Source: Heptranchias perlo (Eukaryota). From it: 64,000 bases of DNA. The DNA lies in assembly GCF_035084215.1 (NCBI RefSeq), contig NW_027139247.1, positions 434,001 to 498,000 of the forward strand, written 5' to 3'. The stretch's first letter is position 1. Each line of letters starts with the position of its first letter. Below, in pieces: positions 1 to 64,000 of this stretch. The translations under genes and the position numbers were made by a program. The notes beneath the pieces are model-generated. The model had not been told where the DNA came from and ran no database searches. It worked only from the letters and a program-made list of their open reading frames with translations.

Positions 1-677
1 TCGATGAGGAGAGATTGAGTAGAATGGGCCTATACTCTCTGGAGTTTAGAAGAATGAGAGGTGATCTCATTGGAACATATAAGATTCTGAGAGGGCTTGA
101 CGGGGTAGATGCTGAGAGGCTGTTTCCTCTGGCTGGAGAGTCTAGAATTGGGGGCACAGGGCTCGATTTTTGGACGTCCGAGCCGGCGGTTCATGGCGGG
201 GGGGCTCCGAAAATCAAGGAGCCCGGCTCCAACCCGCCCACTTCCGGGTTCCCCAGTGACGCGCTTAGATGCACGCGCAGCCCCCGCATGCGGGACTCCC
301 GCTGGCAATTAAAGCCAGTGGGATTCCACTTAAAACAATTAATTAGATAGTTCAGGTTGTTTGCAGACCTGATTTGTAGGATATTTTAGGAGGGGTGGGC
401 TTTTCAACTCAACTGAGCGTTTTTCCCGTATTGGGGGAAACACTCCCAGTTGAAATGGACGTGTTGCAGCCACCAGTCTGTGGCAGCTGCAAAGGTCCAT
501 TTGACAGGTCGGGGGGGGAGACCCTCACTCATTGCAGGAGGCCACTCTCTTACTTTGGACAAAGTTTGGCCTCCACCACCCTCCTTCTAACAATAAAATT
601 CACAAACTTGCACACTTACCCCGGTGTGCAGACACATTTACCTACCTTGCGGACCCCCTCAAACATACATCTTCCAG

Positions 678-1126
678 ATGGGGGCCGCCGTAGCTGCAGT
701 CATGACCTCCTCGGAGGATGAACAGCATCACCAGCCTCACCAGCCTCGCCATCCACGCCGTCCACCTCTGACACGTGGAGCTCCACAACTCAGTGCTGTG
801 ACACATCCACCTGCACAGCAGGAGGGAGGGCTACCGCAGAGAAAGATGCATCGCAGAAGGCACTACCCTCACCACAGGGTCTACAGACCGAGGCTCAGCT
901 TCCTGGACCTCTCTGAGCAGCAGTGCACACGGAGGCTCAGAGTCACTCGACATGTAGTCGTAGACATCTGCAGCCTCCTTCATGCCGAGCTGCTCCCAGC
1001 TGGCCCGAGCACCATCTTCTTACCTGTCGCTGTCAACGTCCCCGCTGCCCTCAACAACTTCTCCTCCGCATCCTTCCAGGGTGCCACCGGGGACATCGCC
1101 GACATCTCTCAGTCGTCTGCACAAAA
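678..1126 (+). pseudogene. Harbinger (HARBI1-like) transposase, N-terminal relic
   Basis: YPHHRVYRPRLSFLDLSEQQCTRRLRVTRHVVVDICSLL...ALNNFSSASFQGATGDIADISQSS matches the Harbinger transposase N-terminus; no DDE core follows. Confidence 0.8.
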
Positions 1127-1691
1127 GAGCCCTGCAAATACACCTACACCCACTCTGCAGTGACACAATGGGTGGCATCAGTTGTGGGTCTTCATGGTGA
1201 TCCTCAGGAAAGGGCATTATTGCACAAACCAGACAAGATTTGCAAAGACGTGGCAATAGTGGTGACAATATAATATGTAATGTGAGTTAATCAGAAATCA
1301 AATATAAGTAAAAACCATGACAAACCCTCAAACACCCTTGTGCATCCCCTTCATGCTCACGACACGTTTGCCTTACGCTTCCTACTACACATATGTGATG
1401 CATGCCCTGTGGCTGCAGCACAGGTAGTGGCATGTGGGGTGAGGCTGACCGTGAAAGAGATGCATCAGAGGGTGAGTATGAGATAGAGCCATGAGATTGT
1501 ATGAGGATTGGGTTGAGTGGTAGTGGTGGGATGAGTACTGGTGAGGTGAGTAAGTGCAGGTAAGATGAGGATGAGCTTTGAGTGGGTTTGAGGAGTGATG
1601 TGATAGAGTAGTGTTGGCAGTGCAGAAGGAGATGTAGGGTGGCAGTGGTGATGTGGCAGACAGAGTGTAGGGGAATGAGTAAGTGTACTCA

Positions 1692-1925
1692 CTTCGGCTG
1701 ACCTAGTTAGGTAATTGAAGCGCCTCCTGCACTGTATGCAGGTGCGTGATATGTTGGTGGTGCAGGTGACCTCCTCTGCCACCTCGAGCCAGGCCTTCGT
1801 GGTGGCAGAGGCAGGCCATTTCCTCCCGTCCGCAGGGGAGAAGATCTCTGTCCTCCTCCTCCTCACCCCATCCAGTAGGACCTGGAGTGAGGCATCATTA
1901 AACCGGGGAGCAGCCTTCCCCCTGG
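1692..1925 (-). pseudogene. Harbinger Myb/SANT-like DNA-binding protein relic
   Basis: KAAPRFNDASLQVLL...RRRRTEIFSPADGRKWPASATTKAWLEVAEEV...RTCIQCRRRFNYL, followed by a gtgagt donor. Confidence 0.8.
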
Positions 1926-4900
1926 ACTGCGCCAGTCAGTGAAGGACTGTCCCTTTAAATAGGGCTCCTCCAGCTGACAGCCTATGATGCGGCTGCGCAG
2001 TCCGCCCGCTGCCCAGCTTTCCAGCGAGCGCGAAACCCGGAAGCCAAGGTAAGTGCCTTCAATTAGGCTGCGATCGCGTGTGGAGCACCCCGATTTCACT
2101 GGGTACGTTACCCACGCGCCCAGTCGACCCCCCGCTGCCAACCCGCCTCCCTCCTAAAATCGAGCCCATAGTCTCAGGATAAGGGGTCGGCCATTTAAGA
2201 CTGAGATGAGGAGGAATTTCTTCACTCAAAGGGCTGTGAATCTTTGAAATTTTCTAACCTAGAGGGCTGTGGCTGCTGAGTCATTGATTATACTCAAGGC
2301 TGAGATAGATAGACTTTTGGACTGTCAGGGAATCAAGGGATATGGGAATCGGGCAGGAAAGTAAGTTGATGTCAAAGATCAGCCACAAACTTACTGAATG
2401 GTGGAGCAGGCTCGAGGGGCCGTATGGCCTACTCCTGCTCCTATTTCTTATGTTCTTTTGTTCAACAGTAAGGGGAGGATGGACACAAAATGTACGCTGA
2501 GTGGGGACTTCAATGTCCACCACCAAAAGTAGCTCAGTAGCATCTGCACTAATGGGACACTTGTACTGAACCTAGATTTTCTGTACTCGGTAAGGTTTCG
2601 GTGCTGATTGTTGAATACCAATGCCGTTAAAGGAATAATACTGGTACATGGATTTGTGCATGTAGAGTAGAGGTGCTGCCATTGCAGTTAACGACACTGG
2701 TGGGGTCTAGTAATGGCGTGGATGCACAGAACGAAGGCAAGCGGGAGATATGCTTTGTTAACGGGTCAGGTCCTCCGATGTAAAATATCAGACATAACTT
2801 GTTCGCTGCAGTTTGTTCATGACTTGTTTTGCTGTTATGGAGCAGATTGTAATGGTTTCAAGGATTTGCAGTTGTGTTCTCGCGGTTGGATCACTGAACG
2901 TGCAGAACTGTGAAACACATAACGGAAACGGCTTGTTGAAGGGATGCATGTGTTTGTCCAGTTCCGAAGATGCTAAACCCGCAAAGTTTTGTTTCCTGTT
3001 ATTAGAAGAAGCTCTCTGCACATAAACCACAACTTACAACAAATGGAGAGTAGGTCACATTGCTTAAAGTATCCACAACATGTTCGTGCGCAGTAGTATC
3101 ACGTCGTTGACCATTCCTCTTATTTCATCCATTGTGCATACAAATTGGCTTAAAGTACAAGTCGGAAATTATAATGATATTCTAAATAATAAATGCATTT
3201 TCTTCCCGGTTTCTTTCGACATTCTCATCCTCTGTTTTTGTTAAATAGGATATTTGGAAGCTCCAGTGGACCCTTTAAATTTGAACATTACATTGGGAAT
3301 CTATTCGAATATGCCATTCCTCTTTAAAAAAGAAAGTGCCTCCGAGTGATGAGGAGGTGCGAAGGAGACTATCAGCCGAGGTCCCTTCAGTAGTACCTGC
3401 ACTGGTCACCATTGCAATAGTCGAATAAGACAAGGGCATTGTCCTGGTGTCTTGAGGAACATTCCTCCCGAAGTCAAAGCTACCAGCAGCAGATTATTGA
3501 TTCGGGTTTGAATGTAAAATAACTGCTGGGTTTTGAGAAGTTTCTGAGACCCGATAAAAGTGTTCAACAGATACAATTTCTTCTTCGTTTTAAATGATTC
3601 CAGGCTGATATCAATATTTGAGCTCCGATTTTAAGGGAAATGTGTTATTACTAAAGATTGATGTTAACTTGGCTGCATTCTACCAATAAAGGGAGACGGA
3701 TTGAATATTACTTAAAGGGGGAGTTAATTTATTGGAATGGTCAATAGTCCACAAGTACAAAATATCAGGAGGTGCGAGCGCTTCCTGGTGGGGCACAGAG
3801 ACAGATAAATCTGGAAAGTTCCATGATTCCACTCCCGCTCTGTGCTGTGCTGACCTCAGTCAGAGCCTGGTTACATCTCAGATCGGCAACCGAATCCAAT
3901 CCTACATCCCAGCCCTCCTGTTCCATTGTCTCTGTCCCAGTGCACTCTGTTCCTCCACCCCACGGTTTCCTGACCCTGCTCTCTTCAATGCTGCTCACTA
4001 CCTTTGTACATCTTTCCCCACTTTCAAACTACTCCTTGCAGCCTCATTTCACCATATCACATGTCGGCCCCTCTGCTAAATTATCTCCCGCTTCCGATTT
4101 CAAATTTCACCCAGCCCCGTACCTTAGGACATTTTGATGTCTTAAATATAATTTCTAAGGGTATGTTGGTGAGTCATCGTCTTGAACAGCTCATTGTCTG
4201 AGCTCACCCATGAAAACCAGAATGCATGTTGTGCTATGCGATGTCTGTTGGTTCCTATGAAGCTGTAAACTCCACCGTGAGTCACTGCCTGAAGGACGGA
4301 ACAAATAGTGTTCACTCCCCACCCCACCCCACAAAAAAATTAGAAACACTCTCTAAACTGTCCATTTCAATTCGGCAATAGTGAAAAACAGATGTGGAGT
4401 TTTAAAGTTGTGATTTAATCGAAAATGTTCTGGTCAGTAATAAGAAATTAAATGTACGAAAATGAAAACATAGCAAAGTAGAGTTTGGTTTGGTGTGTAA
4501 AGAATGCTTTGGGCCCATCACTCACCACAACAGGGAACAGCTTTCTTTGTGTGATGCAATTGCATAGACTTTACAGCACAGAAAGAGGCCAATCGGCCCA
4601 ACCGGTCTATGCCGGTGTTTATGCTCCACACGAGCCTCCTCCCACCTTAAACTTACCCTATCAACATATCTTTCTATTCCTTTCTCCCTCATGTGTTTAT
4701 GTTGGTTCCCCATAAATGCACCAATGCTACTCCCTGTGGCGGCAAATTCCACATTCGAAGCACTCTCTGGGTAAAGAGGTTTCTCCTGAATTCCTTATTG
4801 GATTTATTAGTGACTATCTTACATTAATGGCCCTTAGTTTTGGACTCTCCTACTAGTACAAACATCTTCTCTAAATATACCCGATCAAACCACTTCATAA

Positions 4901-4951
4901 TTCCAGTTTTCTCTTTTCTAGAGAAAAGAGTCCCAAACTGTTCAATCTTTC

Positions 4952-5112
4952 AAATGTAAGGAATCTTACAACACCAGGTTATAGTCTCACCTGATGAAGG
5001 AGATAATCTCCGAAAGCTTGTGATTTTAAAATAAAATTGTTGGACTATAACCTGGTGTTGTAAGATTCCTTACATTTGTCCACCCCAGTCCATCACCAGC
5101 ATCTCCACATCA
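4952..5112 (+). mobile_element. Penelope-like element terminal fragment with inverted terminal segment
   Basis: Perfect ~35-bp inverted repeat (4952-4986 / 5043-5077); 13-bp TSD tgttcaatctttc (4939-4951, 5113-5125); internal hammerhead motif. Confidence 0.8.
4987..5023 (+). ncRNA. Minimal type I hammerhead ribozyme motif
   Basis: TCAC-CTGATGA-a-GGAG-ataat-CTCC-GAAA-gc-TT-GTGA: intact CUGAUGA and GAAA cores, stem I TCAC/GTGA, stem II GGAG/CTCC, palindromic AAGCTT in place of stem III. Confidence 0.75.
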
Positions 5113-5159
5113 TGTTCAATCTTTCCTGAGATGTATAACCTCTCAGTTCTGATGTCATT

Positions 5160-5430
5160 AGAGCCAGACCTTTCAGGAGTGAGATTAGAAAACATTTCTA
5201 CACACAAAGGGTGGTAGAAATTTGGAACTCTCTTCCGCAAACGGCAATTGATACTAGCTCAATTGCTAAATTTAAATCTGAGATAGATAGCTTTTTGGCA
5301 ACCAAAGGTATTAAGGGATATGGGCCAAAGGCAGGTATATGGAGTTAGATCACAGATCAGCCATGATCTTATCAAATGGCGGAGCAGGCACGAGGGGCTG
5401 AATGGCCTACTCCTGTTCCTATGTTCCTAT
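5160..5430 (+). mobile_element. Young CR1 3' end
   Basis: Nearly identical to 9308-9575 and to the reverse complement of 6612-6890. Confidence 0.85.
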
Positions 5431-6611
5431 GCCATCCTCGTAAATCTTTCTTGTACTTTTTTCACTGCTTCTATACATTTTTTTTGTAAGAATGAGACCA
5501 GAACTGTGCACAGTAATCTAAATGAGGTCTAACCAAGGTTCTATACAAGTTTAACATAGCTTCCCTGCTTTTGAATTCTATTCCTCTAGAAATTAACCCG
5601 TGTGCTTTGTTTGCACTTTTTATGGCTTTGTTAACCTGCGTTGCTACTTTCAATGATTTGTGAATCTGTACCTCTGGATCCATTTGCACCTCTACCCCAT
5701 TTAGACTCTTATTTTGCAAAGAGTGTGTGGCCTCCTTATTGCTCCTACCAAAATGCACCACCTCACACTTGAAGTAGATAATTGACCAACTGAGAGGAAA
5801 ATCCAGCGTGACGAAATCGTAAAGCCACACTTATGAGCGGGTTTGGGTTTTCCTTGTGCACAATACACAGAGGAAATCGTCTCCTGGATTTTTATTAGGT
5901 TCACACAGAATGGCGAGGAACTTTTTCCCTAAGATTTAAAATTAAGCAATGCATTTTAATATTGCAGAAAATTTCCCGGTAAATGTTTAAAACTGGGGTA
6001 GCACAGCTATTACTGCTGCCCCAACGCACACCCAGAGCTGTTCTCTGCTCCTCAGTGTTAGAGTGCAAAGAGCAAATGGGATAGTGATATTTCGGTTGGC
6101 CGCACACGGTGGGGCCACTGCGGGTCACAGAGCGGAAACCCCCTTCTGGAGCAGATGCGAGTGTTTGACAGTCTGTGGAACTCTCAGACCACAGTGTTTT
6201 CATTTTCTGTCAGCCTACATCGCACGCATAACCTCTCTGTAACCCCAAACCTAACAAACATAACTCGCATCAGGCAGCCTTCGACTTCCCAGATGCACAA
6301 ACTCCGTGTCCTCCCGAACTCTGTCTGAGGTTCAAAGCTCCTTCAATCCATCAGGTGCATGATCGCTCCTGAATAGCAGTGAGGAGTGTCAGTACGGGAA
6401 TAAATTGTCGTTCTACTTGTTTTATGACCAAGGAATGGGTGTTCGTGCTGCAATGGAGCACTTTCCACCTTGGATACCCAGTGTTAGTGACAAGCACCGG
6501 CAAGTCAGTTATTTGCCGCTGGACGCAGAGTGAAGCTCCCTCTCCACTCGCCGAAATAAAACTCCTCACATAAAACCTGGGAAGAGTGCCTCCTCCTGCA
6601 TCACTGTGGAA

Positions 6612-7183
6612 TAGGAACATAGGAACATCGGAACAGGAGGAGGCCATTCAGCCCCTCGTGCCTGCTCCGCCATTTGATAAGATCATGGCTGATCTGTGAT
6701 CTAGCTCCATATACCTGCCTTTGGCCCATATCCCTTAATACCTTTGGTTGCCAAAAAGCTATCTATCTCAGATTTAAATTTAGCAATTGAGCTAGTATCA
6801 ATTGCCATTTGCGGAAGAGAGTTCGAAACTTCTACAACCCTTTGTGCGTAGAAATGTTTTCTAATCTCGCTCCTGAAAGGTCTGGCTCTAATGTTTAGAC
6901 TGTGCCCCCTACTCCTAGAATCCCCAACCAGCAGAAATAGTTTCTCTCTATCCACCCTATCTGTTCCCCTTAATATCTTATAAACTTCGATCAGATCACC
7001 CCTTAACCTTCTAAATTCTGGAGAATACAACCCCAATTTGTGTAATCTCTCCTCATAACTTAACCCTTGAAGTCCGGGTATCATTCTAGTAAACCTACGC
7101 TGCACTCCCTCCAAGGCCAATAGGTCCTTCCGAAGGTCTGAGGCCCAGAACTGCTCACAGTACTCCAGGTGAGGTCTAACCAT
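6612..7183 (-). mobile_element. Young CR1 ORF2 3' fragment
   Basis: ORF 6701..7183: VRPHLEYCEQFW...[14 protein letters not shown]...KGIKGYG. Confidence 0.92.
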
Positions 7184-7849
7184 TTCCCATTCCCTTTAGT
7201 TCAAAGGACATCGATTCATTCCAATAAGTCTGTGTACAAATTATAATAATATTAGTCGACGTACTTTTATTCTCAATGTTAAACTAAGCAAAATAATTAC
7301 TGGCGTGTTTATCTGTTACGAATCACACACCAAAAACAAATTGTGCCTTATAGGCATTGGCATTTAGTCCAATAATTTTGCTTAACGCTCCCTCTACAGC
7401 GAAACAATGGTTTGTGTGCATTCGGTACAGACCTCCATGATGTCCGGTTTAAGTGTAAAATATTCACCTCCCGATATCAAGAGTTAATCATGTTACAGTC
7501 TGTCACATTCATGACTGTAAAGTGGACTTACCCCTGCCTGTCAAGCAACTGATACCCTGTATGAGGAATAAAAAGAAAAAGTAAAGTATCTTATAGGGGA
7601 CTATTTTTAAAAATCTAATATAATTTATTTCGCTTTTGACTTGCTGCACCTTTTATTATGTAATGTTTTGATAGGGTAAGACTGCCATGTGACAGTGAGT
7701 TCAATATATTCGATAGGTTTCCCTTCCTGACTCTACCCTTAACCCGTGGTACAGTATCGCGGGCAATGGCCGCCTTCCGAAATGGTCACTAAATTGACTG
7801 TAGGCAGTGAGCGCAAACAGGCTATTCGGCATGAGGTGGGGAGTAGCAA

Positions 7850-8260
7850 CAGAAAAGAAGTCAGTGATAAACCAGAGAATTATAGGCCAGTTATGTCTTA
7901 CTTCAGTTATTGATAAACTACTAGAGTCTATAATGGAGGGTGGAATCAAGGCGAACCAACATGGTTTTCTGAAAAGCTGGACCAACCTCATCTAATTCTT
8001 TAAAGAAACAGGAGAGACCACAGAGAAAGGAATTGCAGTAAATGTGGTTTATGTGGATCTTGGGGGGAAGAAAACATTTGATAATGTACCAGATAAGAGA
8101 CGAATGGCACATGGAATTAAGGGGAATGTGGCCGAATGGAATTAGGCCTGTTAGGAGGCAGATCATAAAAGCTATCGTTTTCTCGGACTGGGAGGATGTG
8201 GCGAGTGGTGTTGTGCAGGGGTCTGTGCTGGGGCCGCTCTTATTTACAGGTGGACACAAA
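7850..8260 (+). mobile_element. Old CR1 reverse transcriptase fragment
   Basis: CLTSVIDKLLESI...NQHGFLK and FSDWEDVASGVVQGSVLGPLLF motifs, with frameshifts. Confidence 0.75.
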
Positions 8261-8299
8261 GCAACCGCATTTAGGAATTGAGTGATTATGGGGAACTAT

Positions 8300-9012
8300 T
8301 TTTTTATTCGTTCATGGGATGTGGGCGTCGCTGGCGAGGCCGGCATTTATTGCCCATCCCTAATTGCCCTTGAGAAGGTGGTGATGAGCCGCCGCCTTGA
8401 ACCGCTGCAGTCCGTGTGGTGAAGGTTCTCCCACAGTGCTGTTAGGAAGGGAGTTCCAGGATTTTGACCCAGTGACGATGAAGGAACGGCCGATATATTT
8501 CCAAGTCGGGATGGTGTGTGACTTGGAGGGCAACGTGCAGGTGGTGTTGTTCCCATGTGCCTGCTGCCCTTATCCTTCTAGGTGGGAGGTGCTGTCGAAG
8601 AAGCCTTGGCGAGTTGCTGCAGTGCATCCTGTGGATGGTACACACTGCAGCCACAGTGCACCGGTGGTGAAGGGAGTGAATGTTTAGGGTGGTGGATGGG
8701 GTGCCAATCATGCTTTGTCCTGGATGATGTTGAGCTTCTTGAGTGTTGTTGGAGCTGCACTCATCCAGGCAAGTGGAGAGTATTCCATCACACTCCAGAC
8801 TTGTGCCTTGTAGATGGCGGAAAGGCTTTGGGGAGTCAGAAGGTGAGTCACTTGCTGCAGAATACCCAGCCTCTGGCCTGCTCTTGTGGCCACAGTATTT
8901 ATATGGCTGGTCCAGTTATGTTTCTTGTCAATGGTGACCCCCAGGATGTTGATGGTGGGGGATTCGACGATGGTAATGCCGTTGAATGTCAAGGGGAGGT
9001 GATTAGACTCTC
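8300..9012 (-). mobile_element. CR1/L2-group non-LTR retrotransposon 3' fragment (second family)
   Basis: ILGVTIDKKHNWTSHINTVATRAGQRLGIL...IYKAQVWSVMEYSPLAW; same family as 14885-15505. Confidence 0.85.
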
Positions 9013-9139
9013 TCAGGAGGACATAAGCAGGCCAGTCAGATCGGCAGCACGTGTAATCCAAAAAGAAATATGTGAAGTATTACGTTTTGAAGACAAGAAT
9101 AGGGAAAGGAAGTAAACCTGAAGTTGTATCAGTTTGAAT

Positions 9140-9575
9140 GGATTAAGCAAATTACACAAATTGGGGTTGTATTCTCTAGAGTTTCGAAGGTTAAGGGGTG
9201 ATCTGATCGAAGTTTATAAGATATTAAGGGGAACAGATAGGGTGGATAGAGAGAAACTATTTCCGCTGGTTGGGGATTTTAGGAGTAGGGGGCACAGTCT
9301 AAAAATTAGAGCCATACCTTTCAGGAGCGAGATTAGAAAACATTTCTACGCACAAAGGGTTGTAGAAGTTTCGAACTCTCTTCCGCAAATGGCAATTGAT
9401 ACTAGCTCAATTGCTAAATTTAAATCTGAGATAGATAGCTTTTTGGCAACCAAAGGTATTAAGGGATATGGGCCAAAGGCAGGTATATGGAGTTAGATCA
9501 CAGATCAGCCATGATCTTATCAAATGGCGGAGCAGGCACGAGGGGCTGAATGGCCTACTCCTGTTCCTATGTTCC
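9140..9575 (+). mobile_element. Young CR1 3' fragment
   Basis: ORF 9134..9496 is almost identical to the 6701..7183 product. Confidence 0.9.
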
Positions 9576-9749
9576 TTCCTATGTAAGCAGAATTTATGTC
9601 GAATGCATTGCTGACTGAGCAAATTTTAATTACAAACACACAGAGATAAAAACTTGTTGATATATTTATTCAACAAATATCAACTAATCGTTGCCCCTGA
9701 TCCCCTGCATAAGGACTATAAACTATAACTTTTGGCGTTCGAAACGCAA

Positions 9750-9980
9750 ATTTAAAAGCCGAAAGCTACCTCGATCCAGTGCTGTCTGAATGAATGTTAT
9801 TTCCTGTTTAATCAGAACCAGTTGGCTCTTGCACTTGCCCAAGATTTGCTTTCATTGACTTTAAGGCTTGCTCATCTGTGGTCCTCGGCTGCCTTTTCAG
9901 GCCCTGATCCCTCTGGTGTATTAACCCGGGGGGGTTCCAGGCTGAGAATGAATACGGCGTCTCAAGCACTTTGCCCTGCT
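9750..9980 (-). pseudogene. Decayed TRIM coiled-coil exon (paralogue of 36451-36684)
   Basis: Acceptor ttgccag at 9981; frameshifted translation IHQRDQGLKRQPRTTDEQALKSMKANLGQVQE/QLVLIKQEITFIQTALD aligns by eye with [49 protein letters not shown]. Confidence 0.6.
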
Positions 9981-10689
9981 CTGGCAACGCAAATAAATTC
10001 AAGGCACAGAAGTTCATCAGAAACGACGTGACTTGCATAAAAGTGAGAACTACAGATCTTAGTGATGTGACATCCGACGGTGATGTCGACAGTCTTGGCC
10101 TCCTCTTTACTTATTTTCCCATTTATCCTCTTAATGTAAGTATGACGTCAGTTTATCCTAATGTTTACGACAGTAAAAAAGAAAATATTTCCTCAATGCA
10201 ACATTTCACATCTTGTGTTCAGTATAACAGTAATTTATTGCAATATTCGGAAGCGAGGTGTTGGAACCAACCGGTGTTGAATTAATGTATAATAAATCTA
10301 AATAACATTTTTTCTTTGTTTTTATTTCCACAAGGAAAATCTATCACAAAATAAATATTTCCTATTCATAGCCCACTGTGAATGGTTGGCTGATAAACTC
10401 ACCATACCCATGTGATCATGCCATCACCTGATAAACTCATGCACAATCTCACCTGTATGCGGGTGCACACTAAATTATGGTACAAAACCGTGTGGTAGGG
10501 ATCGTTGCACGAGGCAACCACAGCACTACCCCGAAATCCCAGCACCAGTCTGCAGGACCGACCCACTCAGTCAATTGGGAACGACTGCATAAAGTTCACT
10601 TCCCAGTGCTCAGTATAATGTGCACCGAAGATTGCACTGTATGCAATGGGAACATTATATGTCAACTAGATAGATAGATAGATCACTGA

Positions 10690-13210
10690 ATCATAAAAAG
10701 GGTACAGCACGGAAGGAGGCCATTCGGCCCATCGAGTCTGAACAGGCTCTATGCAAGAGCAATCCAGCTAGTCCCTCTCCCCCGCCCTATCCCCATTGCC
10801 CTGCATTTTTTTTCCTTTCAAGTACTTACCCAGTTCCCTTTTGAAGGCCAAGATTGAATCTGCCTCCACCACCCATTTCGGGCAGTGCATTCCAGATCCT
10901 AACCACTCGCTGTGTAAAAAAGTTTTTCCTCATGTCACCTTTGGATCTTTTGCCAATCCTCTGGTTCTTGACCCTTCATGATTTCGAATACCTCTATTAA
11001 ATCTCCTCTCAACCTTCTCTGTTCCAAGGAGAACAACCCCAGCTTCTCCAGTCTATCCACGTAACTAAAATCCCTCATCCCTGGAATCATTCTAGTAAAT
11101 CTCCTCTGCACCCTCTCCAAGGCCTTCACATCTTTCCTGAAGTGCGGTGCCCAGAACTGGACACAATACTCCAATTGTGGTTGAACCAGTGTTTTATAAA
11201 GGTTCATCATGACTTCCATGCTTTTGTACTCTATGCCTCTATTTATAAAGCCCAGGACCCTGTATGCTTTTTAACCGCTTTTTCAACCTGCCCTGCCACC
11301 TTCAATGATTTGTGCACATATACCCCCAGATCTCTCTGTTCCTCTACCCCTTTTAGAGTTGTGCCCTCTAGTTTATATTGCCTCTCCTCGTTCTTCCTAC
11401 CGAAATGTATCACTTCACATTTTCCTGCGTTAAATTTCACCTGCCACGTGTCCGCCCGTTCCACCAGCCTGTCTATATCCCCTTGAAGTCTATCGCTATC
11501 CTCCTCACTGTTCACTACACTTCCAAGTTTTGTGTCATCTGCAAATTTTGGAATTGTGCCCTGTACACCCAAGTCCAACTCATTAATCGATATCAAGAAA
11601 AGCAGTGGTCCCAGCACCGACCCCTGGGGAACACCACTGTACACCTCCCTCCAGTCTGAAAAATAACCGTTCACCACTCCTCTCTGTTTCCTGTCCTTTA
11701 GCCAATTCTGTATCCATGTTCCTACTGCCCTCTTTATTCCATGGGCCGCAATCTTGATGATAAGCCTACCGTGCGGCACTTTATCAAACGAAAGTCCAAA
11801 TCAACTTCATTGCCCTCATCTACCCTTTCTGTTACCTCATCAAAAAACTCTATCAGGTTAGTTAAACACAATTTGCCTTTAACAAATACATGCTGACTTT
11901 CCCCAATCAAACCACACTCGTCCAAGTGACTGTTAATTCTGTCCCGGATTATTGTTTCTAAAAGTTTCCCCACCTCTGAGGTTAAACTGACTGGCCTATA
12001 GTTGCTGGGTTTATCCTTACACCCTTTTTTGAACAAGGGTGTAACATTTGCAATTCTCCAGTCCTCTGGCACCACCCCAGTTTCTATGGATGTTTGGAAG
12101 ATTATGGCCAGTACTTCCGCAATTTCCCCCCTTACTTCCCTCAGCAACCTAGGATGCATCCCATCCGGACTGGGTAACTTATCTACTTTAAGTACAACCA
12201 ACCTTTCAAGTACCTTCTCCTTACCAATTTTTAGCCCATCCAGTATCTCAACTATATCTTCCTCCACTGAAACTCTGGCAGCTTCTTCTTCCTTGGTAAA
12301 GACAGATGCAAAGTAGTCATTTAGTACCTCGGCCATTCCCTCTGCCTCCATGAGTAGATCTTCTTTATGGTCCCTAATCAGCCCCACCCCTCCTCTTACT
12401 ACCCTTTTACTGTTTACATACCTGTAGAAGACTTTTGGATTCTCTTTTATGTTGGCCTCTCTTTGCCCCTCTTATTTCCTTTTTCACTTCCCCTCTGAAT
12501 TTTCTATATTCTGCCTGGTTCTCACTTGTGTTATCAACCTGATATCTGTCATACGCCCCTCTTTTCCATTTCATCTTACTCATTGTCTCTTTTGTCATCC
12601 AGGGAGCTCTGGCTTTAGTTGCCCGATGTTTCCCTCTCATGGGAATGTACCTGGACTGTACCCGAACCATCTCCTCCTTAAAGGTCGCCCACTGTTCTAT
12701 TGCTCTTTTGCCCGCCAATCTTTGATTCCAATTTACCTGGGCTGGATCTGTTCTCATCCCATTGAAATTGGCCCTGCTCCAAATGAGTATTTTTACTTCA
12801 AAATGGTCCATGTGCTTTTCCATAGCTATTCTAAACCTTTTGATACTATGATCGCGACTCCCTAAATGCTCCCCCACTGACACTTGCTCCACTTGGCCTG
12901 CCTCATTCCCTAGAACCAAATCCAGCAATGCCTCCTTCCTTGTTGGGCAGGAAACGTACTGGTTGAGAAAGTTATCTTGAACACATTTCAAGAATTCCTC
13001 CCCCCCTGTGCCCCCTATATTATTATTGTTATCCCAGTCTATATTAGGATAGTTGAAGTCCCCCGTTATCACAACTCTAAGGCTTTTGCACCTCTCTGTA
13101 AATTCGATGCAAATTTGCTCCTCTATATCCTTCCCACTAGCTGGTGGCCTTTAGAACCCAGTAGTGTAATGGCACCTCTTTTATTTCTTACCTCTAACCA
13201 AATAGATGGA
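10690..13210 (-). mobile_element. 5'-truncated CR1 (endonuclease + RT ORF2, frameshifted)
   Basis: [34 protein letters not shown] and FADDTKL motifs in ORFs 12407..13072, 11734..12387, 11243..11779 and 10935..11219. Confidence 0.95.
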
Positions 13211-13624
13211 TAGATGGACTATATAGAAAAAATAGATCTGCGCACACTGCCGGTCAACTTTTTATCCATTCCAAATTCTCTAAACTCCCACGTCAACATG
13301 TTTTATGGAAACTGCCAGTGTAAAATTGTTACACGGGAATGACACCCTCTCCCCAGTGGTGATGCTGCACTGAACTGGGTGCATTTGCAGCATGGTGAAT
13401 TTGCATAGGCAGTGCGCGTAACAAAATGGGAACGTAGAAATTTATCATAGAAGGACAGAATGTATGACTGTCAAATGGAAGCCACATTGTACCCCGGACA
13501 GTTATTCCTACTCCCTGACACCGCTTCACCTGAACACCACGCTTGGCCTTCAATCTCCGTGTGCAAGGTCAGGGAAGATTAACTTGTAACTGTCCAAATC
13601 TACTTTGCATGGTACCAGCAGTTG

Positions 13625-13630
13625 TATGTG

Positions 13631-13661
<31 letters not shown>

Positions 13662-13695
13662 ATGTGTATATGTGTGTGTGTATATGTGTGTGTAT
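13625..13695. repeat. (TG/TA)n microsatellite
   Basis: Directly visible. Confidence 0.95.
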
Positions 13696-14299
13696 GGAGC
13701 CGCCTTCCCACACTGTGTGGGAGAGAGACTTCCTCTATGCTGAGCAGCAAAATCGTAAACACATCTACAAAGAACTTGGTTGGTATTTCTCCACTCAGAG
13801 CGCGGACAGGAATTCTCCACGCTGGTGTCCTGCGACTGCCAGGAGGAAAGGATTAACCAATTCTCTGCTTTCTCACACGTCCTGCCGGCTGATTCAGTGG
13901 AATGTTTTCCCCAGTACCTCACATGGTAATGTTACCTCCATAGATTTATATTTCGACATCATGGAGATTAGATCACACCAGCAAGTTATTGGTGGTGCCA
14001 CTAGAACGGATGTGCTCATGTTCTAGATTAATATTTACCTCAAATAATTTTGATTCCAATTACCTACTCTGCAGTGCAAATACCATGAGGAGCCCAGGAT
14101 ACTTTTACAATGGAGGATGTGGTTGCTGAAGGCCTATTATTTCAGCTCCAGGACATTGCCGTTCCTTCTCCAGACTTAATATGAAAATTGGTCACTTCAA
14201 TGAGGTGCCTTATTGTCCCCTCCACCGACAGCGCAGTAGCCCAACTTGGGATCTCATTTTTGAAATTATTATTTTAACTCACTGTATAATAATTCATAC

Positions 14300-14664
14300 T
14301 TGCTCTATAGACTCACTGCGCCCTCCGGTAGTGAGAAACGCTGGGTTAAATGCCGAGGAGAATCCCAGCAAATTAGGCAGACAGGGGGTCTTATCCTCCT
14401 TTCAGAAAAGCTTCAGTCTTCCGCCTTGTTCCTCGTCGGTCAGACCCGTCCCTTTCTGCTCCTGTTTGACTGCTTGGGTTTTGTCCGCCAGACTTGCTAA
14501 GGCCCTGTTGACTTTAAGGCCCATTTGGGGAAACGCCTCTGGACAGAACATCATGTCTGGAACGTGCAGTGTCCACACCTCTGTCACTGGCTGATTATCA
14601 GTCCAACACACAGCGGGCAGATTCAATCCTCCGTCAAGTTTGCAGAACGTTTCGTAGCGACCAT
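14300..14664 (-). pseudogene. Decayed TRIM exon 1 (RING + B-box relic)
   Basis: ATG at 14664: MVATKRSANLTED*ICPLC.../PVT./CGH.../CPEAFPQMGLKVNRALASLADK...EEQGGRLKLF*KEDKT/VCLICWDSPRH..RF; colinear with 42126-42545 but with several stops, frameshifts and lost Zn ligands. Confidence 0.8.
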
Positions 14665-14687
14665 CTTGACCGACCTGCTGGGATTTT

Positions 14688-14699
14688 GGTTTCAGTTTC
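14688..14699 (-). promoter_or_regulatory. ISRE/IRF-binding element upstream of the decayed TRIM
   Basis: GGTTTCAGTTTC (+) = GAAACTGAAACC (-), matching GAAANNGAAA, about 24 bp upstream of the ATG. Confidence 0.55.
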
Positions 14700-14884
14700 T
14701 AGTGCCCATTTTACGACTCACCTCGGCAGGCTCATTGAAAACCTTTCCTGTAACAAGCATTCGCATTATATCGGGTGCACAACACCGCACATCTGTGCGA
14801 AATGATCTCGGGTTGTTACCCACACTAAACTGGCAGGGCAGAACCGGGAGGGCTCGATCTGACTCCCCGCAGAGGATAGTTACA

Positions 14885-15505
14885 GAGTGTATGGCTACGA
14901 GAGCAGGTCAGAGGCTGGGTATTCTGCGGCGAGTGACTCACCTCCTGACTCCCCAAAGCCTTTCCACCATCTACAAGGCACAAGTCAGGAGTGTGATGGA
15001 ATACTCTCCACTTGCCTGGATGAGTGCAGCTCCAACAACACTCAAGAAGCTCGACACCATCCAGGACAAAGCAGCCCGCTGGATTGGCACCGCATCCACC
15101 ACCCTAAACATTCACTCCCTTCACCACCGGCGCACCGTGGCTGCAGTGTGTACCATCCACAGGATGCACTGCAGCAACTCGCCAAGGCTTCTTCGACAGC
15201 ACCTCCCAAACCCGCGACCTCTACCACCTAGAAGGACAAGAGCAGCAGGCACATGGGAACAACACCACCTGCACATTCCCCTCCAAGTCACACACCATCC
15301 CGACTTGGAAATATATCGCCGTTCCTTCATCGTCGCTGGGTCAAAATCCTGGAACTCCCTTCCTAACAGCACTGTGGGAGAACCTTCACCACACGGACTG
15401 CAGCAGTTCAAGAAGGCGGCTCACCACCACCTTCTCAAGGGCAATTAGGGATGGGCAATAAATGCCGGCCTTGCCAGCGACGCCCACATCCCATGAACGA
15501 ATTTT
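14885..15505 (+). mobile_element. CR1/L2-group non-LTR 3' fragment (second family)
   Basis: RAGQRLGILRRVTHLLTPQSLSTIYKAQVRSVMEYSPLAW...KSWNSLP...FKKAAHHHL. Confidence 0.88.
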
Positions 15506-16741
15506 TAAAAGAAGTATAATGGGAGCTTGGGTGAACTCAGGCCTAACTCTGCTCCCTCCGTTCTGGAGATGTCTCCGTTGTAGCTTTTCCAGCAAATTTC
15601 CTCATTTGCGATGACAGGCAAAATACACGATGATACTGATCCTCGCGTTATTGCTAGAAGTCGGGTCCTATTGTCAAACAGGTTGTACTAAAATAAGGAT
15701 TACAATTCATCAGGTGAATGTCGTGAGTTTCACTCTTTATTTAAAAACACAGTTACCCCGATGTTAGTAAATGTGTGTGTGTTCTTACTTATAATTTATT
15801 CTCAAATCAATAAAGTTCACAACATTGAATGTCAGATATCACAGATTTATTTAACATATAGTAATTAAACATAAACTTGGCAGTACTTACGACAAAACCT
15901 TGTGAGTTTAGTCGCGGTCTCAAATGTGTTACAGTTCCAAGCTCGTTTTACAGGCTGCAGACCTTCAAATCCCAAGTCTCTGTTCCAACACCCACTTTTT
16001 ATATCTTTTTCGATGTGACAATCCACAAGTTTCTGCATTACCCAATACAACTCCATAAAAGGGGACATTTAATGAGCCTCTTCCCTCGTCCCTGATCGAT
16101 AACTTTAGTTTTAACGAGTTATTTTTTTCTGTCGACCTGAACAACTCCCCAACTTTGTTACCTTATCGATAGTTTCACTCTTGCTGCTATTTTACCAAGT
16201 GAAGCTTTTAATTATAAATCTGTACCATTCCGTACCAATCCCCTGGTTCGGCAAAGGATAGTGTCGTCACAGATGTTTCCTTCTGCAGAACAAACTTGTT
16301 ATTAACTGATTAAAGCTCTCAGGGATATACGCACTGGACTGCCTTTAAATTAGGTTTATTGTCTAAACTGACCATTGTTTTATGGTCAGTTTTAATTCAA
16401 CAATTCACTGGTCACTATAACTAAATTGACTCATAATTCTTTACTTAACAGGCAAAAGCCTTCACTACAATATAAAGGGAAATCAATAGCAGTACATCAG
16501 CAGACCTCAGGATTGTCTGATTAACCCTTTCCTTATATCAATCTACAAGGATACAAACACAGCTTCATATTTTTAAATGGGTTTTAAATCTTTGTCTTTC
16601 TTGCTGAGCAGAACGCACTAGCTGCATGTTTACAGTTCTGGTTTATTTTGTATTTGATTAGAATTTGCAAAATATATAAGATACAGCGGGGAGATCAAGA
16701 TTATTTCTCTTCCCTGGCTGTCACTTCAATAGTTCAAGGTT

Positions 16742-17274
16742 TTACATAGTTAAATGGTGCAATTTAAGGGGCTCAGCATTTTTAAAGCTATCGTTCATAT
16801 GAAGAGAAAAGTAAGGGAAGAGTTTCTCAGTGAATGTGTCAGTGTAAGTAAAGAAATGGGACATATCATGAGCATTGTAAAATGACACCTGTCCTTCCTC
16901 ATAGTCCAGGTAAACTCCGAGAGTCCGGGGTTTCACACTCAATGTAAGAATCTCGTCCGCCACAAACTCATCTCCATTTATCAATGACAGAGACCAATAC
17001 CCGTCTTCACAGAGAAGGCTGATCTCTCCCTTCCTATTGGCTGATTCACTGGCCACACCCACAACCCACGAAGACTTGTCCCCGACCTCCACCTCCCAGT
17101 AATGTTTCCCTGATGTGAATCCCTCTGACCCGAGGACACTGGGACACTTATCGAATCTCTCCGGGTTATCAGGAAGTCGGAGATTCCGCTGGCCAAGTGT
17201 CACGCTGGTCTGGTCCTCAGACAGGATGAGCTGAGGATTTGCCGTGTTTGGGTCAAAGGTCAGTGGTGCTGGCA
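16742..17274 (-). CDS. TRIM exon 6: PRY/SPRY (B30.2) domain
   Basis: [20 protein letters not shown]...[14 protein letters not shown]...[16 protein letters not shown]...LFPYFS; acceptor tacaag, stop TAA at 16742. Confidence 0.96.
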
Positions 17275-20200
17275 CTTGTATGAAATAAAAATAACATAAA
17301 ATTAATCACTCCACACAAACAAGTATGAACATTGGCTATTATTTTATATCCGTGTAATTGCATCCTGCACATAGGTCATCCTTATTTAACTGCAAATACT
17401 ACTTTTCATTCATAAATAAATCTCTCTTTCCTTCACACTACTTGTAGAAATTCAGCAGTGCAAAATGGTCAGATGGGCCGCCCGTTATACGCTCCACCTG
17501 ATATTCAAGTCCATTCACTGCAATGAGCTGTGTGTTTAACAGGTGGCTGATGCCATTCCGCCTGTTTGGTGAGATCGCTCAAGACGGATTTCTTTTGATA
17601 TCAAATTCCTAGATCTTTAATTCACCTTGAATTGACAATGATGCAGTAAAGTGATTTCCTGGAACCCACTACATGAACAGAGCTTGAATTTTGTGACTGG
17701 GAAATGTAGCTCGTAGCATTTTAAACACTGGTGTCGAAATTTGTCTTGGGCTGTGAGCAATATCTCATGGACCGCCCGTTATACACCTTGCCCAGTCTTC
17801 GATCCCATTGAAGACGAAGGAGCTGAATATCGGGTGGGGCGTATAATGGGTGGTCCATGAGATAGCGCCCATTTCGCGCCACAGCTCAAGACAAATTTCT
17901 ACCCCCTATAACGGGCCAGCCTTCTGCAGAGTAAACCTTTGAACAGAGGCTACTTTTCCAAGTAGGCACTGCTTGGGGGAACCTCAGCCACCGGCAGCTA
18001 ATCTGGGGCATCACACCGCGAATTTTGGATACTCAGTACCGGGGGGCAAAGTTCCCGTCCACTGGTGTGGAAAGGGCCAGTAACCAGAGAAAGTACTCTT
18101 CATACACAATCCTCCCTCTTTAAGGGACTGAATTCGCTTTTGTAACTTCAACATTGAAATAAAATATCAGAAGGATGGTCCAAGAAGCATTGAGTTAATT
18201 TGTATCCTCTGACAATTCCAAATTAAACTAGGGAAAACCAGACAAGTATTGTGGGTGTGGAATGCAACGGGTGGTTTATAGGAAAATTGCAGGTGCGCTA
18301 TTGAAGATTTTTCACCATTAATTTCAATGGGCCCAAAATCAGGAGCAATTCCCCCAAGTTGCCTTCTTCAGGGAAGCAATGCCCCTGGTGCTGCACCTCG
18401 GAAAATTCAGCCCAGTATCTTAGTAATGTAATCATAGACCGGGTAAGTTCATTCATGCTAATTCAAACACATCCCGACCATTCTTTGCTTTACATTAAGT
18501 GGGAGCCATATGATAAACAGAAGGTCGTATCTCACCAGGAGAGATGATCTCTTTCATTTCTTTCCACACTGTGTACAGTAAAGGTCCCCCGAACATTCCC
18601 AGTATCAGGTCTCCCAATACCACTGGGTTTTCATCATGTTCTTCAGAAGATCCACTCCCACTTTCTTCATCTTCATCACTTCCCTCACTTTCATTTTCAT
18701 CTTCATCACTTTCCTCTGTCCCCTCACTTTCACTTTCTTCACTCCCAAGATATCTGAATGGGATTTCCAAATAGGTTAATTTCTGAAAATAATACTGCAA
18801 AGCATTATCATTGATTAAAATATGGGTTTAGATCATATACGCACCTTTCTGGCAATCTTTTAATTTCCTGCATACAAAGAAAATTGAAGATGAGAATTGC
18901 ATCGATTTACAAGATAGTTTACATTCTACTTTACAATGTATGTAAATCACTGATGAATACCTTGCAATAAGTCCCACTATGAAATCTGGACAAATGTTTC
19001 TGGTGGTCTGAAACGAGACAACTTAATAGCAGCAAAACACGGTGGGCATATATATAATACATTTTGGCACAAACTCCTTTGCATGTTAATATTTATCTAC
19101 AATATATTAGAAATCCTACATCTGCACTGGCCTCCTGTCTACTAAATTTTATTTTCTACTGTCATGTTTTTGTCACTCTAATTTTCCATTACAAATTCCT
19201 ATGTCCTCATTTTTAATAGAAACTTCCCATGTAAACTAGTCACACAACAATTACACCCTTCTGCCAGTGGTGGCACTGCAGTGCCTCAATTTTGCAAGTC
19301 CCAGTGCCTCAGCCTGTATGATAGAGAAACTCGTAGGCTCCAAACAACTCACTTCTCCTTGTTAAATTGGTCTAATTTGTGTTATTTAACTATAAAGAAT
19401 ATTATTAAATCAAAGTAATGTGTAAAAATAAGGACAGAATATATCATAGAATGGCTATAGAACAGAAGGAGGCCATTCAGCCCATCGAACCCATGCCAGC
19501 TCTTTGCAAGAGCAATCCAGTTAGTCCCATTTCCCCACTCTTTCCCCATACCCTGCAATTTTTTTCCCTTCAAGTATTTATCCAATTCCTTTTTGAAAGC
19601 CCACGATTGAATCTGCTTCCACCAACCTTTCAGGCAGCGCATTCCAGATCATAACTACTCGCTGCAGAAATCAGTTTTCCCCCATGTTGTCTTTGCCAAT
19701 CACCCTAAATCTGTGTCCTCTGGTTCTCGACCCTTCCGCCAATGAGAACAGTTTCTCTTTATTTAATTTATGAAAACCCATCATGATTTTGAACACTTCG
19801 ATCAAATCTCCTCTTAAAATTCTCTGCTGTAAGGAAAACAACCCCAGCTTCTTCAGTCTATCCACGTGACTGAAGTTCCTCATCCCTGGAACCATTCGAG
19901 TAAATCTATTCTGCATCCTCTCTAAGGCCTTCACATCCTTCCTAAAGTGTGGTGCCCAGAACTGGACACAATACTCCAGTTGTGACCAAACTAAAGTGTT
20001 TTATAAAGGTTCAACACAAATTCCTTGCTATTGTATGCTATGCCTCTATTTATAAAGTCCAGGATCCCGTATGCTTTTTTAACCGCTTTCTCAACCTGCC
20101 CTGCCACCTTCAAAGATTTGTGCACATATACCCCCAGATCTCTCTGTTCCTGCACCCCTTTAGAATTGTACCATTTAGTTTTATTGCCTCTCCTCATTCT

Positions 20201-23200
20201 TCCTGCAAAAATGTATCACTTCGCACTTCTCTGCGTTAAATTTTATCTGCCATGTGTCCGCCCATTCCACAAGCCTATCTGTGTCCTCTTGAAGTCTATC
20301 ACTATCCTCCTCACTGTTTACTACCCTTCCAAGTTTTGTGTCATCTGCAAATTTTGAAATTGTGCCCTGTACACCCAAGTCCAAGTCATTAATATATATC
20401 AAAAAAGCAGTGGTCCTGGGACCGACCCCTGGGGAACACCACTGTGCACCTCACTCCAGTCTGAAACACAACCGTTCACCACTACTCTGTTTCCTGTCAC
20501 TTAGCCAGTTTCATATCCATGCTGCCACTGCCCCTTTTATTCCATGGGCTTCAATTTTGCCCACAAGCCTATTTTGTGGAACTTTATCAAACGCCTTTTG
20601 AAAGTCCACATACACCACATCAACCGCATTGCCCATATCAATCCTATCTATTACCTCATCAAAAAACTCAATCAAGTTAGTTAAACATGATTTGCCTTTA
20701 ACAAATCTATGCTGGCTTTCCTTTATTAATCCACACTTGTCCAAGTGGCTATTAATTTTGTACCGGATTATAGTTTCCAAAAGCTTCCCCACCACCAAGG
20801 TTAAACTGACTGGCCTGTAGTTGTCGGGTTTATCCTTACACCCTTTTTTGAACAAGGGTGTAACATTTGCAATTCTCCAGTCCTCTGGCACCACCCCCGT
20901 CTCTACGGATGTTTGGAAGATTATGGCCAGTACCTCCGCAATTTCCATCCTTACTTCCCTCAGCAATCTAGAATGCATCCCATCCAGACCCAGGTGACTT
21001 ATCTACTTTAAGGTCAGCCAGCCTTTCTAGTACCTCCTCTTCATCAATTTTTAGCCCATCCAGTATCTCAACTACCTTCCCTTTTACTGTGACTTTGGCA
21101 GCATCTTCTTCCTTGGTAAAGACAGATACAAAGTATTCATTTAGTACCTCGGCCATGCCCTCTGCCTCCATGCGTGGATCTCCTATTTGGTCCCTAATCG
21201 GCCCCACCCCTCCTTTTACAACCCATTTACTATTTATATGCCTTAAGAAGACTTTTGGATTCCCTTTTATGTTATCCGTCAGTCTATTCTCATACTCTCT
21301 CTTTGCCCCTCTTATTTCCTTTTCACTTCTCCTCTGTACTTTCTATATTCAGCCTGGTTCTCACTTGTATTATCAACCTGACATCTGTCATACATCCTCT
21401 TTCTCTGCTTCATCTTACTCTCAATCTCTTTTGTTATCCAGGGAGCTCTGACTTTGATTGCCCGAACTTTCCCCCTCGTGGGAATGTACCTCGACTGTAC
21501 CCGAACCATCTCCTCTTTAAAGGCCGCCCATTGTTCAATTACAGTTTTGCCTGACAATCTTTGATTCCAATTTACCCGGGTCAGATCCGTTCTCAACCCA
21601 CTGAAATTGGCCCTCCTTCAATTAAGTATTTTCTACTCTAGATTGATCCTTGACCTTTTCCATAACTAATCTAAACCTTATGATATTATGATCAGTGTTC
21701 CCTAAATGTTCCCCCACTGACATTTGGTCCACTTGACCCACCTCATTCCCCAGAACCAAGTCCAGCAATGCCTCCTTCCTCAATGGGCCGGAACTATACT
21801 GATCAAGAAAGTTCTCCTGAACACACTTCAGAAATTCATCCCCCTCTTTGCCCTTTACACTATTACTATCCCAGTCTATATTAGGATAGTTGAAGTCCCC
21901 CATTATCACTACTCTATAGTTCTTGCACCTCTCCGTAACTTCCCTGCAAATTTGCTCATCTATATCCTTCCCACTAGTTGGTGGCCTATACAATACACCC
22001 AGTAGTGTAATGGCGTCTTTATTGTGTCTTAACTGTAACCAAATAAATTCTGTCCTTGACCCCTCCAGGACACCCTCTCTCTCCAGCACTGCAATATTCT
22101 CCTTAATCAATACTGCCCCCCCCGACATCTTTATTTCCTTCCCTATCTTTCCTGATCACCTTATATCCAGGAATATTTAGTCCCCAATCCTGCCATTTTT
22201 TGAGCCAGGTCTCCATTATCGCCAGTACATCATATTCCCATGTGGCTATTTACGCCTGCCTTATTTACCATGATTCGTGCGTTTACACACACGCACTCTA
22301 AACCAATCTTAGACCTTCTCGTATTCTCTCTTAGTCTGATCCCACCTAATACTGTAATATTTCTTACTCTAGTGTAAGAATATTGGAAATAGGGAAAAAT
22401 TGACATCTTTTTCTTAAAGCGAATCCCCATCACGCTCTGCAGGCTGAGCTGAATTGAAAATTGTTAACCTTTGACTAGTGACTGACGTGTGACCCTCCTT
22501 GCTGGACTAGGCAGCTACGTGATGAAAGCGGAACAATAATCCAAAGATAGCAACAAGACCAGAACCATGGTTAGATTACTACACAATGCTACTTTCAAAA
22601 AGGATCTTGTGGTTAAATGAGTAATGTTAAAAAAAAAGCTGATTACCTTGAATTTTTTGAAAAATAACTTTGTTAATCTATAAGTGTCTTGTGAGTATTC
22701 TTCCATATATGGTGTGAGTTTCCTGCCCGAGGTGGGGGGCATAAAAACCCAATGTCTTTTGAGCTCAGGGCAGAGGAATCAGCGAAGACCACCAGCTGTC
22801 GAAAGAACACTCAGCTGTCTGAAGACTATCTGACTACCAGAACAACACCTGACTATCAGAAGGCTACCTTACTGTGGGGAAACTTGAAATGACCATGTCG
22901 CCAACTTAATTACGACCTCTGCCCAGAGATCAAACGGAGTAATGGTTTGATCTTTGTTGTCGAAACATTTGATACCTTTACATGTTTGATTTGACTATTA
23001 ATACATGAGACATTGATTACCAATTGGTGTCACCTCTGAATCTGTTACAAATTGGTGAGCCAGCCAGGACGTGACGAATAAATGTTTTGTGTTGACATGT
23101 GATCAAACATCTAGAGGAAAATATGTTTAAATATCAACAAATTTAATTTGACCACAAAAGGCGTGAATTGTTCAAGTTCCAGAGATGAGGTTTTGTTTAG

Positions 23201-26200
23201 TATAAGTGATCATGGCAAGTGTCCATGAAATGTTGGAAAAGAAACTGAAAAAGAAACGAAAGGGGTCCGAGGAATTAATCTCCAAAATAGTGGAGAAGGA
23301 TGGGGCTTACGAGATGGCCATAGAATGGGTCGAGGAGCAAGTTCGAAATAAAAATATGAAGGTGGGAGTTGGCAAAAGGACCCTTATGTGGGCAGCAAAC
23401 TTGTGGGCACTTAAGAGTGAGGAACGAATGAAACAATTAAAAGAGGAAAATAGGAAACAGTTAGAGGAAATCAAAAGACAGTCAGATGAAAACAAGAGGT
23501 TGAAAGAACGTCTGGTGTCTTGACTATGTTCGCAATTGGTGGCTAAAACTGCAACAGCACAGGGACTACAGAGTCCGAAAATATTACAGAGAGAGATAGA
23601 CTTACAGAGAAAAATGGGAGACCAGAGTCGGAACTCGCTGACTGCAGAGGGGCTTTAAGGGACATTATGTGTCGACCCATAAATTCAGTAGATCACCCAC
23701 GGTGCACGTTAACGATTCAGGAGTTACGGGGCAAATTGGGCCAACAAAGGGCTGTGGTCTCTGCGAGGAGTTATGGGAGGAACAGAAAGTATAAATTGGA
23801 ACCCAGAAAGGGAAGATGAGGTAGATTGGAATGGTCTGGCAGGAGAAATGGGGAATGAGGATCGCCAAGGTTGGGTCTATGACAGTCCTGACTACGGAGG
23901 GCCACCCGTACCTGTAAATATGATCACCACTCCCACCAGGCATAATGGGCAGGGTAACGTGACTAGTACAATACAGGAGGAGAAATCAATTTCCCCTCAC
24001 GAGGCAGAGGCTGTGTCTTGGGAGCTAGGATCCATTAAGGAGGGGGATGCTCCAATAGAGGTGTCTCGCTGAATAAGCTCTTTTAATATAGCCCACCAGG
24101 AACTGTCCGAAATAGATTTTTAAAAATGTAATATGGACTGCCTGCCAACAAATAATTAAGATTTCCCTTAAACCCAATATCTATGTCCCTGCCACCCCAT
24201 TGCAGGAGGTTAAACTCGATATTATGCACATAATTGGTATGGATCAAATTAATGTCATTAGTCAATCCGGACACACCACTCAGGGCCCACAGGAACACCC
24301 ACGAGCCTTTGGAAATAGGTTACGGGACCTGTTTGAGCTGACTCAACCCAGAGGAGTAGGGGCTCCAACCAGAGACTCCGAGGTGTTTAAACAGATATTC
24401 CTGTTTCAGTTACACCCACTGGTGAAGACCGCCCTTGGTGCAAGTGTCAATAAAACGACCCAGTGGGTGGACCTAATCTCTTGGAGGCGGCAATACAGGC
24501 CTGGGGAACCCTAAGGGACTGTACGCCCAAAGCTCCACAGGATAAAACGATATCGGCTGTAGATGGGACCAATAGGTTGGGGCAATAATGGGTGGAATAT
24601 GGTCAACAATAGGCACAATGACAGGGGTTTCTGATATCAGAAAATGGGTCACTACGCCGTGGACTGCCGGAGTAATGTAGTGCCCCTTTGGCAGAGAAAC
24701 AATGAGGGAAATCGGACTGTGACTCTCCAAAAACCGGGAGGCATGGAACAAAAATTAGATAAATAAATAACCCTGCTGACTACCCAACAACAGAAATAGA
24801 CACAACAGTATCAAGAACAGTTGAGTGTTAAGAAAGATAATATATGTACAATGACCCAAGAGGGTGGTGATGGAGACGAGGTCGACCGGGAAGGGTTGGC
24901 AGAGGAGGCTGCAAACTATCGTTCCCCAGACAACACGATGGCAATTACAAGGAGCCAATGCTGAGAATAAGGTCGATTGTGAAGGCTTAGCCGAGGACTG
25001 CGAAATGGAAGTCGCAGAAGTCAAAGAATGATTTAAGCATTCCCAAAGCGTGTTACCGAGTAAAATACCAAAAGGGAGAGAGGCAGTCGTAGAGGTTCTA
25101 GAAAGTGAACAGGAAAGAGACTGGAACTCTCCCCCGGTTCCCGATTACCCCCTTTCTATTCACTATACCCCATCCTTCCAAAAAAAGAGGAGGAGGGAGA
25201 AAACTTTTCAACAGGAGGGCCAATATAAGCCTGATAAATGGTCTTTCCCACATGAGATTTTAAATCGTAACAAAATTGCGTTAAGCAGGAAACATCAGAG
25301 ATTGAAAATGAAGATCAGAGATAAAGGATAGATGATTTAAAACAGGAGGGCAAAAGATGAAAAGGGAAGATTCTGTCTCTCCTACTGTTACAAGCTACTG
25401 GATTTTTCTTTAGTTTTTAGTGTACTGTCTCTTGAAGTGTACTGTCTCTTTAAGTGTGTCGCACTCTGCAGCGTGCAGGCTGCAGCTGGTTTCATTTCCT
25501 CTTCTTTCACAAAACTGAAGCAGCGTTCACCCTTTGTATTCCCGGTCGTTTAATAGAAGCATTTCAAATTGTTGTTTTTTTCCTCAGCATAGTACCACTG
25601 TTAAATGTACAAGAAGGAGTCAAAAGAGTTTGGAGAACTATTACACAATTAAGGGACTATGTCCTATTTTATGTCTGTGAGATTTGAGATCGAAATCCAC
25701 TGTTTTCTTTTCAATTCGGCAAAGTTTCTTTAAATTGAGTTGAAATCTGCCTGAGCACGGAGCTGCTGTGATGAAGCTCGCTCCGCCTCCTTTTCAGTCA
25801 GTACTGCAAAGAAGTTTTAAAATCATGTTGCCTTCCACAGAGTTAGTTCCACATTTGGGACGACTTTGACCTTGTGGTCTACAGCCGTCCAACAGGGGAA
25901 GTTAGTTGGTCACAAAGTACAGAGCGTCCAAGACCACAGACATCAGGTCAAGATTGTGTCGGGTGTTCTACTCAAGTCTCCAAATAAAAGGAGGTTGAAG
26001 AAATAATTCTTTGTGCTTTCTCCACCGGCTGAAGTGAAATGGACAATGTGATATTAATTATATTTATTATTGGGGAGTATAATATGACAGGGTTTTAGAA
26101 ACTGTAAAATGTGCCCTCAGTGAATAAGGTCCAATTTACGCTACTGTGGTAAATGCCCACAAGAGACATGCAGATAAAATGGGAATGAGAGGTAGAGAGT

Positions 26201-29200
26201 GATAGATAACACAACGGGGGTCGAAACTAGAGCAGAGGAGGGCATCTTCAGGACAAGACAATTACAGTCGGATGCTGTGGGATGGGTAGGTGCGATAACC
26301 TCGATTTTTACCCTCTCCTTACCTATCGTGGATGTTACGACCCAAGTATTTACCAAATTGGCAGAACCACATTCTGTGGGGAATTTAGAGGGAGAAGTGT
26401 ATAAGCAAAGGGTAAACTCGCTTAAGTTAACGGTGTATGACTGGAAAACTGTATCATAGAAGGGGCCCAAGCAGGATTGTCGTGTCAAGCAGGGGAACCA
26501 ATACCCAGGCCGATATGGATGATTCCCTGCACATATGCCTGAGTGCAGACAGTGCAGACGTGATCTAAAATTGAGACTAGAACTTTAAAATGAGAGGCGC
26601 AGGAAAAGATGCATGAACAAACTACGCAAAAAAACAAGCTTGTTATAATTTGCAGTTAGAGATTATTCCTGCTCTGTTAAATTTTTCCTTCTGATTTACG
26701 TAATTGAATGTATGCAGATTTTTATCACACTAAGGAATGGTACATAGATTTACTAAGCTCAATCGGGAAGAGATTTAAGTGAACTCACATAGAGATAATG
26801 GGAACATAACACATGAGCAAATAGAGGGATTACTTAAAGGAATGAATAGACAAATGGGGGAAGTCATATCAGAAAAAGGGGTGTCCCTGGTTTTAATAGA
26901 ACGACTGGCAGAGAGACAGGTTAGCGATATTGGCAATTGTTCACAATAACAAAGACTAAGGAACAACTGATCTTAAGGACAGTTCTGTATGGAGGGTTTT
27001 TACAATGTTCAGATTCAAAAAGGGGGTTAAATGCTGGATCCCAAATTTTATATTGGACAAACAAATGAAAATCTGGAAATCAGTTGGGAATATGGATTGG
27101 TGTACGGTACGAAGACTTGGATTGGTGTATTTTGCCAGGAAGCCTTGCAAGCAGAGTAATATATCACGACTGATTCCTGTGATAATGGCAATACCACTGC
27201 TTCCTGCTGATGTGAAAGCTGTGAAAGTATTTCAAGTGGAATGTTGGAGAATGATATACAGAAGGAATTTGTAAATTACCCGAAGACTGAAGATATCAAT
27301 AAAGGGGACAAGAGGGTTCTGGAAAACACCAAACACTTCATGCTATTCCAGGAAAAGTAGATCCTGGGTGTGCAGATGTGACATTTTATAAAGTGTACTG
27401 CCAGCCTGTGGTTTCACTCTGGATGAAGAATCCCCTATTGTACTATTGAATCTGAAAAGGACCAGCGTTGTTTATTCGGAGAGACGAAGGGATTGCATTA
27501 CAACTAAGAGGCACTGCACTCAAGGCAACACCATGGGGGTGATTTTAAATCCCAAGAACGGGTGGGTTGGGGGCGGGTGGGAGTTGAAAATAGTTGTTTT
27601 TTGGGTCGCGACCGCAACCCGGCTTTATTTCCCGGTTTAACGTCAGCGTGTAAAAGTCCAGGCTTCCCACTGGGAATGCAAAGTCCGAGAATTTTGCGGT
27701 TGCGACCCAAAAAAACAAACTATTTTCAACTCCCACCCGCCCCCAACCCACCCGTTCTTGGGGGTTAAAATCACCCTCCTTGTGCCTGGTTTGGCGGTTA
27801 ACATCTTGCTTTACACCAACCAGAATTACTAAATTGGGGCTAAGATATTGGTGCCTGTCATGGCCACAATGAAACAAAATGCAAGTAAGCATTGCCCTCC
27901 AGACAGAAAGCTTACGAGCGCTTGTGAATTTTGGCTGCAAAAGCATTAAGTGTATTTAAACGTGCTATCAGGAACATTAAATGGAGGCAGGGCTACTTAG
28001 GACTGACAGGGCAACTTACGAAGTTCCTGATTATACAAGTCCTGGTGACCATATCCCTCACAGGGTGGACCTGCTGGATCTGCGGGCGGATCGCCAACTT
28101 AAAACAGAACGTGGATCACTCCAAACCATTCCCCCATTGGACTCGATTGATTAAATGAGTGAGGGGTCGAAGACTTGCTGTTCTCTCCCTCATGGCGTGG
28201 AATCTGTAAGATTATTGGAAATAGGGAAACACTGACATCTTTTTCATAAAGCTACTCCCCATCATGCTCTGCAGGCTGTGCTGTGGTGTTTCGCTGAGTG
28301 TGTGGCTTATTTTGAGGAATTGTAAACCGTTAACCTTTGACCAGTGACTGACCCGTGTCACCCTCCTTGCTAGACCTGACAGCTACGTGACAAAAACAGG
28401 AACAATGAACCAAAAATAATCACAACAATAATCCAAAGGTAACAATAAGATTGGGATCATGGCTAGATCGCTAGACAACGCTACTTAAAAAAGAGTCTTG
28501 TGGTTAATGAGTAATATTAAAACAAGCTGACCACCTTGAATTCTTTGAAAAACAAGTTTGTTAATCCATAAGGCTCTTATGAGTGTGGTTCCACATATGG
28601 TGGGAGTTTACTGCCAGGGTGGACATAAAAACCCAACGTCTTTTGAGCTCAGGTCAGAGGAATCAGCAAAGCCCACCCAGCTGTCGAAAGCACACTGAGC
28701 TGTCAGAAGACGACACTGCAGTCAGGAGAACACCTGACTATCAGAATACGACCTCACTGTGGGAAAACTCGAAACAACCATGTCGCCAACTTAATTACCA
28801 TCTCTGCCCAGGGATCAAACGGGAGAATATTGTTTTGATCTTTGTTGTCTAAATACTTGATACCTTTACATGTTCGATTTGACTATTAATAAATGAGACA
28901 TTGATTACCAATTGGTTTCAAGTCCGAATCTGTTACATTAGTGCTATCTGTCTCCCCCAATTCCTTGTGCACCTTGTTTCTCTTTTCTAACGCTACATCC
29001 TGGTGCCCATCCCCCTGTCAAATTAGTTTAAACCCTCGGCCACAGTGCCAGTGAACCTCCCCATGAGGACATTGGTCCCAGCTCTGTTGAGGTGCAACCC
29101 GTCCATTTTGAACAGGTCCCTCCTGCCCCAGAACTGGTCCCAATGCCCCAAGACTCTGAAGCCCTCTCTCTTGCACCATGTCTCTAGCCACACATTAACT

Positions 29201-32200
29201 TGCCTTATCTTTCTATTTCTGTACTCCCTAGCCTGTGGCACTGGAAGTGATCCACAGATTACCACCTTTGAGGTTCTGCTTATGAACTTCCTCTCAAGTT
29301 CCTGGATCTCTGTCTGCAAGGACCTCATCCCTTTTCTTTCCTACATCATTGGTACCCACATGGACCACGACTTCTGGCTGTTCCCCTTCCTCCTGCAGAA
29401 TGTTCAGCACCCTCTCCATGATGTCCTTTACCCTGGCACCAGGGAGGCAACGCACCATGAGGGACGCATGTCAGCGGTCACAGGAACACCTGTCTGTCCC
29501 CGACTATCGAATCCCCAATGACTACTGCCTTTCTACACTTCATTGTGTCCCCCATTTAGTCCTTTGCCTCATGGTCCCATGCTCAGGACTGCACTCCTTC
29601 GAGCTGTCGTCACCCTCACTACCAGTTTGAGAGTGGCCACACACCCAGAAGATTCCTGAACTGCCTGCCTCTTCCTACCCTTTCCGATGGCCACCCACTT
29701 GCTATCCTGAACTCTCTGTGGCTGCGGGGTGACCAGTTCCCGGAACATATGATCCAGGAAACCTTCAGCCTCCCTTAAGCTCTGCAGTGACTCCAACCAC
29801 CCCTCATGTTCAGAAACCCTTAGCTTGAGCTCGAGCAACTGGAGGCATTTTCTGCACATGTGGCTCTCCAGGACACATGCAGGGTCCTGAGGCTCCCACA
29901 AGGTGCAGGAATTGCAGGCAGTGGGTCTCAGCTGGCCGTCCATTATATTTAGAAACCTTTTTTTCTAAACTCCCTTTAGATACTCGATTATTATTAATTT
30001 ACTCAATGTTTACTTATCCTGATTAACCGACCCTTTTATTCCAGGTCTCTCCTCTGCTCTGTTCTCTGTGACGTCACCGTGATGTCACTCTCTCCGTTCT
30101 TAGTAAATGGGGAATGGGATCCTCCCCTGGTGCTCAACATCGCTACTCTCCACTCCACTCCTCCCCTGGTGCTCAACATCGCTACTCTCCACTCCACTCC
30201 TCCCCTGGTGCTCAACATCGCTACTCTCCACTCCACTCCTCCCCTGGTGCTCAACATCGCTACTCTCCACTCCACTCCTCCCCTGGTGCTCAACATCGCT
30301 ACTCTCCACTCCACTCCTCCCCTGGTGCTCAACATCGCTACTCTCCACTCCACTCCTCCCCTGGTGCTCAACATCGCTACTCTCCACTCCACTCCTCCCC
30401 TGGTGCTCAACATCGCTACTCTCCACTCCACTCCTCCCCTGGTGCTCAACATCGCTACTCTCCACTCCACTCCTCCCCTGGTGCTCAACATCGCTACTCT
30501 CCACTCCACTCCTCCCCTGGTGCTCAACATCGCTACTCTCCACTCCACTCCTCCCCTGGTGCTCAGCGTCACTCCTCTCCACTCCACTCCTCCCCTGGTG
30601 CTCAACATCGCTACTCTCCACTCCACTCCTCCCCTGGTGCTCAACATCGCTACTCTACACTCCACTCCTCCCCTGGTGCTCAACATCGCTACTCGACACT
30701 CCACTCCTCCCCTGGTGCTCAACATCGCTACTCTACACTCCACTCCTCCCCTGGTGCTCAACATCGCTACTCGACACTCCACTCCTCCCCTGGTGCTCAA
30801 CATCGCTACTCTACACTCCACTCCTCCCCTGGTGCTCAACGTCACTCCTCTCCACTCCACTCCTCCCCTGGTGCTCAGCGTCACTCCTCTCCACTCCGCT
30901 CCTCCGCTGGTGCTCAGCGTCACTCCTCTCCACTCCACTCCTCCCCTGGTGCTCAACATCGCTACTCTACACTCCACTCCTCCCCTGGTGCTCAACATCG
31001 CTACTCTACACTCCACTCCTCCCCTGGTGCTCAACATCGCTACTCTACACTCCACTCCTCCCCTGGTGCTCAACATTGCTACTCTCCACTCCACTCCTCC
31101 CCTAGTGCTCAACATCGCTACTCTACACTCCACTCCTCCGTTGGTGCTCAGCGTCACTCCTCTCCACTCCACTCCTCCCCTGGTGCTCAGCGTCACTCCT
31201 CTCCACTCCGCTCCTCCCCTGGTGCTCAACATCGCTACTCTCCACTCCGCTCCTCCCCTGGTGCTCAACATCGCTACTCTCCACTCCGCTCCACCCCTGG
31301 TGCTCAGCGTCACTCCTCTCCACTCCCCTCCTCCCCAGGTGCTCAACATCGCTACTCTCCACTCCGCTCCTCCCCTGGTGCTCAGTGTCACTCCTCTCCA
31401 CTCCCCTCCTCCCCAGGTGCTCAACATCGCTACTCTCCACTCCTCTCCTCCCCTGGTGCTCAGCGTCACTCCTCTCCACTCCACTCCTCCCCTGGTGCTC
31501 AGCGTCACTCCTCTCCACTCCGCTCCTCCCCTGGTGCTCAGTGTCACTCCTCTCCACTCCACTCCTCCCCTGGTGCTCAGCGTCACTCCTCTCCACTCCA
31601 CTCCTCCCCTGGTGCTCAACATCGCTACTCTCCACTCCGCTCCTCCCCTGGTGCTCAGCATCACTCCTCTCCACTCCACTCCTCCCCTGGTGCTCAACAT
31701 CGCTACTCTCCACTCCACTCCTCCCCTGGTGCTCAACATCGCTACTCTCCACTCCACTCCTCCCCTGGTGCTCAACATCACTCCTCTCCACTCCACTCCT
31801 CCCCTGGTGCTCAACATCACTCCTCTCCATTCCGCTCCTCCCCTGGTGCTCAACATCGCTACTCTCCGCTCCGCTCCTCCCCTGGTGCTCAGCATCACTC
31901 CTCTCCTCCCCTGGTGCTCATCACCACTCCACTCCACTCCGCTCCTCCCCTGGTGCTCAGCGTCACTCCTCTCCACTCCACTCCTCCCCTGGTGCTCAAC
32001 ATCGCTACTCTCCACTCCGCTCCTCCCCTGGTGCTCAGCATCACCCCTCTTCACTCCACTCCTCTCCACTCCGCTCCTCCCCTGGCACTCAGCGTCACTC
32101 CGCTCCCCCCCTGGCACTCAGCGTCACTCCGCTCCTGCCCTGGCGCTCAGCGTCACTCCGCTCCCCCCCTGGCACTCAGCGTCACTCCGCTCCCCCCCTG

Positions 32201-35200
32201 GCACTCAGCGTCACTCCGCTCCCCCCCTGGCACTCAGCGTCACTCCACTCCTCCCCTGGCACTCAGCGTCACTCCGCTCCTCCCCTGGCACTCAGCGTCA
32301 CTCCGCTCCTCCCCTGGCACTCAACGTCACTCCGCTCCTCCCCTGGCGCTCAGCGTCACTCCGCTCCCCCCCGGCGCTCAGCGTCACTCCGCTCCTCCCC
32401 TGGCGCTCAGCGTCACTCCGCTCCTCCCCTGGCGCTCAGCGTCACTCCGCTCCTCCCCTGGCACTCAGCGTCACTCCGCTCCTCCCCTGGCGCTCAGCGT
32501 CACTCCGCTCCCCCCCTGGCACTCAGCGTCACTCCGCTCCTCCCCTGGCGCTCAGCGTCACTCCGCTCCCCCCCTGGCACTCAGCGTCACTCCGCTCCTC
32601 CCCTGGCGCTCAGCGTCACTCCGCTCCTCCCCTGGCACTCAGCGTCACTCCGCTCCTCCCCTGGCGCTCAGCGTCACTCCGCTCCTCCCCTGGCACTCAG
32701 CGTCACTCCGCTCCTCCCCTGGTGCTCAGCACCACTTCTCTTGATTTATTTATAGATAATTACTTTTTACCCTGTTTTAGATTTTTTTTCGCTTTTTAAA
32801 ATATTTAGCACCTCCTTCCCCCTCGACACCTAATTCCCACTCTCACCAAATTCTCAAGTTCCCACTCAGTTCACGATCCACACTGTTTGCAATGCCGGCT
32901 CTGTGCTTCAGCCCTCTCACCTTAAAATCAGACTGAACTATGTCTGCACACACTTGCCACATTAACCCTTGCGTCCTAACCCTGTTCACCTGAAATCTAC
33001 ACTTAGGGGGGGATTTCAATTGCCAGTGGGTTACCTGTGGGAATGGGGCGGAGGAGCAATTTTAACCTAACCCACCCAACGGGAAACTACCGGGATCGGG
33101 TACAATGCTGGTTTTATTAAAATAAATGGAGAGTAACATTGAGTGGGATGTAAAACCACCACAAGTGGATTAACATATGTAAAAAAGGGACCCCACCAGC
33201 TTTGGATTGGAGGCTTAGCCACCTGTCCAAAAATGTTCGTCCAAATCGGAAATCCAACAGGTAAGTAACCCACTGGATTCTAACACCCACCCGCCCAGCT
33301 TCTGCTGGGCAGACAGGGATAAAATTCCCCCTCCCAGTCTTGACTTCCAATGTGCAACACCATGGAAGGTCAACTGGTTATAATTAAAAATGCAGTTCAA
33401 TTGGACGCACCCTCATTTTGATATTTCCATTGCAAATGTTATCTCCAAGAAGCTCGGTTTCATCTCTCACTCTAAATATTTAATTTCTCCTCAGTGACTT
33501 TAATGTTTCTATAAATCTCATGTCCATTGAAGACTTGCAGACCTGGCTCCCAGATCTAGTAAGGTTCTGCCTCTTCCCGTCAGAGTTTTCAACCGGATAC
33601 CAAAGAGAGGCCCCCTTCCCACCAGCGTTCCTTCTCCATTACAACCTTTCCTTCTCTCTCACACTCACTCTCTCTCTCACGCTTCCCCCCCTCCTGCCTT
33701 GCTTAATTCATTTATCTGTATTACAATTTTCCTCGTATTGGTGACTGTGCATGCAGATGTCAGCCTCTTGGTTTCAGAAGAGTTCCTGGATGAGATTCCC
33801 GCAATTGTCCTTGCGATGATGCCCAGGGACATTCAATCTGCTGCAACTTCAGAGTACCAGTCAACTGAGACAACAAAACCAAAACCGAACAATTGGCCTC
33901 TGTATATAAAAATTAACTGTTTCAACTTATCCTCAGATTGTCCTCCTTAAAATGTTCTGTTACCAATGACCACAGGTACCAAGGGTCCAGGTTAAATCCC
34001 ATATCCTTAAGATCCCTGATTGACTCAATTAATCAATTCAAAATGTGAAACTGGAGGTTTGATTCCTTCTTGTTGAGTCAATTAAACTGGCCCGAAGCAA
34101 TGGCTAAAATAGTGTCAATTGTCTGAGCACGCCTGGGCTAGGGGCGGTGTGAATAAGCCAGGGTTCCTGATCTTGCTCACTATCAAGTGACTGTTGGAAT
34201 GAGTGCACATGTGGGTGTGGATTGAGGACATAATGGAGCCAAACTGTCACACCATCTACAGCCCAGAACTGTGCTGGCATTCACTTAGACTCAAATATAA
34301 AGAATGGTGAGGCATCTGCTGATGGCTGGCACTCAAGTAACTGTGCCCAGTATCAATACTTAACAAAATGCGATAGAATTCTGTTGACTAACAAGAATGT
34401 GTCATTTCTGGTCACTTCCACATTGTTTGCAGTGTGATATTGTAATCACGTGGAAATGTGGGGCGCTAAATTGGACCGTGTCGCGCCCGTTGTTTCGGCG
34501 CTACACGGCCTCTCCGACATCCAAGATGACGTCTCGGATGCGCACGCACGTTTCCAGCGTGACATACGCCAGACGCCATCTTGGTATAGGAGTTAGCGCA
34601 GATGCAGATAAGAAATGCTGGAATCATGTAAAGTAGGGAGAAAATGGCTTCAGTCAGTGTGCAACGCTGATTTAAAGTGATAGACGCCATTTTGGGACTT
34701 AACGCTCAACTCAACGCACAGTCGTAACCCCGACCACCTGAACGTGTCTTAGAGTGCCTGGAGGACCCCCCACCAGCGCTATTTAAAGGGACCATGCAGG
34801 ATTTATAGGTTAGTGGCTGGATTATTGTTTCTGGCTGCTGAGATATTTGTAACTGTTTTCGGAGGTCTCCTACACTTGAATACTAGGACGCGGGGACATA
34901 GCCTAACATTTAGAGCCAGGAGGTGCAGGAGTGAAGTTAGGAAATGCTTCTACACGCAAAGGGTGGGAGATGTTTGGAACGCCCTTCCACAGACGGCAGT
35001 TGATGCTAGCTCACTTGTGAATGTTAAATCTGAGATTGATAGATTTCTGTGAACCAAGGGTATTATGGGATATGGGGCTAAGGTGGGTATATGGAGTTAG
35101 GTCACAGGTCCACCATGATCTCATTGAATGGTGGAACAGGCTCGAGGGGCTAAATGTCACTGTCACTTGCTGCCCCTTGTTATGCGCCACCTTCTCCTGC

Positions 35201-38200
35201 AAGAAAGCGAGGCATGTGTCTGGGTGATGTGCCTGTCATGGTTGAATAGCTACCAGTGTGTGCGGCCTGTAAGTTGTGGGTCGGCAGCTTGAAACAGTTG
35301 TAATGTGTAAGGGTGAGAGGAAGCATCTGATGGGAAGAGTTGAGTACTGATGGAAAGAGTTTGTTGGTATGTGGGTGATGGGGGTGTAGTGTGTGGTGCA
35401 GTTGGTAGGAGACACCACCTGACAGTTGACCTCACTCACCTTGCCCACTCATGTCAAAGCATTGAACTTCTTCCTGCAGTGTATCCATGTTCATGATGCT
35501 GTGCTCCTGGCATTGACTTCGTCCCCCGCTGCCTCCCACTGCCTTTGGATCTATGTCTGGAGGGCCTCTTGCCCCTCCCCCACCCCTGCGGATATAGGAT
35601 GTCCCTCCTTCTGTCCACCTCTTGCACCAAGGCCTCTAGTGCATCATCAGAGAACCTTGGTGCATGCACTCTCGCAGGGCCTGGTACCAACTCAGATCGG
35701 CAGATTGGTGAGGTCTGGTGTGCAGATTGGAGGATGTGGGATTTAGTAGTGTGCAACCTTTATTCAATGTTTTAACATAACTCATCTGTGTGTAAACAAA
35801 GGGATGGGATCTGCATCTGTGTTTTACATGTGCGATTTCTGATCTCTGTTCAGACTCCATGCAGACAGTCGACTGTTATTTTCAGCAAATAACAGGTACC
35901 AGCTCCCTTTAAGAGATTTCTAAGAAACATCTTCCCTTTATGAGATGGTGCTTCCTCTGGTGGTGGAAAGTGCGAATTGCAGTGATTCCAGGTGCAAGAC
36001 CTGGAATGGAACGCTGATTGCAGGAAGTGCTCCCTTGGGACCAAACTTGCATCTTGCCTGCCCAGGGTCGGTCGGGCGTGGGGTGTTAGTGCATCGTGCT
36101 AACATCACCCAGAACAGACCCTTAACCAATTTTTCCCCCATGGTGTCCTTAAAAATAGAAGCCTTTTCCCTTCAATATTCACATCATAAGAATATAAGAA
36201 ATAGGAGCAGGAGGAAGACATTCGGCCCCTCGAGCCTGCTCCGCCATTCAATCAGATCATGGCTGATCTTTGACCTCAAATCCACTTTCCTGCCCGATCC
36301 CCATATCCCTTGATTCACCTGGAGCCCAAAAATCGATCGATCTCAGTCTTGAATATACTCAACGACCCAGCATCCCCAGCATCACCTTATTTCATTGACC
36401 AATTAAGGCTTCTACAAGAACATGTCGGGTTCTGGCATGTAAAGAGTTACCTTGAGAAAAGTGACATTGTCTTGCTGGTTGATAGCAGCTTGAAGGTTCG
36501 ATATGTCCTCCTCAAGGGATCTTAATTCTTCTTCAATTAATGCCAAGTTGATCTCCATTGATCGACAATCGTTCTCTTGTTGCATCCTGAGTGCTTCAAT
36601 TAAACGTTTTTCCTTGTCTTCAAGATATCGATGGATTTCGGCAAATTGTGCGGAGATGCCTTGCTCCAGGGATCCTGTGAGTTCCTAAAATGGTGAGAGA
36701 TCATTTAAATAGTAGGTTGTATATCAGTCACGTAGAAATCTGTCCTCAGCGGCCGCGCTAAATGGGCGGTATCCTGTTGGGCACCTGTTATAGGCTCCGA
36801 TTGATATTCCATTCTATGGATCTGAATATTGGACAGGGAGTATAACAGGCGGCCGAAACAATACCATCCGTTCAGTGCTACACCCGAAGTTGGATTTCCA
36901 CCCCGCAATGTTTAAAGGTAACACGAATAGGACTCACATCCAGTTCCGAAATCTCCTCCTCCTGCTCTCGTTTCAATTCACTTTTCCTTTCCTTTTTAGC
37001 TTCCATGGAATCCAAGGAGGATTTCAGCTGGTCCTAAACATGGAAACAGATCTTGTCAAAAGTCATCCCACTTTTTATTTGATCTTGTGTAGTTTTACAT
37101 AGTTGTAGTTTTAAATGGAGGCAGCACGTTCACTCAGCTTCAAAATCGAAGATAAGAAACACAAATTCTGCGATTAACCCTGTGATGCTGTTAATCAAGA
37201 ACCTGGTTAATGGGGTAAATGCAGTGAGTGGAGGATAGTTACATGATACAAATGATGTGTATAATCAATCCCAGTCACTTACAGCAGTGAGGGCTCCAGG
37301 CATGATTGACAGGGGAATTACCCAATCATCTCCATTCTGGCCGGGAACAGTGGTGTCACCAAATGCAGCCATAAATTTCTAATGTGGGACTTTAGCAAAT
37401 ACAGCTCACCTAGAAAAGGCAATAAGAAGAGTTCCTCCAACCAAATATTGGGAAGACCGAAGCCATTGTCTTTGGTCCCACCGCAAACTCTGTTCCCTAA
37501 CCATCGACTCCATCACTCTGGTCACTGTCTGAGGCTGAACCAGACAGTTCGCAACGTCCTATTTGACCCTGAGATGAGCTTCCGACCACAAATCCTCTCC
37601 ATCACCAAGACCGCCTACTTCCACCTCTGTAACATCGCCCGTATCCACCCCTGCCTCAGCTCCTTTGCTGCTGAAACCCTCATCCATGCCTTTGTTACCT
37701 CTAGACTAGACTATTCCAATGCTCTCCTGGCCGGCCTCCCATCTTCCACCCTCCATAAACTTGAGCTCATCCAAAACTCTGCTGCCCGTATCCTAACTCT
37801 CACCAAGTCCCATTCACCCATCACCCACGTGCTCACTGACCTACATTGGCTCCCAGTCCGGGAACGTTTGATTTTAAAATCCTCATCCTTGTTTTCAAAT
37901 CCCTCCAAGGCCCTCGCCCCTCCCTATCTCTGTAACCTCCTCCAGCCCAACAACCCTCTGAGATCTCACCTCCTCCAATTCTTGCCTCTTGCGCATCCCT
38001 GATTTTAATCGCTCCATCATTGGCGGCCGTGCCTTCAGCTGCCTAGGACCTAAGCTCTGGAATTCCCTCCCTAAACCTCTCTGCCTCTTTACCTCTCTCT
38101 CCTCCTTTAAGTCCTGTCTCTTTGACCAAACTTTTGGTCACCTGTCCTAATATCTCCTTATGTGGCTCGGTGTCAAATTTTGTTCGATAATCGATCCTGT

Positions 38201-41200
38201 GAAGTGCCTTGGGGCATTTTACTACGTTAAAGGCGCTATATAAATGCAAGTTGTTGTTGTTAGTTAACATAAAGATGCTTTGATCTACGGGTGAGCTGCA
38301 TTTGCTGAAGTACCACATAAGAGATTTATATTGTGTATTGTGACAGCACTATTCCCGGCCAGAATGGAGATGATTGGGTATTTCCCCTGTCAATCATGCT
38401 GTAAGTGACTGGGATTGATTTTACACACATCAGTTGTATTATGTAACTATCCTCCACTCACTGCAATTTGCTGGAGAAAGAATCATTTTTAATGTATAAC
38501 TATCTTCCACTCACTATATGGAGAAATCACCTTGCTTTTATCGGGAGATGTTGCTGCAGATTCTGTATCCTCTGGTTCGTGGAGACCTTTTTAAATAGAC
38601 TCTGTAGACTGTTTTCTGTTGTGCATTGTTTAAATAGACTGTTTGCTGAGTAATAAGAATTTGGTTGTTATAAATCCCGCCCAGCCTCCAACTCATTGTC
38701 TGACGTAATGGTGTTCATAGATACACTGGCGATTCATTGCAAAAGTAATGGTACAATGATTTAAGGAGGGTTTGACCATCATGGGATTAAAAAGTCTGTT
38801 TCTGGACTCCTGGCACGAGCCAGAAGCACATGTTGCAAAATTGTACACCGCCATCCCGGAATCTTCCATCTATTCATCTTCACCGAAATGTTTACTTTAT
38901 GAGTTGTGAGGTAGTTGGAGGGCAAAAAGGAAAGTGTGGGTGAGATGCGAAATGTTGTTAAACGAGAACGAAATGGTGAGTGGTTTTCCATGGAGGTCAG
39001 TGTTACTGATGACACCAACTGCAAATCCTGCCGAGAATTCCGAAAGGAAGTAGATAGGCTTCCAGGAAGGGCAAATGGGTGGCAATGGAAGACCATTAAA
39101 AATGCTACATTTTTGAAGTAATTACAGGGAATTGGAAATGCACTGAACTGATAATGTGTAAAATGGAGTAGAGCAGCAGAGTGAGATTTGTGTGTGGATA
39201 CACAGGTCTTTAGGGCACCAGGGCTAGTAGATAAGGCCATAAAAAGGCAATCTATTTCTTTGGTTTTGTATTGATGGGTATAGAGTACAAAACAATGAGG
39301 TGATGTTCAACTTAGGCCGCAATTGAGGTATTGTGTGCCGATTAAGAGACCCAATTATAAAAGCAATGGAAAGGGTGCAGTGTGCATTCACCGGGAGGTT
39401 ACTAGGGACAGGGGATTACAGTTATGAGCAGAGACATTAGAGCAATGTTCACAGGAGCTGAGGAGGTTAAGCAGGACACGGATAGGCCTCCTCAACATTA
39501 TGAAAGGTTACGGTGGGGAAAGTAATAGATTGCTTCCACAACTGAGCCAGACAGTAAAGAGAGGGCAGAAATGTAAGATAATCACATAATTGAAGGGGAC
39601 ATTTGAAAAAATCTTTGCACAGCGTGTGGTTTAAATGTTTCAAACCAATTCCAGGTAAGAAATCTATATCTGTGCTCCTGACCTGCATATCACAAGACTG
39701 CAGACAACCAACCCCATTTGAATTGATGGTACTGCTGAGAACATCAAACAGCATCATGATATTCAGACACGTCCCAAATGACATAAGAAGTCAAGTACTA
39801 TAAAACCCTGAGTAGTCATCACACGTAGCATCATAGGATGATACAGCACAGAATGAGGCCATTTGGCCCATCGTGCCTGTGCCAGCTCTTTGAAAGAAAG
39901 AGAAAGAACTTGCATTTATATAGTGCCTTTCACGTCCTCAGGATGTCCCAAAGTGCTTTACAGACAATTAAGTACTTTTGAAGTGTAGTCTCTGTTGTAA
40001 TGTAGGAAATGCAGCAGCCAATTTGTGCACAGGAAGATCCCACAACAGCAATGTGATAATGACCAGATAATCTGTTTAGTGATGTTGGTTGAGGGATAAA
40101 TAATGGCCAGGACACAGGGGAGAACCCCCCTGCTCTTCTTTGAATAATGTCAGGGGATCTTTCAGTACTGCACTGAAGTGTTGGCCTAGATTTTAGGCTT
40201 TGGAGTGGGACTTGAACCCACAACCTTCGAACTCAAAGGCAAGAGTGCGACCCACTGAGCCACAGTTGACGGGGGGCTAGCCACCTAGTCCCACTCCCCT
40301 GCTCTTTCCCCATAGCCCTGCAAATGTTTCCCCTTCAAGTATTTATCCAAGTCTCTTTTGAAAGTTACTATTGAATCTGCATGCTGCCAAAATAGTGATA
40401 GGATGGCCATTTTGACGTAGTAAATACACTACCATGTAATAGATTTCAGTGACACAGTTAAAAAAAATGTTAATGACCCAAAACTATTCAAATGAATGAT
40501 GAGACTCCACATTTTTAAAAGTTAATTTTTAGTTGTTTGGCAGTCATTAAGACTTTTAAAACTTAGTTTAGACCTGGTATTTTTAAGTGTACCTGTTTTG
40601 TGGTGGTATTAATTACTTTCCAGCTGGGCAGGTGAGCAAGTTGGCGCTTTTACAATGATTTCACTGATTGCAGCCAGCGGTCTCCGTTTAATTCGAAGCT
40701 GTCATATCGCCAGCGAACCAGCAGGAGCAAGTTCTGGATTTCCACGTTGCACTGCGCATGTGTGAACTCTGGAATTTGCCCCTCCATTTTGTCACTAACA
40801 ACAGTGAGCACTATTGAGCTCACCATTATTTTGCAAGTAATTACTGCCCCAATAACATTTAACAGAGACGTAACCGCTGAAATGCAGTTCGTCCAATTAC
40901 AATGTTATGAGATCTGTGTGAGAACCAGTTCAGTGACCCAGTTAATAGGATTCACATTTGGAAGGAACATGTACAAATTTAACTCCCCACCCCGACACAC
41001 ACACAGACACACACATGCACAACAACATACACACACAACACATCGAGTTACATTGAAGATACAGCACTGAAACAGGCCATTCGGCCCATTTGGTCTATGC
41101 TCCACACAAGCCTCCTCCCTCCCTACTTCATCAAACCCTATCAGGCTACCCTTATATCCTTTCTCACTCGTGCTTATCTAGCTTCCCCTTAAATGTATCT

Positions 41201-42545
41201 ATGCTATTTGCCTCAACCACTTCTTGTGGTAACGAGTCCCACATTCTCACCACTCTGTGGGTAAAGACATTTTTCATGAATTCCCGATTGGATTTATTAA
41301 TGACTCTTATATTTACCACCTCTAATTTTGGACTCCCCCACAAGTGGAAACATTTTCTCTATATCCACCCTATGAAACCCTATCATTATCTTTAAGACCT
41401 CTATGAAGTCACTCCTCAGCCTTAAAAGAGTCCCAGCCTGTTCAACCTTTCCTGATAAGGATATCCTCTCAGTTCTGGTATCACTCTTGTGATTTTTTTC
41501 TGCACCTTCTCCAGTGCCTCCATATCATTTTTATAATATGGAGACCAGAACTGTGCCCAATACACCAAGTGTGGTCTAACCAAGGTGCTACACAAGTTTA
41601 ACATAACTTCGTTATTTTCCAATTCTATCCCTCTAGAAATGAATCCCAAGTGCTTGATTTGCATTTTTATGGCCTTATTAACCTGTGTCGCTACTTTTAG
41701 TGGTTTGTGTATCTGTCCCCCCAGGTCCCTCTGCTCCTCTACCCCATTCAGACTGGTTTGGCCTCCTTATTCTTCCTACCAAAATGCATCACCTTACACT
41801 ATATTGAAATTAATTTGCCAATTACACGCCCATTCTGCAAGTTTATTAAATGCCTTCTTGCATTTTGTCGCAGTCTTCCTAAATATTAATTATACCCCCC
41901 AACCACCACCAATTTGGTGTCATCTGCAAATTGTACTCCTGATTCCCGGGTCCAAATGGTTAATGTAATGAGGTCCAAAGTACAGCAACTTGCCACAGTA
42001 TCAGCGCCACACATTTTAAAATCTTGTCACTACTGGGAAATGACTCTAACGAGTAAAAATAAATATAACTGGAAACGACTCCACTTTGACAAAACAAGTG
42101 GCCGAAGACACTTTGGTCTTTTCACCTTGTACTTTCTCACTGCGTCCCGGACCGGCAGGAACCTGTGGTCTGAATGTGCGGGAGAATCTCGACAAATGAC
42201 ACAGATCAGAGTCTGATCCTCCTCACAGAAGAGCTTCAGTTTCTCATCGTGTTCCTCACAGTGAGACCGACCCTCCTCTGGGTCCAGGTCCAGGGTCAGG
42301 TCCAGCTGCCGAGCTTTCTCGCAGAGATTGGCCAACACCCTGGCATTTCTATACCATTTCTGGGGGAAAACCACCCGACATTCCGGGCAGGACACGGTCT
42401 CCCCCTGCTTGTCCCAACACTTGTCGATACAGGATTTACAGAAGTTGTGATCACAGTCCAGCCGCACCGGCTACACAAACAGAGAGAGGCAGACGGAGCA
42501 GGTTAAATCCTCACTCAGGGTTACGATCTGTTTGCTGGCGGCCAT
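16742..42545 (-). CDS. Six-exon RING-Bbox-coiled-coil-PRY/SPRY TRIM gene (TRIM39/69/35-like), ~507 aa, with an in-frame TAG at codon 25
   Basis: join(complement 42126-42545, 36938-37033, 36451-36684, 18845-18867, 18536-18753, 16742-17274); all introns GT-AG, phases 0,0,0,2,1 compatible; 96/234/23-bp internal exons are typical of B30.2 TRIMs. Confidence 0.9.
17442..17592. mobile_element. Degenerate palindromic MITE
   Basis: Shares gtagaaat...gccgcccgttata...gatttct motifs with 17729-17906 and 36731-36904. Confidence 0.5.
17729..17906. mobile_element. Palindromic MITE (Harbinger-like)
   Basis: Arms gaaatttgtcttgggctgtg...tatctcatggaccgcccgttatac / gtataatgggtggtccatgagata...cacagctcaagacaaatttc. 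Confidence 0.7.
18536..18753 (-). CDS. TRIM exon 5: acidic linker + pre-PRY segment
   Basis: cattcag acceptor, gtgag donor; [11 protein letters not shown]...[34 protein letters not shown]. Confidence 0.88.
18845..18867 (-). CDS. TRIM exon 4 (23-bp micro-exon)
   Basis: tgcag|GAAATTAAAAGATTGCCAGAAAG|gtgcgt = EIKRLPER. Confidence 0.85.
22373..23049 (+). repeat. 5' LTR
   Basis: TGTAAGAATATTGG...GAATCTGTTACA; TATA-like cataaaaa near 22740. Confidence 0.9.
23053..23070 (+). promoter_or_regulatory. Primer-binding site, tRNA-Arg(ACG)
   Basis: TGGTGAGCCAGCCAGGA is complementary to the vertebrate tRNA-Arg(ACG) 3' end ...TCCTGGCTGGCTCGCCA (one G:U); 3-nt spacer after the LTR. Confidence 0.8.
23212..24800 (+). 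pseudogene. gag relic (N-terminal coiled coil + capsid C-terminal domain)
   Basis: [12 protein letters not shown]...[21 protein letters not shown] coiled coil; MHR-like [18 protein letters not shown]...[14 protein letters not shown]; several stops and frameshifts. Confidence 0.7.
26610..28158 (+). pseudogene. env / fusion glycoprotein relic
   Basis: Heptad segment ([22 protein letters not shown]), [11 protein letters not shown], Cys-rich [24 protein letters not shown]-terminal [22 protein letters not shown] just before the 3' LTR. Confidence 0.65.
27535..27778. mobile_element. Foldback MITE inserted in env
   Basis: ~85-bp inverted arms GGGGGTGATTTTAAATCCCAAGAACGGGTGGG... / ...CCCACCCGTTCTTGGGGGTTAAAATCACCCTC; 3-bp flanks cat/ctt. 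Confidence 0.85.
28205..28937 (+). repeat. 3' LTR
   Basis: TGTAAGATTATTGG...GAATCTGTTACA; AATAAA near 28888; visibly diverged from the 5' LTR (indels and substitutions). Confidence 0.9.
29023..29943 (-). pseudogene. CR1 ORF1 (zinc finger/leucine zipper + SGNH esterase), disrupted
   Basis: CNSC...[24 protein letters not shown] and [11 protein letters not shown]...[17 protein letters not shown]. Confidence 0.85.
30120..32735. repeat. Two-phase minisatellite (39-bp unit changing to a 29-bp unit at ~32070)
   Basis: cctcccctggtgctcaacatcgctactctccactccact, then ctcctcccctggcactcagcgtcactccg. Confidence 0.97.
33005..33332. mobile_element. Probable Harbinger-type MITE
   Basis: Termini ggggggatttc... 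/ ...aaaattccccc. Confidence 0.45.
34461..36139. mobile_element. Non-autonomous Harbinger element (copy A) with Myb/SANT relic and captured CR1 3' end
   Basis: Imperfect TIRs gggcgctaaattgg / ccaatttttccccc; [24 protein letters not shown] on the minus strand; colinear with 52533-54192. Confidence 0.82.
36451..36684 (-). CDS. TRIM exon 3: coiled coil (234 bp)
   Basis: ttttag|[28 protein letters not shown]...[10 protein letters not shown]|gtaact; open frame. Confidence 0.9.
36731..36904. mobile_element. Palindromic MITE filling most of TRIM intron 2
   Basis: gtagaaatc...cctgttata / tataacagg...gatttccacccc; same family as 17729-17906. Confidence 0.55.
36938..37033 (-). CDS. TRIM exon 2: coiled coil (96 bp)
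   Basis: tttag|[32 protein letters not shown]|gtgagt. Confidence 0.9.
37217..38468. repeat. ~190-bp inverted repeat pair (37217-37412 / 38288-38468)
   Basis: gcagtgagtggaggatagttacat...tacccaatcatctccattctggccgggaa versus ttcccggccagaatggagatgattgggta...atgtaactatcctccactcactgc. Confidence 0.88.
37430..38260 (+). mobile_element. L2 LINE 3' fragment
   Basis: [40 protein letters not shown]...LQNSAAR-like segment, LHWLP; (ttg)n tail. Confidence 0.9.
39100..39630 (+). mobile_element. Old CR1 ORF2 fragment
   Basis: Degenerate agagtgagatttgtgtgtg...taggccgcaattgaggtattgtgtg motifs. Confidence 0.55.
39905..40270 (-). mobile_element. tRNA-derived SINE with L2-type tail, inserted in a CR1 3' end
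   Basis: Tail acttgcatttatatagtgcctttcac; tRNA-like head ggagtgggacttgaacccacaacc (B-box on the minus strand). Confidence 0.7.
41060..41940 (-). mobile_element. CR1 3' fragment
   Basis: [28 protein letters not shown]. Confidence 0.85.
42126..42545 (-). CDS. TRIM exon 1: C3HC4 RING + B-box2, premature TAG at 42471-42473
   Basis: [38 protein letters not shown]...CPEC...[34 protein letters not shown]...KYK|gtgaa. Confidence 0.93.
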
Positions 42546-42584
42546 GTCACCTCCACTCCCTCTTACTCTGGACTCCAAACCTTG

Positions 42585-42596
42585 ACTTTCAATTTC
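42585..42596 (-). promoter_or_regulatory. ISRE/IRF-binding element upstream of the TRIM gene
   Basis: ACTTTCAATTTC (+) = GAAATTGAAAGT (-), about 40 bp upstream of the ATG. Confidence 0.55.
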
Positions 42597-43009
42597 TTTA
42601 TTTGTTGCATATCAAAGGGCCAATAACAGATCGATGGTTTTTAAATTTGAAAAATACATACTTGAATCTCGACATCTTACTGGGAATGGGAAATGGGAGA
42701 GTGGATCACCGATTATCATCAAGACAGAGCACAAACTGGTCATTAACAGCACTGTAAAAGATGGTGGTCCCATCACTTCACCAGCGTTACATCTGTTGAG
42801 CAAAGAATTCACACCTGCTTCTAAAATGTTATTTGTAAATGTCAAATAAATCTTAAAAAGTAAATGCTGCTGATTAGAACAACTTGAAACAGTCGGTCCT
42901 TTTCAGAATTATGACTTAACACTGGTATCAGGGGGAAAAAGTCATTCTTTTACACCATTTATTTATTTAAACCACATTCAAAGTGAGCACAATAAGTTGT
43001 TCATTGAAT

Positions 43010-43490
43010 TGTAGAATCTTGCAGCACAGGAGGAGGCCATTCAGCCCATTGCACCTGTGCTGGCTCTTTGAAAGAACTATCTAATTAGCCCCACAGCCCT
43101 GTAGATTTCTCCCCTTCAAGTATTTATCCAATTCCCTTTTGAAAGTTATTATTGAATCTGCTTCCACCGCCCTTTCAGGCAGCGCATTCCAGATCAGAAC
43201 AACTCGCTGCGTAAAAAAAATTCTCCTCATGTCACCTCTGGCTCTTTTGCCAATTACCTTAAATCTGTGTCCTCTGGTTATCGACTCTCCTGCTAATGAA
43301 AACAGTTTCTCCTTATTTACTCTATCAAAACCCTTCGTGATTTTGAACACCTCTATCAAATCTCCCCTTAACCTTCTCTGCTCCAAGGAGAACAATCCCA
43401 GCTTCTCCAGTCTCTCCGAATAACTGAAGTCCCTCATCCCTGGAACCATTCTAGTAAATCTCCTCTGCACCCTCTCTAAGCCCTCGACAT
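43010..43490 (-). mobile_element. CR1 3' fragment
   Basis: ORF 43081..43470: [20 protein letters not shown]...FKRELDKYL. Confidence 0.9.
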
Positions 43491-44544
43491 TTCAACAATA
43501 GCAAAATGCAGGTGTCGATTGTCAGGTGAACTTCGTGCCGACACCAAGCGATGTGGAAATGGTCAAGATGAGTGCAGGTGGATGAACCGAGACAGAGCAG
43601 TGGTGGGAGGCGGCCACTGGAGGATGCTCACATCCCATTCATTGTACAAGGGCCCTCTCATGTCTTTGTGCCGACACTCGAGCTTCGGTTGTGCTGCAGC
43701 TGCCGGTCTCAGAACAGTTTGTGGAGTCCGATAGGCGGTCAGCAGACCTGATTTATACTGTGGATGGCACAGCAGTTAGCGACAAGGGAGTGCTGTTTGT
43801 GACTGGACAGTTCCACGACTCATCTTTAATGCTAGGAGATTGGGAATGGGAAACTTCTACTCTAAAAATCCAGGAACACATTGAAAAAAGAATGTACAAA
43901 TGGCCCGGGAGATCTTTACAAACTTGGCTTTGGATCATGTTGCAGCCAGGTCTTTGCTGGAGTTAGATCACCACTTTCACATGGGGCCTGTGCGGGTGTA
44001 TGGAGTGTGGGAAATGGGAATTTTCCCCTCTCTCTCTCTCCCTTTCTTTGAATACCTGCTGTAGACCTGCCGGGTGACTGAGTGAAGAGAGGGGCCTTCC
44101 TGCAACTCCATACCCAGTTAAGGCACTATGTGTTTCTACAGGCCAGCTCGCTTATATTCTGTCCGAATGATTGAAAGAGTTCCGATCTTTGCTGCACCCC
44201 AAGGCTTGAAGCCAGGATGATGTCAGTCGATCTCCTCCTCCACCTGCCCCGTGTTTTGTCTGCTGACGACCTAGATTTCTGCGAGTTCATTCCATGACCG
44301 TAAGACAATGTGCTCACCAGCAACGTCTCACTTATTCAGAGTTTAATCCTCAAATAAGGTGAAGTACCTACAACTAAGATAGCAAGATGGAGAAACGCTG
44401 TCCATCGAGTATACAGCTCTTGGGCTTAAACTTCCCAGATCCAATACAAAATCCCGTTACATTTATTGATTTATATATCTTGACTACAACTCCCCAATTT
44501 AAAATGTCCTTCCAAAGCATACACCTGCCTCTCTAAACTACAAG

Positions 44545-44583
<39 letters not shown>

Positions 44584-44652
44584 AAATGGAAAGACATTTA
44601 ATGAACATTTCAATTTGCCTGAAATCAGTGGAGTTTTTAAAACATTAATCAG

Positions 44653-44787
44653 ACAGGATTAATTGATTAAAGTAACTGCACTTTAACAAGGTGTGAAAAG
44701 CTTATTGAATTGCCCGAAACACAGGATTAATTGATTAAAGTAACTGCACTTTAACAAGGTGTGAAAAGCTTATTGAATTGCCCGAAA
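44653..44787. repeat. Perfect ~67-bp tandem duplication; (TA)n microsatellite nearby at 44550-44579
   Basis: acaggattaattgattaaagtaactgc...gaattgcccgaaa x2. Confidence 0.9.
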
Positions 44788-45334
44788 GCGCACTTAATAC
44801 GGTGTAAGAGGCGCCTTTGTAATTGATTTCAATTGTGTTGGAAATGGTTAGGGTTAATTGCCCGGTATAGACGGTTGCTCGCTATTAGCATGGACGGTAT
44901 AAGTTGCCGGGACTGTACATATGACCAATGGGTAAATTCTACCAATCATTAACATGGGCGAGATGGCATAATCTCAATGCAGTTTCCTTTCACTTTCCCA
45001 ATACCTCGTCGTCCTTACTCGAGGTGGCCGACTTGTTCAGTTGGAGCCTCTCACGGTACCACACTCTATCATGTACGGGTCCTTTCATACTCTGGGCTAT
45101 AGGAAGAATACAGGGCTGGTCTTCCACTGGGGAAGGTAAACTCATGACTTTCTGTTGTTTAACCCCCCATTAACCTATTATTTAACCCATGTCTCCTAAC
45201 AGTTTGATAAGTCATCCACCGAGGATGACCGTGTACGGTCCTGACTTCACAGATACAAAGTGTATTCCTCACCTAAACCTGTGCCCCCATTCCCCAAACC
45301 CAGAGGGAATGCTGTTTCCATAGCGACCAACTAG

Positions 45335-45850
45335 ACGCCCAACTCAGGACTGCAATCATTGAGTCCGTGTTTCATTTATTCACAGGGTGTGGGAGGCTGC
45401 AGCCCCTCTTCCACTATTTAAGGGGGCTGCTCCTCAAGTTCTGGCTGCACTTCAGTCCCACGCTCCTGATCTTTGCCTGCCCGGCGGGGGGGCGCGGGCA
45501 GGTCGGTGGATGTCCTCGTGGGCCTGCTCCTGGGCCTGTCCAAGGTGGCTATCCACAGGTCCAGGTTAGACGCGGCCCGTGGGGGCGGTCGCTCCGACTG
45601 TCTGCCTTTCTTCCGCGGCGTTCTCCGCGCCCGGGTGGCCCTGGAGAGGGAGCACGCGGTGTCTGCCGGTAGGCTCGAGGCTTTCCGCGACCGGTGGGCA
45701 CCGCAGGGGCTGGAGTGCATCCTGGGTCGATGTAATAAAATTATTATTTGACAATTATTTCGGTTTTATTTGCTGCACATAAAAACACACCCTAAACCCC
45801 CCCTTCTTATAAAAGGGGGGCCTAAACACATAAAAAAAGAAGAAACAAAA
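45335..45850 (+). mobile_element. Tx1/L1-clade non-LTR 3' end
   Basis: ESVFHLFTGCGRLQPLF and LLLGLSKVAIHRSR...LRARVALEREHAV...LEAFRDRWAPQG; C-run/G-run hairpin and A-rich tail; CpG-rich. Confidence 0.75.
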
Positions 45851-46087
45851 AGGATTGCAATCATTAGGAACAAGAGTCGGCCATTCAGCCTGTTCTACCA
45901 TTCAATTAAATCATGGCTGATCTGTATCTTAACTCCTTCTACCCCCCTTGGTTCCATAACCTTTAATACCCTCGCCCAACAAAAATCGATCAATCTCAGT
46001 TTTGAAATTTTCAATTGACCCCCAGTCTCAGCAGCTTTTTGGGGGAGAGAGTTCCAGATTTCCACTCCCCTTTGTGTGAAGAAGTGT

Positions 46088-46325
46088 TCTGCCCCCCACC
46101 CTATCAAAGACCTTCCCTTTTGTTCCTCCCTCCCCCTCCCACCTCCCTCTCCCACCTTCCTCCTTTCCCTGGCTCTGTACTTGCTTAAAAACTGTTTAAT
46201 CTTCAACTTTTTCTAGTTCTGACAAAGGGTCTTTGACCTGAAACGTGAACACTGCCTCTTTCACCACAGATGCTGCCTGACTTGCCGAGTGTTTCCAGCA
46301 TTTTCTATTTTTATTTCCGATTTTA
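46088..46325 (+). mobile_element. Penelope-like terminal fragment with a degenerate hammerhead, inside a CR1 fragment (45865-46500, minus)
   Basis: gtt-CTGACAA-agggtc-ttt-gacct-GAAA-cgtg-aac...cacagatgctgcctgacttgccgagtgtttccagcattttc. Confidence 0.65.
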
Positions 46326-46855
46326 AGGTTCTGCCCCCTTGTTCTGGACTCTCCCACCAGAGGAAATAGTTTCTCTCTATCTACCCTATCAACTCCTTTT
46401 AATCATTTTACACACCTCAATTAAATCACTCCTCAATCTTCTATACTCAAGGGAATAAAGCCTAGTCTATGCAACTTGTTCACACAAATTAATCCTTTTG
46501 GACCAGTCGATATCTCCCCACCCCCAAACCGACTGTCCCCCCCGGGCCGGGTTGGCCCCAAGACCGAACCTGATCCAGACGTAATTAAGATTAGTATAAA
46601 AGCACATCCAACCCGTGCCCTTTTCAATTGATGGGTTTGTTTTGGATTCTGATAGTTACCATTTCCTCACTCCCTCCACCTGCTCCTCTTTCCCACACCC
46701 CTCTCTTTCCTCCCTCACTCTCCTTTACCCCATCCCCTTCTGCTCCTTCATTTCCCTCCCCTGTCTTCACCCATTCCCCCTCTCTTCTCTCACTTCCCTC
46801 CAGCCTTCTCACTCCTCTTCCACTCCTCATCCACAGCCCCTCACCCGGAGAACTT

Positions 46856-47625
46856 GGGTTAGATACAGAGTAAAGCTCCCTCTACACTGTCCCATCAAAC
46901 ACTCCCAGGGCAGGTACAGCACGGGTTAGATACAGAGTAAAGCTCCCTCCACACTGTCGCATCAAACACTCCCAGGGCAGGTACAGCACGGGTTAGATAC
47001 AGAGTAAAGCTCCCTCCACACTGCCCCATCAAACACTCCCAGGGCAGGTACAGGGTTAGATACAGAGTAAAGCTCCCTCCACACTGCCCCATCAAACACT
47101 CCCAGGGCAGGTACAGGGTTAGATACAGAGTAAAGCTCCCTCTACACTGTCCCATCAAACACTCCCAGGGCAGGTACAGGGTTAGATACAGAGTAAAGCT
47201 CCCTCTACACTGTCCCATTAAACACTCCCAGGGCAGGTACAGCACGGGCTAGATACAGAGTAAAGCTCCCTCTACACTGTCCCATCAAACACTCCCAGGG
47301 CAGGTACAGCACGGGTTAGATACAGAGTAAAGCTCCCTCTCCACTGTCCCATCAAACACTCCCAAGGCAGGTACAGCATGAGTTAGATACAGAGTAAAGC
47401 TCCCTCTCCACTGCCCCATCAAACGCTCCCAGGGCAGGTACAGAATGAGTTAGATACAGAGTAAAGCTCCCTCTACACTGTCCCATCAAACACTCCCAGG
47501 GCAGGTACAGCACGGGTTAGATACAGAGTAAAGCTCCCTCTACACTGTCCCATCAAACACTCCCAGGGCAGGTACAGCATGGGTTAGATACAGAGTAAAG
47601 CTCCCTCTACACTGTCCCATCAAAC
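46856..47625. repeat. 63-67-bp tandem repeat, ~12 copies
   Basis: gggttagatacagagtaaagctccctctacactgtcccatcaaacactcccagggcaggtacagcac. Confidence 0.95.
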
Positions 47626-47814
47626 ATCTGAAGATGGAGCATGGGTGATATTCTGGGTGGTCCTGGCACGTACACCAGTTAAGAGTTTGCAACTTCAGGA
47701 GAATATGGGAGGAGAATGGAAGAAAATATATCGTTCGTGGAATTAACTACTGAAAATGGATCTTGTTGGTCAGCAGGTGAGGAACCTGCTGTTCTCTGCT
47801 CGTCTCTGACATTG

Positions 47815-48135
47815 TCTGTCTCTGCTGGACTCTGTCGCTTTCTGCTGGTCTCTGCCAGTCCCTTCTGGTCTCTGATGTTCTCTGCTGGTCACTGCAGAAC
47901 TCTGCCGGTCTTACTGGTCTCTGCCGGTCACTGCAGGACTCTGCCGGTCACTGCAGGACTCTGCCGGTCTCTACTGATCTCTGCCGGTCACTGCAGGACT
48001 CTGCCGGTCTCTACTGATCTCTGCCGGTCACTGCAGGACTCTGCCGGTCTCTGCTCATCACGGCAGGACTCTGCCAGTTTGTACTGGTCTCTGATGGGTT
48101 TTGCTGGTCTCTGATGAGCTCTGCTGGTCTCTCCT
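47815..48135. repeat. Degenerate short tandem repeat spanning the MHC-like cytoplasmic tail and 3' UTR
   Basis: Recurring ctctgccggtcactgcagga / ctgctggtctct modules. Confidence 0.8.
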
Positions 48136-48248
48136 GTTTTGCCTCTTGCTCCAGAAACCAATTCCGACGATGATGCCAAGAAGAGTGAGTGAGACGGCTG
48201 CTGCTCCAGTCCCAATCCCGACATTCGTGCCTCCTTCTGTCGCCCTCT
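48058..48248 (-). CDS. MHC-I-like connecting peptide + TM + cytoplasmic exon
   Basis: caatag|ERATEGGTNVGIGTGAAAVSLTLLGIIVGIGFWSKRQNRRDQQSSSETSKTHQRPVQTGRVLP*; hydrophobic span followed by basic stop-transfer residues; not present in the ORF track. Confidence 0.85.
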
Positions 48249-51200
48249 CTATTGAATTTTAAAATGATGTTGATCAATAATTATTTCCTAATGATTTCAT
48301 TAGGTGCTTCATTAAGCTGCACACTGGTACAGTACATGTCTGATAGGGTAATGAACAATTTAAAATGGATTGAAACATGCCTAACTGGCTCCATTACAAA
48401 TAATAAGCAGAATACAACTAGTTACCATTCATTAATCTCAGAAACAGGGCAGTTCCTGACTAGTTACAGAGTTTAAAGTGCAATTCCTGTACTCTGCAGA
48501 TTAAATCAACACACAAACCATCTGATATCAGGGATAGAGGCTGCAGAATTACACGCTGTAAAATAACAGTGCAATGCCAAGGAGGGGAAACTATTGGCCA
48601 TTTCTTTACACAGATGATGGTTGCAGATTGCAATGTTTGGCCACAGGGAGTGGTTGAGACAGAGACCATTGTATGTTTTAAGGGAAGGGTGGCTAAACAT
48701 TCGAAGCTCAGGGAGATACAGAGCAGTGAGGTTAGTTTGGGATTGATACAGAGCTATGGGGAGAGAGTGGGGCAGTGGGATTAGTTTGGGATTGATACAG
48801 GGCTATGGGGAGAGAGTGGGGCAGTGGGATTAGTTTGGGATTGATACAGGGCTATGGGGAGAGAGTGGGGCAGTGGGATTAGTTTGGGATTGAGACAGGG
48901 CAATGGGGAGAGAGTGGGACAGTGGGATTAGTTTGGGATTGATACAGGGCTATGGGGAGAGAGCGGGACAGTGGATTAGTTTGGGATTGATACGGGGCTA
49001 TGGGGAGAGAGTGGGACAGTGGGATTAGTTTGGGATTGATACAGGGCTATGGGGAGAGAGTGGGACAGTGGGATTAGTTTTGGATTGATACAGAGCTATG
49101 GGGAGAGTGTGGGGCAGTGGGATTAGTTTGGGATTGATACAGGGCTATGGGGAGAGAGTGAGGCAGTGGGATTAGTTTGGGATTGATACAGGGCTGTGGA
49201 GAGAGTGGGGCAGTGGGATTAGTTTGGGATTGATACAGGGCTATGGGGAGAGAGTGAGGCAGTGGGATTAGTTTGGGATTGATACAGGGCTATGGGGAGA
49301 GAGTGGGGACAGTGGGATTAGTTTGGGATTGATACAGGGCTATGGGGAGAGAGTGGGGACAGTGGGATTAGTTTGGGATTGATACAGGGCTATGGGGAGA
49401 GAGTGGGGCAGTGGGATTAGTTTGGGATTGATACAGGGCTATGGGGAGAGAGTGAGGCAGTGGGATTAGTTTGGGATTGATACAGGGCTATGGGGAGAGA
49501 GTGGGGACAGTGGGATTAGTTTGGGATTGATACAGGGCTATGTGGAGAGAGTGGGGACAGTGGGATTAGTTTGGGATTGATACAGGGCTATGGGGAGAGA
49601 GTGGGGCAGTGGGATTAGTTTGGGATTGATACAGGGCGATGGGGAGAGAGTGGGGCAGTGGGATTAGTTTGGGATTGATACACGGCTATGGGGAGAGAGT
49701 GGGGCAGTGGGATTAGTTTGGGATTGATACAGGGCTATGGGGAGAGAGTGGGGCAGTGGGATTAGTTTGGGATTGATACAGGGCTATGGGGAGAGAGTGG
49801 GGCAGTGGGATTAGTTTGGGATTGATGCAGGGCTATGTGGAGAGAGTGAGGCAGTGGGATCAGTTTGGGATTGATACAGGGCTATGTGGAGAGAGTGAGG
49901 CAGTGGGATTAGTTTGGGATTGATACAGGGCTATGTGGAGAGAGTGGGGCAGTGGGATTAGTTTGGGATTGATACAGGGCGATGGGGAGAGAGTGGGGCA
50001 TTGGGATTAGTTTGGGATTGATACACGGCTATGGGGAGAGAGTGGGGCAGTGGGATTAGTTTGGGATTGATACACGGCTATGGGGAGAGAGTGGGGCAGT
50101 GGGATTAGTTTGGGATTGATACAGGGCTATGGGGAGAGAGTGGGGCAGTGGGATTAGTTTGGAATTGAGTCAGGGCTATGGGGAAAGGGCAGTCTCTCCA
50201 ATTGAAATCCTCCCACTCAGCAGAGGCCAGGGGTTAAATCTGGGACCCTCTGGTCTGTTCGTCTTTGTTCTACATTGGGCAGGTCATTTACCAATTGTGC
50301 TATTGGGTAAATTGAAGGGGATTTTGCTCAGTGTAACACCGTGAAAGGTGGGCATGTGCTATTGAAAGAGAAAAGGAAGAGGTGTATTTATATAACACCT
50401 TTCATGAGCTCAGGATGTCTCAAAGCACTTTGCAGCCAATTAAACTATTTTGAAGTGTCGTCACTGTTGTGATGTGGAAAACCCGGCAGCCAATTTGTGC
50501 ACAGCAAGATCCCACGACCAGCAATGTGATAATGATCAGATCACTTTTTTTATATTCATGTTTATTGAGGGATAAATATTGGCCAGGACACTGGGGATAA
50601 CTCTCCTGCTCATCCTCGAAATAATGTCATGGGATGTTTCACCTCCACCTGAGATGGCAGTTGGGGCCTTGACTTAACATCTCATCTGAAAGATGGCACC
50701 TCCCACAGTGCAGCACTCCCTCAGTACTGACCCTCCGACAGTGCAGCACTCCCTCAGTACTGACCCTCAGACAATGCAGCTCTCCCTCAGTACTGCCCCT
50801 CCCACAGTGCAGCACTCCCTCAGTACTGACCCTCCGACAGTGCAGCTCTCCCTCAGTACTGACCCTCCGACAGTACCGCACTCCCTCAGTACTGCCCCTT
50901 TGACAGTGCAGCGCTCCCCCGAAGGATGCAGAGACACGGGGAAGGACCCTGCGGCACAGGGAATGACCTTGAGGCACAGGGAATGACCTTGAGGCACAGG
51001 GAATGACCTCGAGTCACAGGGAATGACCTCGAGTCACAGGGGAGGATCCAGAGAAGTGGGGAAGGACGCAGAGACACAAGGAAGGACCCTGAGGCACGGC
51101 AATGACCCAGAGGCACGGGGAAGGATGCAGAGGCACAGGGAATGACCCTGAGACACAGGGAAGGACCCAGAGGCACAGGGAAGGATGCAGAGGTACGAGG

Positions 51201-54200
51201 AATGATCCAGAGGCACGGGGAATGACCCAGAGGCACAGGGAATGACCCAGAGGCACAGGGAAGGATGCAGAGACACGAGGAAGGATGCAGAGGAACGGGG
51301 AATGATCCAGAGGCACAGGGAATGACCCAGAGGCACAGGGAAGGACCCAGAGGCACGGGGAATGACCCAGAGGCACGGGGAATGACCCAGAGGCACAGGG
51401 AATGACCCAGAGGCACAGGGAAGGATGCAGAGGCACGAGGAATGATCCAGAGGCACGGGGAAGGACCCAGAGGCACAGGGAATGATCCAGAGGCACAGGG
51501 AATGATCCAGAGGCACGGGGAAGGACCCACAGTCACGGGGAAGGACCCAGAGGCACAGGGAAGGACCCAGAGGCACAGGGAATGACCCAGAGGCACAGGG
51601 AATGACCCAGAGGCACAGGGAAGGATGCAGAGGAACGGGGAATGATCCAGAGGCACAGGGAATGACCCAGAGGCACGGGGAATGACCCAGAGGCACGGGG
51701 AATGACCCAGAGGCACAGGGAATGACCCAGAGGCACAGGGAATGACCCAGAGGCACGGGGAATGACCCAGAGGCACAGGGAATGACCCAGAGGCACGGGG
51801 AATGACCCAGAGGCACAGGGAATGACCCAGAGGCACGGGGAATGACCCAGAGGCACAGGGAATGACCCAGAGGCACGGGGAATGACCCAGAGGCATGGGG
51901 AAGGACCCTGTGGGCCCCCAAGACACGGGGAAAAGCCCTGCGGCCCTCCCGAGAATCGGGGAAGGACCCAGAGTTCCAGGAAGTACCTCGCGGCCCCCCC
52001 GAGACACAGGGAAAGACCCTGAGGACCCCCCCCCGATTTGCCACTCACCCCAGGGTACGTTGATCCCCCGCAGGAGGCTGGCGTGCTCGATATGACAGGA
52101 GTAGCTCTTCCTGTCGTCTCCACTCAGCTCGATCGTTTTCAGTACCCGATAGGTCATATCCTGGTTGGGCAGCACGTCACTGGATTCAATGTCAGCGACC
52201 TCCTCGCCATTCCCCAACCAAGTCACCTCGATGGCCCAGGGGTAGAACCCCGACACAAGGCAGGAGACCCTTAGCACTCTGTCCCCGTCACTCCTCTTCC
52301 CAATAAACACCTCAGGGGCGACTGAGAGATTTAAACAAAGAGTACAATCGGTGACAAGTTCTCTTCTTTTGCCTTCATTTCTTCCCCGCCCACCACCATC
52401 AATTTTCTCGGCCTGAAGGCAGATGACTGATGCTGAGAGACAGCTGGAGTTCACCGGAGTTCAGCTGAGGGGTCACCTGATAGAGGTCGTTAAGATTATG
52501 AAAGGGTTTGATAGGATAGACGTAGGGAAGATGGGCGCTAAATAGGGCCGTGTAGCGCCCGTTGTTTCAGCGCGAGACGGCCTCTCCGACATCCAAGATC
52601 GCATCTCGGATGCGCACGCACATTTCCAGCGTGACGTACGCCAGACGCCATCTTGGTTTTGGAGTTAGTGCAGGCGCAGATAACGAACACTGGAATCATG
52701 TAAAGTAGGGAGAAAATGGCTTCAATCAGTGTGCAACGCTGATTTAAAGTGATAGACATCATTTCGGGACTTAACGCTCAACTCAACACACAGTCTTAAC
52801 CCTGACCATCTGAACGTGTCTTAGAGTGCCTGGAGGACCCCCCACCTGCGCTATTTAAAGGGACGACGCAGGATTTACAGGTTAGTGGCTGGATTACTGC
52901 TTCTGGCTGCCGAGACATTTCTGGCTGTTTTTGGAGGTCTCCTAGACTTGAATACCAGGACGCGGGGAAATAGCCTAACATTTAGATCCAGGATGTGCAG
53001 GTGTGAAGTTAGGAAATGCTTCTTCACACAAAGGGTGGGAGATGTTTGGAACACTCTTCTACAGACGGCAGTTGATGCGAGCTCACTTGTGAATGTTAAA
53101 TCTGAGATTGATAGATTTCTGTGAACCAAGGGTATTAAGGGATATGGGGCGAAGGTGGGTATATGGAGTTAGGTCACAGGTCCATCATGATCTCATTGAA
53201 TGGTGGAACAGGCTCGAGGGGCTGAATGTCACTGCCACGTGCTGCCTCTTGATATGCGCCACCTTCTCCTGTGTCTGGGTGATGTGCCTGTCATGGTTGA
53301 ATAGCTGCCAGTGTGTGTGGCCTGTGAGTTGTGGGTGGGTGGCTTGAAACAGTGGTAATGTGTGAGGGTGAGAGGAAGCATCTGATGGGAAGAGTTGAGT
53401 ACTGATGGAAAGAGTTTGTTGGTATGTGGGTGATGGGGGTGTAGTGTGTGGGGCAGTTGTTTGGAGACACCACTTGACAGTTGACCTCACTCACCTTGAC
53501 CACTCATGTCAAAGCATTGAACTTCTTCCTGCACTGCATCCATGTTCATGATGCTGTGAGCCTGGCATTGACTTCGTCCCCCGTTGCCTCCCACTGGCTT
53601 TTGAGTATATGTCTGGAGGGTCTCTGCCCCCCCCTCCCTTCCCCCCACTGTGGATATAGGATGTCCCTCCTTCTGTCCACCTCTTGCACCAAGGCCTCTA
53701 GTGCATCAGCAGAGAACCTTGGTGCACGTACTCTCACAGGCCTGGTACCAACTCAGATCGGCAGATTGGTGAGGTCTGGTGTGCAGATTGGAGGATGTGG
53801 GATTTAGTAGTGCGCAACCTTTATTCAATGTTTTAACATAACTCATCAGTGTGTAAACATAGGGATGGGACCTGCATCGTGTTTTACATGTGCTATGTCT
53901 GATCTCTGTTCAGACTCCGTGCAGACTGTTATTTTCAGCAAATAACAGGTACCAGCTACCTTTAAGAGATTTCCAACAAACATCCTCCCTTTAAGAGATT
54001 GGACTCCCTCTGGTGGTGGAAAGTGTGAATTGCATTGATTCCAGGTGCAAGGCCTGGGATGGAACGCTGATCGCAGGTCGGTCCTCGGGTGGGTCGAAAC
54101 TTGCATCCTGCCTGCGCCGGGACCATTGGACACGGGGTAAAGCACATCACGCTGCCCCCGCCCAAAAACGGCCACATCCAAATTTTTCCCCCGATGTTTC

Positions 54201-57200
54201 CACTTGTGGCAGAGGCCTGAACGAGGGGCCATAAATATAAGAGAGTCACTAATAAATCCAATGGGGAATTCAGGAGAAACTCAGAGAGTGGTTTGAATGT
54301 GGAGCTCGCTCTCACAAGGAGTAGTTGAGGCGAATAGCACAGATGCCTTTAAGGGGAAGCTGGATAAACACATGAGGGAGAAAGGAATAGAAGGATATGC
54401 TGATCGGGGGAGATGAAGTAGGGAGGGTGCAGCAATAACACTGGCATAGACCTGTTGGGCCGAATGGCCTGTTTCTGTGTTGTAAATTCCATGTAACGGG
54501 TCACGTTCCGGTAACGCACACAAGCACCCAGTGTTCACGAGTGAGCCTTCACAGTGAGGACCAGGACGCTATTCAACCATGGGGGTATTACAATTTAGTT
54601 GAACCCCGTGCTCACCCGATGTCAACACGCACGGGCTTTCCAGCCGGGGAGACTGAGTAGGTCATCGGATTTAGGTCACCTGCCCGATTATCTCCCCCAT
54701 CCCCACCCCCCACCCCAAGGGGTACTGAGGCCAGGTGCAGCACCCCTCACTGCTACCCTGTCCGGGAACAGCTGGCTCAGGACAGACTGGGAATATAAAT
54801 TTTGCCTGTACGGCACCTCCAGTTCCCGCTCGCTCGAGGTACCTTTCCTCTGTAGTGCTTCTCGCCCAGCCCGAAGGTATATCAGCAGCCACTTCACACA
54901 GTCCTTTTCCAACAGGGTCTTGAAGTATTTGTTCATGAAGGTGTTCGCATTCCACCGGTCTGCTAAAGTCTGGAACTCTGGATTCACCGCAATCCAACTC
55001 AATCTGTCCTTGTCAAAAACATACGCGTCCTCCCCGTCATATCCAAACTTTATAAACCCCTCCGTGGAGTTGTCGCTGTTCAGTTCGCAGCCACACATTC
55101 CCTGGACAAAGAAAACACCTGGAGAAACAACTCAAGTCAATTGAAAATGTGAAAAGGGTTCGATCGGGTACATACAACAACAACAACTTGCATTTATATA
55201 GCGCCTTTCACGGAGTAAAACATCACAAGGCACTTGACAAACAAAATTTGACACCGAGCCACATAAGGAGATATTAGGACAGGTGAGCAAAAGCTTGGAC
55301 AAAGAGGTAGGTTTGAAGGAGCATCTTAAAGGAGGAGAGAGAGGCGGAGAGGTTTAGGGAGGGAATTCCAGAGGGACTATTTCCTCAGGTGGGGGAATCA
55401 AGATCTTAGATTTAGAGCCAGGCCATTTAGGAGTGAAATCAGGAAGCACTTTATCACACAAAGGGGAGTGGGAATCAGGAACTGTCTCCCCCAAAAGGCT
55501 GTGGGATGCTGGGGGCCCATTGGAGCTTTCAAGACTGAGATTGTTAAATTTTTGTTCGGTAAGGGTATCGATGGATTGGAAGCAAAGGCTGGAAAATGGA
55601 GTTACGGTGCAGAATAGCCATGATATAAATGAATGGTGGAGCAGGCTCGAGGGGCTGAATGGCCTCTTCCTCTTTCGATGCTCCTGAGCAGCTGTGTTAC
55701 GTTGAGGTTCCATTTATGTCCTGCTGTCTTGAACTTTAACCTTAGCAATAGGTTAGATTGTCACAGAGAGTCATCGATCTCTGGAATTTCAGTGGGATGA
55801 GAACAGATCTGGTCCCGGGTAAATTGGAATCAAAGATTGTCAGGCAAAACTGTAATTGAACAGCGGGCGGCCTTTAAGGAGGAGATGGTTCGGGTACAGT
55901 CTCCACGAGGGGGAAAGGTCGGGCAACTAAAGCCAGAGCTCCCTGGATGACAAAAGAGATAGAGAGTAAGATGAAACAGGAAAAAGGGGCGTATGACAGA
56001 TATCAGGTTGATAATACAAGTGAGAACCAGGCAGAATATAGAAAGTTCAGAGGGGAAGTGAAAAAGGAAATAAGAGGGGCAAAGAGAGAGTCTGAGAATA
56101 GACTGGCGGCCAACATAAAAGGGAATCCAAAAGTCTTCTATAGGCATCTAAACAGTAAACAGGTAGTAAGAGGAGGGGTGGGGCCGATTAGGGACCATAA
56201 AGGAGATCTACTCATGGAGGCAGAGGAGATGGCCAAGGTACTAAATGAGTACTTTGCATCTGTTTTTACCAAGGAAGAAGATGCTGCCAGAGTCTCAGTA
56301 AAGGAAGATATGGTTAAGATACTGGATGGGCTAAAAATTGATATAGAAGAGGTACTGGAGGGCACAATTCTAAAAGGGTACAGGAACAGAGAGATCTGGG
56401 GGTATATGTGCACAAATCATTCAAGGTAGCAGGGCAGGTTGAGAAAGCGGTTAAAAAAGCATCCTGGATCCTGGGCTTTTTAAAAAGAGGCATAGAGTAC
56501 AAAAGTGTGGAAGTCATGATGAACCTTTATAAAACACTGGTTCGGCCACAACTGGAGTATGGTGTCCAGTTCTGGGCACCGCACTTTAGGAAGGATGTGA
56601 AGGCCTTAGAGAGGGTGCAGAATTGATTTACCAGAATGATTCCAGGGATGAGGGACTTTAGTTGTGTGGATAGACTGGAGAAGCTGGGGTTGTTCTCCTT
56701 GGAACAGAGACGGTTGCGAGGAGATTTGATAGAGGTGTTTAAAATCATGAAGAAACTATTCCCATTGATGGAAGGGTTAAAAACCAGAGGTCATAGATTT
56801 AAGGTGATTGGCAAAAGAACCAAAGGTGACTTGAGGAAAAACTTTTTTACACAGCGAGTGGTTAGGATCTGGAATGCACGGCCCGAGGGGGTGGTGGAGG
56901 CAGATTCAATCGTGGACTTCAAAAGGGAACTGGATAAGTAATGAAAGGAAAAAATTTGCAGGGCTACGGGGATAGGGCAGGGGAGAGGGACTAGCTGGAT
57001 TGCTCTTGCATAGAACCAGCACGGACTCAATGGGCCGAATGGCCTCCTTCCGTGCTGTTACCTTTCTGTGATTCGATGAACAAGTTGCCTGCATGCACAG
57101 TGTGTGTGGGTGGACTGCAAGTGTTGGAAAGGGGACTGGCGACCAATAGAAAGTATCTCGAGTTATAGGAGGTGTGTGGGGTTAATGGGGACCAGTGATA

Positions 57201-60200
57201 TCAGACACTGTGGTCTCCTGCACCTTCCTCGATTCCCTGGGTGGGGGGGTCGCAGAGGAATCTCCCAGAGTGTTTGCTTTCCTAACTTGGCCTCAGTTTC
57301 ATCCTCTTTCTTTGGCCTCTCCCAGGAGATTGTGTGACTGTGGGAGGGAGAGGGTGCTGATGGTGTGTGTGTGTGTGTTGTTTCACCGTGCCAAGACAGG
57401 ACAGGCTTGATGGACCCGCCTGTCCTGATTTCATCTGTTTGTTAGTAACCCTGGCAACGCAGCTTTAGAAGAGGAGAAACAAGTGGCAGCGATGATTTCA
57501 TTCCAACGTTCAAGGTGCTCACATCAAATCCCTCAGTGCTGCCCCTCCCTCAGTGCTGCCCCTCCCTCAGTGCTGCCCCTCCCTCAGTGCTGCCCCTCCC
57601 ACAGTGCTGCCCCTCCCACAGTGCTGCCCCTCCCTCAGTGCTGCCCCTCCCTCAGTGCTGCCCCTCCCTCAGTGCTGCCCCTCCCTCAGTAATCCCCTCC
57701 CACAGTGCTGCCCCTCCCTCAGTGCTGCCCTCCCTCAGTGCTGCCCCTCCCACAGTGCTGCCACTCCCTCAGTGCTGCCCCTCCCTCAGTGCTGCCCCTC
57801 CCACAGTGCTGCCCCTCCCTCAGTGCTGCCACTCCCTCAGTGCTGCCCCTCCCTCAGTGCTGCCCCTCCCTCAGTGCTGCCACTCCCTCAGTGCTGCCCC
57901 TCCCTCAGTGCTGCCCCTCCCACAGTGCTGCCCCTCCCACAGTGCTGCCCCTCCCTCAGTGCTGCCCCTCCCACAGTGCTGCCCCTCCCTCAGTGCTGCC
58001 CCTCCCACAGTGCTGCCCCTCCCACAGTGCTGCCCCTCCCTCAGTGCTGCCCCTCCCTCAGTGCTGCCCCTCCCACAGTGCTGCCCCTCCCTCAGTGCTG
58101 CCCCCTCCCTCAGTGCTGCCCCTCCCTCAGTGCTGCACTGGGAGTGCCAGCCGAGATTTTGTGCTCCAGTCTCTGGAGTGGGTCTTGAACCCACAACCTT
58201 CTGAACTAGAGGTGAGAGTAAGAAGGTCGTGGTTTCAGGCCCCACTCCAGAGATTTGAGCTCATTATCCGGGCTGAAACTCCAGTGCAGGACTGAGGGAG
58301 CGCTGCACTGTCGGAGAGGCAGTACTGAGGGAGCGCTGCACTGTCGGAGGGGCAGTACTGAGGGAGAGCTGCACTGTCGGAGGGGCAGTACTGAGGGAGT
58401 GCTGCACTGTCGGAGGGGCAGTACTGAGGGAGTGCTGCACTGTCGGAGGGGCAGTACTGAGGGAGTGATGCACTGTCGGAGGGGCAGTACTGAGGGAGTG
58501 ATGCATTGTCGGAGGGGCAGTACTGAGGGAGTGATGGACTGTCGGAGGGGCAGTACTGAGGGAGTGATGCTTTGTTGGAGGGGCAGTACTGAGGGAGTGA
58601 TGCATTGTCGGAGAGGCAGTACTGAGGGAGTGATGCATTGTCGGAGGGGCAGTACTGAGGGAGTGATGCATTGTCGGAGGGTCAGTACTGAGGGAGTGAT
58701 GCACTGTCGGAGGGGCAGTGCTGAGGGAGTGATGCATTGTCGGAGGGGCAGTACTGAGGGAGTGATGCATTGTCGGAGGGGCAGTACTGAGGGAGTGATG
58801 CATTGTCGGAGGGGCAGTACTGAGGGAGTGATGCATTGTCGGAGGGGCAGTACTGAGGGAGTGATGCATTGTCGGAGGGGCAGTACTGAGGGAGTGATGC
58901 ATTGTCGGAGAGGCAGTACTGAGGGAGTGATGCACTGTCGGAGGGGCAGTAGTGAGGGAGTGCTGCACTGTCGGAGAGGCAGTACTGAGGGAGTGCTGCA
59001 CTGTCGGAGAGGCAGTACTGAGGGAGTGATGCACTCTCGGAGGGTCAGTACTGAGGGAGCGCTGCACTGTCGGAGAGGCAGTACTGAGGGAGTGCTGCAC
59101 TGTCGGAGAGGCAGTATTGAGGGAGTGCTGCACTGTCGGAGGGGCAGTACTGAGGGAGTGATGCACTGTCGGAGGGGCAGTACTGAGGGAGTGATGCATT
59201 GTCAGAGGGGCAGTACTGAGGGAGTGATGGACTGTCGGAGGGGCAGTACTGAGGGAGTGATGCTTTGTTGGAGGGGCAGTACTGAGGGAGTGATGCATTG
59301 TCGGAGAGGCAGTACTGAGGGAGTGATGCATTGTCGGAGGGTCAGTACTGAGGGAGTGATGCACTGTCGGAGGGGCAGTGCTGAGGGAGTGATGCATTGT
59401 CGGAGGGGCAGTACTGAGGGAGTGATGCATTGTCGGAGGGGCAGTACTGAGGGAGTGATGCATTGTCGGAGGGGCAGTACTGAGGGAGTGATGCATTGTC
59501 GGAGGGTCAGTACTGAGGGAGTGATGCATTGTCGGAGGGGCAGTACTGAGGGAGTGATGCATTGTTGGAGGGGCAGTACTGAGGGAGTGATGCATTGTCG
59601 GAGGGGCAGTACTGAGGGAGTGATGCATTGTCGGAGGGGCAGTACTGAGGGAGTGATGCATTGTTGGAGGGGCAGTACTGAGGGAGTGATGCATTGTCGG
59701 AGGGGCAGTACTGAGGGAGTGATGCATTGTCGGAGGGTCAGTACTGAGGGAGTGATGCACTGTCGGAGGGGCAGTGCTGAGGGAGTGATGCATTGTCGGA
59801 GGGGCAGTACTGAGGGAGTGATGCATTGTCGGAGGGGCAGTACTGAGGGAGTGATGCATTGTCGGAGGGGCAGTACTGAGGGAGTGATGCATTGTCGGAG
59901 GGGCAGTACTGAGGGAGTGATGCATTGTCGGAGGGGCAGTACTGAGGGAGTGATGCATTGTCGGAGAGGCAGTACTGAGGGAGTGATGCACTGTCGGAGG
60001 GGCAGTACTGAGGGAGTGCTGCACTGTCGGAGAGGCAGTACTGAGGGAGTGCTGCACTGTCGGAGAGGCAGTACTGAGGGAGTGATGCACTCTCGGAGGG
60101 TCAGTACTGAGGGAGTGATGCACTCTCGGAGGGGCAGTACTGTGGGAGTGCTGCACTGTCGGAGAGGCAGTACTGAGGGAGTGCTGCACTGTCGGAGAGG

Positions 60201-60880
60201 CAGTACTGAGGGAGTGATGCACTCTCGGAGGGGCAGTACTGAGGGAGTGCTGCATTGTCGGAGGGACAGTACTGTGGGAGTGCTGCACTGTCGGAGATGC
60301 CGTCCTTCAGATGAGACGTTAAATCGAGGCCCCGTCTTCCTGTTCAAATGAACATAAAAAGAACCAATTGCTCCCATTTCTCCCTCAATCCACACCAATA
60401 AAAACAGATGAACAAATCAATCATCTCATTGCCATTTGCTGTGCTGAAAATGTCTGCCATGTTACTCCCAGATAGTGCCAATGACCAGGTCATCCCAAGT
60501 CATTTAATGGGTGTAAAGTGGTTCGGGACATTTCTCCGAGACAGGATAAGGCTCTATATGGATACAAATCCTTTCCTCCTGTCAGTCGATAGCTGCACCG
60601 GCTCTGTGAGGATACTCACTCGAGGCACCGTGTTGCTGTCGGTAAAATATCTCGGCGTTTCCTCTGACCAGACCATGGAACCCCGCCATTGTGATGGCGA
60701 TGGCGTCCCAGTGATGGTTGTCGAAGGAGTCGGCCATCCACTGCTGTCTGGGCACAGTCCGCTGCAGGGTGCTGTCGAAATACACTATCTCATAGTCATC
60801 GAGCATCGCGACCAAGCTGTACTCGGGCATCTCGGCCCCGCCACGGCTCAGTATGTAGTAAAATGCGAGGATGTGGAAAT
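48058..60880 (-). CDS. Non-classical MHC class I-like heavy chain (alpha1-alpha2-alpha3-TM/cyt); leader exon not found
   Basis: join(complement 60620-60880, 54843-55118, 52049-52321, 48058-48248); exons of 261/276/273/191 bp, all phase 1, GT-AG, no internal stop. Confidence 0.93.
48715..50185. repeat. 49-bp G-rich minisatellite (~30 copies) amplified from a CR1 3' end
   Basis: gatacagggctatggggagagagtggggcagtgggattagtttgggatt, continuous with the CR1 fragment 48590-48720. Confidence 0.95.
50375..50915 (-). mobile_element. SINE with internal 33-bp tandem expansion (50695-50915)
   Basis: L2-like tail at 50385; units cagtgcagcactccctcagtactgaccctccga are reverse-complementary to the 58285-60298 array. 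Confidence 0.8.
50920..52030. repeat. 20-bp minisatellite (~50 copies) abutting the alpha3 donor
   Basis: aatgacccagaggcacaggg variants. Confidence 0.95.
52049..52321 (-). CDS. MHC-I-like alpha3 (Ig C1) exon
   Basis: VAPEVFI...VSCLVSGFYPWAIEVTW...VLPNQDMTY...YSCHIEHASL...VPW|gtgagt. Confidence 0.96.
52533..54192. mobile_element. Non-autonomous Harbinger element (copy B), inserted in a CR1 fragment (52450-54490)
   Basis: Perfect 3-bp TSD gat (52530-52532 / 54193-54195); [24 protein letters not shown]; colinear with copy A. Confidence 0.87.
54843..55118 (-). CDS. MHC-I-like alpha2 exon
   Basis: SVFFVQGMCGCEL...FGYDGED..VFD...WIA...RW...LEKDCVKWLLIYL..GREALQRK. Confidence 0.96.
55175..55370 (-). 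mobile_element. L2 3' end
   Basis: (caa)n cttgcatttatatagcgcc; reverse complement of 38050-38260. Confidence 0.8.
55375..55685 (+). mobile_element. CR1 3' fragment
   Basis: agagccaggccatttaggagtgaaatcaggaagcac...gcaggctcgaggggctgaatggcc. Confidence 0.75.
55785..57070 (+). mobile_element. CR1 ORF2 fragment with the RT core deleted
   Basis: [10 protein letters not shown]...VLNEYFASVFTKE...EEVLE|GTILKG...LVRPQLEY..QFWAP. Confidence 0.9.
57530..58225 (-). repeat. 17-bp minisatellite within a SINE head
   Basis: (cctcagtgctgcccctc)n, then gattttgtgctccagtctctggagtgggtcttgaacccacaacc. Confidence 0.93.
58285..60298 (+). repeat. 33-bp minisatellite (~60 copies) expanded inside a SINE (58220-60580)
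   Basis: cagtactgagggagtgatgcattgtcggagggg; the SINE body resumes with gccgtccttcagatgagacgttaaatcgaggcccc. Confidence 0.96.
60620..60880 (-). CDS. MHC-I-like alpha1 exon
   Basis: ctgcag|DFHILAFYYILS...PEYSLVAMLDDYEIVYFDS...VPRQQWM...HWD...|gtgagt. Confidence 0.94.
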
Positions 60881-60964
60881 CTGCAGGATCACAGACAGAA
60901 ACCAGTCTCAAAAATGACGTTAATCATAAGTAACTCAAAGTGGAAACGGCTAATGCTGAGCCTG

Positions 60965-61785
60965 GTTAGACCATAAGACCATAAGAGATAGCAGCAGGAA
61001 TAGGCCATTCAGCCCCTCGAGCCTGCTCCGCCATTCAATGAGATCATGGCTGATCTGATTTTTACCTCAACTCCACTTTCCCGCCTTTTCCCCATATCGT
61101 TTGACTCCCTTGCTGATCAAAAATTTGTCAAACTCAGCCTTGAATGTGTTCAATGACTCCACAGCTTTTTGGGATAAAGAATTCCAAAGATTCACAACCC
61201 TCTGAGAGAAGAAATTCCTCCTCATTTCCGTCTTAAACGGGCGACCCCTTTTTCTGAGACTATGCCCCCTAGTTTTAGATTCCCCCATGAGGGGTAACGT
61301 CCTCTCAGCATCTACCCTATCGAGTCCCCTCAGAATCTTGTATTTTTCATAAGATCTCCTCTCATTCTTCAAAACTCCAATGAGTATAGACCCAACCTGT
61401 TCAATCTTTCCTCATAAGACAACCCTTCCATACCCGGAATCAACCTCGTGAACCTTCTCTGAACTGCCTCCAATGCAAGTATGTCCTTCCTTAAATAAGG
61501 TCACCAGAACTATATGCAGTGCTCCAGGTGTGGTCTCACCAGCACCCTGTACAGTTGTAGCATGACTTCCCTGCTTTTATACTCCATCCCCCTGGAAATA
61601 AAGGCCAATACTCCGTTTGCCTTCCGGATTACCTGCTGCACCTGTATGTTGACTTTTTGTGTTTCATGTAGGAGGACACCCAGATCCCTCTGTACCGCAG
61701 CATTTTGTAGTATTTCTCCATTCAAATAATATTTTGCTTTTTTATTTTTCCTTCCAAAGTGGATGACTTCACATTTTCCCATATT
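60965..61785 (-). mobile_element. CR1 3' fragment
   Basis: KCEVIHFGRKN...LYRVLVRPHLEHC; RRNFFSQRVVNLWNSL. Confidence 0.9.
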
Positions 61786-62540
61786 AGGCCACAGTGAGGA
61801 CGTTGCGTCCGATTTTGGATACCATGTGTTGAAGAGGATGTCAAGCTCACGGAGAAGGTCGGGAAGAGATTTGCTCGGGCGATCCCAGGGAATCTGGTGG
61901 ACAGCTACAAAAATGGAATGGCTAATGGAACATTGGCCTTTATCTCGGGGGCTGGAATACAAAGGGGAGGAAGTTATGTTCCAGCTGTTCAGAGCTCTGG
62001 TCAGACCACATCTGGAGATACTGTGTTCAGTTCTGGGAACCGCACCTCAGGAGGGATAGATTGGCCTTGGAGATTTAGCAGAATGATACTGGGGCTTAGA
62101 GGGTTAAATTATGAGGACAGGTTGCATAGACGAGGCTTGTATTCCCTTGAGTGTAGAAGATTAAGGGGTGATCCAATTGAGGTGTTTGAGATGATTAAAG
62201 GATTTGATAGGGGAGATAGAGAGAAACTATTTCCTCTGGTGGGGGGAGTCCAGAACAAGGGGACGTAACCTTAAAATTAGAGCTCGGCCGTTCAGGGGTG
62301 ATGTCAGGAAACTCTTCCACACACAAAGGGGAGTGGAAATCTGGAACTCTCTCCCCCAAAAAGCTGTTGAGGCTGGGGGTCAATTGAAAATTTCAAAACT
62401 GAGGTTGATGGATTTCTGTCAGGTAAGGGTATTAAGGGATACGGAATCAAGGCTGGTAGATGGAGTTAAGATATGCATCAAGCCATGATGTAATTGAATG
62501 GCAGAACAGGCTCGAGGGGCTGAATGGCCTCCTGCTATAC
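61785..62540 (+). mobile_element. CR1 3' fragment
   Basis: LFRALVRPHLE; LYSLECRRLRGDPIEVF. Confidence 0.85.
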
Positions 62541-62604
62541 CTAGGTTCCGATGAGAGGCTTGAGTTATGAGAACAGACTGGGATTCTTTTCACTGGTACA
62601 GAGA

Positions 62605-63270
62605 TAAGAACATAAGAAACAGGAACAGGAGTAGGCCATCCGGCCCCTCGAGCCTGCTCCACCATTCAACAAGATCATGGCTGATCTCCTACCTCAACGC
62701 CATTTTCCTGCACTATCCCCATATCCCTTGATGCCTTTAATATCTGGAAATCTATCGATCTCTGTTTTGAATGTATTCAATGACTGAGCCTCCACAGCCC
62801 TCTGGGGTAGAGAATTCCAAAGATTCACCACCCTCTGAGTGAAGAAATTTCTCCTCATCTCAGTCCTAAATGACCTACCCCTTATTCTGAGACTGTGACC
62901 CCTGGTCCTAGACGCCCCAGCCAAGGGAAACATCCTCCCTGCGTCTGCCCTGTCGAGCCCTGTAAGAATTTTGTATGTTTCAATGAGATCACCTCTCATT
63001 CTTCTAAACTCTAGAGAATACAGGCCTAGTCTACTCAATCCCTCCTCATACGACAATCCCGCCATCCCAGGAATCAGTCTGGTGAACCTTTGTTGCACTT
63101 CCTCTCAGGCAAGTATATCCTTTCTTAGGTAAGGAGACCAAAACTGCACACAATACTCCAGGTGTGGTCTCACCAAGGCCCTGTATAATTGCAGTAAGAC
63201 ATCTTTACTCCTGCACTCAAATCCTCTTGTAATAAAGGCCGACATACCATTTGCCTTCCTAATTGCTAAT
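62605..63270 (-). mobile_element. CR1 3' fragment
   Basis: ORF 62694..63098: QQRFTRLIPGMAGLSYEE...RRNFFTQRVVNLWNSLP. Confidence 0.9.
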
Positions 63271-64000
63271 GGTCAAGGGGATCTGATAGAGGGGTCCAAA
63301 CTATCAGGGGTTTGGTAAAATAAAGAGAATAAACACTTTCCGTTGGTCAGTAAGTCGGAAACTAGAGGGCATAAATTTAAGGTCAAGAGCAAAGGGAGAG
63401 ATTAGGGGGAATTTTGTTAATGGAGAGGGATGTTCGGAGACGGAGGCTGGGATTTCCTGCTTCAATGCTCCAAGCGGACACCACTAGCCCACGTTGGAAA
63501 ATTCCTCAGCCGTGATTCTCCCACCATTCATTTTACTGGCTAGAAGTTCAGAGCTTGGTGAAGTGGCAGCTTCCGTTCGGAGCTCCCAGAAGTTCTGGAG
63601 CAGGAAAGCATTGGTCAGACTGCCCGACCAGAGGGGGGAGCAGGTCCCACAATAGCTGCTCAAAGGAAAGTGGATAAATATTTTTTTTAATTTTTCTTTT
63701 TAAAAGAGTCTGGGCAAAGGTCAGAAGAAAGTGGGTAGCGCTTTCAGAGAGCCAGCATAGCATGATGGGCCAAATGGCCTTCTTCTGTGCTGTACAATGT
63801 TATGTTCCTACGATTCCTACTGTTAACAAGATGGCTCCTGGGCTGGCTGCTCCCTCGGGAGCTCCTTTGCTGGACAATCCAATCCTTGGTCATCCATTGC
63901 CATCCTTTGCCCTTTCTCCCCCAATCTCCTCTCTTCCACTGTTTAAGTTCCCTGGCTCTAATAGTGGGTGCATTTTACCCCTACCCACAAGTTCAAGCTG

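Follow-up and report, generated by a model that had tools for sequence, protein, structure and literature searches.

Two nonclassical MHC class I proteins, UFA and UGA, are described in a review as CD1-like lipid binders, and for UGA the statement on lipid binding rests there on a personal communication. An enrichment of class IV TRIM genes near MHC genes has been published for mammals, birds and zebrafish, and Boudinot et al. (2011) put forward an axis linking TRIMs and the proteasome within the proto-MHC and called for shark data. Linkage of TRIM genes to the MHC is already published, and the shark arrangement is visible in the gene tables of a paper whose main text does not contain the word 'trim'; because class IV TRIMs near the MHC are an old idea and the shark order stands in published tables, the linkage by itself adds little. 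The interest of the locus considered here lies in an apparently unnamed sister lineage of UGA and its 12 near-identical gene models in Heptranchias perlo.

The window, that is, the whole 64,000-nucleotide stretch of H. perlo DNA that was analysed, carries a class I-like gene and two TRIM genes, TRIM-A and TRIM-B, all on the minus strand, an agreement to be expected by chance in one case in four. A sequence-only reading had placed the class I-like stop codon about 5.5 kb from the TRIM start codon and had taken the TRIMs for a co-oriented tandem pair, the first intact and the second decayed, the whole being proposed as an antiviral cassette linked to the MHC. Our analysis partly confirms what was observed and partly supports how it was interpreted. 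The spacing is 5,512 bases (42546..48057, comprising LINE pieces and tandem arrays), the shared orientation holds and a decayed TRIM is present; the first TRIM, as described below, is interrupted, and the two are not a pair. We think it likely that the whole is best explained as a piece of MHC class Ib region that holds an amplified, lipid-type class I gene of a UGA sister lineage and two separate, broken TRIM genes in an inherited order. The window would then belong to the class Ib region of the sevengill shark MHC, on a scaffold of unplaced size, and its three genes would owe their proximity to the abundance of class IV TRIMs on the shark MHC chromosome and to the inheritance of local gene order; functional coupling forms no part of this proposal.

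The class I gene encodes a nonclassical heavy chain and is intact. Its exons, given like all features below on the minus strand unless stated, encode alpha-1 (60620..60880; AG/GT ends; Pfam MHC_I, E 3.9e-6), alpha-2 (54843..55118; MHC_I, E 1.8e-18), a C1-set alpha-3 (52049..52321; E 6.9e-17) and a transmembrane segment and tail ending in TGA (48058..48248), with GT-AG boundaries, phase 1 junctions and an open frame throughout. The C101-C164 and alpha-3 disulfides are in place, and the protein is 100% identical to the H. perlo RefSeq model XP_067834248.1 (P0002), whose C-terminus the last exon matches; no signal-peptide exon was found in the window, where the best match was 8 of 17 residues. 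Positions 7, 59, 84, 123, 143, 146, 147, 159 and 171, which we take to be the conserved peptide-terminus anchors of classical class Ia, are occupied by F, H, Q, A, L, R, W, L and Y, and only two of the nine anchor residues (W147 and Y171) are kept. Nor is there the tight linkage to TAP1/2 and PSMB8/9 expected of class Ia, to judge from the sawfish ortholog, which lies in a class Ib cluster 3.2 Mb from TAP1. The heavy chain most likely pairs with beta-2-microglobulin. Its RefSeq name, 'MHC class I-related', is automatic, and the identity with MR1 that it implies was rejected (about 33-34% identity); an atlas search with the protein returned generic MHC_I clusters only.

A tree of 42 ectodomains, with no UAA, UBA or UFA row knowingly included, places the gene in a clade of its own, represented in 17 shark and ray species and sister to UGA. 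Support is 100/100 for the window lineage (13 rows), 100/99 for UGA (5 rows) and 99/96 for the branch that joins them, which excludes UDA-, UEA/UCA- and U-type rows; in single-domain trees the pairing is repeated by alpha-1 (98) and alpha-2 (84), while alpha-3 does not resolve it. The alpha-2 exon is 71-80% identical to its orthologs and 39-46% identical to UGA rows. Rays or skate are present in both clades, and the tree shows a split from UGA that predates the divergence of sharks and rays. The elasmobranch lineage so defined is apparently still without a name. No Heterodontus ortholog of the class I gene was retrieved; a TRIM-A ortholog exists there.

The groove of the predicted protein has a hydrophobic lining of the CD1 kind. 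Among 42 groove-facing positions, the list being that of HLA-A2, 27 are hydrophobic and two are charged. Groove hydropathy ranges from +1.01 to +1.46 in all 15 rows of the lineage and from +0.10 to +0.57 in four UGA rows, and has a median of -0.06 in other class I proteins (74 of 75 rows scored), with a single row among them being higher. These positions are also better conserved within the lineage than the rest of alpha-1 and alpha-2 (83% against 73% identical). A structure model with a pLDDT of 86 (an earlier one from 17 sequences, at 58, was set aside) has 9CH4 ('shark nonclassical MHC CLASS I, UGA') as its top fold match at Z 28.7, the two superposing with an rmsd of 1.9 over 268 residues at 41% identity. 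Classical class I and MR1 come close behind at Z 27-28.4; because of this near tie the fold search does not show a lipid groove, and the lack of a CD1 or UFA entry among the 50 fold matches listed excludes nothing. The protein looks like a lipid binder. Groove chemistry and kinship with UGA suggest that the conserved groove most likely holds a hydrophobic ligand that is not a peptide but probably a lipid, and that this would be shown to an innate-like T-cell or NK-type receptor. CD1 tails carry a tyrosine-based endosomal motif, though not in every isoform. A Tyr-x-x-hydrophobic motif ends the tail in two of four UGA rows and is found in none of the 15 lineage rows, whose tails come from automatic gene models; lacking the motif of the two shark UGA proteins, the class I protein would probably be loaded outside late endosomes.

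TRIM-A runs over six exons from an ATG at 42545 to a stop at 16742, with RING, B-box, TRIM_CC, PRY and SPRY all recognised by Pfam, and has the class IV order of RING, B-box, coiled coil and B30.2. Exon 1 (42126..42545) encodes an A33-like RING and B-box, exons 2 (36938..37033, 96 nt, aligned with orthologs) and 3 (36451..36684, TRIM_CC E 6.9e-7) the coiled coil, and exon 4 (18845..18867) is a stretch of 23 nt; exon 5 (18536..18753) encodes an acidic Ser/Glu/Asp linker common to the orthologs, and exon 6 (16742..17274) a PRY-SPRY or B30.2 domain (PRY 4e-24, SPRY 6.1e-23) that is open to its TAA. Intron 3 houses a decayed LTR element in antisense (22373..28937, plus strand), whose LTRs are 77% identical over 742 columns and both start with TG; a PBS-like stretch is present, and a Gag_p30 match is weak (E 0.011, under the curated cut-off). 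Contrary to what had been supposed, the frame of this TRIM is not open throughout: in the assembly an in-frame TAG (42471..42473) occupies codon 25 within the RING, where four of four full-length orthologs have Glu, and the next in-frame Met is residue 150, past RING and B-box. This is the one stop in 507 codons, and divergence is ordinary (67-73%). No protein of at least 309 aa with the TRIM-A B30.2 domain occurs among the best 120 of 982 matches. Within the B30.2 domain variability is greatest in the v1 loop (42% identity among five orthologs, where the remainder of the domain has 74%), as it is in pathogen-binding TRIMs, and the nearest solved domains are those of BTN3A, pyrin and TRIM21, with similar scores. 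TRIM-A is a conserved A33-like class IV TRIM with one recent nonsense change in the H. perlo assembly.

TRIM-B has a different origin. A RING/B-box exon remnant with frameshifts and stops (14310..14664) gives a profile match at i-E 7.7e-7, and another at 0.034 in the next frame; the reversed control is empty. A probable coiled-coil remnant in two frames (9777..9921) is weaker, at i-E 0.023 and 1.6 against 12 for the best control, and is matched by one of 127 queries at E 0.022. No B30.2, linker or exon 2 stood above the reversed control in positions 1-16700, and Pfam had no match in the two TRIM-B frames searched. TRIM-B is 34% identical to TRIM-A and 40-44% identical to another shark TRIM subfamily, the scores being 27.7 and 46.6 bits, and the idea that the two are tandem duplicates was rejected; TRIM-B is an old fragment of another subfamily. 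The birth-and-death turnover previously seen in this window is indeed visible, though it takes the form of one TRIM that died recently, an old fragment of another, unrelated TRIM, and a class I gene that was recently amplified.

Evidence for MHC linkage comes from other elasmobranchs. The sawfish ortholog of the class I gene, XP_051899694, is equated with the published MHC-Ib gene LOC127585976 because it precedes XP_051899695 (LOC127585977) and no second gene name of this kind was found on chr34. LOC127585976 adjoins three TRIM-named genes, and its distance is 0.86 Mb to B2M, 0.90 Mb to BRD2, 2.7 Mb to class II and 3.2 Mb to TAP1, all of them among the landmarks that the sequence-only reading had proposed to look for. 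MHC linkage is supported because this ortholog sits in a published MHC class Ib cluster; for H. perlo itself it is what the orthologs suggest. TRIMs are spread over the whole MHC chromosome and make up 11 of the 94 non-RNA rows (about 12%) of the sawfish MHC table between 9.5 and 15.7 Mb, by a hand count in which one was identified separately; at that density a given class I gene would have an immediate TRIM neighbour some 22% of the time. In all four species that have both orthologs, class I and TRIM-A lie on one chromosome-length contig, and in two of these species their RefSeq accessions are consecutive, adjacency outside H. perlo being a matter of accession order and gene names. On these terms the neighbourhood recurs in two catsharks (by accessions), with both genes apparently intact in catshark, and in the sawfish (by names), and an old neighbourhood of TRIM and class I is supported. 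Its orientation differs: in the sawfish the class I gene and the A33-like gene lie on different strands, the former facing away from the latter, 100 kb apart and with another TRIM between. In the basking shark the accessions of the TRIM-A ortholog follow UGA and not the window-lineage gene; for the white shark, placement by accession arithmetic was ambiguous and was dropped. In the catshark table there are two candidate pairs for the consecutive accessions, LOC119975561/562 and LOC119975567/568. With either of them, class I would stand upstream of a short gene and in the same orientation.

In most other species a single gene of the class I lineage was retrieved, while H. perlo has 12 accessions representing 11 sequences, 96.8-99.6% identical, on at least seven small contigs, two of which hold three each. 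These suggest that the gene was amplified recently in this species. The 12 models may in part be unmerged haplotypes. A more ambitious interpretation would have a second CD1-like class Ib lineage, still unnamed, that arose before sharks and rays separated, has a more hydrophobic groove and other trafficking, and was recently amplified about tenfold in the sevengill shark along with a TRIM paralog that is expressed. Class I and TRIM would then have been duplicated and selected as a unit; we consider this unlikely in its full form. Less probable still is that faulty assembly accounts for both the TAG and the multiplicity of class I copies, TRIM-A being intact and the class I gene single- or low-copy. 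The TAG is indeed one base away from the conserved Glu codon in an otherwise undamaged TRIM-A, the class I copies are near-identical (about 99%) and on small contigs, and DNA contigs of run X1 depart from the window at a few sites; however, 11 distinct proteins, of which two contigs hold three each, are more than the two haplotypes of one locus can account for, and the spliced RNA-type contigs carry a paralog-type patch in exon 1 and so are no evidence for an intact TRIM-A. This comparison of read contigs was swamped by repeats, with 40 of 638 difference rows listed and the TAG site absent from those 40, and the RNA type of three runs was guessed.

Very improbable, in our estimate, is the cassette proper, in which class I and TRIMs are kept together by selection and co-regulated, for example with TRIM-driven proteasomal breakdown feeding class I. 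The recurrent neighbourhood, the variable v1 loop and the proposed proto-MHC axis are in its favour, as is the coverage of a TRIM exon-1 paralog, which at 614 is some ten times that of flanking DNA contigs (52-68), a factor similar to the class I copy count, although depth is not copy number. Against this, the groove lacks seven of nine peptide anchors, both TRIMs are disabled in the assembly, the TRIMs of the sawfish stretch are scattered, and the basking shark accessions put a TRIM beside UGA; it is TRIM density, the differing sawfish orientation and the broken state of both TRIMs that leave the cassette unsupported. That the class I gene is merely the diverged UGA ortholog of H. perlo can practically be dismissed, for although in the PDB it comes closest to UGA in both sequence and fold, and the two have groove motifs in common, it falls outside the nurse shark and skate UGA clade and is 64-76% identical to its own orthologs, rays included, against 41-47% to UGA, white and basking sharks carry both genes on the same chromosome, 9CH4 is matched at E 4e-137 by the basking shark protein P0015 but at 1.8e-70 by the window protein, and two separate, fully supported clades already contradict it.

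If the class I protein does bind lipid, the number of such lineages retained by sharks and rays would be at least three, the others being UFA and UGA, which would bear on when lipid presentation arose. The protein is a direct target for structural and mass-spectrometry work of the kind done on UGA, and the rise from a single gene to some dozen near-identical models in this one deep-water shark offers a case in which recent expansion of class Ib can be tested.

Compared with known systems, the class I gene is closest to nurse shark UGA (9CH4), a sister clade of the same fold with which it has alpha-1 and alpha-2 helix motifs, A123 and L159 in common. It differs in having F7, H59 and Q84 where UGA has Y7, Y59 and K, Q or R84, in a lineage groove of +1.0 to +1.5 against +0.1 to +0.6, in a tail motif absent throughout the lineage, and in being multi-copy in H. 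perlo. UFA and CD1 resemble it as nonclassical proteins with a hydrophobic groove; 8GM8, which matches by eye the UFA query printed in the supplement, is the second-best alpha-1 match, at a much weaker E of 5e-10 against 1e-22 for UGA. MR1 provides the best alpha-2 match and a close fold, but the position aligned with Lys43, presumably its ligand-bonding residue, is Leu. TRIM-A, for its part, agrees with the class IV TRIMs named 'zinc-binding protein A33-like' in its RING, B-box, coiled coil and PRY-SPRY in six exons, and differs from these and from the TRIM clusters of the human class I region and chicken B locus in its shark ortholog group with an acidic linker and in its broken state in H. 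perlo.

The class I-like gene of the window belongs to a conserved sister lineage of UGA that is apparently unnamed. The window contains four of its exons (60880-60620, 55118-54843, 52321-52049 and 48248-48058, minus strand), with GT-AG, phase-1 junctions, an open frame and Pfam matches to MHC_I and C1-set; the signal-peptide exon was not found within the window and sits outside it. Over the a1 exon, the protein shows 100% identity with the H. perlo RefSeq model XP_067834248.1 (P0002), located on a 529,794-bp contig. The tail (47780-48150, minus strand) continues into a 10-base tandem array, and repeats of this type also lengthen the tails of class I orthologs and of one H. perlo copy. The surrounding shark DNA is repeat-rich: minisatellite arrays with periods of 17-67 occupy introns (30120-32730, 46856-47626, 48723-50184, 50929-51908 and 57529-60296) and produce long spurious open frames. 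Transposon remains that we take to be Harbinger-like lie at 597-1935, where positions 1468-1935 hold a Myb/SANT-like frame (Pfam E 4.4e-5). To the same group we assign two 1.6-kb copies, 90% identical to each other, at 34461-36067 in a TRIM-A intron and 52533-54121 in a class I intron.

Orthologs were found in 16 other sharks and rays, with one gene retrieved in each except Pristiophorus, which gave two proteins; none was retrieved from Heterodontus. Cluster representatives are 64-76% identical to the window protein, the exception being a 244-aa Pristiophorus model (60%). The top PDB match is 9CH4 ('shark nonclassical MHC CLASS I, UGA'; 41% identity), and yet the window gene is not UGA itself, because basking and white shark each carry a second protein (P0015, P0175) and that of the basking shark, P0015, is far nearer 9CH4 (E 4e-137) than is the window protein (E 1.8e-70). 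A tree was built from 42 ectodomains, into which no UAA, UBA or UFA rows were knowingly put; in it the window lineage (13 rows, 100/100) is sister to UGA (5 rows, 100/99) with joint support of 99/96; single-domain trees of alpha-1 (98) and alpha-2 (84) repeat this pairing, while alpha-3 gives no resolution. Batoids occur in both clades and P0225, which by eye resembles the chimaera 'UGA' query, is sister to the two jointly (96/87), and on these trees the duplication is placed before the shark-ray split some 270-300 million years ago. With P0225 as outgroup, a pair of elasmobranch genes may together be the co-orthologs of the chimaera 'UGA'. Within the UGA clade, P0199 corresponds by eye to the UGA query for little skate given in the PMC10751288 supplement. 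The class I query set seen there (UAA, UAA-2, UBA, UCA, UDA, UFA, UGA and UHA) contains by eye no member of the window lineage, and the consulted part of PMC12562908 gives UBA, UEA, UDA, UFA and UGA. Among the literature listings searched, none described a further lineage of UGA type; the 9CH4 paper, subscription papers, theses or bioRxiv supplements may name it.

Both TRIM loci, like the class I gene, lie on the minus strand, and 5,512 bases separate the class I stop from the TRIM-A ATG, so the co-orientation and spacing of about 5.5 kb noted by the sequence-only reading are borne out. What it says of the TRIM pair needs correcting: codon 25 of this six-exon gene (42545 to 16742), inside the RING, is an in-frame TAG where all four full-length orthologs have Glu, and the first in-frame Met after it stands at residue 150. 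Since this is the single disablement in 507 codons and divergence is normal, either the loss of TRIM-A is recent or the TAG is erroneous. Its B30.2 was found in no protein of at least 309 aa among the best 120 of 982 matches, and the annotation is likely to come from the same assembly. TRIM-A orthologs are 67-73% identical and have in common an acidic Ser/Glu/Asp linker of about 40 residues (18536-18753, minus strand) preceding the B30.2, kept in length and character in four sharks. Intron 3 spans 17.6 kb and houses an old LTR element (22373-28937, plus strand) with LTRs 77% identical, a weak gag-like match and broken frames. Two A33-like models of about 700 aa, P0147 (Stegostoma) and P0153 (Heterodontus), carry a duplicated coiled-coil/PRY block, which is either the product of fusing adjacent genes or a genuine duplication within the gene. 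TRIM-B consists of a RING/B-box remnant (about 14664-14310, minus strand) and a weak coiled-coil remnant (9921-9777, minus strand), with no trace of a B30.2 in 1-16700; it scores 46.6 bits to another shark TRIM subfamily versus 27.7 bits to TRIM-A. What had been described as a tandem pair is thus a recently broken gene and an unrelated fragment.

The proposed MHC linkage finds support in the sawfish ortholog XP_051899694. This is LOC127585976, since it immediately precedes XP_051899695 (LOC127585977) and no other entry found on chr34 is named 'class I-related gene'; Verissimo et al. (PMC10751288) label it MHC-Ib. Its distance to B2M is 0.86 Mb, to BRD2 0.90 Mb, to class II 2.7 Mb and to TAP1 3.2 Mb. 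Judged from sequence, with the H. perlo position taken through orthologs, the window arrangement is real and MHC-linked. TRIM-A and class I orthologs lie on the same chromosome-length contig in all four species with both, and have consecutive RefSeq accessions, from which we infer neighbours by way of the RefSeq pipeline, in two (S. torazame and S. canicula); in the basking shark the TRIM-A accessions run consecutively with UGA rather than the window-lineage gene, and Mustelus is uninformative. The sawfish order, TRIM39-like (-), A33-like (-), TRIM39-like (+), class I (+), with TRIM orthology by names, equals that of the window, but the class I gene is reversed and 86-100 kb distant. The suggestion of an old TRIM-class I neighbourhood is supported by the catshark pairs and sawfish order; the orientation is not fixed. 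Such proximity is not itself new: PMC3137616 describes class IV TRIMs in the vicinity of MHC genes in mammals, birds and zebrafish, and calls for shark data. A term search of the PMC10751288 main text returned no 'trim', while TRIMs appear in its tables.

That these genes form a functional antiviral cassette is not borne out and is probably not the case. The hypervariable v1 loop of TRIM-A (42% versus 74% identity) and the apparent age of the pairing speak for it; however, both TRIMs are broken in this assembly, orientation varies between species, and a non-peptide class I molecule has no obvious need for TRIM-driven proteasome products. Moreover, TRIMs account for 11 of the 94 non-RNA rows listed for the sawfish stretch 9.5-15.7 Mb (hand count) and many more lie elsewhere on the chromosome, so a class I gene would have a TRIM neighbour by chance about 22% of the time.

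The class I gene has multiplied in H. perlo, where a cluster of 11 sequences under 12 accessions (P0002, P0158-P0167) is 96.8-99.6% identical to the window protein. The copies occupy at least seven small contigs, two of which carry three each, and gaps in accession numbers leave space for intervening genes; unmerged haplotypes could account for some copies, not all. DNA contig depth, which is no copy number, is 52-68 where the TRIM-A region is unique versus 614 over part of exon 1. The 614-depth contig (window 42298-42549) matches exon 1 except for a patch of paralog type, given as 12 or 19 bases, which recurs in contigs from three runs guessed to be RNA and translates to the motif of a neighbouring paralog type in Heterodontus; all four runs derive from one sample. 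Because of this patch, these contigs point to an expressed, probably multi-copy relative and not to the window copy; the TAG site lies outside the 40 of 638 run-versus-window differences listed. The patch also suggests that gene conversion took place or that a multi-copy TRIM is chimeric. That this relative was amplified along with the class I gene is no more than a lead.

What gives the locus its value is the class I lineage sister to UGA, whose groove is very hydrophobic and which has recently expanded in this shark. The ectodomain model has a normal class I shape (pLDDT 86), and a fold search placed classical class I and MR1 within 1-2 Z units, such that groove types are indistinguishable by fold. 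Two of nine peptide-anchor residues are retained, and the substitutes are almost fixed across the lineage; groove positions are 83% conserved versus 73% for the rest of a1/a2. Mean hydropathy over 42 groove-facing positions, which we take from the HLA-A2 list, ranges from +1.01 to +1.46 across the lineage (all 15 rows) and from +0.10 to +0.57 in four UGA rows; its median is -0.06 in other class I rows (74 of 75 scored), where only P0036, a tuna class I-like protein (+1.57), exceeds the lineage. We propose that the groove would hold a fixed hydrophobic ligand, most likely a lipid, that the protein, paired with beta-2-microglobulin, would present it to an invariant receptor, and that loading would follow a route other than that of UGA. 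For the lipid, this proposal draws on the review PMC12562908, which describes UFA and UGA as CD1-like lipid binders and cites a personal communication for it. Compared with UGA, the window lineage has a more hydrophobic groove, and the Tyr-x-x-hydrophobic motif found at the tail end in two shark UGA rows occurs in none of its rows.
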